Origin: Nemertoderma westbladi
Taxonomy: Eukaryota; Animalia; Xenacoelomorpha
Length of the DNA: 64,000 nucleotides
Direction of reading: 5' to 3'
Assembly (NCBI GenBank): GCA_032718475.1
Contig: JAUCBJ010005507.1
Coordinates: 5,024-69,023 of the forward strand
This document shows, one piece after another, positions 1 through 64,000 of the stretch. Numbering within the stretch: the stretch's first letter is position 1; each line of letters opens with the position of its first letter. The translations under genes and the position numbers were made by a program. A model generated the notes under the pieces. That model was not told where the DNA came from. It was given only the letters and a program-made list of their open reading frames with translations, and ran no database searches.

Positions 1-1947
1 GTATTTTATTGGAATTATTCCCGTATTGCTCACACACCTGTATACTTGGGGACCAGGAGTGAGTCCTGTCAGTATTTTATTGGATTTATTCCCGTATTGC
101 TCACACACCTGTATACTTGGGGACCAGGAGTGAGTCCTGGCAGTATTTTATTGGAATTATTCCCGTATTGCTCACACACCTGTATACTTGGGGACCAGGA
201 GTGAGTCCTGTCAGTATTTTATTGGAATTATTCCCGTATTGCTCACACACCTGTATACTTGGGGACCAGGAGTGAGTCCTGTCAGTATTTTATTGGATTT
301 ATTCCCGTATTGCTCACACACCTGTATACTTGGGGACCAGGAGTGAGTCCTGTCAGTATTTTATTGGAATTATTCCCGTATTGCTCACACACCTGTATAC
401 TTGGGGACCAGGAGTGAGTCCTGTATGTATTTTATTGGAATTATTCCCGTATTGCTCACACACCTGTATACTTGGGGACCAGGAGTGAGTCCTGGCAGTA
501 TTTTATTGGAATTATTCCCGTATTGCTCACACACCTGTATACTTGGGGACCAGGAGTGAGTCCTGTCAGTATTTTATTGGAATTATTCCCGTATTGCTCA
601 CACACCTGTATACTTGGGGACCAGGAGTGAGTCCTGGCAGTATTTTATTGGAATTATTCCCGTATTGCTCACACACCTGTATACTTGGGGACCAGGAGTG
701 AGTCCTGGCAGTATTTTATTGGAATTATTCCCGTATTGCTCACACACCTGTATACTTGGGGACCAGGAGTGAGTCCTGGCAGTATTTTATTGGAATTATT
801 CCCGTATTGCTCACACACCTGTATACTTGGGGACCAGGAGTGAGTCCTGTCTGTATTTTATTGGAATTATTCCCGTATTGCTCACACACCTGTATACTTG
901 GGGACCAGGAGTGAGTCCTGTCTGTATTTTATTGGAATTATTCCCGTATTGCTCACACACCTGTATACTTGGGGACCAGGAGTGAGTCCTGTCTGTATTT
1001 TATTGGAATTATTCCCGTATTGCTCACACACCTGTATACTTGGGGACCAGGAGTGAGTCCTGGCAGTATTTTATTGGAATTATTCCCGTATTGCTCACAC
1101 ACCTGTATACTTGGGGACCAGGAGTGAGTCCTGGCAGTATTTTATTGGAATTATTCCCGTATTGCTCACACACCTGTATACTTGGGGACCAGGAGTGAGT
1201 CCTGGCAGTATTTTATTGGAATTATTCCCGTATTGCTCACACACCTGTATACTTGGGGACCAGGAGTGAGTCCTGGCAGTATTTTATTGGAATTATTCCC
1301 GTATTGCTCACACACCTGTATACTTGGGGACCAGGAGTGAGTCCTGGCAGTATTTTATTGGAATTATTCCCGTATTGCTCACACACCTGTATACTTGGGG
1401 ACCAGGAGTGAGTCCTGGCAGTATTTTATTGGAATTATTCCCGTATTGCTCACACACCTGTATACTTGGGGACCAGGAGTGAGTCCTGGCAGTATTTTAT
1501 TGGAATTATTCCCGTATTGCTCACACACCTGTATACTTGGGGACCAGGAGTGAGTCCTGGCAGTATTTTATTTGAATTATTCCCGTATTGCTCACACACC
1601 TGTATACTTGGGGACCAGGAGTGAGTCCTGGCAGTATTTTATTGGAATTATTCCCGTATTGCTCACACACCTGTATACTTGGGGACCAGGAGTGAGTCCT
1701 GTCTGTATTTTATTGGAATTATTCCCGTATTGCTCACACACCTGTATACTTGGGGACCAGGAGTGAGTCCTGTCTGTATTTTATTGGAATTATTCCCGTA
1801 TTGCTCACACACCTGTATACTTGGGGACCAGGAGTGAGTCCTGTCTGTATTTTATTGGAATTATTCCCGTATTGCTCACACACCTGTATACTTGGGGACC
1901 AGGAGTGAGTCCTGTCTGTATTTTATTGGAATTATTCCCGTATTGCT
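1..1947 (-). repeat. 71-bp minisatellite (~27 copies, continues off window edge); unit = last 64 nt of exon 1884-2034 + donor GTGTGTG
   Basis: Period 71 (gtattttatt at 1, 72, 143...). Minus-strand unit agcaatacgggaataattccaataaaatacagacaggactcactcctggtccccaagtatacag|gtgtgtg matches the exon end. Confidence 0.95.
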
Positions 1948-2034
1948 GAGAAGGTTTAGGAACTTCTTCGTGCGCTAATCTTTCAAACTTCTGGAGAGCG
2001 GCGTTTTTCGATTCTTGGGCTGCCCGAATTTCCT
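1884..2034 (-). CDS. Exon of large minus-strand gene (EEIRAAQESKNAALQKFERLAHEEVPKPSQQYGNNSNKIQTGLTPGPQVY..)
   Basis: Acceptor tgtgtttag| at 2035-2036; donor CAG|GTGTGT at 1883; phase 1 in, matching upstream exon 2268-2374. Confidence 0.8.
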
Positions 2035-2267
2035 CTAAACACAATAATAATAGATTATAATCACCGAATTTAAACCAATACGAAATAACTTTATATTTGA
2101 TGCTCTAAATTAGAAACGTCTTACAAAGTTTCATAAGCAGTTGAGTGGAATAAAACAGAGAACCTTGCCGTGTTCTATAATAACCGTTCTCACTCCCGAT
2201 AGTAACATCTTAGTACCAAAACCCTGCACCACACTGCATATACGACCGTAGGTACTGCTCAACTAAC

Positions 2268-2374
2268 CCGCGTTCGTCCGATCAACATGAACGTTATCCT
2301 GTTCCCTTGGTTCCTCGAACCTCTGCATCACCGAACGCAGACCGCCTTCCACAGTCGGAGGAAGTTCGCCTTCC
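2268..2374 (-). CDS. Exon of large minus-strand gene (PEGELPPTVEGGLRSVMQRFEEPREQDNVHVDRTNA)
   Basis: Acceptor gttttcag| at 2375-2376; donor GG|GTTAGT at 2267; phase 2 in / phase 1 out fit both neighbours. Confidence 0.8.
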
Positions 2375-2416
2375 CTGAAAACAATAAACCCATAGACTAC
2401 TGAGTGCGGAACTCAC

Positions 2417-2609
2417 CTATAGAGGGCGCGTTGAACTCTAATGGTTCGTCGAAACTATAACGAGTTGACATTTCGTCCCGCCAGGAGACCTTCCGAATGT
2501 AGCGGGTAGGATGAATGTCGGACTCGGACTCGGAACCGGAATCACAAGCGACTGGTACGATGTAGACAGGCACATCGTCCTCTATTATCGTACGTCCGTC
2601 CGCGTCCAT
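2417..2609 (-). CDS. Candidate alternative first exon (MDADGRTIIEDD...RKVSWRDE...NAPSI)
   Basis: ATG at 2609, open frame, strong donor TAG|GTGAGT at 2416 in phase 1, compatible with exon 1884-2034; no obvious upstream acceptor. Confidence 0.5.
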
Positions 2610-2854
2610 ATTGCACGAAACCCAATGGGAAATGTTCACCAAGTCACACAAATAATATTAAAATGACCCAAACCAAGTCACACAAATAATATTAAAATGA
2701 CCCAACTAACAATCAAGTTGTTTTAATTTTATTAACTTAGTGACATAACTAGTTCTTATCAGTTATTGAACCTTGCCCAGAACATTAGGGAGTAATTATT
2801 CTATCTTAAAACAAAGGAATTAATTAACAGAGTGTACAGTAAGAGATTACTCAC

Positions 2855-3260
2855 GGAGATGACTCATCCTTGTGACGTTGAATCTCCATAACAACGGGTT
2901 TGACATCATCTATTTGGGTGTGACTAGGAGGGGGGCTTTGTACGGGGCTGGGAGGGGGGCTCTCAGTCACATAGACTGCGTCGGCTGGGGGTGACCTGAC
3001 CACATCCACATAATGAGACTGATTCGTTGCTGGGAGAGACTGGTAAACCCGATCAGTAGAATCATTGAGGTTCTCATCCTTGGCAGCAGTGTCGTATTCT
3101 AGCTTATTCTCGTAGACCATCTCGTATGCGACTCCATCGTCAGTGGGTTGCCTGGTAACAGTGGAGCTGATCCTACGAATATCGACGTTTTCGTAAATGT
3201 CATCGTCGTCGCTAACATCTGGGATAATGTCACCGCCAGACGCCGATACGATAATCAGAT
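2855..3260 (-). CDS. Exon of large minus-strand gene (DLIIVSASGGDIIPDVSDDDDIYENV...RHKDESSP), acidic with Tyr motifs and Pro-rich patch
   Basis: ORF 2851-3315; acceptor ttccttgtggcag| at 3261-3262; donor CC|GTGAGT at 2854; phases fit. Confidence 0.85.
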
Positions 3261-3320
3261 CTGCCACAAGGAAAAAATAATTAGTTATTAATGTAGTTTG
3301 GTTTATTAATAACATAACGG

Positions 3321-6300
3321 AGTGTCCCCTCTCTCACCATACAACCCACCTCTCTCATCCTCTGGTGGTGTCTCCCTTCTCTCCCCATACAACCTACCTC
3401 TCTCATCCTCTGGTGGTGTCTCCCCTCTCTCCCCATACAACCTACCTCTCTCATCCTCTGGTGGAGTCTCCCTTCTCTCCCCATACAACCTACCTCTCTC
3501 ATCCTCTGGTGGAGTCTCCCCTCTCTCCCCATACAACCTACTTCTCTCATCCTCTGGTGGTGTCTCCCTTCTCTCCCCATACAACCTACCTCTCTCATCC
3601 TCTGGTGGAGTCTCCCCTCTCTCCCCATACAGCCTACCTCTCTCATCCTCTGGTGGAGTCTCCCCTCTCTCCCCATACAACCCACCTCTCTCATCCTCTG
3701 GTGGTGTCTCCCTTCTCTCCCCATACAACCTACCTCTCTCATCCTCTGGTGGAGTCTCCTTTCTCTCCCCATAAAACCTACCTCTCTCATCCTCTGGTGG
3801 AGTCTCCCTTCTCTCCCCATACAACCTACCTCTCTCATCCTCTGGTGGAGTCTCCCCTCTCTCCCCATACAACCTACTTCTCTCATCCTCTGGTGGTGTC
3901 TCCCTTCTCTCCCCATACAACCTACCTCTCTCATCCTCTGGTGGAGTCTCCCCTCTCTCCCCATACAACCTACCTCTCTCATCCTCTGGTGGAGTCTCCC
4001 TTCTCTCCCCATACAACCTACTTCTCTCATCCTCTGGTGGTGTCTCCCTTCTCTCCCCATACAACCTACCTCTCTCATCCTCTGGTGGAGTCTCCCCTCT
4101 CTCCCCATACAACCTACCTCTCTCATCCTCTGGTGGAGTCTCCCTTCTCTCCCCATACAACCTACCTCTCTCATCCGCTGGTGGAGTCTCCCCTCTCTCC
4201 CCATACAACCCACCTCTCTCATCCGCTGGTGGTGTCTCCCTTCTCTCCCCATACAACCTACCTCTCTCCCCATACAACCCACCTCTCTCATCCGCTGGTG
4301 GAGTCTCCCCTCTCTCCCCATACAACCCACCTCTCTCATCCGCTGGTGGTGTCTCCCTTCTCTCCCCATACAACCTACCTCTCTCCCCATACAACCCACC
4401 TCTCTCATCCTCTGGTGGAGTCTCCCTTATCTCCCCATACAACCTACCTCTCTCATCCTCTGGTGGTGTCTCCCTTCTCTCCCCATACAACCTACCTCTC
4501 TCATCCTCTGGTGGTGTCTCCCTTCTCTCCCCATACAACCTACCTCTCTCATCCTCTGGTGGAGTCTCCCTTCTCTCCCCCATACAACCCACCTCTCTCA
4601 TCCTCTGGTGGAGTCTCCCTTCTCTCCCCATACAACCTACCTCTCTCATCCGCTGGTGGTGTCTCCCTTCTCTCCCCATACAACCTACCTCTCTCATCCT
4701 CTGGTGGAGTCTCCCTTCTCTCCCCATACAACCTACCTCTCTCATCCTCTGGTGGTGTCTCCCTTCTCTCCCCATACAACCTACCTCTCTCATCCTCTGG
4801 TGGTGTCTCCCTTCTCTCCCCATACAACCTACCTCTCTCATCCTCTGGTGGAGTCTCCCTTCTCTCCCCCATACAACCCACCTCTCTCATCCTCTGGTGG
4901 AGTCTCCCTTCTCTCCCCATACAACCTACCTCTCTCATCCGCTGGTGGTGTCTCCCTTCTCTCCCCATACAACCTACCTCTCTCATCCTCTGGTGGAGTC
5001 TCCCTTCTCTCCCCATACAACCTACCTTTCTCATCCTCTGGTGGAGTCTCCCTTCTCTCCCCCTACAACCCACCTCTCTCATCCTCTGGTGGAGTCTCCC
5101 TTCTCTCCCCATACAACCTACCTCTATCATCCTCTGGTGGAGTCTCCCTTCTCTCCCCATACAACCTACCTCTCTCATCCTCTGGTGGAGTCTCCCTTCT
5201 CTCCCCATACAACCTACCTTTCTCATCCTCTGGTGGAGTCTCCCTTCTCTCCCCCTACAACCCACCTCTCTCATCCTCTGGTGGTGTCTCCCCTCTCTCC
5301 CCATACAACCTACCTCTCTCATCCTCTGGTGGAGTCTCCTTTCTCTCCCCATACAACCTACCTCTCTCATCCTCTGGTGGTGTCTCCCCTCTCTCCCCAT
5401 ACAACCTACCTCTCTCATCCTCTGGTGGAGTCTCCCTTCTCTCCCCATACAACCTACCTCTCTCATCCTCTGGTGGAGTCTCCCCTCTCTCCCCATACAA
5501 CCTACTTCTCTCATCCTCTGGTGGTGTCTCCCTTCTCTCCCCATACAACCTACCTCTCTCATCCTCTGGTGGAGTCTCCCCTCTCTCCCCATACAACCTA
5601 CCTCTCTCATCCTCTGGTGGAGTCTCCCCTCTCTCCCCATACAACCCACCTCTCTCATCCTCTGGTGGTGTCTCCCTTCTCTCCCCATACAACCTACCTC
5701 TCTCATCCTCTGGTGGAGTCTCCTTTCTCTCCCCATAAAACCTACCTCTCTCATCCTCTGGTGGAGTCTCCCTTCTCTCCCCATACAACCTACCTCTCTC
5801 ATCCTTTGGTGGAGTCTCCCCTCTCTCCCCATACAACCTACTTCTCTCATCCTCTGGTGGTGTCTCCCTTCTCTCCCCATACAACCTACCTCTCTCATCC
5901 TCTGGTGGAGTCTCCCCTCTCTCCCCATACAACCTACCTCTCTCATCCTCTGGTGGAGTCTCCCTTCTCTCCCCATACAACCTACTTCTCTCATCCTCTG
6001 GTGGTGTCTCCCTTCTCTCCCCATACAACCTACCTCTCTCATCCTCTGGTGGAGTCTCCCCTCTCTCCCCATACAACCTACCTCTCTCATCCTCTGGTGG
6101 AGTCTCCCCTCTCTCCCCATACAACCCACCTCTCTCATCCTCTGGTGGAGTCTCCCTTCTCTCCCCCTACAACCCACCTCTCTCATCCTCTGGTGGAGTC
6201 TCCCCTCTCTCCCCATACAACCTACCTCTCTCATCCTCCGGTGGTGTCTCCCTTTTCTCCCCATACAACCCACCTCTCTCATCCTCTGGTGGAGTCTCCC

Positions 6301-6651
6301 TTCTCTCCCCATACAACCTACCTCTCTCATCCTCCGGTGGTGTCTCCCTTTTCTCCCCATACAACCCACCTCTCTCATCCTCTGGTGGAGTCTCCCTTCT
6401 CTCCCCCTACAACCCACCTCTCTCATCCTCTGGTGGAGTCTCCCCTCTCTCCCCATACAACCTACCTCTCTCATCCTCCGGTGGTGTCTCCCTTTTCTCC
6501 CCATACAACCCACCTCTCTCATCCTCTGGTGGAGTCTCCCTTCTCTCCCCCTACAACCCACCTCTCTCATCCTCTGGTGGAGTCTCCCCTCTCTCCCCAT
6601 ACAACCCACCTCTCTCATCCTCCGGTGGTGTCTCCCTTTTCTCCCCATACA
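3321..6651 (-). repeat. 48-bp minisatellite (~69 copies); unit = exon tail + donor (GAGAG|GTAGGT/GTGGGT), reads YGERRETPPEDERGRL
   Basis: Period 48 (ccccatacaa at 3431, 3479...). First unit overlaps exon 6610-6730. Confidence 0.95.
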
Positions 6652-6730
6652 CTTCGTATGAATGATCGGACAACGAATCAACTTCCAATTCCCCCACAAC
6701 GTTTTCTTCTCTTTCTCCGGAATCGATCGA
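6610..6730 (-). CDS. Exon of large minus-strand gene (SIDSGEREENVVGELEVDSLSDHSYEVYGEKRETPPEDER)
   Basis: Acceptor ttttcccttaaattag| at 6731-6732; donor GAG|GTGGGT at 6609; phase 0 in, phase 1 out, joins G|AT of exon 3260. Confidence 0.8.
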
Positions 6731-7337
6731 CTAATTTAAGGGAAAATAATAATAAATTACAAAATAATCAAACTCGAAATTATGAATTTAAGTTACTTAA
6801 TTGTAATGTAACATTAATTAACCTACTGGTTGACTCATATTAAACGAAATACTAATAAAAGATTTAATTAAAAAATGGTTAAACCAAATTAAATAATCGC
6901 TGTTTTATAACATGTAATTAAAATAAGAAAAATCAATTATGGGAGTATTTGTTAGTTTGATTGAATCAAAGAGTTAGTTTATCAAACCATCACAAATTAT
7001 TGAATCATACAATATTAGTGCATTTAATAATGTTGCATCATCACAAATTATTGAATGATTGTTAGTGAATTTATCAATCTTGTATTATCACAAATTATAT
7101 CAAAGTGAATTGAATCATACACTATTAATGCATTCATCATTTATAAATTTTACACTCATTACGCCCACACTCATTATTCTCAATAAAGATATTGTTTGAC
7201 CAAAAAGCTGTAATATTAGTTCACCAACTTAACACATGCAATTATATATTGCCAATATTACGACGAGTTACAAAAAGAGCAAAAGTATCGAAAACAATCG
7301 GATATCCCACCAGCATGCCAAAATGTCCAACCTCTAT

Positions 7338-8035
7338 AGATAATGGCAGAACGAATTGGCCAAGCAAATATCTTCATCGATAATGGCAAAACGAGTTGGA
7401 AAAGCAAATAATCTTCTTTGATAATGGCAGAACGAATTGGCGAAGCAAATAATCTCCCTCGACGATGGCATAACGAAATAATTTTCTTCGGTAATGGCAA
7501 AACAAGTTTGCAAAGCAAATAATCTTCTTTGATAATGGCAGAACGAATTGGCAACGCAAACAATCTTATTTGATAACGGCAGAACGAATTGGCGAAGCAA
7601 ATATCTTCATCGACAATGGCAAAACGAGTTGGAAAAGCAAATAATCTTCTTTGATAATGGCAGAACGAATTGGCGAAGCAAATAATCTCCCTCGACGATG
7701 GCATAACGAAATAATTTTCTTCGATAATGGCAAAACGAGTTTGCAAAGCAAATAATCTTCTTTGATAATGGCAGAACGAATTGGCAAAGCAAACAATCTT
7801 ATTTGATAACGGCAGAACGAATTGGCAAAGCAAATATCTTCATCGATAATGGCAAAACGAGTTGGAAAAGCAAATAATCTTCTTTGATAATGGCAGAACG
7901 AATTGGCGGAGCAAATAATCTCCCTCGACGATGGCATAACGAAATAATTTTCTTCGATAATGGCAAAACGAGTTTGCAAAGCAAATAATCTCCTTTGATA
8001 ATGTCAAACGAAATAATATCCTACGATAATGACAA
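7338..8035. repeat. Higher-order tandem repeat: ~39-bp subunits (gataatggcagaacgaattggc...) in a 233-bp unit x3; possibly TE subterminal repeats
   Basis: atatcttcatcga at 7368, 7601, 7834. Confidence 0.85.
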
Positions 8036-8391
8036 ACACGAATTACCAATGTAAATAAAATCATCCCATGAGAAAGATATTCCTATCAATTACGGCGGAG
8101 TATAAAATTATAAAAATTAATGAAGTTCAAGTTAAAGCTAAACCGGCAGCTCCTTGTAAGTAAACAGTATCACCCTGGCAACAGGAGGTCAAAGCGTTAT
8201 CATATAAATATAAACCGAAAATAAATTGTTAATGAACTAATAATGCATCATCATTATTGAGAGCATATAAAGCATTATTGAGAGCATATAAAGCTATAAT
8301 AATATTCGCTATAAATAATTGCGCAAACAAAATATACAGAATAAATAGAAAATCAGTTGGACTGGATGGAGTTTTCAGACAGGTGCGGTTC

Positions 8392-11025
8392 TCATCTGGG
8401 ACTGGTGGGGCTCAATGGAGTGTCCGAGCCATTGGAAGAGGCGCTGGTAGACCGCAGTGCAGTAAACCGACGGACCTTCAGCTGCGGTACGGTTCGCTCT
8501 ACCTCTTTCGGTTTGTAACACGTCTCCAGGATGGCCTTTGTATTGAGTTTACGAACTTCAGCTGGCCTCTCTGAGAAGACCTCCTTGTCTGACTGATCCA
8601 ACAAGGTCTGTAGAATCGCGTCTTGATTTAGTTTACTAACTTCTCTCGGATTCTCTGTCGCCACCGCTGGGGCGGAGGATTTAGGCTGGAAAGCCAAAAG
8701 GTCTAATTTGTTGACAGAAATCGAATTATCCGTGGTTCTGGAATGGCTCGTATTGGTTTCAAGAAATAAACCCAGCGTCTCATTGGATAATCGACTAACA
8801 TCCAGACCATTGGATGTCCTTGACACATCTTGAATATCACGTGTCTCAGAAAACGTAGACAAAGCATTCATGTTAAGCTTTCTCACTTCTAAAACTTCCC
8901 TTTCCACAACAGAATTGTTCTGGAACATATTATTTATATTGGATTTATCCAACTTTTGAGAAACATAAATTGGTTCCTTTTCATCGACGCTAACCTGCGA
9001 TGCCTTTAGCCAATCGGGGTTGACACGTTTACATTTTGGAGGCGGTTTTAAACCCAAAGATTCAGAATTCGAAGTATTTCCGTTGCTTTCTACGAATGCT
9101 CCAATCACGGATGTATCCAACTTCCGTGGTGCCAGCGTGGCCCCTTCGCGGGAAATATTGGAACTTTCATTGTTTGCGAATAAGTTGCCTTCGCTTATGT
9201 TGAGTTTATTTGGTGTTGGTAAACTCTCCCTACGAGTTACACAGTTACTAACGTTACCAGAAAAACTACTAGTCACAGATGAATCTAACCTCTTAACTTC
9301 TCCAGTTTCCGCAGTCTTCGCAGTCGAATCATTCTCTGTTGGTTTAAAGGTAAATTTATCTAAACTGAGACGCTTGACGGGTTTAATCGGCCCATTTACT
9401 TCGGTTGACATATCGCCCTCAACTGGGTTGACGAAAGTATTTTTTATATCGCCGATATTTACACTAATAATATCTTCTTTTTCACCGCTTCGGTTTTCGC
9501 AAGTGGATTTGATATCAAATTTATTTACATCCAAAGGTTTAATATCGCTCGCTTTATCAGTTTGCCTCACATAAGCAACATGTTCGCCATCTAAGAATGG
9601 ATTCAGAGCATCTTTATTTAAAGATCGAACTTCCGGCACTTCAGTCTTATCAATAACCTTCGATGTATTGGAGAAACTCAACTCAGCAACATTCAACTTA
9701 CTCACTTGAGCAACTTCCCTTTTCTGTACATGCTCATTACTGGTATTTTGGAACACATCAATGGCGCTGCTGTCTAACTTCTTTGCATCTGGTACAACTT
9801 CTTGTTTAACATACTCCACGCTTTCAGTGAGCCGCTTCTCTATAAGAGATTTGTCGATCGTTTGCGACACGTAAATGGGCTCCTTCACCGCCGTTTCAGT
9901 GGTTCTTGAGAATTCCAGGAATTTTGGATCAATCTTTTTGGCCTTGGGAACGTTTTCCTGCTTAGCAACCACTATGGAAGATGGCTGTAGAAATGTTTCA
10001 ACCGAACTTCTATCCAACTTATTAACCTCAATTACTTCTTTACTAACTACTACATCACCATTAGACTCTTCAGTGAATTTTCTCAAAGACTGAGAACCAA
10101 TTTTATCTGGGGTCGTCTTGGAAACGTTTTCACCCTGTTCCGCAGATTTGAATTGGAACTTGGATGGGTCCAATTTCTTCGCCTCCGTCATCTCTGACCG
10201 CTCTTCCACATTACGAATGTTCTGGAACGTCTCAACAGCTGATACATCCAACTTCTTTACGGAAGACTCCTGTTTCTCAGCCATATGTTCTTTATTCTCA
10301 GTAAACACACTGATCGCCTCGCTATTCAGCTTACTAACGTTGACACTCTCAGACCTCTCCACAACTGACCACTGACCCCTCTTGGTAAATGTAGACATGA
10401 CGTCCCCGGAGAGTTTATTAACCTCCACTACTCCCTGTCTAGACACCTCGGGGGTCTCAATAAAGCTCTCGATTTTACTCAGGTTCAACTTATTAACAAC
10501 AACTCCCTCACTCCTGGGCGTGTCGATCTCCCCAACTTCCGTAAAGTTCTTCATCAGATGATTATCTAATCGATTAACAGTCAGCGATTCCGACTTAGTT
10601 ACCGTAGAAACCGACTCAGTAAACGCACTAATGGACCCGCTGTCAAGTCTCTTCACTTCCACATTCTCTCTCTCGCTATTCACTCCGCTCTGCTGCCTTA
10701 GAAACGCTAACTTATCGCCTGGCAACCGGTTGACCTCTATGGATTCCCTCCGGGGTGCATCGCTCGGCTGATCCGAGAATAAATCCGTGAGGTTTAATTT
10801 ATTAACCGAGGGACTTTCGCTTTTAGGGGCTGGTTCCGCCTCCAGTTCCCCCTCAAACGCGTCCATTTTCCCAGACCGCAATCTACGCGGTTTTATGACG
10901 TCACTCTTCTTGACTTTGGTGCGTTTTTTTTCCTGTGTGAGGAACCCCAACTTACTGGAATCCATCTTACTTACTTTGAGGTCCTTACCAGCTGAGGTCC
11001 AATAACGGAATTCGTCTTCATCGTA
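8392..11025 (-). CDS. Large exon (877 aa + stop) with many degenerate V/A-x-K/R-L-D/N-x(3-6)-F repeats; probable alternative terminal exon; short form 10975-11025 ends at donor AAA|GTAAGT
   Basis: 857-aa ORF extends in frame to acceptor ttccgtttacag| (11026-11027), YDEDEFRYWTSAGKDLK...; phase 0 matches exon 13005-13291. Confidence 0.85.
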   Translation of the reverse strand, partial: YDEDEFRYWTSAGKDLKVSKMDSSKLGFLTQEKKRTKVKKSDVIKPRRLRSGKMDAFEGELEAEPAPKSESPSVNKLNLTDLFSDQPSDAPRRESIEVNRLPGDKLAFLRQQSGVNSERENVEVKRLDSGSISAFTESVSTVTKSESLTVNRLDNHLMKNFTEVGEIDTPRSEGVVVNKLNLSKIESFIETPEVSRQGVVEVNKLSGDVMSTFTKRGQWSVVERSESVNVSKLNSEAISVFTENKEHMAEKQESSVKKLDVSAVETFQNIRNVEERSEMTEAKKLDPSKFQFKSAEQGENVSKTTPDKIGSQSLRKFTEESNGDVVVSKEVIEVNKLDRSSVETFLQPSSIVVAKQENVPKAKKIDPKFLEFSRTTETAVKEPIYVSQTIDKSLIEKRLTESVEYVKQEVVPDAKKLDSSAIDVFQNTSNEHVQKREVAQVSKLNVAELSFSNTSKVIDKTEVPEVRSLNKDALNPFLDGEHVAYVRQTDKASDIKPLDVNKFDIKSTCENRSGEKEDIISVNIGDIKNTFVNPVEGDMSTEVNGPIKPVKRLSLDKFTFKPTENDSTAKTAETGEVKRLDSSVTSSFSGNVSNCVTRRESLPTPNKLNISEGNLFANNESSNISREGATLAPRKLDTSVIGAFVESNGNTSNSESLGLKPPPKCKRVNPDWLKASQVSVDEKEPIYVSQKLDKSNINNMFQNNSVVEREVLEVRKLNMNALSTFSETRDIQDVSRTSNGLDVSRLSNETLGLFLETNTSHSRTTDNSISVNKLDLLAFQPKSSAPAVATENPREVSKLNQDAILQTLLDQSDKEVFSERPAEVRKLNTKAILETCYKPKEVERTVPQLKVRRFTALRSTSASSNGSDTPLSPTSPR

Positions 11026-11756
11026 CTGTAAACGGAAGTGACGTCATAAAAATAATTTGTTGGAATAAAAGTAAAGAATATATCCAACCAAACTGAAACA
11101 ATTGACATAGGTCGTTGCTAAGGAATATTATCTTTTCAAGGACTCAACTTTTAACAAATTAATTAAAGTCTCACAAGAAATGAGCTAAATAGAACCGAGT
11201 AGCCATGCTCTGATGTAATGGACAAAAAGTTACAGATTTATAAAACCTGGCTTAGACCGAGACGAGCATGTGGAATGTAGATTCTTAGGTTACGGCCTTA
11301 GGTGACTTGGTGTAACATGGAGGGATAGCCAGTTGCATATAAAATTAGACTTAATACAATGTTTTATGCAATGAGTAAAGGCTATGAAGTCATGTAAGCT
11401 ATGTAACGGCTATTAGGTATACTCTTTACATACAATTATAGATAATAAATACGGCGATACGGCGTTTTATCGCATATTTTTTTCTAATTTAATCGCAGCC
11501 CAATTCCCTTGTCCCGACAATATCGTTGGACATAGTTTGATTGTTTTCGAAAACATAGGACACACAGGATGAGATTGGCAAAGGCTTTAAAAAGAAACAA
11601 TTTAATCTAGAATATATTTTGAATATTCCTATATTACTCACAGACATGGAATAACCGAACTAAACGACCCTGAATATTTTGTAAGATAAGATTGGATAGT
11701 CTTAAGACTCTAAACAATAGTAACATGGGGTTCTACAATTCCTGTGAGTTAAACAC

Positions 11757-12824
11757 CATGGCCCCCTGAGTACTCTGTATTCAGAGGGCCATGTGTATTC
11801 AGAGGGCCATGTGTAGTGTATTCAGAGGGCCATGTGTATTCAGAGGACCATGTGTAGTGTATTCAGAGGGCCATGTGTAGTGTATTCAGAAGGCCATGTG
11901 TATTTAGAGGGCCATGTGTAGTGTATTCAGAAGGCCATGTGTATTTAGAGGGCCATGTGTAGTGTATTCAGAGAAACATGTGTAGTGTATTCAGAGGACC
12001 ATGTGTAGTGTATTCAGAGGACCATGTGTAGTGTATTCAGAAGGCCATGTGTATTTAGAGGGCCATGTGTAGTGTATTCAGAGAAACATGTGTAGTGTAT
12101 TCAGAGGACCATGTGTAGTGTATTCAGAGGACCATGTGTAGTGTATTCAGAGGGCCATGTGTAGTGTATTCAGAAGGCCATGTGTATTTAGAGGGCCATG
12201 TGTGTGTAGTGTATTCAGAGAAACATGTGTAGTGTATTCAGAGGACAATGTGTAGTGTATTCAGAGGGCCATGTGTAGTGTATTCAGAAGGCCATGTGTA
12301 TTTAGAGGGCCATGTGTAGTGTATTCAGAGAAACATGTGTAGTGTATTCAGAGGACAATGTGTAGTGTATTCAGAGGGCCATGTGTAGTGTATTCAGAGG
12401 GCCATGTGTGTGTAGTGTATTTAGAGATACATATGTAGTGTATTCAGAGGGCCATGTGTGTGTGTAGTCGTAGTGTATTCAGAGATACATGTGTAGTGTA
12501 TTCAGAGGGCCATGTGTAGTGTATTCAGAGGTCCATGTGTGTGTAGTCGTAGTATTGAAAGTATTCAAAGGCCCATGTGTAGTGTATTCAGCGGGCCATG
12601 TATCGTGTATTCAGAGGGTCATGTGTATTCAAAGGGCCATGTGTATTCAGAGGGCCATGTGTAGTGTATTCAGAGGGCCATGTGTAGTGTATTCAGAGGG
12701 CCAGGTGTAGTGTATTCAGAGGGCCAGGTGTAGTGTATTCAGCGGGCCATGTATCGTGTATTCAGAGGACCATGTGTATTCAGAGGGCCATGTGTCTTCA
12801 GAGGGCCATGTGTCGTGTATTCAG
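11757..12824. repeat. Intronic minisatellite, 23-bp/18-bp units (gtgtattcagagggccatgt[gta])
   Basis: Direct inspection. Confidence 0.95.
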
Positions 12825-13004
12825 AAATTACTTATTGTATGGGAAATAAAGTATAATTTTATGTTCTCCACGCTGGATCGTAAAAAACTTGGATTGTTCC
12901 AAATTTGTTTCCCATAGAAGAAAGTTTTTAAAACCTGTCAAATAAACATTTACTTCCTCTACCAAAAATGCTTTCTACAGCTTAACAATCGCGTTCCAAC
13001 TCAC

Positions 13005-13291
13005 ATTAGCGGGTTTGGCTCGGCCTTCAAATACTGCGAGTTTATCCTCCGGTAGGGGTCTATCGTCGACGCCCCCCTGAGACGGTTGTTCGTCGGCACC
13101 ATCTAGCGGCCGACCACCGACATCCACCGGCGTCAGGTAATCCGCATCCACGTGAACATCATCGGGTATTAGGTTGACATGGAAACCGGTAGGACTAGCC
13201 AACTGGCGGTTGAGTGAATCTCCCGAGGAAGAACTCGACATAGATGTTGGTCCTTGGCGTTCCATATCCAAAAGGTCACTCATAAGGTCGC
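13005..13291 (-). CDS. Exon of large minus-strand gene (GDLMSDLLDMERQGP...LAVFEGRAKPAN)
   Basis: ORF 12975-13283; acceptor gctttttag| at 13292-13293; donor AAT|GTGAGT at 13004; phase 1 in / 0 out. Confidence 0.85.
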
Positions 13292-13911
13292 CTAAAAAGC
13301 GATAACGGAAGATGTTAATATGGATGGGTGGGGGGGGGGGGGGGGGGGGGTGTTGTTTGGTGGCTGCCCAAGCAAGTCGCTGAAGTGATCTTTCAATTTC
13401 CCAACACGTTCTTCAGGACTAACCATTATTAAGCTTACTCAACCTTGTTGATGTTTCCGTTGTTGGTTGTTCGGTTTTTACTTTGTAGGCTATCTTAAGA
13501 TCTTCTCTCTTACAAGTAACCTCATAATCTTGCCATGGCACATACTGTTTTCGTTTACGTTTCCGGAATTATGTCTCTTGACTGATTCCTTGTTGGGCTT
13601 TTATTAAATTCTGTTATATTGAATTGGTAGACTGGTTTCATTTTTCTAATATAAGTCCAGTCAGATCTTATGGGTTCTCATTCTCATATCTTTCAGCTAC
13701 GGGAGTAAACCAGTTGAGGTCGTAACTCCTACAAGCTTCTTCGGAGTAGGCTGCTAGCGGTTGATCGTCTACTTTCCGCCTATCCATGGCCAACAGCCCT
13801 GCTGGCGACTGTAGGTGTCCTTTGGTACCCTGTACTGAACAAGGTCTGCATTACTTCGGTATGGAATGTTATATAGAGGGTTATTGTACAATGTTATATA
13901 TATGTTATATA

Positions 13912-15772
13912 TGGTCGGCCTATAAGCGGCCCTAACAAACAACTCACCATGTTCTGGTCGGCCTATAAGCGGCCCTCACAAACAACTCACCATGGATGGC
14001 CTAAAATCGGCCCTCACAAACAACTCACCATGTTCGGGTCGGCCTATAAGCGGCCCTCACAAACAACTCACCATGGATGGCCTAAAATCGGCCCTCACAA
14101 ACAACTCACCATGTTCTGGTCGGCCTATAAGCGGCCCTCACAAACAACTCACCATGGATGGCCTAAAATCGGCCCTCACAAACAACTCACCATGTTCTGG
14201 TCGGCCTATAATCGGCCCTCACAAACAACTCGCCATGTTCTGGTCGGCCTATAATCGGCCCTCACAAACAACTCACCATGTTCTGGTCGGCCTAAAATCG
14301 GCCCTCACAAACAACTCACCATGTTCTGGTCGGCCTATAATCGGCCCTCACAAACAACTCACCATGTTCTGGTCGGCCTATAATCGGCCCTCACAAACAA
14401 CTAACCATGTTCTGGTCGGCCTATAATCGGCCCTCTCAAACACATCACCATGGACGGCCTATAATCGGCCCTCACAAACAACTTACCATGTTCTGGTCGG
14501 CCTATAATCGGCCCTCTCAAACAACTCACCATGGACGGCCTATAATCTGTCCTCACAAACAACTAACCATAGTCTGGTCGGCCTATAATCAGCCCTCACA
14601 AATAACTAACCATGGTAGGCCTATAATCGGCCCTCACAAACAACTAACCATGGTCTGGTCGACTTATAATCGGCCCTCACAAACAAGTCAACATGGTCGG
14701 CCTAAAATCGGCCCTCACAAACAACTCACCATAGTCGGCCTATAATCGGCCCTCACAAACAACTCCCCATGGTCGGCCGGCTTATAATCGGCCCTCACAA
14801 ACAAGTCAACATGGTCGGCCTATAATCGGCCCTCACAAACAACTAGTGGTCTGGTCGGCCTATAATCGGCCCTCACAAACAACTCACCAAGGTCTGGTCG
14901 GCCTATGAGCGGCCCTCACAAACAACTCCCATGTTCTGGTCGGCCTATGAGCGGCCCTCACAAACAACTCCCAACTCCCATGTTCTGGTCGGCCTATAAT
15001 CGGCCCTCACAAACACCTCACCATGGTTGGCCTATACTCGGCCCTCACAAACAACCCACCATGGTCGGCCTAATCGGCCCTCACAAACAACCCACCATGG
15101 TCTGGTCGGCCTATAAGCGGCCCTCACAAACAACTCACCATGGTTGGCCTATAATCGGCCCTCACAAACAACCCCCCATGGTCGGCCTAATCGGCCCTCA
15201 CAAACAACCCACCATGGTCTGGTCGGCCTATAAGCGGCCCTCACAAACAACTCACCATGGTTGGCCTATACTCGGCCCTCATAAACAACTCACCATAGTC
15301 GGCCTATAATCGGCCCTCACAAACAACTCACCATGGTCTGGTCGGCCTATAAGCTGCCCTCACAAACAACTCACCATGGTTGGCCTATAATCGGCCCTCA
15401 CAAACAACCCACCATGGTCGGCCTAATCGGCCCTCACAAACAACTCACCATGGTCGGTCGGCCTATAATCGGCCCTCACAAACAACTCACCATGTTCTGG
15501 TCGGCCTATAAGCGGCCCTCACAAACAACTCACCATGGTCGGCCTAATCGGCCCTCACAAACAACTCACCATGGTTGGCCTATAATCGGCCCTAACAAAC
15601 AACTCACCATGGTCGGCCTATAAGCGGCCCTCACAAACAACTCTCCATAGTCGGCCTATAAGCGGCCCTCACAAACAACTCCCCATGGTTGGCCTATAAT
15701 CGGCCCTCACAAACCACTCTCCATGTTCTGGTCGGCCTATAATCGGCCCTCACAAACAACTCACCATGTTCC
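13912..15772 (-). repeat. 43-bp (and ~38-bp variant) minisatellite, ~45 copies; most units carry exon tail + donor CATG|GTGAGT
   Basis: Plus-strand unit ggtcggcctataatcggccctcacaaacaactcaccatgttct; first unit overlaps donor at 15764. Confidence 0.95.
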
Positions 15773-16065
15773 GGTTTAGAATCTGCCATGTCGACAGTTG
15801 ACGGTTGGCTAACGATTCCACTAGAAACGTCAACCAATAGAGGTTGATCTACACGTTGTGGGTCAGTCTCTATTGGTCGGCGCTGTTGGTCTGAGTCTGG
15901 GAGATCCTGGGAGACTACGTAGGTCCGGTCAACATCCCGTTCCTGTGGATCTCTGTCACCCGACTCAGGAGAGTCACCACGGTATTCGTCTGGGGTGTGA
16001 GACTGCAACGTCGCCGCACCCAAGATCTCGTCCAACAAACTGCCTTCGGTATCCACGTGATCCGT
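15765..16065 (-). CDS. Exon of large minus-strand gene (TDHVDTEGSLLDEILG...MADSKPEH)
   Basis: ORF 15694-16056; acceptor tatatgtttag| at 16066-16067; donor ATG|GTGAGT at 15764; phase 0 in / 1 out. Confidence 0.85.
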
Positions 16066-17430
16066 CTAAACATATAAATATAGAATTTGTACGGAGAAAG
16101 TAAATATATAATGAGTAGGTCCTACAGGTATCGTCACATCGGTAAGCTATAATAGGCCTACCGACACCGGTCAATGTGTGTAGCCAATATACCATACTAA
16201 TATGCCAACCAAGGTAGCAAGCAAGCCATGGCTTGGGAATATATATAACATCTTACATATTAAGGTAGCCGGAGACCGCTATGTACAGATGTATAAATAG
16301 GCCTATATTTATAACGATGTACCGGTAGGCTTTTCAATTCTATATACCGGTAATTGAGAACAGCAAGTAATGAAGAGTGGTCCTACCGAATACCGGTAGC
16401 CGGTAGGAGTAGAGTGGTTCAAAAACAATATTTACTAATTTTTAACTCCTCGCATGTCTAACCATTCAAAACTATGTTTAGTATTTTTTTAGTAAAAAAT
16501 CCATTCAGGGGAAATGCTCCCATGCTTAATTTACGCAATTTGGCCCGATATCAATAATCGGCCGCAGAACTAAACTCATGGTTAATTATGTACCGGTACC
16601 GTAATTATATTGGGAAGTGTGGGATAACAATTTGATTTTAACTGATTTTAGGGTACAGCCGAAAATCACATCGGATTTCGAATAATTTGTATTTTAAAAT
16701 GTTATGTCAGTATGTTGCATGGTATACAATATACTACAGTACTGTACTGTATTTCAAGGCATTATATTAAACTAAGGATTGTTGATGGATAAGATTTATC
16801 TGTCTGCATCCAGCGACCAAAAGTGAACTACCGGTAATACTTGGAAAAAGCTTTGCATATATGAATTATACATAATTAGACAATGCTGATTCTAAATCTG
16901 TTTTCAGATTTGCCATAGCTATTTTTCACAAACGCAAATTCGTGTTCAAAATATTTATCGCGAACTACCTGACTGTGTTGACTGTGAAGTAGATTCAATA
17001 AGAATGAAATAGGATCAAAATCAATCTAAAACATCGAATGGACCTTTGTTCATACTGTCATATGAATTACCTGGCTGGCAGCCTGGTAGGCCTATATATA
17101 ATTAATTTATATAATTAATTTATTTATTTATTTATTCCACATCTGCTTTCAGATTTGCCCCCGGAAGGGGTTAGGATAATGGCTAGGCCTACCCAACCAA
17201 ACGCGAACATTGAAAACGTACCCTGGTTAAAACGTACCCGGCCGAAAACGTACCTCAATATTCTGATATTGGGTACGTTTCCAATATAAGCAAAGGCTAC
17301 GTTTTTGAGGTTAAAACGTACCCACTCATTTACCTCAATTGGCAGATGTGATTCTGTGATTGGTAAAGTGATCGTTTATTGTTTTGGTTAGTAACACCGC
17401 CACTGTACCGGTAGGAAACCTACTGCTGGC

Positions 17431-19783
17431 GGGTCCTACTAATTACCCCAACCTACCCCAACCTACCACAAACTACCACAATCTACCACAATCTACCCCA
17501 ATAATTCGATACAGGCATCTAATTACCACAATATTATTTTACAATGGCATCTAATTACCACAATATACAGAACTCAAGTGTCTATTTACCACAAGAATAA
17601 CTGCGCATCTAATTACCACAATATACAGAACGCATGTGTCTAATTACCACAATACTATACAGCGTCTAATTACCACAATATACAGAACGCAAGTGTCTAA
17701 TTACCACAACACTATACTGCGTCTAATTACCACAATATACAGAACGCGAGTGTCTAATTACCACAACACTATACTGCGTCTAATTACCACAATATACAGA
17801 ATGCAAGTATCTATTTACCACAACACTACACTGCATCTAATTACCACAATATACAGAACTCAAGTGTCTATTTACCACACGACAATACTGCGTCTAATTA
17901 CCACAAGACTATACTGCGTCTAATTACCACAATCTATTTATGAAAAAGACTACAGTACACTGCACACTGCATCTAATTACCACAATATTATTTTACAATG
18001 GCATCTAATTACCACAATATACAGAATGTAAGTATCTATTTACCACAAGACTACACTGCATCTAATTACCACAATATACAGAACTCAAATGTCTATTTAC
18101 CACACGACTATACTGCGTCTAATTACCACAACACTATACTGCGCCTAATTACCACAATCTATTTACGAACAAGACTACACTGCACACTGCATCTAATTAC
18201 CACAATATACAGAACTCAAGTGTCTATTTACCACACGACTATACTGCGTCTAATTACCACAACACTATACTGCGTCTAATTACCACAATCTATTTACGAA
18301 CAAGACTACACTGCACACTGCATCTAATTACCACAATATTATTTTACAATGGCATCTAATTACCACAATATACAGAATGCAAGTATCTATTTACCACAAC
18401 ACTACACTGCATCTAATTACCACAATATACAGAACTCAAGTGTCTATTTACCACACGACTATACTGCGTCTAATTACCACAACACTATACTGCGTCTAAT
18501 TACCACAATCTATTTACGAACAAGACTACACTGCACACTGCATCTAATTACCACAATATACAGAACTCAAGTGTCTATTTACCACACGACTATACTGCGT
18601 CTAATTACCACAACACTATACTGCGTCTAATTACCACAATCTATTTACGAACAAGACTACACTGCACACTGCATCTAATTACCACAATATTATTTTACAA
18701 TGGCATCTAATTACCACAATATACAGAATGCAAGTATCTATTTACCACAACACTACACTGCATCTAATTACCACAATATACAGAACTCAAGTGTCTATTT
18801 ACCACACGACTATACTGCGTCTAATTACCACAACACTATACTGCGTCTAATTACCACAATCTATTTACGAACAAGACTACACTGCACACTGCATCTAATT
18901 ACCACAATATACAGAACTCAAGTGTCTATTTACCACACGACTATACTGCGTCTAATTACCACAACACTATACTGCGTCTAATTACCACAATCTATTTACG
19001 AACAAGACTACACTGCACACTGCATCTAATTACCACAATATTATTTTACAATGGCATCTAATTACCACAATATACAGAATGCAAGTATCTATTTACCACA
19101 ACACTACACTGCATCTAATTACCACAATATACAGAACTCAAGTGTCTATTTACCACACGACTATACTGCGTCTAATTACCACAACACTATACTGCGTCTA
19201 ATTACCACAACACTATACTGCGTCTAATTACCACAACACTACTGTATACTGCGTCTAATTACCACAATCTATTTACCACAAGACTACACTGCATCTAATT
19301 ACACACAATATTATTTTACAATGGCATCTAATTACCACAATATACAGAATGCAAGTGTCTAATTACCACAACACTATACTGCGTCTAATTACCACAATCT
19401 ATTTACGAACAAGACTACTGCACACTGCATCTAATTACCACAATATTATTTTACAATGGCATCTAATTACCACAATATACAGAACGCAAGTGTCTAATTA
19501 CCACAAGACTATACTGCGTCTAATTACCACAACACTATACTGCGTCTAATTACCACAACACAACACTGTGTCTAATTACCACAATCTATTTACCACAAGA
19601 CACACTGCATCTAATTACCACAATATTATTTTACAATGGCATCTAATTACCACAATATACAGAATGCAAGAGTGTCTAATTACCACAATATACAGTACGG
19701 TAGTTATTAATATTCAGTGTCTAATTACCGCAAGACTTCACTAACGTCTAATTACCACAATATACAGAACTCAAGTGTCTAAT
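17431..19783 (+). repeat. Left foldback arm: ctaattaccacaa-based modular array with 351-bp higher-order unit
   Basis: Near-identical ORF translations at 17998, 18349, 18700 (period 351); reverse complement at 22442-22896 and 24076-24704. Confidence 0.9.
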
Positions 19784-21362
19784 CACGGGTAGGACTAAAA
19801 ACCCAAACGGACCCAAACGGTACCCAAACTAACCCAAACGGTGGAATACGGAGTTATATCAACAGATGTTATAGTTGCCACAACGGGGAAACAATTATAC
19901 GATTATACGAAAAATAATTACAGTAATGCAGCTTTTTGTGTTTTACATTCATGAAGAACACAAAAAACGGTGCCAAGCCCGTATAAATGCAGAGGCTCAT
20001 CTAACAACCACGCTACTTTACACGTATATGATATACAATGGACATCATTATGTATAAAGTAGCGCTTTATTTATACGGGGGGGGGGGGGGGGCTGAAAGC
20101 AATTGGAGAATTAATATCTCGTTTCAATGGTAAAGCATCCAATTAAGGGAGAGGAGCTAGTTAAACTGCTACGTTATTCTAACCAAAACAATAAACTAAT
20201 GTCAATCGAACATGGTTAAGGTATTAGTTTTGGAAGTAATCAGTTGTTATTTCTGTAAATATCGTTTGTATCGAAAGACCCCCCTATTTAAAGTACTGTA
20301 TACTTAGTTATTGAAATAAAAAGTATTTATTGTTGGGTGTTTTAGTTAAAGTTGCCGCCCTCTGGGAACAATCGCCACAACAGATGTTATAGTTGCCCCA
20401 ACGGAAGAAACAATCGCCACTACGGAGGATATAGTTGCCACAACGGAGGAAACAATCGCCACAACGGGGGACACAATCGCCACAACAGATGTTATACTGT
20501 ATTTGCTACAACGGGGAAACAATTATACGATTATATGAAATAATAATTACAGTAATGCAGCTTTTTGTGTTTTACATTCATGAAGAACACAAAAAACGGT
20601 GCCAAGCCCGTATAAATCTGTAAATGCAGAGGCTCATCTATCAACCACGCTACTTTACACGTATATGATATACAATGGACATCATTATGTATAAAGTAGC
20701 GCTTTATTTATACGGGGGGGGGGGGGGGGGGGAGGGTGAAAGCAATTGGAGAATTTATATCTCGTTTCAATGGTAAAGCATCCAATTAAGGGAGAGGAGC
20801 TAGTTAAACTGCTACGTTATTCTAACCAAAACAAAATGTATTACACGTATATGATATACAATGGACATCATTATGTATAAAGTAGCGCTTTATCATTTAA
20901 TTCCTAATAAAAATAATCTTAGTTCCTATAAATCAATTATTGGGGCACAATTTCAGCATATTACAGTATATCCATAACGAAATCAGTTTATTTCATTTAG
21001 TATTAAGTTCTTAGGTAGGTGAGTCTGTCGGTAGGTCAGTTGGTTAGTCTGTCGGTTGGTCAGTCTGTCATTCAATCTGTCGGTCAGTCTGTCGGTAGGT
21101 GAGTTAGTTAGTCTATCGGTCAGTCGGTCGGTTGGTCACTGGTGAGTCTGCCCGTCAGTCTCTCAGTCGGTTGGTCAGTTTGTCAGTCAGTGTGTCGGTC
21201 GGTCAGTTTGATTGTCAGTGGGTCAGTCGGATGGTCAGTCTGTCGGTCGGTTGGTCAGTCTGTCGGTCAGTCTGTTGGTTGGTCAGACTGTGGGTGGGTC
21301 TGTCAGTGTGTACCATCGTAAGTTAGATAGACGGTCGGTCAGTTCGGCTGACTGAAAATAAA

Positions 21363-22430
21363 TCATCTTTGTATTATGCGGGTGCGCTCGCTCTTGGGAC
21401 GTTTGCGTTGTTGGGGTTTTTTTGCAGTTCCTTTTCTTCTAGGCATCGTGAATATTTTATCTTTTGAAAATATTACTTCGGATTCCCCTTTAGGTAGACC
21501 TGATCCACTACATGGTAGTCGCTTATGGATAAAGTCCATTACCAGCTTATCTTTTTGGGCTTCAGTTTTCTGCAACCAGACGTTGCGAGAAACTCTAAAC
21601 TTTTGAAATTTATTGGACAAAACGTAATTACCTGTACCATATAGGGCTCGCCTAAGTTCACTCATTTGTAAATCGGTTACTGAGTGTAAATGTCTTATTA
21701 GTTCTGGCAATTTCTTTGCCAATCATGCCAATCGATTATGCCAATCGATAGTGACCTTTAGTATATTGTTGATGGACTCGCAGTTATTGTTGGTCCACAG
21801 TTTTTCGTGACAGCCCATTTGGTGTGGAACACAAATATTTTCATACAAGGTATCCCGCACATGGGTATCAAAGTACTTATCGAATACTGGGTACTTTGTT
21901 AAAAAGGGCATAAGCTCGAATAAACGAGTATTGAACGTATGTTCATCACAACTTTTTGCAATACCATTCGGACCGAATATAATACCTATGATAGCATTGC
22001 GTTCGTCCCCATCGCAGCCAACTTTATTAATTAGGTATCGACTTATATCGTCTTTGAGATGTTTACTACAAATAATGTTAGTTGCAGACGGAAAAGCAAC
22101 TCTAATTGCTTTCGTCAAACCCTTTTCCTGATCGCTTCCTATTCTAACTTCCACTGTCCTAGCATCGGTGGTTAGTTTCGTCTTTATATGTGAAAGAAAT
22201 GGAAAATATGTATTAAATTCGCCGTCCCAATGTAGAAGCATGGGTCCCAAAAAAATGGGAATTTCTGAATTTTCTTTGCGCGCTAAAGCTTGATTTTTAT
22301 ACACTAAAGTAGTAACAAAAACTGGACCTAAATTAAATGTCCGATCTATTCCTATAATACTCGCGCTGTTTCTTTTAAAGTCTTCCAGTTGTTTCTCTGT
22401 GTATAGAATAACACTGGGTGGCTTATTTTT
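21363..22430 (-). pseudogene. MULE/Mutator transposase remnant (5' truncated, disrupted near 21723)
   Basis: Motifs IGIDRTFNLG (D1), SDQEKGL (D2), CSKH (CxxH), TNNNCESIN (E); stop at ~21723; 5' end replaced by right-arm repeats. Confidence 0.85.
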
Positions 22431-22896
22431 TTTTTTTTTGGCCATTGTAAAATAATATTGTGGTAATTAGATGCAGTGTGCAGTGTAGTCTTGTTCGTAA
22501 ATAGATTGTGGTAATTAGATGCAGTGTAGTCTTGTGGTAAATAGATTGTGGTAATTAGACGCAGTATAGTGTTGTGGTAATTAGACGCAGTATAGTGTTG
22601 TGGTAATTAGACGCAGTATAGTCCTGTGGTAAATAGACACTTGAGTTCTGTATATTGTGGTAATTAGATGCAGTATAGTGTTGTGGTAATTAGACGCAGT
22701 ATAGTCTGATAGTGTTGTGGTAATTAGACGCAGTATAGTCGTGTGGTAAATAGACACTTGAGTTCTGTATATTGTGGTAATTAGACGCAGTATAGTGTTG
22801 TGGTAATTAGACACTTGCATTCTGTATATTGTGGTAATTAGATGCCATTGCAAAATAATATTGTGGTAATTAGATGCAGTATAGTCTGATAGTCTT

Positions 22897-24075
22897 TGTT
22901 CGCGCTTTCAGACCTTTGGCAGATTAACCCGCCAAATTAAGATGTCTTCTAGATATTAAATCGCTTTTTAGCCTATGGCAAGTATTTGATTCACTACACT
23001 AGTCGAAACCAATCTGTGCGCGATCATTCACCCGCTGGATATTCCCGGGAGATTGGGTTCGACGGCTTAATTTTATTGCTATGTAAGCCTAATGTATTAT
23101 TCGACTGACAGTATTATATAATCTCTGACAATATTATTCACCTTCGGGAATATTAACAGTTCCTTTAGGACGTGGCGCTTTATCTATATAAACAGAGTTA
23201 TGACTTAAACTACTCACAACGATATGGCTTAATTATAATTCACATATATGGCGCATTCTTTAGGAATTGCTTCTTTAACAGACTCACTCATACACAATGC
23301 TGCACAATACTGCACACTAATCTGCCAATCTTCACTGATTTTAGTCACATATAAAAGGAACACAGACTGACTCATGTAGGGTCTATCAAATAACATTAGA
23401 TTCACTTCAAACCACTTTAACATAAGTCACAATCGTTATAGGTAACCTTTCTCTCTTACCTTCGGTATATCAAGAATATTGGGTTTTCGGGGTTATTTCT
23501 CGTTATTCCAATATAATAATTCATCAACCAATATAATGAATAACCGACAACAAATAGCAGTATACAGTATTGATTGAGCAGGTAATTTTTAGCAGTGAGA
23601 TATTCAAAGAGTGTACAGTTGCAGTTAACGGATATATGTCCTTATAATTAAACCTACTAGTGTTGGACTAAAAAGCAGAAAGCACAAAACACTACAAAGC
23701 CGTTCTTTCGTGGCTTTGAAAAACTCGTGACTACTCTCTATACGAGAATACCAACTACCCTTATTCCACGAAGCTCCCGTTCAACACAGAGAAAGAGCAG
23801 TGAGATAGGAAAATTTCAGTTCAGTAGCTCTGTGATAGGTCAAAATCAAGGCTAACTCAAATTCTATTGGGAGATACAAAAACAAGGCTATGACGCAACC
23901 TTCCTAGGCTGGTTGGCCGATTAAACAGAGCCCAGATACCTGCGTACAGCAAATCAGCCAATAAGCTGGTAGCTTGCACTATTTTAGCTATAGATCCCCT
24001 TTAGAGTATTCTAGCGACCGGGGGGGAACTGGCCAACAAGGCAAACGAATCAGTTATCCCACAAAAGCTTTTACA
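22897..24075 (-). mobile_element. Solo LTR (possibly BEL/Pao type) inserted in right foldback arm
   Basis: TG...CA ends; 5-bp TSD GTCTT (22892-22896, 24076-24080); interrupts an otherwise continuous array. Superfamily and strand are tentative. Confidence 0.75.
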
Positions 24076-25967
24076 GTCTTGTGGTAAATAGATTGTGGTA
24101 ATTAGATGCAGTATAGTGTTGTGGTAATTAGACACTTGCATTCTGTATATTGTGGTAATTAGATGCCATTGTAAAATAATATTGTGGTAATTAGATGCAG
24201 TATAGTGTTGTGGTAATTAGACGCAGTATAGCTGTATAGTGTTGTGGTAATTAGACGCAGTATAGTCGTGTGGTAAATAGACACTTGAGTTCTGTATATT
24301 GTGGTAATTAGATGCAGTATAGTGTTGTGGTAATTAGACGCAGTATAGTCTGATAGTGTTGTGGTAATTAGACGCAGTATAGTCGTGTGGTAAATAGACA
24401 CTTGAGTTCTGTATATTGTGGTAATTAGATGCAGTGTAGTGTTGTGGTAAATAGACACTTGCGTTCTGTATATTGTGGTAATTAGACGCCAATGTAAAAT
24501 AATATTGTGGTAATTAGATGCAGTGTAGTCTTGTGGTAAATAGACACTTGCGTTCTATATATTGTGGTAATTAGATGCCATTGTAAAATAATATTGTGGT
24601 AATTAGATGCCTCTATCGAATTGTTGGGGTAGATTGCGGTAGATTGTGGTAGGTTGGGGTAGATTGTGGTAGGTTGGGGTAGGTTGGGGTAATTAGTAGG
24701 ACCGCTGCTGGCTGCTCCTTTCCCTTAATGTTTTTAATTTAATTAATTTTTAAAACCTTCTGAACACCTAGTTTGTGTTTGCGGTCAATTTGCGCCATTG
24801 ACTATAAAACGTAAGGTAGGCTACCCACCCACATACTGACATACTTTAAGTCTGTAAGTTAAATCATACTCGATATACGGGTAGGCCTACATTTTTGGAC
24901 GGGTGCGTTTTAAACGGATACGTTTTAACCTGCAACCTTTCCAAGCCAGCAAGCAGTCAAGTATCTACACAGTGCTGATGTGCCATCTGTCAGTCTGTGC
25001 CACTGCTGCACTGTCTAACTGTGACTGTCTTTGTCTTGCAGTCTTGTAGGGGCATCATACCGCGCTATCGGTACAAACTTGGAACCTTCATGCTAACAGG
25101 CTAATACACTGATACAAGCTGAGAAGCAGCCCTTTTGAAAATTTGGCCTATTTCAGTATTTAGAAATTATAATTTGCCCGCCCGCCGCACGGCAGCACGG
25201 TGCAAAAATCATGCGCCGGCTCGTTGAAAAGCTACCGGTGGTACCATACAGCCATAGTCCATACTGTCATACCGTAGGGTAGGCATACCGGTACTTCAGT
25301 AGGCCTACTTGATACCGGTACCGGTACGGTAGGCCTACTGGCTGACAGATAGACCTACACCCTACACGACATATTCCTGTATTCGCCGCCTTGTGTCTTG
25401 GCTCAGTCAGTTAGTTGCTCTCGCGTCTCGCCTCGCACTTCACACTTCGACTTCAGCACTTGACTCAGTGACTGCCTTCAGCACTTCAAATCAACAAATC
25501 AAACTCACCATATCGGCCTATCCAGCTATTAGGTGTACTGCTGTACTGATGCCGGTCTGCCCTGTTCTTCTGTCTGGCTGTAGCAGGTTAAACAATAAAA
25601 AAAACCGGAAGAATAAAGCACAAACAGACAAAGACGGGGGCTGACTTCTGGACTTACTGCTGTACCGGTACTGAATGAGGACAGACTATGATATGGCAGC
25701 AAGGAAGTACGGTACCGATACCGGTAACTTAACTTCGTTGGCCTAACTCAGTAACTGTCAAGGATATGAGCGTGTGACTTGTGAGGGGTGAAGCAACAGC
25801 AGAACAGAGCCTGGTCTGTAAAGAGAGCTGATGATTTGGGACTTATGTTTTGTTTTCAGAATAAGTAAATTCATTTTATTTAAGTCATACAGCTAAGCTA
25901 TATTTATCAGCAACTTTTTGTGAAAAACATATACTTATTATTTGTGGCCAGCATCTTTATCAGCAAC

Positions 25968-26231
25968 TTTTTCAGGTCGGCGTAGCGAGACCTCTAGTAT
26001 TCACTCCGCTGTTGTTGGTGTTGTTGTTAATTTCCACTTTGGTTTTTGTATTAGGACTTGAAACGGCCCCATTGGCTCAGTTGGCAGAGCGTGGGACATG
26101 GAATCTCTAGGTACCGAGTTCAATCCCCTATTTCGGTGAATGTTTTTTTGTTGTAAGATTGGTATTAAGACTTTCAAGGAGACATTTCATGCGTTAGTAG
26201 ACCAGGACCTTTGCGCGATTTCGCGCTTGTT
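25968..26231 (+). mobile_element. Short non-autonomous Helentron/HINE-like element carrying a tRNA-like segment
   Basis: T-run start, aggtc...gacct short inverted repeat, gttgtt microsatellite, terminal gcgcga..tcgcgc hairpin then ttgtt. Confidence 0.4.
26066..26138 (+). pseudogene. tRNA-derived sequence (pseudo-tRNA, resembles tRNA-Phe scaffold)
   Basis: A box TGGCTCAGTTGG, D-stem GCTC/GAGC, B box GTTCAATCC, downstream T-run; acceptor and T stems pair poorly. Confidence 0.65.
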
Positions 26232-26930
26232 AATCACCATTCAAAGCAAAAGCAATTAAGCAAAACATTAACATTAATCATTGATTGATACATAATATAA
26301 ATAAACCTTGAGATAAAACAATCACCCTATACTGTAATTGGCAAAGAGTGGCGCAAAGTTGGCCACAAGTGAGAAAAGTGATCTCCAGCCCAAATTGACC
26401 GCAAGTGAAAGTTACTTTTTTCACTATTCTCGAGGTATTTTATCTTCCGAGCGCCAGCGAGGTTAAAAAAGGGTCGAGATAAGATTGAAAAAGTTTTTTT
26501 CCAATGTAAGACGTCATTTTATTATTAAATTGGTACTTTATTGTTGCTCAATTTTTTAATTAAACTTAGAGCGATATAGTCAGGGGCTACCCAAGGGGGG
26601 GGGGGGGGGGGGGGTAGTGGGGGTAATTACCCCCCCCCCCCCCCCCCCCCCCCCCCGTCAGAAAATTGGAATGTTACCAAAAAATTTGTGTAATCAAATA
26701 AGTGTAATATTCATATCTGTTATTAGATATTTATACCTAGGTGGTGTTCTCCCGTCTAAATTTATATTTTAAATTAAACCGGTGTAATTTTATATTTCTA
26801 ATTACAGATTTTCTTTTATTTCCAATACAAATATATATACAATTTTTTCAAACAATTATCTTCTTTTAAACAGGACATTGGATCAAAAAAAACTTATAGG
26901 GAAAAAACGTTCGCATCCACTGGTCAGATA

Positions 26931-27180
26931 GGGGGGGGGGGGGACTGGACGCAATAAAAAGTCATCCCTCTCCAGGGGAAATTGGACGCGAATAACAGAT
27001 GATAACTCTCAAAAATAAAACTGTAACCTGTTCTATTGTGTTTAGTTTATTGTTTTGGTTAAAATATCGTGCCAATGTAACCTGCTCCTTTCCCTATATT
27101 GAGAATTTAATATTGAGGCGGGATATTAATTCGCCAAGGTGGGTTTTGCGTCCAGACCCCCCCCCCCCCCCCCCCCCCCC
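26931..27180 (+). mobile_element. MITE family copy with G-tract TIRs (Gn-actggacgc ... gcgtccaga-Cn)
   Basis: Inverted ends; homologous copies at 32113-32347 (-), ~55875-56080 (+); fragments at ~20076-20260, ~20714-20835, ~57290-57402. Confidence 0.75.
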
Positions 27181-28975
27181 TATTTTGTATAGTATTACAA
27201 AATAAATTGAACCGTAGTATTTTATTATATTGCTCCCATAGTTACTGCTTTTCATATTATTATCAACCTCAATCTCTAAAGCTATCTTGGCACTCAATGT
27301 TAAATAATTTAATGTTCTCGAATATTTATTACGTAACTAGAGAGCCGCTTAACTACATAAACCAATATTGGATATTGAGTTCCTTTTTGGAGTTCGCCTT
27401 GCAGAAACTAAAGTTGCACTAACTTTTCAGTGTATGAATGGATTTTCTTCAATTACTTGCAAACCTTTTCTAATTTGATGCTCTTTCAATACATCTAATA
27501 AATAATAAAATTTAAGAAATACCACCAAATATATTTTAATTTACTTTTTACGCCGGGAAAAAAGTAGAATTAATGCAATCCTGTACTTTTTCCCCTAGGG
27601 AAAAAAGTAATCAATTTTATCCTAATTTTGGGGTGAATTCGAGCAAAAAAGTAACAATTTAAGAATAAAATTATTGTAAACAATCTCGACCGTGACCAAT
27701 TATTCGTTTTATATGCTTTCTCACCATTACAGTATAGAATTTGGAATTACCTATATACTAACTGTAGTTAGAGATCTTTTACGCCGTATTGTTGTGACAA
27801 AGTGTCCTCTTATTTATTTAATGACGTCATTTCTCGACCGATGATAAAAAAAAATATTCACAAATTTATTAAAATGCAACTAATCTGCATAATTACTAAC
27901 TAGTAATAATTAGGAGAAAATACAGTATACTTTACACGTTTATTCGGAATGTTTGTTAATACTGAAACTATCCGAAGTTATACTGTACTACTGTGCGACA
28001 GCAGTTTACTACTGTTACCACTGTTTACTACTGGTTTCTAAAGGTGATCCTGCACTGTATGTTGGTAAAATAAAAAGTATAAATTATTGTTACTACTTTA
28101 TTATTGCCACTACTTTATTGCTACTACTTTATTGCTACTCCTTTATTACACTACCGGTAACTATAGTATGGAAATTAAAATAACGCCATATGGACACACC
28201 GGTTTCATTTACTTAGCTCAAACCCTAAAACTTCACTTATAATTGTCTCACCAGCACGGACCAATTAGCATTTAAACCACAAGAGTCAGAATATAGACTT
28301 AACAGATTATGTACCCCACTCTGTCTGCCATAGACCATCTTTCACAGTTGGACTGTCTCCCTCGCCTGTTATTGGCTAATATATTATGTACCATTGTAAT
28401 GTACACAGCACCGTTGTGCAGGTAACAAGAAGTGAGCTTACCGAATCCCTGATGACATTACTTACTATCAGCTGACACATCCACTGACAGTAACTTAATT
28501 TGAGATTCTACAGTTAGTAAACCCGATGGAATCCCATACCGATCATGTGAACAACAGATATACACACAATGTAATTTAGTGGGAAAAATTTAGCGTAAAA
28601 AAGCCATAGATTTGCTGCACGACAGAAGCATTTGCCGTGGATTCGTCGCCTCGGGAGAATGTCAACGCAAATAACATCAGATTACTCCCAAAAATATAAC
28701 TGTAACTTGTTCTATTTAGTATCCTCGTAGGTATGAGGTTGCGAGAGAGTATGAGAGATAGTATGCCCCGTTGTTTGTGGGTGGATATGGTCTCGGATAT
28801 ACTGTAAAGCAAACAGAACCGTAGTTGTAGGACAATGAGCGATTGGTTGTTTTAGTAACATCCTGTTTGCATAGTGTCTTGTTTGCGTAACATGTAACTA
28901 ACTTCCTGTTTCTGTATAATCTGTCGATTCGTTCACTGTATCACATAGCTGTACCAAGAAATTTGTTTATGTATT

Positions 28976-29918
28976 ATGGTGATGAATTTCCCGGTGAATA
29001 CGATTCGGCTGGGCGAGCAACCGGGGACAGCACCACAGGTGGTGTTTGGGGAGACGATGCCGAGGGAGGAAGAGGACATCGACATGGATAGGGACGATAA
29101 GGTGGAGATGTTTACGTATCAGCAGCTCCACAGACCCAGGTGGTTGCGTGGAGCCAAGGACGAGTTCAGGAGGCAGACAGTGGTGATAGGCGGCTGCGAC
29201 TACTGTGGGTGGTTAACCCACCAGCAGAAGAACTGTCTGTATCGCTACGAGAAAGGGGCGACATGTCTGTACCGCCACGACTCCACCCATAGGATGGGCG
29301 CATGCCCGAAGCTACACCATAGATGTAGTAAGTGCAGATTTAGGGGGTACTTCGAGCGTCAATGCGACTGGATGAACAACGAGGATAAGTTTCGCATTTA
29401 CGACGATTGGGCCGGCGTCGGTGTCATGACCAGACAGAAATTGAAGGCCCAGGAGTTCCGGTGGGGGTTCTTTAACATTAACCAAGAGGGCCCACCAAGA
29501 GATCGGTAGGAGGAGACTACCATTCACCTACCAGGAGGTAGCGACGGCAGCATCACATGGAGGGGTTATTAACACCCAAAGGTACCAAAGGTACCTCGAC
29601 AGGTGGTCGCCGGAGAATAGGATGGAGTTTAGGAGCTTTCTGGCAGAACATATACCATGTGCCATGAAGATCATCATGTGGGACGCCACCAGAGGAAAGC
29701 AGGAGGGACACTCAGTGGGACCACCAGCAAAACGATGCTGCAAAATGATAACGGCCGCACCCAAGGATCCAACTACGGGGGTTGGTAGAGCTGTATCAGC
29801 GTGGATGAGTGCCCTAAAGAACAAACAAAATGAGAAGAAACGCCCGAGACAGGACGACGACAGGGGCAAGGAGATGAGATGGTTTCCAGAGGAAATGGCA
29901 GGGAAACTATCGGATTGA
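28976..29918 (+). pseudogene. Frameshifted Cys/His zinc-knuckle ORF, probably retroelement-derived
   Basis: CDYCGWLTHQQKNC (CCHC-type), CPKLHHRCSKCRFRGY; reading continues in another frame after ~29490 (LPFTYQEV...MEFRSFLAEH); no splice context. Confidence 0.5.
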
Positions 29919-31559
29919 TGACGGACTGTATTGATATGCCTAGAAGGCACCTTGAGGATTCAAACTAACATATACTCAAGGTTCACACCTTTTATATACC
30001 GGTAAGTATAAAATTAATGCATACCATACATGTGTAGTGTAATCAATCGAAAGTGCAATATGTAGATCTATAATAAATACAATATACGTACTATAGTCAT
30101 ATATAACCTTTTCCAATTAGCTACTGGGACTGGGAACTAATTGACTGGAACATGAGGACGAAACAAGGGACTCACTTATTATATACAACGTATACGTATA
30201 TGAGACTGTAGGGACCCAACAGAACTATAGAGAGTGAGAGTAAAAGAGTAGGAGTAGGAGAGGGGTATGATGAAGAGGTGTGAGAGTTTGAGGAAAGGTG
30301 AAGGGCGCGAGATTCAAGTGTGGGGAGAGAGCTGAGTGGAGGATGAGTCCTATGGAACTAACGAGGTGAGGAAGTAGTGGAGAGATCGGATAATAATATC
30401 CGAACGAAATTGAGTGAGGAGGAGAGGCGATCGTCTAAATAGAGACGCAAGATGCCTTGGTACAAATTAGCTCGTAGATGTACCAAGGATGGGTAGTGAG
30501 AACAGACCCAGAAGGGCCGGTCTGGAAAACTGGCCTCAAGAAAAAAAATACCACCCAACATCCAATATTAGATTGGATTCCAGTGGAATTGGAGCGCACT
30601 TGAGGTTGATGCTATCTTCTCACCGGGAAGATAGCATGGGGGGAGTTTTAGCGGATCCAATGTGTGTAACCTCCCATGTAATGTCCATATAACTGTTACT
30701 CAGTGTTAATTATGATTGAGTTGGCTACTAGTCAGTATAGAAGTTATACGGTTTAAACCGTCATCGTTACTGCTATTAATGTACACTCAGATCTTTAATC
30801 TTTATTATACCAGCCTTCGGCCTTTCAGCCCCAAGCCTTAGTGACAACCACAACAGCGGACGCGGCGACGCGTATTACCCACAAAACACACACCGGTCAG
30901 GATCCCTCGCCAACTCGGATCCCGTCACATGGGCAGATTTCCCCTATATTATTATATTTTACCAAATTTCAGGAGAATTGTTCAACCTCAATAAGTTGTC
31001 GAGGACGTATATGCCAAGTTTCAGTCTGAATGGATCATAAATAACGAAATGGGGGGTTTTACTTTCAGACATTTCCCTCTCTAGCGGCAGACCGGGAAAC
31101 TGCAGACGGATTACACAAATAAAAAAAGTTAACGCTCTCCTCATATCTGCCATGTTTCAGCTTGAATGGAATAAAACAAAGGAATGGCGTGAGGTGTTTA
31201 ATGTTTACTATGTAACCCTCTACTGGGAGTTTGTTCAACTGATGGATCTAAAAGTCTGTTACAAATCCCAACTTTTGGTCTTATTGATGCCTAACAATTT
31301 TCAACTCGATAACCTTAAATGTGTCGAAAGTTAATAGCATGTCAAAATCTAACGATTACAACAACTATGATTTTTTGTTCAAAATAGTTAATATTGCAAT
31401 TTTTGAAACCCCAACCCTCCTAACAGGTCATATCATGTTTTTAACTTCTCCATATTAAGTGTTTTGAAGCCCTTATTTATGTCTCTCTTATAACTTCTAC
31501 AGATATACTAATTCGTTTATTGTTTTTGTTATATTCAGCCCTTCTGTAACCTGAGTTTT

Positions 31560-32000
31560 TACCTTCGAGTAGCGCCCACCCCTACCCCCGGGTATCAGAT
31601 AGGAGTAGCGCACAGCCCTACCTTATGGTAGCAGATAGGAGTAGCGCCCACCCCTACCTTCGGGTAGCAGATAGGAGTAGCGCCCACCCCTACCTTCGGG
31701 TAGCAGATAGTAGTAGCGCCCACCCCTACCCTCGGGTAGCAGATAGGAGTAGCGCCCACCCCCTACCATAGGGTAGTAGATAGGAGTAGCGCCCACCCCT
31801 ACCTTAGGGCAGTAGATAGGAGTAGCGGCCACCCCTACCTTATGGTAGCAGATAGGAGTAGTAGCGCCCACCCCTACCTTATGGTAGCAGATAGGAGTAG
31901 CGCCCACACATACCTTCGGGTAGCAGATAGGAATAGCGCCCACCCCTACCTTCGGGTAGCAGATTGGAGTAGCGCACATCCCTACATTCTCGGGTAGCAG
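31560..32000. repeat. 36-bp minisatellite (~12 copies) gggtagcagataggagtagcgcccacccctaccttc
   Basis: Direct inspection. Confidence 0.9.
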
Positions 32001-32112
32001 CTATCATGCTATCAATAAGACTTGCTTTCTGGATACTTCGAAAGGGCCATCCAAATAACATTAGTTTAATGACAGGCTTTATATCAGGATTTATTGGTCT
32101 CAGAAAAAGAAA

Positions 32113-32347
32113 CGGGGAGGGGAAACTGGACGCAAATCCTATATTGGCGAATTAATATCTCGCCTCAATGTTAAATTCTCAATTTAGGGAAAGGAGCAGG
32201 TTACAGTGGCACGTTAAATTTAACCAAAACAATAAACTAAATACAATAGAACAGGTTACAGTTTTATTTTTGAGAGTAATCAGCTGTTATTTGCGTCGAA
32301 TTTCCCTTGGAGAGGGATGAATTTTTATTGCGTCCAGTTTCCCCCGT
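32113..32347 (-). mobile_element. MITE copy (same family as 26931-27180)
   Basis: ggggaaactggacgc ... gcgtccagtttcccccg TIRs; internal identity with the other copy. Confidence 0.75.
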
Positions 32348-32592
32348 ATCTGCAGAAAAAGAAGTTCTGTGGGGAAATATTGGCGAGTACCAAAATATCT
32401 CACAGGCACAGTAAGTACAGTAGAAGTAGTCAACTGTGGATTAATTAAACTTTAAATTAAATAAAAATTAAACAGCCAAGAGAGAGGATCCTTCGGGTTG
32501 TCTCCAGTGTTTCGTGTTTCCCAATGTCATCAATCACTTTACTTAATTAAACTGAAGGTCTGGTTAGTATTTATTTTAAAGTGTTGACTTAC

Positions 32593-34566
32593 CTGAGCTG
32601 TTCTAACAAGGTTTTCCACTTGTGAAACAATTTCTTCAACAGGTGAAACAACGTCATCAGATGGTGAAACAATGACCTCAGATGGTGAAACAATGTCTTC
32701 AACTGGTGAAGCAACGTCATCAGCTGTTGAAACAATCTCCCGAACTGATGAAACAACGTCCTCTACTGGTGAGACAACGTTATCAGCTGGTGAGACAACG
32801 TTATCAGCTGGTGAGACAACGTTATCAGCTGGTGAGACAACGGTATCAGCTGGTGAAACAATGTCTTCTACTGGTGAGACAACGTTATCAGCTGGTGAGA
32901 CAACGTTATCAGCTGGTGAGACAACGTTATTAGCTGGTGAGACAACGCTATCAGCTGGAGAGACAAAGTAATCAGCTGGTGAAGGAACATCCTCTGCTGG
33001 TGAGACAATTTCTTCAGCTGGTGAGACAATTTCTTCAGCTGGTGAGACAATGTCTTCAACTGGTGAAGCGACATCATCAGCTGATGAAACAATCTCCCGA
33101 ACTGATGAAACAACGTCCTCTACTGGTGAGACAACGTTATCAGCTGGTGAGTCAACGTTATCAGCTGGTGAGACAACGTTATCAGCTGGTGAAGCAACAT
33201 CCTCAGCTGGTGAGACAATTTCTTCAGCTGGTGAGACAATTTCTTCAGCTGGTGAGATAATGTCTTCAACTGGTGAAGCGACATCATCAGCTGATGAAAC
33301 AATCTCCCGAACTGATGAAACAACGTCCTCTACTGGTGAGACAACGTTATCTACTGGTGAGACAACGTTATCTACTGGTGAGACAACGTTCTTAGCTGAT
33401 GAAACAATTTCTTCAATTGGTGAAACAATCTCCCGAACTGATGAAACACCGTCCTCTACAGGTGAAACAACGTCCTCTACTGGTGAGACAACGTTATCTA
33501 CTGGTGAGACAACGTTCTTAGCTGATGAAACAATTTCTTCAATTGGTGAAACAATCTCCCGAACTGATGAAACAACGTCCTCTACTGGTGAGACAACGTT
33601 ATCAGCTGGTGAAACAACGTTATCAGCTGGTGAAGCAACATCCTCAGCTGGTGAGACAATTTCTTCAGCTGGTGAGACAATTTCTTCAGCTGGTGAGATA
33701 ATGTCTTCAACTGGTGAAGCGACATCATCAGCTGATGAAACAATCGCCCGAACTGATGAAACAACGTCCTCTACTGGTGAGACAACGTTATCAGCTGGTG
33801 AGACAACGTCATCAGCTGGTGAAGCAACATCCTCAGCTGGTGAAACAATCGCCCGAACTGATGAAACAACGTCCTCTACTGGTGAGACAACGTTATCAGC
33901 TGGTGAGACAACGTTATCAGCTGGTGAAACAATGTCTTCAACTGGTGAAGAAACATCATCAGCTGGTGACACAATTTCCCGAACTGATGAAACAACGTCC
34001 TCTACTGGTGAGACCACGTTATCAGCTGGTGAAACAATGTCTTCAACTGGTGAAGAAACATCATCAGCTGGTGACACAATTTCCCGAACTGATGAAACAA
34101 CGTCCTCTACTGGTGAGACAGCGTTATTAGCTGATGAAAAAATGTCTTCAATTGGTAAAACAATCTCCCGAACTGATGAAACACCGTCCTCTACAGGTGA
34201 AACAACGTCCTCTACTGGTGAGACAACGTTATCAGCTGGTGAAACAATGTCCTCAGATGGTGAAACAACGTCATCGGCTGATGAAACAATGTCCTCAGGT
34301 GGTGAGACAATGTCTTCAACTGGTGAATCAATGTCTTCTACTTGTGGACCAATGTCCTCAGTTGGTGAAACAATGTCCTTTACTGGTGGAACAATGTCCC
34401 CAGTTGTCGAAACAGAGTCCTCGGTTGGTGTAACGATATCAACCATACACCAGTCAGAGACTGACTGTTCCAAATGCAACAAATCTTTTCTCTTAATAAT
34501 ATCGTTTTCCTCGATATCACCATTCTGCTGATCCATATTAATGAAGGCGTTGTCTACATTAGCCAT
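32593..34566 (-). CDS. Probable first coding exon (658 aa) of large minus-strand gene; acidic 7-aa repeats (e.g. VSPADNV / VSPAEEI)
   Basis: aaaATGG start, non-repetitive N-terminus, 21-bp in-frame repeat with no frameshifts, perfect donor CAG|GTAAGT at 32592 (phase 0, fits exon 16065). Confidence 0.75.
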
Positions 34567-35185
34567 TTTGTTAAGCGATAATATTTATAAGAATTAACTG
34601 TATAAACTATATGCTACAGCAAAATCTTTAAGTCGTCGTACCGGTATACTTTATAAATTATTCATCTGAGGAATACCGACGCAAATCCCTGCAAATTCCG
34701 AGAAAAATGAGCCCCTTTCATTGTTATTGCATTATTATTCGCAATACATCCTGCAAACAAGATATTTTATTATAAAATGAATATATTATTCATTATTTCT
34801 ATCCGCTCTTTAAGTGTAGAAGTTTCAGTCGTCCGGGTTCAATATTGCTCTTTATATTACGGCGTTAGAAAAAGTGCCCCATATAAATGCATTTGAATTG
34901 AATTACTTCTCCCCGGAAAAAATGACAAACACTGTACGTGTATACCAACACTAAGCAGTAAGCAGTACAATCCTTTTAAAAGAAAGGATTCAGCCGCCAA
35001 AAAAAATAATTCAACCGCCGTCTCTATCACACTACCGGTATAGGCGCCACTTTTTATATGGAAAGTATTCATTCAGCGTTATTTTACTTGTCTGTCTTGG
35101 GTAACTTAATGACTTGTTTTTTGGGATGTTTTGTAGGTACTGACTGGGATATTGGTTTGTATTTTAGGTTCGGGTTTGTTGGAAA

Positions 35186-35745
35186 GGCACAAACCATAAT
35201 TAAAGCAGTAATTTAACACTAGCAGTCATGTGGCTCTAATCTAAGGAATTTGGCCCATGTGAAGAATACCAGACTTTCTGGCCCATGTGAAGAATACCAG
35301 ACTTTCTGGCCCATGTGAAGAATACCAGACTTTCAGGCCCATGTGAAGAATACCAGACTTTCTGCCGTTATATTTCACTTTGCAGTTACCCACATGTGAA
35401 GAATACCAGGTTTTCTCCAAAAACACAGGTTACAGGAGGGCTGAACCTAACCAAAACAATAAACGAATTAGTATATGTACAGGTTATAAGACAGAAATAA
35501 GCGCTATAAAATACTTAATAACGATATATTTAAAAAAATAAAAAATCTTCATATATAAAATTCCAATAAAAAGTCGACCGAAAAGTGAAATCCTGGTATT
35601 CTTCACAAAGGGCGGAAATCCTGGTATTCTTCACATGGGCGAGGAATTTTGTGGAATTTCGGACTTTTTACCATCGGCCCGAAGGGCCAATAGTAATTTC
35701 TTCCAAAACATTTCTTAGATTACTGCTTTAATTAGGGTTTGGGCC
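35186..35745. mobile_element. MITE with ~31-bp TIRs and inverted 28-bp subterminal repeats
   Basis: ggcacaaaccataattaaagcagtaat / attactgctttaattagggtttgggcc; gcccatgtgaagaataccag repeats mirrored on right; no clear TSD. Confidence 0.7.
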
Positions 35746-36605
35746 GCCTTGTAACCTGCGTGGCCCAGGAGAACCATGAAAAAGTGGCGCCTCTAGTGTG
35801 ATATCCCCCACCGCCACATATATAATAAATAAACAGTGCAATAATTCCCCGAGATTGGAGTTGCGTCAATAGCCCCCCTGTCCCCAGAGAGTCCGAAGTC
35901 GGGATGAAAAATACCCCCTCGCCCCTTCATATCCCCAATTACATAACAGTTGTCAAGTATCGTCACTGTATTTAAAACAATTTAATATATAAAATAAATG
36001 AAAATAAATAAACCAAAATAAAAGTAAATTATAAAGCAGCTGCATTAGGTTATTCTGACGTAGATACGGAACAGTAGCGAAATCCCATGGTATCATTGCA
36101 TTGGATTTGTCTGGAAGGCAGGCTGCTATGACGGACAGCAACCAATGACAAGTCGTTACCAACCAATAAACAATTGCGGGGGATATGATAGGACAGGTAG
36201 CTAAACGTTGATCCACCTTGAAGCTTTTATTACTAATACACTTTTCCTGGACGGCAAACATTATTGGCCAACCTTCTTCGGTTGGTTTGATGAGTCCCAT
36301 ATTACTCACCTCAATCCATGTTACTCAACAATCACATAACAGTTTGTTGGTACAGGTTGCCAACAGTTGAATAATGTGTGGCTAACGGAGGAATAAAATC
36401 CGTAAGAATAAAATAAGTCCACGCACACGCACAGTTCATAAGTAAAGAAAAGAAACGGGAGAAATGGGCCAGTATTATTATTTTATTTCAGCTAAAAATG
36501 CCATATCTAAAAAATTAAACAAATAGAGTAACTAATTAAAAGCACAAAAAAAAGGTATAAATGTGATTGAATTGAATTTAAATAAAATTATTTAAAATAA
36601 AGAGC

Positions 36606-36844
36606 ATGACGTAAAATAATTAAAAATGTGCCTCAAGTCACTTCTGTTTTCGGTATTAAATTTAACATGCAACTGTGAACTATGAAAAAGTAAAGTAAAA
36701 AAACAAAACATAATTTTCATCATTATTCACTTCTATGGGAAAGTTGTGAATTTGAAGTGAAGTTGACAGTAATTTAATTTACTTCAGATTTTAATACCGA
36801 AAACAGAAGTGACTTGAGGCTCATATTTAATTATTTTACGTCAT
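36606..36844. mobile_element. Small palindromic MITE-like element (~55-bp inverted repeats)
   Basis: atgacgtaaaataattaaa..gcctcaagtcacttctgttttcggtattaaa mirrored at ~36790-36844. Confidence 0.7.
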
Positions 36845-38212
36845 TTAAAATAAATAATCATTATTATCAATTAACCATTTGCAACCCCATATAAATCACC
36901 AAACAGTCAATGTTTTTAGAGACTCCTCCATGTTTGCTGATGATGGTATACCAGAAACCTATTTTATTATATTATCGTAAAAATGGGAGGTAGGGCTAGT
37001 TATTTCGAATTTACTTTTGCATGGATTTACTTTAAATTCCTAACCATGCTGTGGTAACATCGCCTGAAATAATGTAATAGCTAATTATTGGACCTACCAT
37101 GTAAACTGATGTGTTTGTTAGGTAATTATTGGGTCTGTGTATGTGGGGCGAGTCAAAACTGCGAGCCGTCAGTGAAATGTTATAATTATTCTATGGCCGT
37201 TGTCTAAAAGTCTCTGGGTGTGTGTGTATGTGTGTGTGTGTGTGTTTCGGAAGCTATAATTGTCGGAAGCCAAGATATAACTAGCCATAGTATAATTATA
37301 ATTGTTCGCTAAGATGGCTTACAGCTTTTGCTGCACGAAGGCCCCACTCGTGTCAGTATGTATGTGGGGCGATCCACGAAAGTAAGCGAGCTTAGCATAC
37401 GTGTACCACTAACTCAATCGGTGTGTCGTTGTTCTGTCGTGTTAAATTTTAAACGTTAATAACTCAGCCAAATGTTAATGAGATCTCTCCAAACTTGGTA
37501 CACATGTAGTCTGGCAAAAGTTTAGATATTTTCCTAGTTGAATTTACGTGTCGCCTTCGAGAACGAGAAGCTAAGATAATAGCAGTTAATTAGTTAATAA
37601 AGTTGATTAGGGTAAAAACAGCATTTTCAACCAGCCTCCTTAAAGGATATAAATTATTTTCTGGAATAAGATTAAAATAATTATACTTTAAAATTATACA
37701 GATTTATTCCCCATACCCCATTCCATTATAGTTTTTAATTAGTTCAAGAGATTTGCTTTAAGAAATGTGTTTTTAATTGATCTAAACGTAATTAACTTAT
37801 TAAAATGCCCCATCTCCAGCTATAGTTCCCTCCTTCGTTGGTATGCTTGCAATAGCAAGCATGCCTAGCCTAGCTTGGAAGGGGAACCAGTCCAACCACA
37901 CCTCACTTCTACTCAAAGGCAGCATTGTAATGAGCCAGACTAATAAGCCAGCTTGTTTATTGTGTTTAGCTTACAAAATGATTGGCCGAGTACTTAATTA
38001 ATCATAATAATTAGCATAAAATCAATCAATCAGAATAATTAGCTAAATATTTTCATTGAGGTGTTGACATGATAAATTAATATCTCAGTATCAATACTAT
38101 CGGCATAATGTAAGTTTTATATTTCTTACAAATTGGGTCGCCTCGCATATATTACTTTATGAGTTTAACATATTTCCAATAACATGAGTTTATTGATTTC
38201 TTTGTTGGTTAA

Positions 38213-39277
38213 GGGGATCAGTACACAGGCATTTAAATTTTTTTTTTATTTATTTTTCTGTTTCATTTAGAGCAGATTTTTATGAAGATTCCAAATTTGA
38301 AAACCGTTTAGCAAGATCTGTCTTACTTCTCGAGATATGGCTGTCTGTCCGATTGACTGTCGGTTTGTCCGTCAGTATGTCTGTCCGTCAATAAAAAGCA
38401 AATAATCTGTCTAAAAAATTCCCTATACGGGTTTTCGTGGTCGGTGACTTAATTTCTGATGTCAATATTCAAATTTGGCCTCGTCGTTTCTGACTGTATG
38501 TCTGTCAGTATGTCCGTCAAAATGTAACCGACAGACTGACTGCCAAACAGACAATTTGGAAGTCACCAAATGTTAATCTGACACTCGAAATGAATTCTGT
38601 GACCAAGAAAACCCATCTAGCTAAACTTTTAACTAGATTGTATGCCATTTTCTTATATTTGACGGACAGATTGTTGGATAGTCAGAAAGACCGACAGACA
38701 GACATACAGACAAACAAGATTTTATTAAAAGTGAAAACTGACATCAGAAATGAAATCAGCGACCAGTAAAACCCCATACCAAAAATATTAGCATGGTTTT
38801 GTGCTTTCTTTTTGCTAGGTATATATTGACAGACATTATTTCATAATAACAGACAGTTTTTGCGCGGGAAGGTACAAATTTTAACTGGATTTTTCTCAAA
38901 GTGTGTTTTTCAAATTTTTTCGGTACATTTTTCTAATCTGCTATTTGAGTTATAAACTTGTAAATTTCACATTAGTATCTTTTTTTACCGTAGAATAACG
39001 TGAACCAATTATTTTTTTAATATAATGTACGCATAAACACCGAATTGTAATTTTAATGTTTGTGACACTAATTATTTGGCTATTTTTTTTTTCAATTAGG
39101 TCCATTTTTCAAAAAATAAGCTAAATATATGAAAAAAAACTTGAAATAAAAAAAAATTGGTTCACCAGAAAGCCCATTAAATTCTGGCTGGAATGTATAA
39201 AGTAATCCGATGCGCTCTAAAATGGTACCGAGACTAAATAGTAGTTTGTATGAAAAAAATGTACTTTACTGATCCCC
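38213..39277. mobile_element. Non-autonomous TTAA-specific DNA transposon (Kolobok-like)
   Basis: TIR GGGGATCAGTA / TACTGATCCCC flanked by TTAA on both sides (38209-38212, 39278-39281). Confidence 0.75.
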
Positions 39278-40324
39278 TTAAGTGAATTAAATAATATTTA
39301 CTTATTTTTGCTAGAAATTTGTGCTGTTTGTATATTAGCGAAACGCTTCCAGTTGTATTTTGTGTTATATTAAAAATAAATATAACATATTACTTTTAAA
39401 ACACAAATTTCCTGATAATACCTGCCTTTCATCAATCCTCTGTGCGCCTTTGGTTTGGGGTGGTGCAGATTAACATGGGGGGGGGGGGGGGGGGGCCTTT
39501 TCCCTCTCTTTGATTTACTGGTGTTTGGTTAAATTTCTTAGATACCGAGTTTGTGATACAGTAGAATCACTCAATATTAATCTGTATCTCATAACTGAGT
39601 CTATACGTATATATATGCCATATATACAATGTAAAACAACCTCCCACATTCAGACATGTTATTCGGCTTGTTTATCTGGTAGTTGTTATATAAGAGAAGG
39701 TATTTATTGCTTCACGTGCCTTTGATTAAATACATTCTGCAAGTGTAACCAATAGTCTACTGCGTGGACTCCTGACCTCGTATACTGTATATTACTGTAG
39801 GTCATGGCAGACTATATGTACTTGTAAACCGATAACACCGTGAATGGCATACTTCTAGTATTTTAATTCGACAATATTTTTTGATCGAAAAAGTTGGTGC
39901 TAAGGATGTTTGATTGCATATAAATGCTACAAAGACCGAATTCTTATTAATGTTGATGGGAACTTGACAACCATTGATAATAATCAAAGCACGATAGCCT
40001 ATAGCAAGATAGTAACGCACAAAACGTACTGACACTGAACACGGCCAATATTTAATTGTCGTGGGTATACGACTATACGTTTAGGTAATTGCCAAGAGAG
40101 TGCCCATGCGAAGTTTCCCAGGATTCCCTTTCCCAGCGAAGAAAAAAAACATCGGAAAGGAATTTGGCCCATTCACTATCATTAGGGAACTTTCGTATTT
40201 TCGACCATCTTCCCAAACAGTCTGGGAAAGTTCACATGGGTGGTATTTCGATATTCACGTGCTGCGCGAAGGCCTTTTTTTGAGGGGGATCTTCTGTTGA
40301 TCAGTCCTTCGGAGGGTGAGTGAG

Positions 40325-43300
40325 AAGGTGGGTGTGTGGGAATGTGGGAATGTGGGAAGGTGTGTGGATGGGAATGTGGGAAGGTGTGTGGATGGGGATG
40401 TGGCAAGATGGAATGTGGCTGGGAATGTTGAAAGATGAATGTCAATGTGGGAAGATGGGTGGGAATGTGGGAGGATGGAAATGTGGGAGGGAATGTAGGA
40501 ATGTGGCAAGATAGGAATATGGGAAGGTGGATGGGAATGTTGGAAGATGAATGGCAATGTGGGAAGGTGGGTGGGAATGTGGGAAGATGGGAATGTGGGA
40601 AGGTGGATGGGATTGTGGGAAGGTGGAATGCAATGTGGGAAGATTGGAATGTGGCAAGATGGGAATGTGGGAAGGTGGATGGGAATGTTGGAAGATAGGA
40701 ATGTGGGAAGGTGGATGGGAGTGTTGGAAGATGAATGGCAATGTGGGAAGGTGGGTGGGAATGTGGGAATGTGGGAAGGTGAATGGGAATGTGGGAAGGT
40801 GGAATGCAATGTGGGAAGATTGGAATGTGGCAAGATGGGAATGTGGGAAGGTGGATGGGAATGTTGGAAGATAGGAATGTGGGAAGGTGGATGGGAGTGT
40901 TGGAAGATGAATGGCAATGTGGGAAGGTGGGTGGGAATGTGGGAAGATGGGAATGTGGGAAGGTGAATGGGAATGTGGGAAGGTGGAATGTAATGTGGGA
41001 AGATTGGAATGTGGCAAGATGGGAATGTGGATGGGAATGTGGGAAAATGAGAATGTGGGAAGGTGGATGGGAATGTTGGAAGATGGGAATGTTGGAAGAT
41101 GGGAATGTAGGAAGATGGGAATGTAGGAAGATGGGAATGTGGATGAGAAAGTAGGAAGATGTGAATGTGGATGGGAATGTGGGGAGGTGGATGGGAATAT
41201 TGGAAGATGGGAATCTTGGAAGATGGGAATGTTGGAAGATGGGAATGTTGGAAGATGGGAATGTTGGAAAATGGGAATGTTGGAAGATGGGAATGTTGGA
41301 AGATGGCAATGTAGGGAGATGGGAATGTGGGAAGATGGGAATGTGGATGGGAATGTAGGATGATGGGAATGTGGGAATGTGGGAAGGTGGATGGGAATGT
41401 TGGTGGATGGGAATGTGGGTAGATTGGAATGTGGGAAGGTGGGGATGTGGGTCGGAATCTGGGTGGATGGGAATGTGGATGGGAATGTGGGTGGATGGGA
41501 ATTTGGGAAGGTGGGAATGTGAGAAGGTGGATGGGAATGTTGGAAGATGGGAATGTTGGAAGATGGGAATGTAGGAAGATGGGAATGTAGGAAGATGGGA
41601 ATGTGGATGGGAAAGTAGGAAGATGTGAATGTGGATGGGAATGTGGGGAGGTGGATGGGAATATTGGAAGATGGGAATCTTGGAAGATGGGAATGTTGGA
41701 AGATGGGAATGTTGGAAGATGGGAATGTTGGAAGATGGGAATGTTGGAAGATGGGAATGTTGGAAGATGGCAATGTAGGGAGATGGGAATGTGGGAAGAT
41801 GGGAATGTGGATGGGAATGTAGGATGATGGGAATGTGGGAATGTGGGAAGGTGGATGGGAATGTTGGTGGATGGGAGTGAGGGGAGGTGGATGGGAATGT
41901 TGAAAGATGGGAATGTTGGAAGATGGGAATGTAGGAAGATGGGAATGTAGGAAGATGGGAATGTAGACGGGAATGTGGGAGGATGGGAATGTGGGGAGGT
42001 GGATGGGAATGTTGGAAGATGGGAATGTTGGAAGATGGGAATGTAGGAAGATGGGAATGTAGGAAGATGGGAATGTGGATGGGAATGTGGGTGGATGGGA
42101 ATGTGGGTGGATGGGAATGTGGGAAGGTGGTTGGGAATGTGGGAAGAGGTGGGTGGGAATGTGGGTGGATGGTAATGTGGGTGGATGGGAATATGAGAAG
42201 GTGGATGGGAATATTGGAAGATGGGAATGTTGGAAGATGGGAATGTTGGAAAATGGGAATGCAGGAAGATGGGAATGTAGGAATGTGGATGGGAAAGTAG
42301 GAAGATGGGAATGTGGATAGGAATGGGGAAAGGTGGGTGGGAATGTGGGTGGGAATGTGGGTGGATGGGAATATGGGAAGGTGGATGGGAATGTTGGAAG
42401 ATGGGAATGTGGGTGGATGGGAATGTGGGTGGATGGGAATATGGGAAGGTGGATGGGAATGTTGGAAGATGGGAATGTTGGAAGATGGGAATGTAGGAAG
42501 ATGGGAATGTAGGAAGATGGGAATGTGGATGGGAAAGTAGGAAGATGGGAATGTGGGTGGATGGGAATGTGGGAAGGTGGATGGGAATGTGGGAAGGTGG
42601 GTGGGAATGTGGTTGGATGGGAATGTGGGTGGATGGGAATGTGGGAAGGTGGATGAGAATGTTGGAAGATGGGAATGTTGGAAGATGGAAATGTGGGTGG
42701 ATGAGAATGTGGGAAGGTGGATGGGAATGTTGGAAGATTGTAATGTAGGAAGATGGGAATGTGGATGGGAAAGTAGGAAGATGGGAATGTGGATGGGAAT
42801 GTGGGAAGGTGGGTGGGAATGTGGGTGGATGGGAATGTGGATGGGAATGTGGGAAGGTGGGTGGGAATGTGGGTGGATGGGAATGTGGGTGGATGGGAAT
42901 GTGGGAAGGTGGATGAGAATGTTGGAAGATGGGAATGTTGGAAGATGGAAATCTGGATGGGAATGTGGGTGGATGAGAATGTGGGAAGGTGGATGGGAAT
43001 GTTGGAAGATGGGAATGTTGGAAGATGGGAATGTTGGAAGATGGGAATGTTGGAAGATGGGAATGTTGGAAGATGGGAATGTTGGAAGATGGGAATCTAG
43101 GAAGATGGGAATGTGGATGGGAATATATGATGATGGGAATGTGGGAAGGTGGGTGGGAATATGGGTGGATGGGAATATGGGAAGGTGGATGGGAATGTTG
43201 GAAGATGGGAATGTCAGAAGATGGGAATGTAGGAAGATGGGAATGTAGGAAGATGGGAATGTAGGAAGATGGCAATGTGGATGGGAAAGTAGGAAGATGG

Positions 43301-46300
43301 GAATGTGGATGGGAATGTGGGTGGGTGGGAATGTGGGTGGATGGGAATGTGGGTGGATGGGAATATGGGAAGGTGGATGGGAATGTTGGAAGATGGGAAT
43401 GTTGGAAGATGGGAATGTAGGAAGATGGGAATGTAGGAAGATGATAATGTGGATTGGAATGTAGGAAGATGGTAATGTGGGAAGGTGGTTGGGAATGTGG
43501 GTGAATGGGAATGTGGGGAGGTGGATGGGAATGTTGGAAGATGGGAATGTTGGAAGATGGGAATGTTGAAAGATGGGAATGTAGGAAGATGGGAATGTGG
43601 GAAGGTGGATGGGAATGTGGGTGGATGGGAATGTGGGTGGATGGGAATGTGGGAAGGTGGGGATGTGAGTGGATGGGAATGTGGATGGGAATGTGGGTGG
43701 ATGGGAATGTTGGAAGGTGGGAATGTGGGAAGGTGGATGAGAATGTTGGAAGATGGGAATGTTGGAAGATGGGAATGTCTGAAGATGGGAATGTAGGAAC
43801 ATGGGAATGTGGATGGGAAAGTAGGAAGATGGGAATGTGGATGGGAATGTGGGAAGGTGGATGGGAATATTGGAAGATGGGAATGTTGGAAGATGGGAAT
43901 GTTGGAAGATGGGAATGTTGGAAGATGGGAATGTTGGAAGAAGGGAATGTTGGAAGATGGGAATGTTGGAAGATGGGAATGTTGGAAGATGGGAATGTAG
44001 GGAGATGGGAATGTGGGAAGATGGGAATGTATGGGAATGTAGGATGATGGGAATGTGGGAATGTGGGAAGGTGGTTGGGAATGTGGGTGAATGGGAATGT
44101 GGGGAGGTGGATGGGAATGTTGGAAGATGGGAATGTTGGAAGATGGGAATGTTGAAAGATGGGAATGTAGGAAGATGGGAATGTAGGAAGATGGGAAAGC
44201 GGATGGGAAAGTGGGAAGATGGGAATGTGGATGGGAATGTGGATGGGAATGTGGGTGGATGGGAATGTGGGAAGGTGGATGGGAATGTGGGAAGAGGTGG
44301 GTGGGAATGTGGGTGGATGGGAATGTGGGTGGATGGGAATATGGGAAGGTGGATGGGAATATTGGAAGATGGTAATGTTGGAAGATGGGAATGTAGGAAG
44401 ATGGGAATGTAGGAAGATGGGAATGTGGATGGAAAGTAGGAAGATGGGAATGTGGATGGGAATGTGGGTGGATGGGAATGTGGGAAGGTGGATGGAAATG
44501 TGGGAAGATGGGTGGTAATGTGGGTGGATAGGAAAGTGGGTGGATGGGAATGTGGGAAGGTGGATGAGAATGTTGGAAGATGGGAATGTTGGAAGATGGA
44601 AATGTGGATGGGAATGTGGGTGGATGAGAATGTGGGAAGGTGGATGGGAATGTTGGAAGATGGGAATGTTGGAAGATGGGAATGTTGGAAGATGGGAATG
44701 TTGGAAGATGGGAATGTTGGAAGATGGGAATGTTGGAAGATGGGAATCTAGGAAGATGGGAATGTGGATGGGAATATATGATGATGGGAATGTGGGAAGG
44801 TGGGTGGGAATATGGGTGGATGGGAATATAGGAAGGTGGATGGGAATGTTGGAAGATGGGAATGTCAGAAGATGGGAATGTAGGAAGATGGGAATGTAGG
44901 AAGATGGGAATGTAGGAAGATGGGAATGTAGGAAGATGGCAATGTGGATGGGAAAGTAGGAAGATGGGAATGTGGATGGGAATGTGGGTGGGTGGGAATG
45001 TGGGTGGATGGGAATGTGGGTGGATGGGAATATGGGAAGGTGGATGGGAATGTTGGAAGATGGGAATGTTGGAAGATGGGAATGTAGGAAGATGGGAATG
45101 TAGGAAGATGATAATGTGGATTGGAATGTAGGAAGATGGTAATGTGGGAAGGTGGTTGGGAATGTGGGTGAATGGGAATGTGGGGAGGTGGATGGGAATG
45201 TTGGAAGATGGGAATGTTGAAAGATGGGAATGTAGGAAGATGGGAATGTGGGAAGGTGGATGGGAATGTGGGTGGATGGGAATGTGGGTGGATGGGAATG
45301 TGGGAAGGTGGGGATGTGAGTGGATGGGAATGTGGATGGGAATGTGGGTGGATGGGAATGTTGGAATGTGGGAAGGTGGATGAGAATGTTGGAAGATGGG
45401 AATGTTGGAAGATGGGAATGTAGGAAGATGGGAATGTAGGAACATGGGAATGTGGATGGGAAAGTAGGAAGATGGGAATGTGGATGGGAATGTGGGAAGG
45501 TGGATGGGAATATTGGAAGATGGGAATGTTGGAAGATGGGAATGTTGGAAGATGGGAATGTTGGAAGATGGGAATGTTGGAAGAAGGGAATGTTGGAAGA
45601 TGGGAATGTTGGAAGATGGGAATGTTGGAAGATGGGAATGTAGGGAGATGGGAATGTGGGAAGATGGGAATGTATGGGAATGTAGGATGATGGGAATGTG
45701 GGAAGGTGGGAATGTGGGAAGGTGGTTGGGAATGTGGGTGAATGGGAATGTGGGGAGGTGGATGGGAATGTTGGAAGATGGGAATGTTGGAAGATGGGAA
45801 TGTTGAAAGATGGGAATGTAGGAAGATGGGAATGTAGGAAGATGGGAAAGCGGATGGGAAAGTGGGAAGATGGGAATGTGGATGGGAATGTGGGTGGATG
45901 GGAATGTGGGAAGGTGGATGGGAATGTGGGAAGAGGTGGGTGGGAATGTGGGTGGATGGGAATGTGGGTGGATGGGAATATGGGAAGGTGGATGGGAATA
46001 TTGGAAGATGGTAATGTTGGAAGATGGGAATGTAGGAAGATGGGAATGTAGGAAGATGGGAATGTGGATGGAAAGTAGGAAGATGGGAATGTGGATGGGA
46101 ATGTGGGTGGATGGGAATGTGGGAAGGTGGATGGAAATGTGGGAAGGTGGGTGGTAATGTGGGTGGATAGGAAAGTGGGTGGATGGGAATGTGGGAAGGT
46201 GGATGAGAATGTTGGAAGATGGGAATGTTGGAAGATGGGAATGTTGGAAGATGGAAATGTGGATGGGAATGTGGGTGGATGGGAATGTGGTAAGGTGGAT

Positions 46301-47225
46301 GGGAATGTTGGAAGATGGGAATTTAGGAAGATGGGAATGTAGGAAGATGGGAATGTGGGTGGATGGGAATGTGGGTGGATGGGAATATGGGAAGGTGGAT
46401 GGGAATGTTGGAAGATGGGAATGTTAGAAGATGGGAATGTAGGAAGATGGGAATGTAGGAAGATGGGAATGTGGATGGGAAAGTAGGAAGATGGGAATGT
46501 GGATGGGAATGTGGGAAGGTGGGTGGGAATGTGGGAAGGTGGGTGGAAATGTGGGTGGATGGGAATGTTGGAAGATGGGAAAGTAGGAAGATGGGAATGT
46601 GGATGGGAAAGTAGGAAGATGTGAATGTGGGTGGATGGGAATGTGGGAAGGTGGATGGAAATGTGGGTGGATGGGAATGTGGGAAGGTGGATGGGAATGT
46701 GGGTCGATGGGAATGTTGGAAGATGGGAATGTTGGAAGATGGGAATGTTGGAAGATGGGAATGTAGGAAGATGGGAAAGTAGGAAGATGGGAATCTGAAT
46801 GGGAAAGTAGGAAGATGGGAATGTGGGTGGATGGGAATGTGGGAAGGTGGATGGGAATGTGGGAAGGTGGATGGAAATGTGGGTGGATGGGAATGTGGGA
46901 AGGTGGGTGGGAATGTGGGTGGATGGGAATGTTGGAAGATGGGAATGTTGGAAGATGGGAATGTTGGAAGATGGGAATGTAGGAAGATGGGAAAGTAGGA
47001 AGATGGGAATGTGAATGGGAAAGTAGGAAGATGGGAATGTGCGTGGATGGGAATGTGGGAAGGTGGATGGAAATGTGGTGGATGGGAATGTAGGATGATG
47101 GGAATGTGGGAAGACGGATGGGAATATGGGAAGGTGGATGGGAATGTTGGAAGATGGGAATGTAGGAAGATGGGAATGTAGGAAGATGGGAATGTGGATG
47201 GGAATGTTGGTGTATGGAAATGTTG
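40325..47225 (+). repeat. ~6.9-kb purine-rich satellite (GGGAATGT[T/A]GGAAGAT / GGGAATGTGGGTGGAT) with internal segmental duplications
   Basis: Almost no C on plus strand; rare variants recur at 464-bp (41139/41603) and ~1651-bp spacing (e.g. ggatgtgagt 43661/45312). Confidence 0.95.
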
Positions 47226-47244
47226 CAAGGTGGCACTTATGGTT

Positions 47245-47585
47245 GTTAATTGTTTTGGTTAGAAAAGCCCGATTCTGTAAACTGCTTTATTCCCTGAATA
47301 GGTAACAACATCGCTTATTGTTTTGGTTATAAAATCCTGCCCCTGTAACCTGCTACTTTCCCTCAATTGGTAGGTAACAACAACATTTATTGTGCCGCCT
47401 CTGTAACCTGCCTCTTTCCTTCAATTGGTAGGTAACAACAACGTTTACTGATTTGGTTAGAACAGTCAGCCGCTGTAACCTGCTCCTTTCCCTCAATTTG
47501 TAGGTAACAACATCGTTTATTGTTTTGGTTAGAAAATGTAATCTGAAACCTCCTCCATTCCTTCAATTAGTAGGTATCAACAGCG
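47245..47585 (+). repeat. Tandem ~60-bp units derived from the MITE internal motif (tgttttggttagaa...ctgtaacctgctcctttccctcaatt); similar array at ~56200-56450
   Basis: Same motif as in MITE 26931-27180. Confidence 0.7.
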
Positions 47586-47684
47586 TTTTTTGATTTCCAC
47601 ATTCCCATCTTCTTACTTTCAAATCCACCTCCCCACCCCATGCTTCTTCCCACATTCGATTCGTTATCCACCTTCCCCCATTCC

Positions 47685-49115
47685 CACCGACCGACCAACC
47701 AACCGCGTCACCCACCCACCGAGCCACCAACCGATCGAGCCACCCACCGAGCTACCTACCGACCGACCGACCAACCACCCGACTGAGCCACCCACCCATC
47801 GAGCCACCTACATACAGCCACCCACCCTCCCACCGAGCCACCTACCGACCGACCGACCAACAAACCAACCAACCGACCAGCCAACCAACCGAGCCACAAC
47901 CCACCGAGCCACCTACAAACCGAGCGACCCACCGAGCCACCTACCAACCGACCGACCTACCAACCGACCGAGACACCCACCCACCGAGCCACCTACCTAC
48001 CGACCGACCGAGCCACCCACCGAGCCACCTACCGAACGACAGACCGACCACTACTACTACTAGGATCGGCATGCTGCAGTGCAGCTGCATTTTTAAGAAT
48101 GCTGTGCCGGCTTGTCGACAAAATTGCGCCGCCACAACTCCCAATCACCCATGACATTTGCTAGATCATCCGCATCTTCAAGGCCAGTGTCCTTTAAGAT
48201 GCGTCTCAAGAAAGTCATGGGCTGTCCACCATGCTTATTCACTCCATGGGGCTGCCCAAGTACAAGATTATGCACTGGCTGGTCCTCACGGAGAAAGCAA
48301 TGTCCTGCAAAGCGGGGGCGATTCTGTTCTAGTGTCAAGCTTGGGGGAACCAATGAGACACCTCCAATGTTATATAGTGTCTCGTTGGAGATGTGTGCAT
48401 TGTACTTGACACAATGAACCCGGCGTAACATTCTTGTGAATGTGCCATCCAGAGATTTGGTGTCCTCTCCTCAGCAGTTAGAGCCCAGCATGGACTCCCA
48501 TAGACGAGTACTGGAACTACTGCTGCTCTAAATAATCGGACCTTAAAGTTTCCGATTAATTCTCGGTGACTTCCAAATCCTGGAAAGCCTATTCAAGGCT
48601 GCCCATGCCAACCGACAAACCAACCAACAGAACGAGCCCCACCCACCGAACACCTACCTACCGACCAACCAACCGACCGACCAACCAAGCGACCGACCAA
48701 CCAACCGACCGAGCCACCCACCTACCGAGCCACCTACCTACCGACCGACCAACCATCCGAACGAGCCACCCACCCACCGAGCCCCCCACCCACCGAGCCC
48801 CCCACCCACCCACCGACCGACCAACCATTCGACCGAGCCACACACCCACCGATCCACCTACAGACCGAACGACCCACCTACCAACCGACCGAGCCACCCA
48901 CCCACCGAGCCACATACCTACCGACCAAGCCACCCACCCACCGAGCCACCCACCCACCGACCGACCAAGCCACCCACCCACCGAGCCACCCATCCACCAA
49001 GGAGCACACGGGTCGGGTTGAGTCGGTCTCCCAAGGGAAAGGAGCACACGGGTCGGGTTGAGTCGGTCTCCCAAGGGAAAGGAGCACACGGGTCGGGTTG
49101 AGTCGGTCTCCCAAG
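47685..49115 (+). repeat. Low-complexity CCGA/CCAC repeat, split by a LINE fragment, ending in 3 x 40-bp units (ggagcacacgggtcgggttgagtcggtctcccaagggaaa)
   Basis: Direct inspection; 40-bp units at 49001, 49041, 49081. Confidence 0.85.
48062..48608 (-). mobile_element. 3' fragment of RTE-type non-LTR retrotransposon ORF
   Basis: HISNETLY, RFAGHC..., LFRAAVVPVLVYG-like segment typical of RTE-clade C-termini; (tag)n tail at the 3' end. Confidence 0.7.
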
Positions 49116-49261
49116 TTTCCCGTTTACCAACGAAATACAATGAGATACAAATAATGGAAAATGTGGATTACTATTTGAAAAGTAATCAATAAGAATATTA
49201 AGAAAATTTTAATATGCCAAACATTTTAAATCATATACAGAGTTAAAAAATAAGATTCCAA

Positions 49262-49780
49262 TTAGTTTTCAATATCAAAAATACTATTTAAAATTTCATG
49301 TAATTCTGAGTCATTAACGCTTCGTGTGCGAAAGCGTTGCATAGCAACAGCCAGATGCAAAGCTAGCAGATGCTTGCACATCAACCAATCAGGTTTACGG
49401 ATAACAGAGAACTCGAAAGATGGGCATCGACAGTAGAGAAGCGCTGGTAGACAATGGTAGACATTGCCTGAAGTCCCCAATACCTCGAACAACCGACAGG
49501 TGTCGCTCTGCAGTTCAGTGACGCTGTCTTTTTCTACAAGGTCTAACGCTTGTACCAAAGGTCCCCTGAAAACCACCTGTAGAGCGCTGAGTAGGCTATC
49601 AGGAACCATAAGTATATTAACGCCCCCAGCGTGCGTGTCCCGCATTGGTGATCCAGTAGTACTCACACCAGTTGAATCTGACTCTTCTGCTACAGACTGG
49701 TTACAGACCTTGGACAACTCGGCTAATAAATAATTAGCTATTTGCGGAAGTCGCCTCCTCTCTTGGAATTCTATCGCCAT
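49262..49780 (-). CDS. ZSWIM7: SWIM zinc-finger protein ZSWIM7/SWS1 (Shu complex, homologous recombination), intronless CDS
   Basis: 172 aa; LSALQVVF..LVQALDLV, FEVLGTSG..YHC, YCRCPSFEFSV...MCKHLLA (CxC-xn-CxH SWIM). Confidence 0.9.
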   Translation of the reverse strand: MAIEFQERRRLPQIANYLLAELSKVCNQSVAEESDSTGVSTTGSPMRDTHAGGVNILMVPDSLLSALQVVFRGPLVQALDLVEKDSVTELQSDTCRLFEVLGTSGNVYHCLPALLYCRCPSFEFSVIRKPDWLMCKHLLALHLAVAMQRFRTRSVNDSELHEILNSIFDIEN

Positions 49781-50917
49781 TATATTATTTTAGTTCGAAT
49801 AATTTATAAGATAGAGGATCTGCCTAACCGCATCCGGACAGCCATATGAAGTACATCATAGTAAAGAAATGAATAATTATTAAATAATATTTATTTATAT
49901 TAAAAATACTAGCAGCACAATAATTATTATAATTAAAAGATATCCGAATGAATGTAGGAATTATGTAAAGTAGAAAGAACTTCGTTTCTAGGTCAGTAGG
50001 TGATTAACGAAATAGTCTGACAACGTTAGCTGATAATAATTGATTGCTTAAGTAATTGTATCATCACAAGTTATACAATACGTGTGTGGTGTGATCAAAT
50101 TAAAATTAAAATTATAAAATTACGTATTACATGGGAAAAAAACGTAGAACATTTTTTTTCCAATATTCTCTCGACCCTTTATTAACCTCGCTGACGTTCG
50201 GTAAATAAAATGCCTCGAGAATAATGAAAAAAAGATTTTCCCCATGTAATAAATAATTATTAATGCTAAATTTATTAATAATTACCAACGTAATTACTAA
50301 TCTAGAATAAATAATGCGAATTCAAGAGAATAATCTTCTAGTTCGATGATTGCATATATATTTTATTACCGCATTTTTGGAAGACTAATTGGATAATTAT
50401 TGTCATCAAATGCGGACATTGAAGTCTTTATTGTCCGCACTTTTGCGGACAAAAAATAAAACTTCAATCTGAATATAATATAATACTATATATAACCTGT
50501 TCTATTGCTTTTAATTTATTCATTGTTTTGTTGGGATAGCGACAAGACCCCCCCCCCCCCCCCCTCCCGTCTCCAATTCGGGGCATTTTAATACAACAAA
50601 AACAGTTCGAGAATAATTATCTATATAATAATAATTAAAAATACAAACAAAATTACTAAATAAATAATATTATGTTTCACTATATCTACAACACACTAAT
50701 GGATAACTAACACTTCATATTGCTTGAATTTATTAGTTTAACGATCTATAATATTATCTATATATGATAACTAGGATAATTACCCCCCTGAACAAAATTA
50801 CTTTTATATTTACTATTTAATATCTGTTATTTAGGCAATTGTCAGGGAGGCAATTATCCTGTCATGTCAAAATCTATAAGGAGCCTAATTGCACGATTAT
50901 TATAAACGTTTAACTAT

Positions 50918-52306
50918 CTAACGACTCATATATGCGTGGAAAAACATTCCCACAAACAGCATAAACTCGTGTATAAAACTCAGGTAGAAGGCGAGGTACA
51001 TAAGGACATGTCGGAGTAGGCTGATCTCCCAACCTATATCCAACACAAAGGGCCCATCGCTAACGTCTCGAAACCCTGAAGTAACAGCAACGTTATTAAA
51101 CGCGTAGATCCGAACTACCTCGGAAGAAGATTCCGATACGCTATAAAGGATAGCGATGTGTAGAGAGAGGGCTACGGAATACAGGATCTGGGAGGATATC
51201 ATCCCTAGACTAAGGTAAACGTTGCGAATCATATCAGTTATCGCGGTGCTGCTTACTCTACCGGTTTCGCGCTGAAGAGCTTCAAGTTTTCGAGGAGCCG
51301 TGTCGAGATGACATTGGAGACAAGTTGGTAAGAGAAAGAGTTTAACTAGAGAGGATAACATTTGTACGCTAATGTGGACTGTCTGGTAGTTATTGCATGG
51401 GATTACTGGGGTGTCTGGATGACAGAGGATGTGTTCCCTGAAGGATTGAACCCACATGCCAACATAGACGGAGTCAAGAACCGTGGCCATGTAGAAGGAG
51501 AACTTATATATGTTGGGACAGGTTGGGTTGCGAAGACTGTCGATAAAGAGTTTGGCGAAGCGGAAAGCGGGGAAAGTTAACAAGCTGCCGATAGCTGTGG
51601 ATATTACAGTTAGAGTTAAACCGAAACACACGTACGAGTTAGTGGTACCGGTAGTGTTAGATTGCGTTATATTGTTAGAAGAATTAGTTAGATTTACGTA
51701 CAACTGTCGGAGGTTTAGATTGAGGTATCGGTCTGGAAGAGCCACTATTGCCATTGAGAACAAAACATTGAAACACATTGCCATGAGAAATGTGGAACGC
51801 TCGCCTACCAAAGAATCCGAGGTAAAATACAGTTTGGAGAAAGAAGATAAATTCTTTAAGATGATAAATAAGGCGACCAGACTCCAAATGGCGCTGAGGT
51901 TGATACCTTGCCGAGCAGGAGGGGAGTAAAGACAATAAATCTCGGTGATAAAGAAAACAGCTGTTGAAAATAAACTGAAATCCAGGATAAATTGGAACTC
52001 ACTGTAGTGAGGGAGAACAAGAACTTCTAAAATTTTTAGTCGGTGGCTTTTCAGTTGGATTTCCCCAGCCAACGATTTGGATACATTAACGACACCATCG
52101 CCTCGCGAATCACGAGATTTATCGGCGGGTTTACGTTTCGGTCGTTTGGTACCGGTAGCGAGTAGCTGTCTGTATGTGTCGTCGGTCGGCGGTAGGTAGC
52201 GGTGGAGCCCGGATCGAAGTATAAGATGGCCGATAATTGGCGAGAGTTTGGTGAGGAACGTGACGCAAACCAAAGATACAACCAGTTGTGTCCCAAGTAG
52301 AGCCAT
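50918..52306 (-). CDS. TMEM161: Transmembrane protein 161 family, intronless CDS
   Basis: N-terminus MALLGTQLVVSL, LHRYLPPTD, HYSEFQFILDFS, GERS, LLTFPAFRFAK match TMEM161A/B; ATG at 52306. Confidence 0.9.
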   Translation of the reverse strand: MALLGTQLVVSLVCVTFLTKLSPIIGHLILRSGLHRYLPPTDDTYRQLLATGTKRPKRKPADKSRDSRGDGVVNVSKSLAGEIQLKSHRLKILEVLVLPHYSEFQFILDFSLFSTAVFFITEIYCLYSPPARQGINLSAIWSLVALFIILKNLSSFSKLYFTSDSLVGERSTFLMAMCFNVLFSMAIVALPDRYLNLNLRQLYVNLTNSSNNITQSNTTGTTNSYVCFGLTLTVISTAIGSLLTFPAFRFAKLFIDSLRNPTCPNIYKFSFYMATVLDSVYVGMWVQSFREHILCHPDTPVIPCNNYQTVHISVQMLSSLVKLFLLPTCLQCHLDTAPRKLEALQRETGRVSSTAITDMIRNVYLSLGMISSQILYSVALSLHIAILYSVSESSSEVVRIYAFNNVAVTSGFRDVSDGPFVLDIGWEISLLRHVLMYLAFYLSFIHEFMLFVGMFFHAYMSR

Positions 52307-52894
52307 TTCAGCTTCGTACAAACGTCTGTATCTGTTTGGCGATCGGTATTGCGGTAAAATAGGCCACCAGAACACAGAAGCTGACCATTACTGCATTACC
52401 ATACAGCAGCAGGCCTACAGAGCTGCAGTAGTGCAGTACACCTACAAATATAAGATAAACATGTGGGAAGTGGTACAATGACAATGAGATGTCAAAATAC
52501 AGATAGAGGAGGAGGACTTTCGACGCACCCAAAATTCATCCCTCTCCAGGAGATAATCGACGCGAATTACTACTGTGGCAGTATTCTGTTTTACTATCAA
52601 AATTCGGTTGCGGTGGTATTCCTATTAAATATAGACTGTAAATAACAATGTGTTAACTATGAATACAACTGTTACTCCCAACTAAATGCACCCAAATGTT
52701 CCTCTGTCCCTAATATGACTTAAAATGACCGCTAATCCTTATCCTCTTCCCAATTTCCCATAATAACTATTAAGATTTTTTACGTAAATACCAAATACAT
52801 ACTGCAATACTGTATTGCTTCAATTTACTTTCGAAAAGTAAATATCATTTATCTAAGAGAATCGTAAAAAATTCGAGTCTGTTTCTTACTTACT

Positions 52895-53155
52895 AAAAGT
52901 GAAAAAAGTAAATTTTCTTTGGACGCTAGGCCAGGGATTACGCACAAAGTCTGACGACTTATTTCCAGTGCGGTCCCCCCAGAACTTTACTCCCCAGAGG
53001 AAACTCCAGTACTCATTTAGCTACCACTTAGCGCCCTGGCTGGTCCCTTTAAAGCATTCGTGCCGAAACGAAAACTGCCCTGGCCCATGTGAGGATCGAA
53101 CCCACGACCTACAGGAGATGTGAATTCAATGCAACCACTACACCAAGGTGGAACC
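52895..53155 (-). mobile_element. tRNA-derived SINE
   Basis: A box TGGTGTAGTGG, B box GGTTCGATCC, central aaatgagtac...ggggagtaaag core, gcactggaaataag 3' segment, tttac-like tail. Confidence 0.75.
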
Positions 53156-53374
53156 TAACTACTAAACCTAACCTACTAAATTACTTACTTAGCTACTAAA
53201 TATATAAACGATTACCTAGGCATTTTAACACGACCAAACGTCTGAAGCAGGCCGGTAGGCCGAAAACGTTCACGTACTACTGAACTTACCGCCAACACAT
53301 AAGACCCTCATACTGTTAACAGTTTATTTACTCTTGTATAATTCTTATAACAGTAATATATTGTCAACCTTGCT

Positions 53375-53750
53375 TATTTTGGTCCACACCGCCAAAGCAA
53401 TGTCCTGTGAAGCGGAGGCGGCTCTGATCGAGACCCAAGCTTGGGGGGACAAATGAAAAATCTCTAATATTATAGTATATAATATCTATTGATAGAGAAC
53501 CTTTCTGCAGTTCGGACCTTTGTGGACTTCAGTAAGCATTGGACTCCATCCATAGAGGTAAAATGATGGAGATTATATGAGCTTATGGAATACCAGAAGT
53601 AATAATGACTGGCATTGGATTATTATATTGTAACACAGAAGCTCAGGTAAAGTACTCTCAAACTGAGTGCTGAAACTGAGTTTTTATTAATCCTAACCGG
53701 GGTACCAAGGCGATACATTGACACCATTACTATTCAAATTGTATATATTA
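53375..53750. mobile_element. Degraded RTE-type LINE remnant in two opposite orientations
   Basis: Minus 53380-53495 resembles 48290-48390 (FxGHC region); plus 53515-53735 encodes degenerate FVDFSK..DSIHRGKM and ..QGDTLTP RT motifs. Confidence 0.5.
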
Positions 53751-54559
53751 CGTAATGACAATAGGGGAGGCAACCACTGGTGAAATGACATCGCCCTGCT
53801 TTCTAATACGCTACAGTAGCAGATGCACAGCTTCAACAGTACTGAATAAAGTTGAGGGGGCTGCTAAGGAGCAGGGCCGCCGAGAGGGGTGGGGGGGGGG
53901 GGGGGGGGCATCCCCGGCACGGGATATGCTCAGGGGGGGCCGGAACAGGCCTCATGGGAAATTTTTTTAAACTTAGACTAGGTAAACCGTCGTCTTGTTA
54001 TTTGGAGCCCTTCATGGTGATTAAAATGATACAACTTCGTAAATATTAATTCCAGAACATGAAAATAATTGAACAATTGGTGGACCAGCTTGTTGTATAG
54101 GTGAGTTGATTCTATCAGCAGTCTATTGGTTGTCTGGTTGTCTGGCTCCCTGCATATCAAGCTGACTCGGATAGCCCAGTTGATAGTTGAGGGCGCAAAG
54201 CTGGGAAAGGGCTTCCCCTTCCCACCAATGCTATAAAACAGTGTGTTTTTTTATATATTATTTATTAAGCCAACATTATGGCACCAGTGAAATAAGTAAA
54301 TAACGATCATATAAATTAAAGCACGATTAATTGTTAAAAATATACTAAGGGTAGAGATACTTATACCCAGATTTTTATAATGAAATATTATAAAATACTG
54401 AGAGCGCTTAAAATATTTATTTGGCCCAATCGTTAAGAGATTTATTGTTATTTCGGCAACTAGTAAGGTGATATATATCGGCTGTATCCCCGCAAATCTG
54501 GCAACTGCAATTTTCATCAGGTTCGCAGAAATCTTTTCTGGAACAGATCGCAAAGTGAA

Positions 54560-55804
54560 AGCCATGGACAGAGAAACGCGTTAATACGTGGCGATTTCGT
54601 TTATTTGAATCTGTCCAAGTTCGGTTTGTCAATGCAGGAGAACTCCAAAATTCAGTGTGTATCTCAGCGCATTTTAAATCAATATCTTGTAAATATTTGC
54701 GATACGCGTCTGTTTCCGGTAATTCTAAAGACGTGAAAATTTGAATAATAAGCGGCTTTTCTTGGCATAAGGCGAGCGTAAGTCGGTTCTTGGCGGTTTT
54801 ATGCAGGCAAGCAATACCCTTTTGAGGTAGGTTGACTTAATCTTGTCAAGGGAATGAAGGTTGGTAGTTGACAGCAATGGCCAAAGTTCTACGAAACCGT
54901 ATGTTATGATAGGATAGATCTTCAATTGGAAAAGAGCAACAGCTGTACGAAGGGACAAGAGCTGAGGGGACTTGATACTATGACTAGCCATTAAGGATTT
55001 GCAAACAATTTCAGTTACATGTTTGGTGAACCAGCGACGGTTGAAATAGAACTCCTAGGTATTTATATGAATTTGTGATATATTAACTGGCTTTCCTCTG
55101 AAAGTAAGAGTCATTGGCACATAATTTTCCGTCTCGGCGGAATTTCATTATTTGTGTTTTCTTCAAATTTATTTCTAAACAGTTTTTGTAACACCATTCA
55201 TTTAGAGCATCAAGAGTAGCTTGGATAGCCATTTTCGAATCTGAATATATCAGCAGGTCGTCGGCAAATAGCATTATGACAATTTCGCCAATTAGAAGAG
55301 TTGCGTTTTTTATGAAGTCGACTAAATCCAGTATAAATAGTAGAAATAGGAATGGGCTGAGGGAATCTCCCTGAAGAACTCCTTTAAGCTGTTCTATCGT
55401 CCGGCTTTTCCTTAGACCATCGTAAACCCGAATGTAATTTGCACCAAGTATTGCTTTTATAATTCTAAGAAGTTTTCCGCGGATACCGAATGACGATTCT
55501 AATTTAGACAATAGGATAGATCGGGGCACAGAATCGAAAGCTTTCGAAAATCGACGAAAAGAGCGTAAAGTGGCTTCTTTGGGGTTGATAAATTCGGTCT
55601 TATTCTAGAAATAAATTTTGCTAAAGGGATTTTGGTTGATTTCCCGGGCATAAATCCGAATTGCTCGGAAGGAATGAGAAAAGACAGTAGATTTCGCAGT
55701 CTCCTCTCCACGAGACGGGTTAAAATTTTATACATGGTACATAGTAAAGAGATACCTCTGTAGTTATCGGCGTCCGAACGGCAGCCCTTCCCCTTGTACA
55801 ACAC
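54560..55804 (-). pseudogene. Non-LTR retrotransposon reverse transcriptase remnant (frameshifted)
   Basis: NYRGISLL, QFGFMPGKST, LFVDFRK, GVLQGDSLSPFLF, LFADD across three frames. Confidence 0.9.
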
Positions 55805-57600
55805 GTGATGATGACCTTTGTCAAATGGGGGGGGGGGGGGGGGGTAAATTACACTTTTTCACATCAAATATTAAGGGGGCCAGGATTTTCCCCTCGACGC
55901 TAATATCTGCGGATTACTCCCAAAAATAAAGCTGTAAACTGTTCTACTGTATTTAGTTTCGTCTATTGTTTTAGTGAGAATAACGTGCCCCTGTAGCCTG
56001 CTCCTTTCCCTAAATTTGATAATTTAACATTGAAACGAAATAATAATTCGCCGAGATGGGATTTACGTCGAGTTTTCCCGCTGTCTCTGAACCGCGGTGT
56101 CACAGCATATTATTACATTACATTACAGTAACGCAGTACAGCAGTAGGCTCTATAATATGAGACTATACAATACCAGCAAATACGTACTACCGAAATATG
56201 TATTTTATTGTTTTGGTTAGAAATGCCTGCATCTGTAATCTGTTCCTTTCCACCAATTTGGTAACAATGTCGTTTGTTGTTTTGGTAAGAAAAGCCTGCT
56301 TCTGTAACCTGTTCCTTTCCCTCAATTGGTACCAATATCATTTATTGTTTTGGTTGGAAAAGCCTGCCTCTGTAACCTGTTCCTTTCCCTCAATTTGTAA
56401 CAAATATCGTTTATCAGTTTATTGTTTTGGTTAGAAAAGTCCGCCTTTACTTTTACCCTTTGCATATCTTGTTATTGTATTTCTCATAGCCTATTCTTGA
56501 AGGAAGCGATTATCCGATGGTCAATATCGTCGTCAACTTTCTAAGTTAGTGTATTTTTGTCGGTAAGTTAGTCATCAATCGGGTCGTTTAGATTAGATTC
56601 AAGGGGGACAAAATCTGCGAGAAGCAAGGGACAATATCTGCGCTAGCAGATTTGGTCTGTCGGGCAAAATATGCGGGGTGGGGGGGGGGGGGGGGGGGGC
56701 ATTTTTGCCTGTCACACTAGAACCAACTTTTGTGGAAATTATGAAGCGCATGCCGGAAATCTTAGCAAATATCCACTGACAATAAATTGTCAATACTTCT
56801 CACTCATATCACATACAGTAGGCCTAATATAGTACAGTAATAACAGACTGGCAGGCCTAACTATCAGACTATCGACCAGCAATAATCGTACCTCCCTCAG
56901 CACTCAGTACCATACTGCCATAAGCCCTAACCTATAGCTAGCTGTATAGGCCTACATCGTGCAAGTTAACTGGTTTATTTATGGAATCATTAGGCTAATA
57001 CCGGATAGGTACAGAGGTAGGTAGCCTACCTAATCAAAAACGAAGTTCTTTCATACCTGCTACTGCCATTCAACAAAATTAATAACATTCAAAATTAATA
57101 ATGCCTAACTCCTAAGGTGGTAAGGTTGTCTAACAGTCTAAAGCGAAGATCAACTGGAACGCGATTATTACAACAACTTCCCTAGATAACTTGCAATTTG
57201 AATGTTTAATGTACCAGTGCCGGTACTACCAGTACCGGTAGTAATTGCGTGGCGAAATCTTTTGGATATGTTGCTTAGAAAAACATGCCACTGTAACGTG
57301 CTCTTTTCCATTAATTGCTAATTTAACATTGAGACAATGTATTAATTATTCGTCGAGATGTGATTAGCGTCCAGTTCCCCCCCCCCCCCCCCCCCCCCCC
57401 CGTCTGCCTGTCTCCATTTCCGAATATGACTTTTGGTAAATTTTTCTGTTCCCACTGCCTTGGGATCGGATACAGGGATAGGCAGATAGGCCCAGTAGTT
57501 GGATATACCGGTACCTGATCTGTTGATGGTGTAGGCCAACTGTTAAACCGGTAGCTCCTATTGTTTGTGGGACATTGTAGACGATCAACGGGTGATTAAA

Positions 57601-57642
57601 ATGTCGTCTTTCTTTAACAAAATTAGTAGAAGGAAAGATCAG
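57601..57642 (+). CDS. EEA1: EEA1-like gene coding exon 1 (MSSFFNKISRRKDQ)
   Basis: aaaATG, donor CAG|GTAGGT, phase 0 fits next exon. Confidence 0.65.
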
Positions 57643-57853
57643 GTAGGTAAATAATTTATAAGATACTAATTGCAAATATGTATTTATTATTTATTAGGTC
57701 CTATATTAGTATTTATTAGGTCCTATATTAGTATTTATTAGGTTCTATATTAGTATTTATTATTTATTAGGTGTTTATATTAAGATAACAATTCAATAAT
57801 TACATATGTTTTTATTTCTAACTTAATTACTATAAATATTAAATATTTTTTAG

Positions 57854-58039
57854 GATATAGAAGGTTTTATATGTCCTGATTGCCGTATCGCTTGTTCCTC
57901 AGCTGAGGACTTACAGACCCACTACCTATCCCATGGCGATGTCGCCAACTCGGCAGACAGCCAATGGCCTACAAGACCTCCAGGAGCTGAGGTCAGTGCC
58001 CTAAAGGCCAAGATTAATGACCTTGAAACCAATCTCTTT
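57854..58039 (+). CDS. EEA1: EEA1-like exon 2 with C2H2 zinc finger (EGFICPDCRIACSSAEDLQTHYLSHGD)
   Basis: EGFICP.C...L..HY...H is the Rab5-binding N-terminal finger of EEA1/Rabenosyn-5; following coiled coil (EVSALKAKINDLETNL) favours EEA1; tttttag| and |GTAAGT. Confidence 0.8.
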
Positions 58040-58329
58040 GTAAGTTTGTTTGGGTTATTTACGTTTGAGCTACCGAAGTTGGCGGAGTCTGACACTGTTA
58101 GGGGGGTGGGTCAATATTCGCCAATAGGGCCTGCTATTTGTTGTTGTTGTCAACTGCGTTACCATTTTGACCGGTTAATAAATTTGTCGAATTTACCGAA
58201 TAATCCAATATTACACAGAGATGTTCCTCTCACTATGCATTCGTTATATTATATTTATTGCCATGTGTATCGCATTATTGGGTTCCCTAGGTTACATTTA
58301 CGAGGTTTCTATGGTTTCCCCTTTATTAG

Positions 58330-58503
58330 GAGAAGTCGTCCGCTCTGCACAACTGCAGCGAGGAGATCAAGGTATTTAAATCGAACAAGGAGATGGTTTC
58401 CTCTGAGGTCGTTCTACTCCGTAAACAACTGGTTGAGTCCATAGAGTCCGGACGGCAGTATAAAGACAACTTAGATAAAGTGCAGATGAAGACAGCTAAT
58501 ATG
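58330..58503 (+). CDS. EEA1: EEA1-like exon 3, coiled coil (EKSSALHNC...EVVLLRKQLVES...KTANM)
   Basis: cctttattag| acceptor, ATG|GTAAAT donor, 174 nt phase 0/0. Confidence 0.75.
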
Positions 58504-58538
58504 GTAAATAAAATACAATACTATTTATATCCTCAAGG

Positions 58539-60368
58539 CAGGGACGGACAGGAAACGATACGATACCGAATCGGATTTCCGTATTTCGTATCGCAGTATT
58601 TTCTTCGTATCGAATTTCGTATCGTATTCGTACCGTATCGGTATAATACGAAGTGCTGTGCGAACAATTATTTTTCGTATCGTATTTTCGTATCATTCAT
58701 TTTTTTTATTTTTTATGTTTTTTACAGTAAAACGCCACATCACTTAGTTTTAGTTGTTAACAATTTTTTTTTACCAAATTGCTATATAAGATACCGGTAG
58801 GTTACAGTCAAGTATATTTGTGTGGAGAACTCTAATGGCGCCTGTAAGACATTGATACTACTACTACTAGGTCGAGCGAACTCGGACAAAATTGGTACAT
58901 AATTGGTTTAAGATTTTAATGTAAGGAAATTGGCATGGTGATTGTAAGGACTATTATTAGGTCCCTCATAACTTTGTGCCCATAGTAGCCTCCGTAGCAA
59001 GCAGTGGAGTGATGAAATGTTCAATCGACTCGTCACGTCATATATATTTTATAATTTATTACTGGTGTTATGGGTGAATGAGTGGTTTCATATTATTAAA
59101 TATTTTGTTGGGCACAGCTTTGCAATGTCAGCAGTGACGTACAGGTGGGATCGAACTGGTGACCTCCAAGTTGTAACCATTCAGATATCGGCTCAGGTAA
59201 AAGGTATATCTCGACCCCGATATCACATTCTAATGCTATGCATGGATCACTCCCACAGCTGCTATGCATGGATCACTTCCACAGCTGCTATGCATGGATC
59301 ACTCCCACAGCTGCTATGCATGGATCACTCCCACAGCTGCTATGCATGGATCACTCCCACAGCTGCTATGCATGGATCACTCCCACAGCTGCTATGCATG
59401 GATCACTCCCACAGCTGCTATGCATGGATCACTCCCACAGCTGCTATGCATGGATCACTCCCACAGCTGCTATGCATGGATCACTCCCACAGCTGCTATG
59501 CATGGATCACTTCCACAGCTGCCATGCATGGATCACTTTCACAGCTGCTATGCATGGATCACTTCCACAGCTGCACAGTTGACTTACAATGGGTTATTCG
59601 ATTGATAAAAGGGCGACCTCCAATGTCACTGTTTATATGAAGTTTTGATTGACTGGTTATGTCTGTCAATATTGAGTTTTGGGGCTGATATGGAAACAGT
59701 CGATGATATATCGAGTATATTGCGATACCCCGAACTATCTAGAAGATTTGACATTGATGTGCATAGTGGAACAGGAGGGGGCGAAGCAATCAGAGCGATC
59801 AATTTGTTTGTGTGGTCAGAGATTGTAGGATTTAAGAAGCATAGTAGTTAGAGAAAATGAAACCCTTTTAAACACAGAAGTTATAACGGATATTTGGGAT
59901 CTTAAGATTAATAAACGAAGTATTCCTGAACTATAAGTGCCACATCGGTTTCAAGGTTCCTTATGGATAATGGAGTTGAGTTAGGTGTGCTGAATGCGTA
60001 CTGGAAGGATATTCCGTGAAATAGATTTCCTGTTCCATGCAATAGAGGGTAATGATGTTGATGTAATGATGGACCTGGTCGAAGAAGGTTATAAAGCAGG
60101 GAGGAGTTGAAAGTAGTTTGTATTTGCGTTACTATAGTATAATACAATATTATAGAATTTATTTTATTATTATGTTATGTTGTTGTAAGACACAAATTAA
60201 GTACATTTTTATATCAAGTCTGAAATAAAGTACGATACGAAATCTTGTCGCATCTTGGATTTTTCGTATCATATCATATTTTCTCGAAATTCCATTCGTA
60301 TCATATCGTGAAAAATTGGTTCGTATAGTAGCGTATGTACGTATCGTATCGTATCCTGTCCCGGCCAC
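58539..60368 (-). mobile_element. Degenerate hAT-like element inserted ~35 nt into EEA1 intron 3
   Basis: Inverted ends cagggacggacaggaaacgatacgatac / gtatcgtatcctgtcccggccac with cgtat subterminal repeats; flanks share (c)aagg; remnant YP.L...FHG...AFS resembling hAT C-terminal domain at ~59910-60060. Confidence 0.55.
59235..59575. repeat. 26-bp minisatellite (~13 copies) gctatgcatggatcactcccacagct
   Basis: Direct inspection. Confidence 0.95.
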
Positions 60369-61246
60369 AAGGTGATATCCTACACATAGAGGTCAATAAA
60401 GTGATCTTTTTATCCTCTAGGTGGTGTCCTACACAGTGAAAGGTAAATAAAATACTATTTCTATTCTCTCGGTGGTGTCCCACACAGAGAGGTAAATAAA
60501 ATACTCTTTTTATTGTATAGGTGGTGTCCAACACAGAGAGACGTCAATAAAATACATTTGTTATCCTCTAGGTGGTTTCAACACATATATGAGTAAATAA
60601 AATACTCTTTTTATCCTCTAGGTGGTGTCCTACACAGAGAGGTGAATGAAATTCTCTTTATATCCTCTAGGTGGTGTTCTACACATAGATGGGTAAATAA
60701 AATACTCTTTATATCCTCTAGGTGGTGTCCTACACAGAGAGGTGAATGAAATTCTCTTTATATCCTCTAGGTGGTGTTCTACACATAGATGGGTAAATAA
60801 AATACTCTTTATATCCTCTAGGTGGTGTTCTACACATAGATGGGTAAATAAAATACTCTTTATATCCTCTAGGTGGTGTTCTACACATAGATGGGTAAAT
60901 AAAATACTCTTTTTATCCACTAGGTGGTGTTCTACACATAGATGGGTAAATAAAATACTCTTTATATCCTCTAGGTGGTGTTCTACACAGTGAGGTGAAG
61001 ATGAAATATAATTTTTATCCACTAGGTGGTATCCTACACAGAGAGGTGAATGAAATGCTCTTTTTATCCTCTAGGTGGTGTCCTACACAGAGAGGTGAAT
61101 GAAATGCTCTTTTTATCCACTAGGTGGTGTTCTACACATAGATTGGTAAATAAAATGCTCTTTTTATCCACTAGGTGGTGTTCTACACATAGATTGGTAA
61201 ATAACTTTTATCCACTAGGTGGTGTTCTACACATAGTGAGGTAAAA
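60369..61246 (+). repeat. 51-bp minisatellite (~17 copies) whose unit begins with the EEA1 intron-3 donor sequence gtaaataaaatac...tatcctctagg
   Basis: Period 51 (acacataga 60781, 60832); matches 58504-58538 gtaaataaaatacaatactatttatatcctcaagg. Confidence 0.9.
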
Positions 61247-61370
61247 TACTCATCTATTTTCCCCGATCTAGCTTATTCACCTCGCTCGTTGCGTTCGCTC
61301 GTTAGATAAAAGATTGCGAGTCAAACGGAAAATAATTGTATTTATTACCCAATAATTTGTTTAATTTTAG

Positions 61371-61521
61371 TCAACTGAAATGGCGGCCCTAAAATCGGAC
61401 CACGACGAACTCAAGTCGAAATATGTAACGGCCAACACTGAAATCCGCAACTTGGAACAATTGGTTAAAGATGGAAAGTCATTTAGAGATCAACTGGAGA
61501 ACCATATGGCCTGTCAACCGA
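61371..61521 (+). CDS. EEA1: EEA1-like exon 4, coiled coil (STEMAALKSDHDELKSKY...ENHMACQP); gene continues beyond window
   Basis: aattttag| acceptor, CGA|GTGAGT donor, phase 0 in, open heptad-type frame. Confidence 0.75.
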
Positions 61522-61779
61522 GTGAGTTAAGGGTTTCGCTACACAAATAATGGCAGTGGAAATTATCTAATAATAATGTGGTCCTTTAAGGAGCAACATA
61601 AAATTATATTCACATTTAAATAGCGAATTAAATTATATTCAACAACAATCTGCACATCTACAATTATACCTGTGGTCAACTATAACAGAAACACTAAATA
61701 AAAAGGCCAACATATCAACCATATTATATGAACATGTGTCACGGCGGGAAACTAAAAAATATATAAAAAAACTTTCATG

Positions 61780-62190
61780 TAACCTAAGTTGTAGATTTGT
61801 TACCCGAATCGCGTGGCGTCTGGGGTATTTTTATAACGAACCTGCCTATTAATAGGTCAGGGTAGTTCTTGTCAAGAGTTGAGCCGTTCAAAAACACGAT
61901 GTGTGTATGTATGTATGTATGTATAACCATCCAATATCTCAAAAACTCAAGCAGGTACGCAAAAATTTTAAACTCGACATAAATTTTGGTTGCGCAGAAG
62001 ACTCTGTATATTGTTTGTGGCGTTTCGATCACGGGGACACTGAAAAATAGCGGTTTTGAAAGTTTAAAGTCGAATTTAACTGATTTCAACTCGTCGAATC
62101 TCACGTTCCGATCTCGAGGAACGTCGAATCGGATCGGATCGTCAAGTACTATACTTCTCTGCAGTTTGGGCTATCCATTCAATAAATAGT
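61780..62190. mobile_element. Probable non-autonomous Helitron/Helentron-type fragment with (gtat)n microsatellite
   Basis: Microsatellite followed by atatctcaaaaact...aaaattttaaact motif typical of such elements; ends not defined. Confidence 0.3.
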
Positions 62191-62583
62191 AGTAGCTTAC
62201 TAGGCCCCCATGAGTACCAGCAGCTGGTGTTTCTATCATAAAGTTTACCCAATTATCGCGTTTTCATTTTCGCTCACTCAGGGTACTGGTTTGAGGGGCA
62301 GGTTCGTTTAAAGCCAGCTTGCTGGCTTTCTAGCATTTAAACTAAAAAAACCATCCAACAGCAGGAAAGCTTTTGCGGAAAACTGTTTCAAATGCCACTG
62401 TCTTATTAGGGTATTTTACCACGAAATTTCATCGAAATATCATTGAACGATCTGAACGATCGATATAACATCCATTACAATGTCCAATCCAATAGAGAAC
62501 CTTCACTACTACTTTACTTACTACCAATATTAATCTCGACATTTGCAAGTCATGCTAGTCAACATTATTCCAACAAATCCAGT

Positions 62584-63999
62584 TTAATTGTGGTTAACTG
62601 TTCTATCATTGTCAGATCCGGGTCGTTCAGCTGTTGAATGAGTTCGGTCGGCAGCTGGAGGACAAAATGGCAGATAATGGCAGAATGGCAACCTGTTAAA
62701 CAAGTCAGTCAGACCGAAAGGTAAGTCGTAGACAGTGGCACCACAGTCTGTATCATCGGGGTTCAGTTGGGTATTCCAACCCAAGAAGCCACGTTCTTCC
62801 TTAGTACCGGGGATGGTGTTGTCTAATATGAAGGCAATAACTCCGCCAACAAACATTCCCGTCTTGAGTAGAACCACGATTATCTGATCGAAGTCAGGTG
62901 CTCCCGTCTCAATGATGCTGGCGTTCTCGGGTTTATTTATCCAGTAAGGGATCGCTAGACCCATAACCACGGAGAACCCAAAGACAATAAGGTTCCTTGC
63001 GGAATTCATATCGACGAACTGGAGGTTGGAGACCCCGATAGCGGCGATCATGGCAAACATCGTGCAGAAGACGCCGCCGACGACCGGGTCAGGTATCGTC
63101 ACGAACAACGCGCCGACCTTCCCCAACATGCCGAACACGATCATGATGGCGGCCCCGGCCTGCACGCATCGTCGCGAGCCGACCTGCGTGATCCCGATGG
63201 CGCCGATGTTCTCGCTGTACGAGGTGCTCCCGTTCCCCGACCCGATCGCCCCCGCCAGGATGCACATGAGTCCCTCGATCCCGACGGCGCGGTTTACCGC
63301 GTGGCGCGGCGGCGGGGGCGCGCCGGAGAGTCGCGCGCACGCGTAGTAATCCCCAATGGATTCTATCATCGACGCTAAAACCCCGGAGATCATGCCTAGG
63401 ACACTGGCCATGGAGACAGTCGGCAACCCCCATTGCCCTGGATACGGGAACATTATCCATTTAGCGTTGCTGAGAACATCCGAACGCGTATCTGTGCGGG
63501 CCAGGTCTGCCTCAGAGAACACCTCTAACGAAGTGAGTATGTAGCAGAAGGCCCAGGATGTTAAAACAGCCAGGATCACTGGGAAAAGTTGGAAGGCCTT
63601 GAGGTAAACGAGATGACATCCTTTCGCGCGGGTGTATCCAGGAAAAGGGATTCTGAAGCTACGGAGGTACTGGGAGAACAAAAGAATCAGCGCGATGGTG
63701 AGAAAGGAGATGCCCCAGTGCGTCCCGGCAAAGTCGGCCGCGGCACCGAATAAACTGAGGCCGACCAAGGTTATAGTCGGAGCGATAACTAAAGGGCCAA
63801 TAAACCGTAACATAAATCCAAGAATCCCCGAGAATCCTACGACAACCTGAACCAGCGACGCGACCATTATCGCTCCTTGTATCTCCCGCATCCGAGTTCG
63901 CCAGTCGGGGCCGCCAGTATCGCAAGCGAACTCTGGGAGAGCCAGGATAGCGAACGTCGGAGCCAGGAACGCGAATGTAGCCCCTTGGACTATAGGTAG
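62584..63999 (-). CDS. SLC23A: SLC23 / nucleobase-ascorbate transporter (NAT/NCS2), 5' end beyond window, no introns in visible part
   Basis: LPIVQGATFAFL, PYPGQWGLP, ESIGDYYACARL, NAT motif SYSENIGAIGITQVGSRR, LDNTIPGT.EERG; frame open from 63999. Confidence 0.95.
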   Translation of the reverse strand, partial: LPIVQGATFAFLAPTFAILALPEFACDTGGPDWRTRMREIQGAIMVASLVQVVVGFSGILGFMLRFIGPLVIAPTITLVGLSLFGAAADFAGTHWGISFLTIALILLFSQYLRSFRIPFPGYTRAKGCHLVYLKAFQLFPVILAVLTSWAFCYILTSLEVFSEADLARTDTRSDVLSNAKWIMFPYPGQWGLPTVSMASVLGMISGVLASMIESIGDYYACARLSGAPPPPRHAVNRAVGIEGLMCILAGAIGSGNGSTSYSENIGAIGITQVGSRRCVQAGAAIMIVFGMLGKVGALFVTIPDPVVGGVFCTMFAMIAAIGVSNLQFVDMNSARNLIVFGFSVVMGLAIPYWINKPENASIIETGAPDFDQIIVVLLKTGMFVGGVIAFILDNTIPGTKEERGFLGWNTQLNPDDTDCGATVYDLPFGLTDLFNRLPFCHYLPFCPPAADRTHSTAERPGSDNDRTVNHN

Positions 64000-64000
64000 T

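Follow-up and report, generated by a model that had tools for sequence, protein, structure and literature searches.

In amphioxus, minisatellites termed 'mirages' are known from Adh3, the globins BflGb6 and BflGb9, troponin C and PGBD5, where they lie at both boundaries (PMC3087553, PMC3902484), and in human a 37-bp VNTR is found in intron 7 of F7, with similar repeats in 6-16, CBS, lamin B2 (LMNB2) and PDGF, the most upstream donor copy winning in F7 (PMC1557585). Donor-spanning repeats with like anatomy and outcome are already published (PMC1557585, PMC3087553, PMC3902484), so that novelty of the kind, suggested by the earlier note on this DNA in saying that repeated multi-kb donor arrays are not a standard feature, is not supported in view of the mirages (PMC3087553) and the five human genes (PMC1557585). 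A further relevant process is the gain of introns through tandem genomic duplication of AGGT, in which an exonic segment is duplicated and a new intron made (PMC3443670, PMC2812944). Searches of the openly available literature gave no genome-wide survey of junction-spanning minisatellites.

The window analysed here is a stretch of 64,000 nucleotides from Nemertoderma westbladi and holds four minisatellites with copies of a splice donor (units of 71, 48, 43 and 51 bp, 17 to 70 head-to-tail copies), arrays 1-3 being all in gene A on the reverse strand and array 4 in gene B on the forward strand. Tandem Repeats Finder (TRF) and a splice-site test thus bear out the observation of four such arrays in two genes on opposite strands, with the donor inside the unit. 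By TRF all four are head-to-tail repeats within the unit size of the mirage and F7 IVS7 type (~10-160 bp), and they likely belong to this known type. They resemble the human F7 group in having a first unit that lies across the exon-intron boundary, donor copies repeated through the intron and use of the upstream-most copy (here at arrays 2 and 4); the human group, however, has 5-25 copies versus 17-70 here, in 6-16 and CBS splicing also takes place from the one or two copies that follow, while none of these was seen to be used in the contigs of our spliced run (X4), and the human cases are single loci versus 4 of 13 neighbouring donors here. The amphioxus mirages occur at both boundaries and ours, in a small sample, at donors only; our arrays are also longer, reaching about 70 copies and 3.3 kb, and occupy three introns of one gene. 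AGGT intron gain likewise multiplies a splice signal by tandem duplication, but in our arrays the copies of a pre-existing donor extend into an intron that was already present, with no sign of a new one. Such intron gain was rejected for these arrays, since the acceptors, used or modelled, lie in unique sequence 58, 619 (modelled) and 125 nt past arrays 2, 3 and 4.

Anatomy of the arrays

When gene A is spliced in silico at the first-copy donors, six exons form a stop-free frame of 1373 nt; neither a homologue nor a Pfam family was found for this gene. Its features, all on the reverse strand, are as follows.

1..1947, reverse: array 1, TRF 71 bp x27.4, 98% matches; 27 copies in the window; runs off its left edge
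1884..2034, reverse: exon, tail repeated in array 1; predicted from the frame continuing out of the upstream exons; no X4 cover
2268..2374, reverse: exon; X4 contig joins 2855 to 2374; frame
2855..3260, reverse: exon after array 2; acceptor AG ends at 3261; X4 contigs 24 and 25
3319..6651, reverse: array 2, TRF 48 bp x69.5, 93% matches; about 70 copies
6610..6730, reverse: exon, tail repeated in array 2; X4 contig 25 has a loose end matching 6652-6681; frame
8392..11025, reverse: predicted alternative terminal exon, 2.6 kb, open frame from upstream exons
13005..13291, reverse: exon after array 3; frame
13911..15775, reverse: array 3, TRF 43 bp x46, 84% matches, 13912-15769; mixed 36-43-bp units
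15765..16065, reverse: exon whose tail seeds array 3; frame
25509..25577, reverse: predicted exon ending in a likely start codon; donor not repeated

The unit of array 1 consists of the last 64 nt of exon 2034-1884 and the first 7 nt of the intron (donor GT at 1883), and its donor is identical in all 27 copies. That of array 2 consists of the last 42 nt of exon 6730-6610 and the first 6 nt of the intron (authentic donor GT at 6609), while the first unit of array 3 comprises the last 11 nt of exon 16065-15765 and 32 nt of intron (donor GT at 15764). The proposed intron expansion is evident for the latter two, which fill 98% of a 3349-nt and 75% of a 2473-nt intron. An X2 contig has a loose end at 1876, where a unit is followed by unique AT-rich sequence, possibly because array 1 ends there on its far side, or else because the allele has a single copy. 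The predicted terminal exon sits within intron 13004-6731 and has no Pfam match. As a coding repeat (48 bp being 16 codons) array 2 was rejected, given its in-frame stops and frameshifts and an X4 contig that skips it; a gene A donor at 12954 was likewise discarded for an in-frame stop, 13004 fitting instead.

Gene B has a three-exon frame when the first-copy donor is used, and its features are these.

57852..58039, forward: exon, EEA1-like C2H2 finger; X4 joint 58039-58330, GT..AG; control, donor not repeated
58330..58503, forward: exon, donor GT 58504 seeds array 4; two X4 contigs leave at 58503
58504..58538, forward: initial part of first unit of array 4, by alignment to a downstream unit
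58539..60364, forward: transposon-like insertion, 1.8 kb, interrupting array 4 within its first unit
60373..61245, forward: array 4 body, TRF 51 bp x17.3, 84% matches, 60380-61245; 49-51-bp units
61371..61521, forward: exon after array 4; X4 contig loose end; frame

The first of these exons matches the EEA1 finger of PDB 3mjh_B (E=0.00078). As side observations, the SLC23 matches are to animals, at up to 62% identity, and the best TMEM161 match among the top ten has 32% identity; a further search gave no match at E<=1e-20. Positions 58504-58541 match the array 4 unit with a score of 44, reached by none of 5000 random 38-mers; the claim that arrays meet their own donor thus holds for arrays 1-3, and for array 4 only if the 1.8-kb insertion is discounted. 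The latter is flanked by an 8-bp near-duplication (58531-58538 and 60365-60372, 7/8 identical), has subterminal inverted arms of 21 nt (95% complementary) and contains its own 26-bp array (59234-59574). It may be a hAT-type DNA transposon, a group marked by an 8-bp target-site duplication, short terminal inverted repeats and a transposase or an autonomous partner. Parts of it are at very high depth in the DNA runs X1-X3, each of which runs from the gene B exon into its left end, and an insertion-free allele was not seen in their contigs, which cannot show absence.

The first unit begins 64, 42, 11 and ~3 nt inside the exon at arrays 1-4 (42 and 3 being read by eye), and not exactly at the 5' splice site as had been stated. 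Exon/intron nucleotides per unit are 64/7, 42/6, 11/32 and about 3/48, all registers being different. This bears on the idea of the earlier note that RNA-templated rolling amplification might seed the arrays. The template would be a product of splicing, such as a lariat, a released exon or a circular RNA, and the head-to-tail copies and the position of all four arrays at donors of transcribed genes would agree with it. Lariats start at intron +1 and spliced RNAs have no intron bases, so that units which all straddle the junction, in four registers, disfavour lariat or mRNA templates; poly-A or retro-insertion marks are moreover absent at the inspected array ends. We consider an RNA template very improbable.

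Presence of arrays 1 and 2 in a second sample

Runs X2 and X3 derive from one sample, which differs from the window by substitutions, whereas X1 may be the source sample. Array 1 has high depth in X1-X3, and in X2 and X3 both arrays 1 and 2 greatly exceed their flanks in depth, although depth in DNA runs gives no copy number; an X2 contig also reaches back 96 nt in array 2. Arrays 1 and 2 are thus present in the DNA of a second sample and, within this comparison, real. Artefactual assembly or miscalled junctions would be compatible with a gene A devoid of recognizable relatives and with array copy numbers that are assembly values, X1 being possibly the source sample; yet, besides the depth in a sample carrying substitutions, the units differ internally (6 and 18 distinct types) and spliced joints occur at two donors (X4), making such an explanation very improbable.

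Choice among donor copies

Run X4 is recorded as 'DNA?' and was taken as RNA from its spliced joints, exon-only cover and an oligo-T end. All spliced evidence comes from this one run, as contigs that drop rare forms and from an individual whose arrays are not seen. Within this scope, the first donor copy is used at arrays 2 and 4, the two of four arrays covered. Contig 25 passes from unique exon through one 42-nt unit tail to the acceptor at 3260, the tail having 2 differences from 3350-3391, as does the first unit of array 2, and two contigs join 58503 to the 61371 exon. The junctions are therefore real at 6609 and 58504, where spliced contigs place the edge unit across the exon-intron boundary, while at 1883 and 15764 they follow from the reading frame only. 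An alternative joint was not seen at arrays 2 and 4 in X4, whose contigs cannot exclude minor use of later copies. GTAGGT, present in 40 of 68 array 2 copies, is presumably nearer the donor consensus than the authentic GTGGGT, yet only the first copy is seen to be used. Splicing from later donors is computed to lead to a stop in 110 of 111 cases (array 2, 66/67; array 3, 31/31; array 4, 13/13).

The donor GT is kept in 27/27 copies of array 1, 68/68 of array 2 and 32/43 of array 3 (43 units split out of about 46), with 14 matches in array 4. The intact donors of arrays 1 and 2, together with the predicted alternative last exon of the gene with array 2, could be read as signs that the arrays are kept for a function, be it U1 snRNP recruitment or soak-up, a guard against premature polyadenylation, or tuning via stop-containing isoforms. 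However, any motif persists in young homogeneous repeats, and in the older array 3 the GT is gone from 11 of the 42 downstream copies, among them the three closest to the authentic donor, which leaves the suggested U1 decoy or landing role unsupported. Given also that the single spliced run has no alternative joint, in contigs that cannot show absence, we regard a retained function as highly improbable.

Excess of arrays at donors

One and the same test was applied to all modelled splice sites, and further copies of the donor 20-mer follow downstream at 4 of the 13 donors (26 copies at 1883, 63 at 6609, 42 at 15764 and 6 at 58504), close to the 4 in about 11 visible introns first noticed. Tandem repeats were found at none of the 11 modelled acceptors, with a single 5-mismatch match 2.9 kb away, in agreement with the earlier statement that no array grows from an acceptor. 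Non-coding minisatellites of at least 300 bp lie away from any modelled splice site in 8 of 12 cases in the window. A 6.9-kb array of 16-bp units with a donor-like start (40316-40330) was not counted, having no modelled exon and inverted copies at 47594-47722, nor were arrays of 26, 31 and 57 bp, which make up long inverted arms around a MULE-like frame.

With P values that ignore that the window was hand-picked for the donor-array pattern, uniform placement predicts 0.11 donor arrays (P(>=3)=1.6e-4), and an intron-only null 0.28-0.51, versus 4 observed (P(>=3)=0.002-0.01, P(>=4)=7e-5 to 7e-4). Given the excess over the intron-only null, donors are somehow favoured unless the window, picked for its pattern, is an outlier. 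The comparison of donors with acceptors is not significant (4/12 vs 0/11, p=0.09) and acceptor mirages are published for amphioxus (PMC3087553), so that a donor-only polarity cannot be maintained as a rule. By analogy with those acceptor-side mirages, purging of acceptor copies would be no general rule either.

This excess over both nulls, and the 4/13 donors versus 0/11 acceptors, would be expected if the donor itself seeded the arrays, through a paused polymerase, an R-loop or a break at the exon-intron edge, selection merely permitting persistence. Sense-strand G skew (0.62, 0.34, 0.08 and -0.05 in arrays 1-4) makes two arrays G-rich, and exons have 50% GC versus 39% in native introns of the window, so exon ends may seed better. 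Nevertheless, two arrays have no G skew, three are in one gene of a window chosen for its pattern, and the donor-acceptor difference is as given above; we hold donor-linked seeding to be rather unlikely.

Tolerated tandem duplication as the probable origin

The reading we favour, and consider probable, is that ordinary tandem duplication, in a genome prone to repeats, left the arrays as neutral by-products, the first donor being used. A tandem duplication of 40-70 bp across the junction would occur at the DNA level, probably via slippage or repair at 2-3-nt microhomologies, and the array would then grow and be homogenised by slippage and unequal exchange, as other minisatellites. The arrays would be tolerated because exon, first donor and acceptor end of the intron stay intact and splicing goes to the upstream-most donor, as in human F7; the rare transcript spliced from a later copy would carry a premature stop and probably be removed by nonsense-mediated decay. 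Origin, growth and neutrality are, as inferred from these features, likely. Two further points count for tolerated duplication: without their arrays the introns of arrays 2 and 4 are short (about 100 and 220 nt), so that tolerated duplications of this size must in many cases take in the donor, and the window is rich in unrelated minisatellites. Tolerance alone leaves the preference for donors over mid-intron positions unexplained.

As single loci the four arrays add little, their type being already described, and it is their density, 4 of 13 donors in the window, that could matter. Donor arrays look like extra exons, a trap for annotation and for the mapping of reads. Were one donor in three to carry such an array genome-wide, statistics on breakpoints and expression could be used to test how mirages originate, which PMC3087553 calls unclear, and with dozens of downstream donors as strong as the first, or stronger, oriented donor choice could be tested outside mammals. 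A lineage-wide hot spot of minisatellite birth, with multi-kilobase junction arrays at a sizeable fraction of donors but at hardly any acceptor, is in our judgement improbable; if true, donor amplification would be a main driver of intron growth and would provide a natural genome-scale test of first-come donor choice.

Junction arrays and their host genes

Tandem Repeats Finder agrees with the earlier note on the positions of four minisatellites, and gene modelling bears out that their hosts are two genes on opposite strands:

1-1947 (-), array 1, 71-bp unit, gene A, modelled donor GT at 1883
3319-6651 (-), array 2, 48-bp unit, gene A, authentic donor GT at 6609
13911-15775 (-), array 3, 43-bp unit, gene A, modelled donor GT at 15764
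58504-58538 and 60373-61245 (+), array 4, 51-bp unit, gene B, authentic donor GT at 58504

The arrays had been described as starting exactly at a 5' splice site: the donor does lie within the unit, but it is not where the arrays start, as the first units straddle the junction, with 64 exon and 7 intron nucleotides in array 1, 42 and 6 in array 2, 11 and 32 in array 3, and about 3 and 48 in array 4 (arrays 2 and 4 being read by eye). The straddling register thus differs in each of the four; in array 1 and in array 3, 2-3 letters are shared at the unit breakpoints. Array 4 is interrupted inside its first unit by a 1.8-kb element that has inverted arms and is flanked by an 8-bp near-duplication, and the segment 58504-58541 aligns to the array unit better than all 5000 random 38-mers. 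Once arrays and insertion are subtracted, the three complete introns measure about 105, 657 and 218 nt. In array 2, GTAGGT occurs in 40 of 68 copies, whereas the used copy has GTGGGT. In array 3 the GT is missing from 11 of 42 downstream copies, including the three nearest, which could stem from selection against competing sites close by or just from the divergence known for edge units.

In gene A, taking the first donor copy each time, exons 16065-15765, 13291-13005, 6730-6610, 3260-2855, 2374-2268 and 2034-1884 (-) form a stop-free frame of 1373 nt. A predicted alternative last exon of 2.6 kb (11025-8392, -) fits this frame; on inspection by eye a V.KL(D/N) motif recurs in it, and Pfam gives no match. 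An exon-like segment at 2417-2600 (-), with an ATG at its start, a good donor at 2416 and no clear acceptor, is perhaps an alternative first exon, and is skipped by a contig of run X4. In gene B (+), exons 57854-58039, 58330-58503 and 61371-61521 are in frame, and its C2H2 finger resembles that of EEA1.

Four public runs contain the stretch, none recorded as RNA. Three are DNA runs: X2 and X3 represent one sample with substitutions relative to the window, and X1 is possibly the window's source sample. The fourth, X4, we read as a transcriptome, since it shows exon cover, joints across GT..AG introns and an oligo-T end. Depth over arrays 1 and 2 far exceeds that of the flanks in X1, X2 and X3, and the left junction of the element in array 4 is present in all three; that arrays or junctions are artefacts is very unlikely.

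Donor usage

A 1366-nt contig of X4 links the unique portion of exon 6730-6610, via a single 42-nt unit tail, to the acceptor at 3260. This tail has 2 differences from the last array 2 unit, as does the first genomic unit, but since 24 of 67 units share that count, it is the unique flank that really argues for use of the first copy. In gene B, X4 shows a 58039-58330 joint, and in two contigs the exon ending at 58503 is spliced straight to the one at 61371, with insertion and array both left out. As to which donor copy is used, a point raised in the earlier note, it is the first at both arrays tested with X4 contigs (2 and 4), a result from one run in which contigs drop rare forms and the arrays of that individual are not seen. 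Computed use of later donors leads to stops for 66 of 67 in array 2, 31 of 31 in array 3 and 13 of 13 in array 4; among the four copies examined in array 1, phase is shifted by copy 2 and stops are read through with copies 3 and 4. At 2913, within coding exon 3260-2855, X4 contig 25 breaks off into a poly-A-like tail, through either early polyadenylation or a library artefact.

Donors, acceptors and chance

A fixed test applied to every modelled site found a repeated junction at 4 of 13 donors and 0 of 11 acceptors, in keeping with the claim that no array extends from an acceptor. The 13th candidate donor entered this test only; with the other 12 donors, the difference is non-significant (4/12 against 0/11, p=0.09; with 3/12, p=0.22). 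Among the 12 non-coding minisatellites of at least 300 bp in the window, four touch donors, where uniform placement predicts 0.11 and an intron-only null 0.28-0.51. Under the intron-only null, P(>=4) lies between 7e-5 and 7e-4 and P(>=3) between 0.002 and 0.01; these values overstate the case because the window was picked for the pattern and three of the four arrays lie in one gene, gene A.

Other repeats and genes in the window

17444-24681, within the first coding intron of gene A: 26/31/57-bp tandem repeats form the long inverted arms (94-98% complementary) of an element, a MULE/Mutator-like frame (21726-22466) lying between them
40320-47197: 6.9-kb, 16-bp array, plus strand nearly C-free (GC skew ~0.99), candidate G-quadruplex former; opens at donor-like text where no exon is modelled; inverted copies at 47594-47722
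11793-12825: 23-bp array away from splice sites; a short inverted repeat at its start (11758-11793, by eye) suggests seeding by a hairpin
32542-34584 (-): long exon coding a 21-bp (7-residue) repeat, ~85 copies, strong donor near 32592 at its end; its many Pfam matches look like repeat artefacts
49265-49789 (-): short frame, possibly ZSWIM7/SWS1-like; in Pfam, one weak unrelated match only
50921-52387 (-): TMEM161 gene, very divergent, intronless across the frames seen
54400-55860 (-): fragmented, disrupted non-LTR reverse transcriptase sequence (RVT_1)
62587-63999 (-): SLC23 gene, intronless across the frames seen, on the strand opposite gene B and possibly nested in an intron of it

Known counterparts and origin

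The arrays belong to a known repeat type: the earlier note did not regard repeated multi-kb donor arrays as a standard feature, and minisatellites that copy a splice donor are already described in PMC1557585 and PMC3087553. In the former, the first unit of the F7 intron 7 repeat spans the boundary and the most upstream donor is chosen, 6-16, CBS, lamin B2 and PDGF being given alongside. In the latter, amphioxus 'mirages', minisatellites copying an exon-intron boundary, occur at both boundaries, their origin being called unclear and a route to intron gain proposed. Parts of PMC3902484 add troponin C and PGBD5, and parts of PMC2812944 place minisatellites at exon-intron boundaries of human duplicated genes. 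Intron gain by AGGT duplication, as outlined in part of PMC3443670, differs from the pattern in these four introns. We found no genome-wide survey of such junction minisatellites in the literature searched.

The most likely origin, which we hold to be probable, is tandem duplication at the DNA level across the junction, combined with ordinary minisatellite growth and tolerance. A duplication spanning the exon-intron junction would start the array, which would then expand like any minisatellite and be tolerated, since the most upstream donor is preferred and use of any further copy would end in stops. RNA-templated amplification, which the earlier note had envisaged, whether from a lariat, mRNA or circular RNA, fits poorly with units that contain both sides of the junction in varying registers, and is extremely improbable; a role of the arrays as U1 decoys, also proposed there, found no support and is hardly to be expected. 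Seeding of the duplications by a donor-linked process is unlikely; the sense-strand G skew, which bears on such seeding, is mixed across arrays. The donor excess is the sole result that duplication with tolerance does not completely absorb. Donor-specific birth of minisatellites throughout the genome is quite doubtful, and what the analysis establishes is that junction-copying minisatellites are real and dense within this window.

Follow-up and report, generated by a model that had tools for sequence, protein, structure and literature searches.

Background

In the human genes F7, CBS, 6-16, LMNB2, and PDGF, minisatellites have been described in which the first unit is situated on a splice donor, and the upstream donor is mostly the one used (PMC1557585). 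The 37-bp VNTR in IVS7 of F7, whose alleles vary, has a unit made up of four exon bases and 33 intron bases (PMC1557585). In amphioxus, the mirages of Adh3, TnC, the globins BflGb6 and BflGb9, and PGBD5 carry AG/GT signals, are spliced normally, and vary in length, and a route to intron gain has already been proposed for them (PMC3087553, PMC3902484). In the Rogers model, an intron arises from a duplicated exon segment containing AGGT, which supplies both the GT and the AG ends (PMC4974935).

In the present study, we analysed a repeat array in the third intron of an EEA1-like gene of Nemertoderma westbladi; the whole stretch of DNA that was analysed, 64,000 nt in length, is referred to as the window. 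The original prediction was that the AG|GT junctions of this array might serve as recursive-splicing (ratchet) sites or cryptic micro-exons, and that the array might be a snapshot of intron birth by duplication. We found that the array is best classed with donor-anchored minisatellites such as those of human F7 IVS7 and the amphioxus mirages.

Results

Contigs from five sequencing runs were compared with the window. The runs X1, X2, and X3 are DNA. No run is recorded as RNA; X4 and X5, which carry the label 'DNA?', were treated as RNA-derived because their contigs are spliced at GT..AG. The features of the gene and of its third intron are as follows.

57601..57642, plus strand: coding exon 1 of the EEA1-like gene (from the ATG); its joint, 57640-57852, is GT..AG and occurs in X4 and X5
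57854..58039, plus strand: exon 2, encoding a C2H2 zinc finger similar to that of EEA1; spliced joints in X4
58330..58503, plus strand: exon 3, ending at the authentic donor ATG|GTAAAT; spliced contigs
58504..58538, plus strand: first (stranded) copy of the unit, whose start is the authentic donor; the left target-site copy occupies 58531-58538
58539..60364, no strand: putative hAT-like non-autonomous insert (1,826 nt), with imperfect terminal inverted repeats and multi-copy ends
59234..59574, no strand: 26-nt minisatellite, 13 copies, within the insert; the candidate deletion allele has its left breakpoint here
60365..60372, no strand: right target-site copy, CCACAAGG
60373..61251, plus strand: main array, consisting of what is left of the first unit (unit 0), then 17 complete units (44-51 nt each) and an incomplete final one
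61252..61370, plus strand: unique 3' end of the intron, including the authentic acceptor; not significantly similar to the unit; covered by single long contigs in X1, X2, and X3
61371..61521, plus strand: exon 4; the exon 3 end precedes it in RNA-like contigs

One open frame runs across exons 1-4, with GT..AG introns of 211, 290, and 2,867 nt. The last of these, intron 3 (58504-61370), is bridged by spliced contigs. The top single-stretch PDB match of the exon 2 finger is the EEA1 finger 3mjh_B (E 7.8e-4), and exon 4 gave weak Pfam matches of the coiled-coil type. EEA1 has a C-terminal FYVE domain. The gene runs past the window edge, and only its N-terminal part is readable in the 64 kb; no full-length EEA1 relative of the product scored in the search. 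Judging from the N-terminal C2H2 finger and the coiled coil, the gene is a candidate EEA1, and the predicted identity is upheld in the form EEA1-like.

One X5 contig departs from exon 2 at about 57991, at GAG|GTCAGT, an in-frame alternative donor 48 nt 5' of the main one (depth 10 over 57989-58328). An X4 contig of 2,471 nt begins at 61495 and extends past exon 4. An SLC23-type permease ORF (62584-63999, minus strand), open for 471 codons and apparently lying within intron 4 of the EEA1-like gene in antisense orientation, has best matches of 57-62%, in animals.

The repeat unit of intron 3 is 49-51 nt long, and the tandem array at 60380-61245 has a period of 51 and 17.3 copies. Eighteen donor-like copies span 60392-61241, and the 18 acceptor-like junctions lie between 60370 and 61217. 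The junction is AG|GT in 17 of the 18 and CG|GT in the other, which bears out the description of AG|GT in nearly every copy. The unit had been described as 29 nt from donor to AG followed by 22 nt starting with GT. The 29-nt part stood, with this length in 15 of the 17 complete copies and 31 and 22 nt in the others (copy 2 being measured from the donor at 60443). The 22-nt part stood only as the commonest form, because 20- and 21-nt forms also occur: the GT-starting part is 22 nt in 10/18, 20 nt in 7/18, and 21 nt in 1/18. An intron of 29 nt is probably too short to splice here, as the gene's other introns measure 211 and 290 nt; PMC5435141 supplied no usable figure for a minimum intron length.

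The similarity of the intron start (58504-58538) to the unit, on which the placing of a first unit at the true donor depended, proved significant on alignment. At 58511-58538, 25 of 28 positions are identical to the unit (blastn E 3e-5 in the window), and none of 17,980 background 35-mers scored as high against the unit as did the first 35 nt of the intron. When the insert was deleted in silico, the first unit became continuous and matched the majority unit at 40 of 49 positions. The unit is therefore older than the 1.8-kb hAT-like insertion that splits it, as had been proposed. Units at the edges of the array are more diverged (39-43 matches of about 50) than those in the core (44-48).

The insert is flanked by CCTCAAGG and CCACAAGG, which form an 8-bp target duplication (7/8 identical), and its inverted arms of 21 nt are 95% complementary. 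Its ends are multi-copy: the end bins in X1 have depths of 1,256-3,821 vs. 26, and other flanks are found in X4. A Pfam search with the insert's three longest frames, and with the frame that runs into it, hit no transposase family; the matches obtained were low-complexity ones to the 26-nt repeat. hAT elements duplicate 8 bp of target sequence and typically have short inverted ends and lengths below 4 kb (PMC3517528). The insert is like the non-autonomous members described there in these three respects, in its many end copies, and in giving no transposase match; it is unlike them in that its ends are imperfect and in that it contains very-high-copy pieces and a 26-nt minisatellite. From its end structure only, we regard it as a non-autonomous hAT-like element; no autonomous hAT partner was identified. 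An allele lacking the insert, which had been named as a check, did not turn up in X1 or X2, where contigs cross both insert ends; X3 contigs are absent on 60365-60658, a gap that was not counted as evidence, and the empty-site search covers X1 and X2.

The very-high-copy pieces nested in the insert (58733-59280; bin depth 24,000-57,000 vs. 26 in X1) are, by guess, SINE-like. Neither a tRNA nor, at E 0.1, an Rfam family was found in intron 3.

The acceptor-like half of the unit has 12-15 pyrimidines in 20 nt vs. 11-16 in the gene's real acceptors, and looks as good as these. A filter requiring a pyrimidine tract and YAG|GT was passed by 15 of the array junctions. Donors were scored by simply counting matches to the 9-position consensus of PMC1557585, a crude measure that is not trained on this species. 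By this count, the donor regenerated after the AG, ATG|GTGGTG, matches 5 of 9 positions in 16/18 copies and 6 of 9 in 2/18, while the four RNA-supported donors of the gene match 8, 6, 7, and 7. The copy donors of the array match 5-8 positions (median 6), some of them, with 7-8, equalling the real donor. The ratchet-like strength expected of the GT after the AG was thus not observed (5-6 vs. 6-8 in real donors and 5-8 in copy donors).

We then shuffled the unit 20,000 times while keeping the donor hexamer. AGGT appeared in 18% of the shuffled units, and a pyrimidine tract with YAG|GT in 1.8%. The latter signature would be expected by chance somewhere among four donor-anchored arrays with a probability of 7%, and among 18 arrays with a probability of 28%; among the four donor-anchored arrays in the window (see below), only the intron 3 array carries it. 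AG|GT in nearly all copies is one event multiplied, and the donor is present in every unit because of where the repeat begins. The acceptor-like half is the sole coincidence in the unit.

In the transcripts seen, the array is excised whole. A contig from X5 (contig 23, depth 10.2) runs from 58328-58502 directly into 61370-61546 with no letters between, and the two X4 contigs listed at the exon 4 start (depth 800 and 4.4) both end in the last 17 nt of exon 3. Exons 3 and 4 thus adjoin in both X4 and X5, so splicing uses the first donor together with the normal acceptor. Micro-exon use in mature RNA, as suggested originally, found no counterpart in these direct joins: no micro-exon or array-derived junction occurred among the X4 and X5 contigs listed, although a 0.55% variant was retained in X4, as shown by the listing of both depths, 4.4 and 800. 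In such contigs, rare variants are dropped, and decay would conceal forms that contain stops. The contig depth on the array itself is zero (60377-61335 in both runs; 60365-61330 in X4) and was not counted as evidence. Hypothetical inclusion of any of the 18 micro-exons leads to a stop within 13 codons, and the frame is shifted in 17/18.

One X1 contig joins the 26-nt repeat of the insert (59253-59282 or 59487-59516) to 61221. Between the ends of this joint, X1 contigs have depths of 13.3 and 11, vs. 26 and 23.8 outside. The X1 data fit a candidate allele, present in the heterozygous state, from which 1,704 or 1,938 nt and with them all 18 junctions are missing; its basis is one short contig and contig depths, which are not copy numbers. 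The deleted span in the window would be 59283/59517-61220, from the 26-nt repeat of the insert to the last array unit. Further differences in the array are an 8-nt insertion in X1 and variant units at high depth in X3, and no contig spans the array. Among the contigs listed, the array region has 16 records in X1, 19 in X2, and 7 in X3. Only one of these records (X1) has a loose end, so the unit looks local rather than a dispersed family, and no unit copy with foreign flanks was found among the listed records of the three runs.

In the 64 kb, 4 of the 18 arrays tested start at donors, vs. 0.2-0.8 expected for 15-60 assumed donors. The other three belong to one gene neighbouring the EEA1-like gene.

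1-1947, minus strand: 71-nt units, 27 copies, starting at the inferred donor 1883, with a 64-nt exon match
3319-6651, minus strand: 48-nt units, 69 copies, starting at the inferred donor 6609, with a 42-nt exon match
13912-15769, minus strand: 43-nt units, 43 copies, starting at the inferred donor 15764, with a 4-11 nt exon match

The exon ends and donors of these arrays were deduced from reading frames. Four minus-strand exons form a single open frame of 261 codons when joined at GT..AG ends, and one frame stays open through the exon preceding the 43-nt array. The 48-nt array takes up almost all of its intron. The acceptor signature (tract and YAG|GT) is found in none of the three. The excess of such arrays may point to a mutational bias affecting donors in this animal, which is a likelier lead than a recursive ladder. 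Donor-anchored repeats recur in the window, and the intron 3 array is the member that happens to hold AG|GT.

Several further features were observed in the window. A TMEM161 ORF (50918-52387, minus strand) is uninterrupted and very divergent, its best relative among 1.84 billion representatives being 32% identical; its best matches are at 27-32%, and the named ones are arthropods. The ORF next to it (49262-49789, minus strand) has a weak SWIM-finger match. A MULE transposase fragment (21723-22466) lies within 17444-24691, between long subterminal repeat arrays in opposite orientation. A 681-codon frame (32539-34584, minus strand) consists of 21-nt acidic repeats and ends near a donor-like site, and a 16-nt satellite occupies 6.9 kb (40320-47197).

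As to the origin of the intron 3 array, the exon-side match of the 18 copies is 0-2 nt, and an anchored alignment to the exon 3 end gave p values of 0.36-0.40. A short or eroded exon part in the unit is possible because the F7 unit has only four exon bases. The intron start matches the exon 4 start at 8 of 20 positions, and the intron end matches the exon 3 end at 3 of 20. The unit is not similar to exon 4 (p 0.93) or to the 119-nt intron tail (p 0.74). It has a weak local match (score 19) in the middle of exon 3, about 85 nt from the donor, with p 0.034 against shuffles and 0.066 against 91 real coding windows. An exon origin of the GT-starting half of the unit was also considered and was not significant by alignment.

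Discussion

The EEA1-like array shares with the F7 IVS7 VNTR a first unit at the authentic donor, the reiteration of that donor downstream, a mostly intronic unit, and the use of the upstream donor (PMC1557585), the last of which is seen here in the X4 and X5 contigs. It is unlike F7 in that only 1-2 exon bases match, in that each unit has an acceptor-like AG|GT, and in that the transposon has placed 1.9 kb between its copies and the real donor. In CBS IVS13 and 6-16, nearby pseudo-sites are used (PMC1557585), whereas none is seen in use here in the listed contigs. Like the amphioxus mirages (PMC3087553, PMC3902484), the array consists of tandem splice-boundary copies with AG/GT signals, normal splicing, a homogenised core, and diverged edges. 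It differs from them in having no clear exon piece, which the three neighbouring arrays do have (up to 11, 42, and 64 nt).

We consider that the array is very probably a passive, donor-anchored intronic minisatellite, born at the locus, which repeats the donor about 18 times and whose first copy was later split by a hAT-like element. In this process, tandem duplication would have taken in roughly the first 50 nt of an existing intron and no more than 1-2 recognisable bases of the exon, and slippage or unequal exchange would then have enlarged the array. By chance, the duplicated segment would have included an acceptor-like stretch 29 nt past the donor. The core units may then have been homogenised while the edge units drifted, and the hAT-like element presumably cut off the first copy afterwards. 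By analogy with human F7, the most upstream donor would win and the copies would be silent, and rare use of an internal site would result in a frameshift or stop and probably in decay. The AG|GT junctions are likely silent passengers, because the array is removed whole in the transcripts seen. Against the passive reading stand the genuine tract with YAG|GT, a signature that just 1.8% of shuffled units produce, and the array's lack of a visible exon 3 end, unlike in classic mirages.

The alternative that the junctions are working ratchet sites, in which exon 3 would be joined to an array AG 1.9-2.7 kb away and the GT re-used to give the normal mRNA, has in its favour the presence of a pyrimidine tract and juxtaposed 3' and 5' motifs (AG|GT in 17/18, with 15 junctions passing the filter). 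Together with the short out-of-frame stretch and the donor-like site 20-22 nt after each junction, this resembles ratchet points with cryptic RS-exons (PMC6110457, PMC8605326, PMC10156609). The ligation product of recursive splicing is identical to the ordinary one (PMC6110457), and the process also occurs in smaller introns (PMC10156609). However, the regenerated donor is weaker than the real donors and than the donor of the would-be RS-exon, 5-6 vs. 5-8 for the latter (median 6) being the opposite of the usual ratchet-point pattern (PMC8605326). The intron is only 2.9 kb long, whereas the fly sites are conserved and concentrated in very long introns (PMC6110457). The 18 clustered, repeat-born copies are also unlike known ratchet points, and the candidate deletion allele has no array site at all, which speaks against the sites being needed. 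Recursive splicing at the array sites is thus unlikely; we give it little credence, and no more to the idea that the insert enabled ratchet use by distancing the AGs from the donor. Low-level inclusion of 20-22-nt poison micro-exons that tune EEA1 through nonsense-mediated decay is highly improbable: acceptor-like and donor-like sites bracket each unit, some copy donors match the real donor (7-8/9), and every inclusion yields a stop, but both X4 contigs at the exon 4 start and the X5 contig are direct joins, the units vary between 20 and 22 nt, the array varies between runs, and there is no sign of constraint.

The claim of intron birth by duplication was not supported by the comparisons with the exons. 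The array begins exactly at the donor, each unit contains AGGT, and the mid-exon 3 match is weakly in favour of the birth of intron 3 from a tandemly duplicated AGGT segment, as in the Rogers model. On the other side, that match lies far from the donor, the acceptor is not supplied by the array, the intron ends are unlike the opposite exons, and the unit is unlike exon 4 or the acceptor tail. The signature expected from the Rogers model, an intron made of duplicated flanking exon at both ends, is absent at intron 3, and such a birth is extremely unlikely.

As it stands, the passive minisatellite is one more donor-repeating array that the spliceosome ignores. It adds two small extras: the order of events is dated, array first and transposon second, and there is a candidate natural deletion allele. 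It is improbable, in our judgement, that a donor minisatellite with a latent acceptor, shifted by a transposon, gave rise in one step to a ladder of 18 AG|GT recursive sites. In the literature searched, which included few subscription papers, we found no precedent for a repeat-born recursive site, and the accessible part of PMC13196383 only reviews recursive splicing. Should the AG|GT ladder prove to be in use, it would demonstrate how a repeat can give rise to recursive sites in a single step, something not seen in the known fly and human cases. The ladder would then be polymorphic within the species and could be compared with its natural deletion allele. The presence of four donor-anchored arrays in 64 kb suggests that this genome could be suitable for counting such arrays and for asking why donors seed them.
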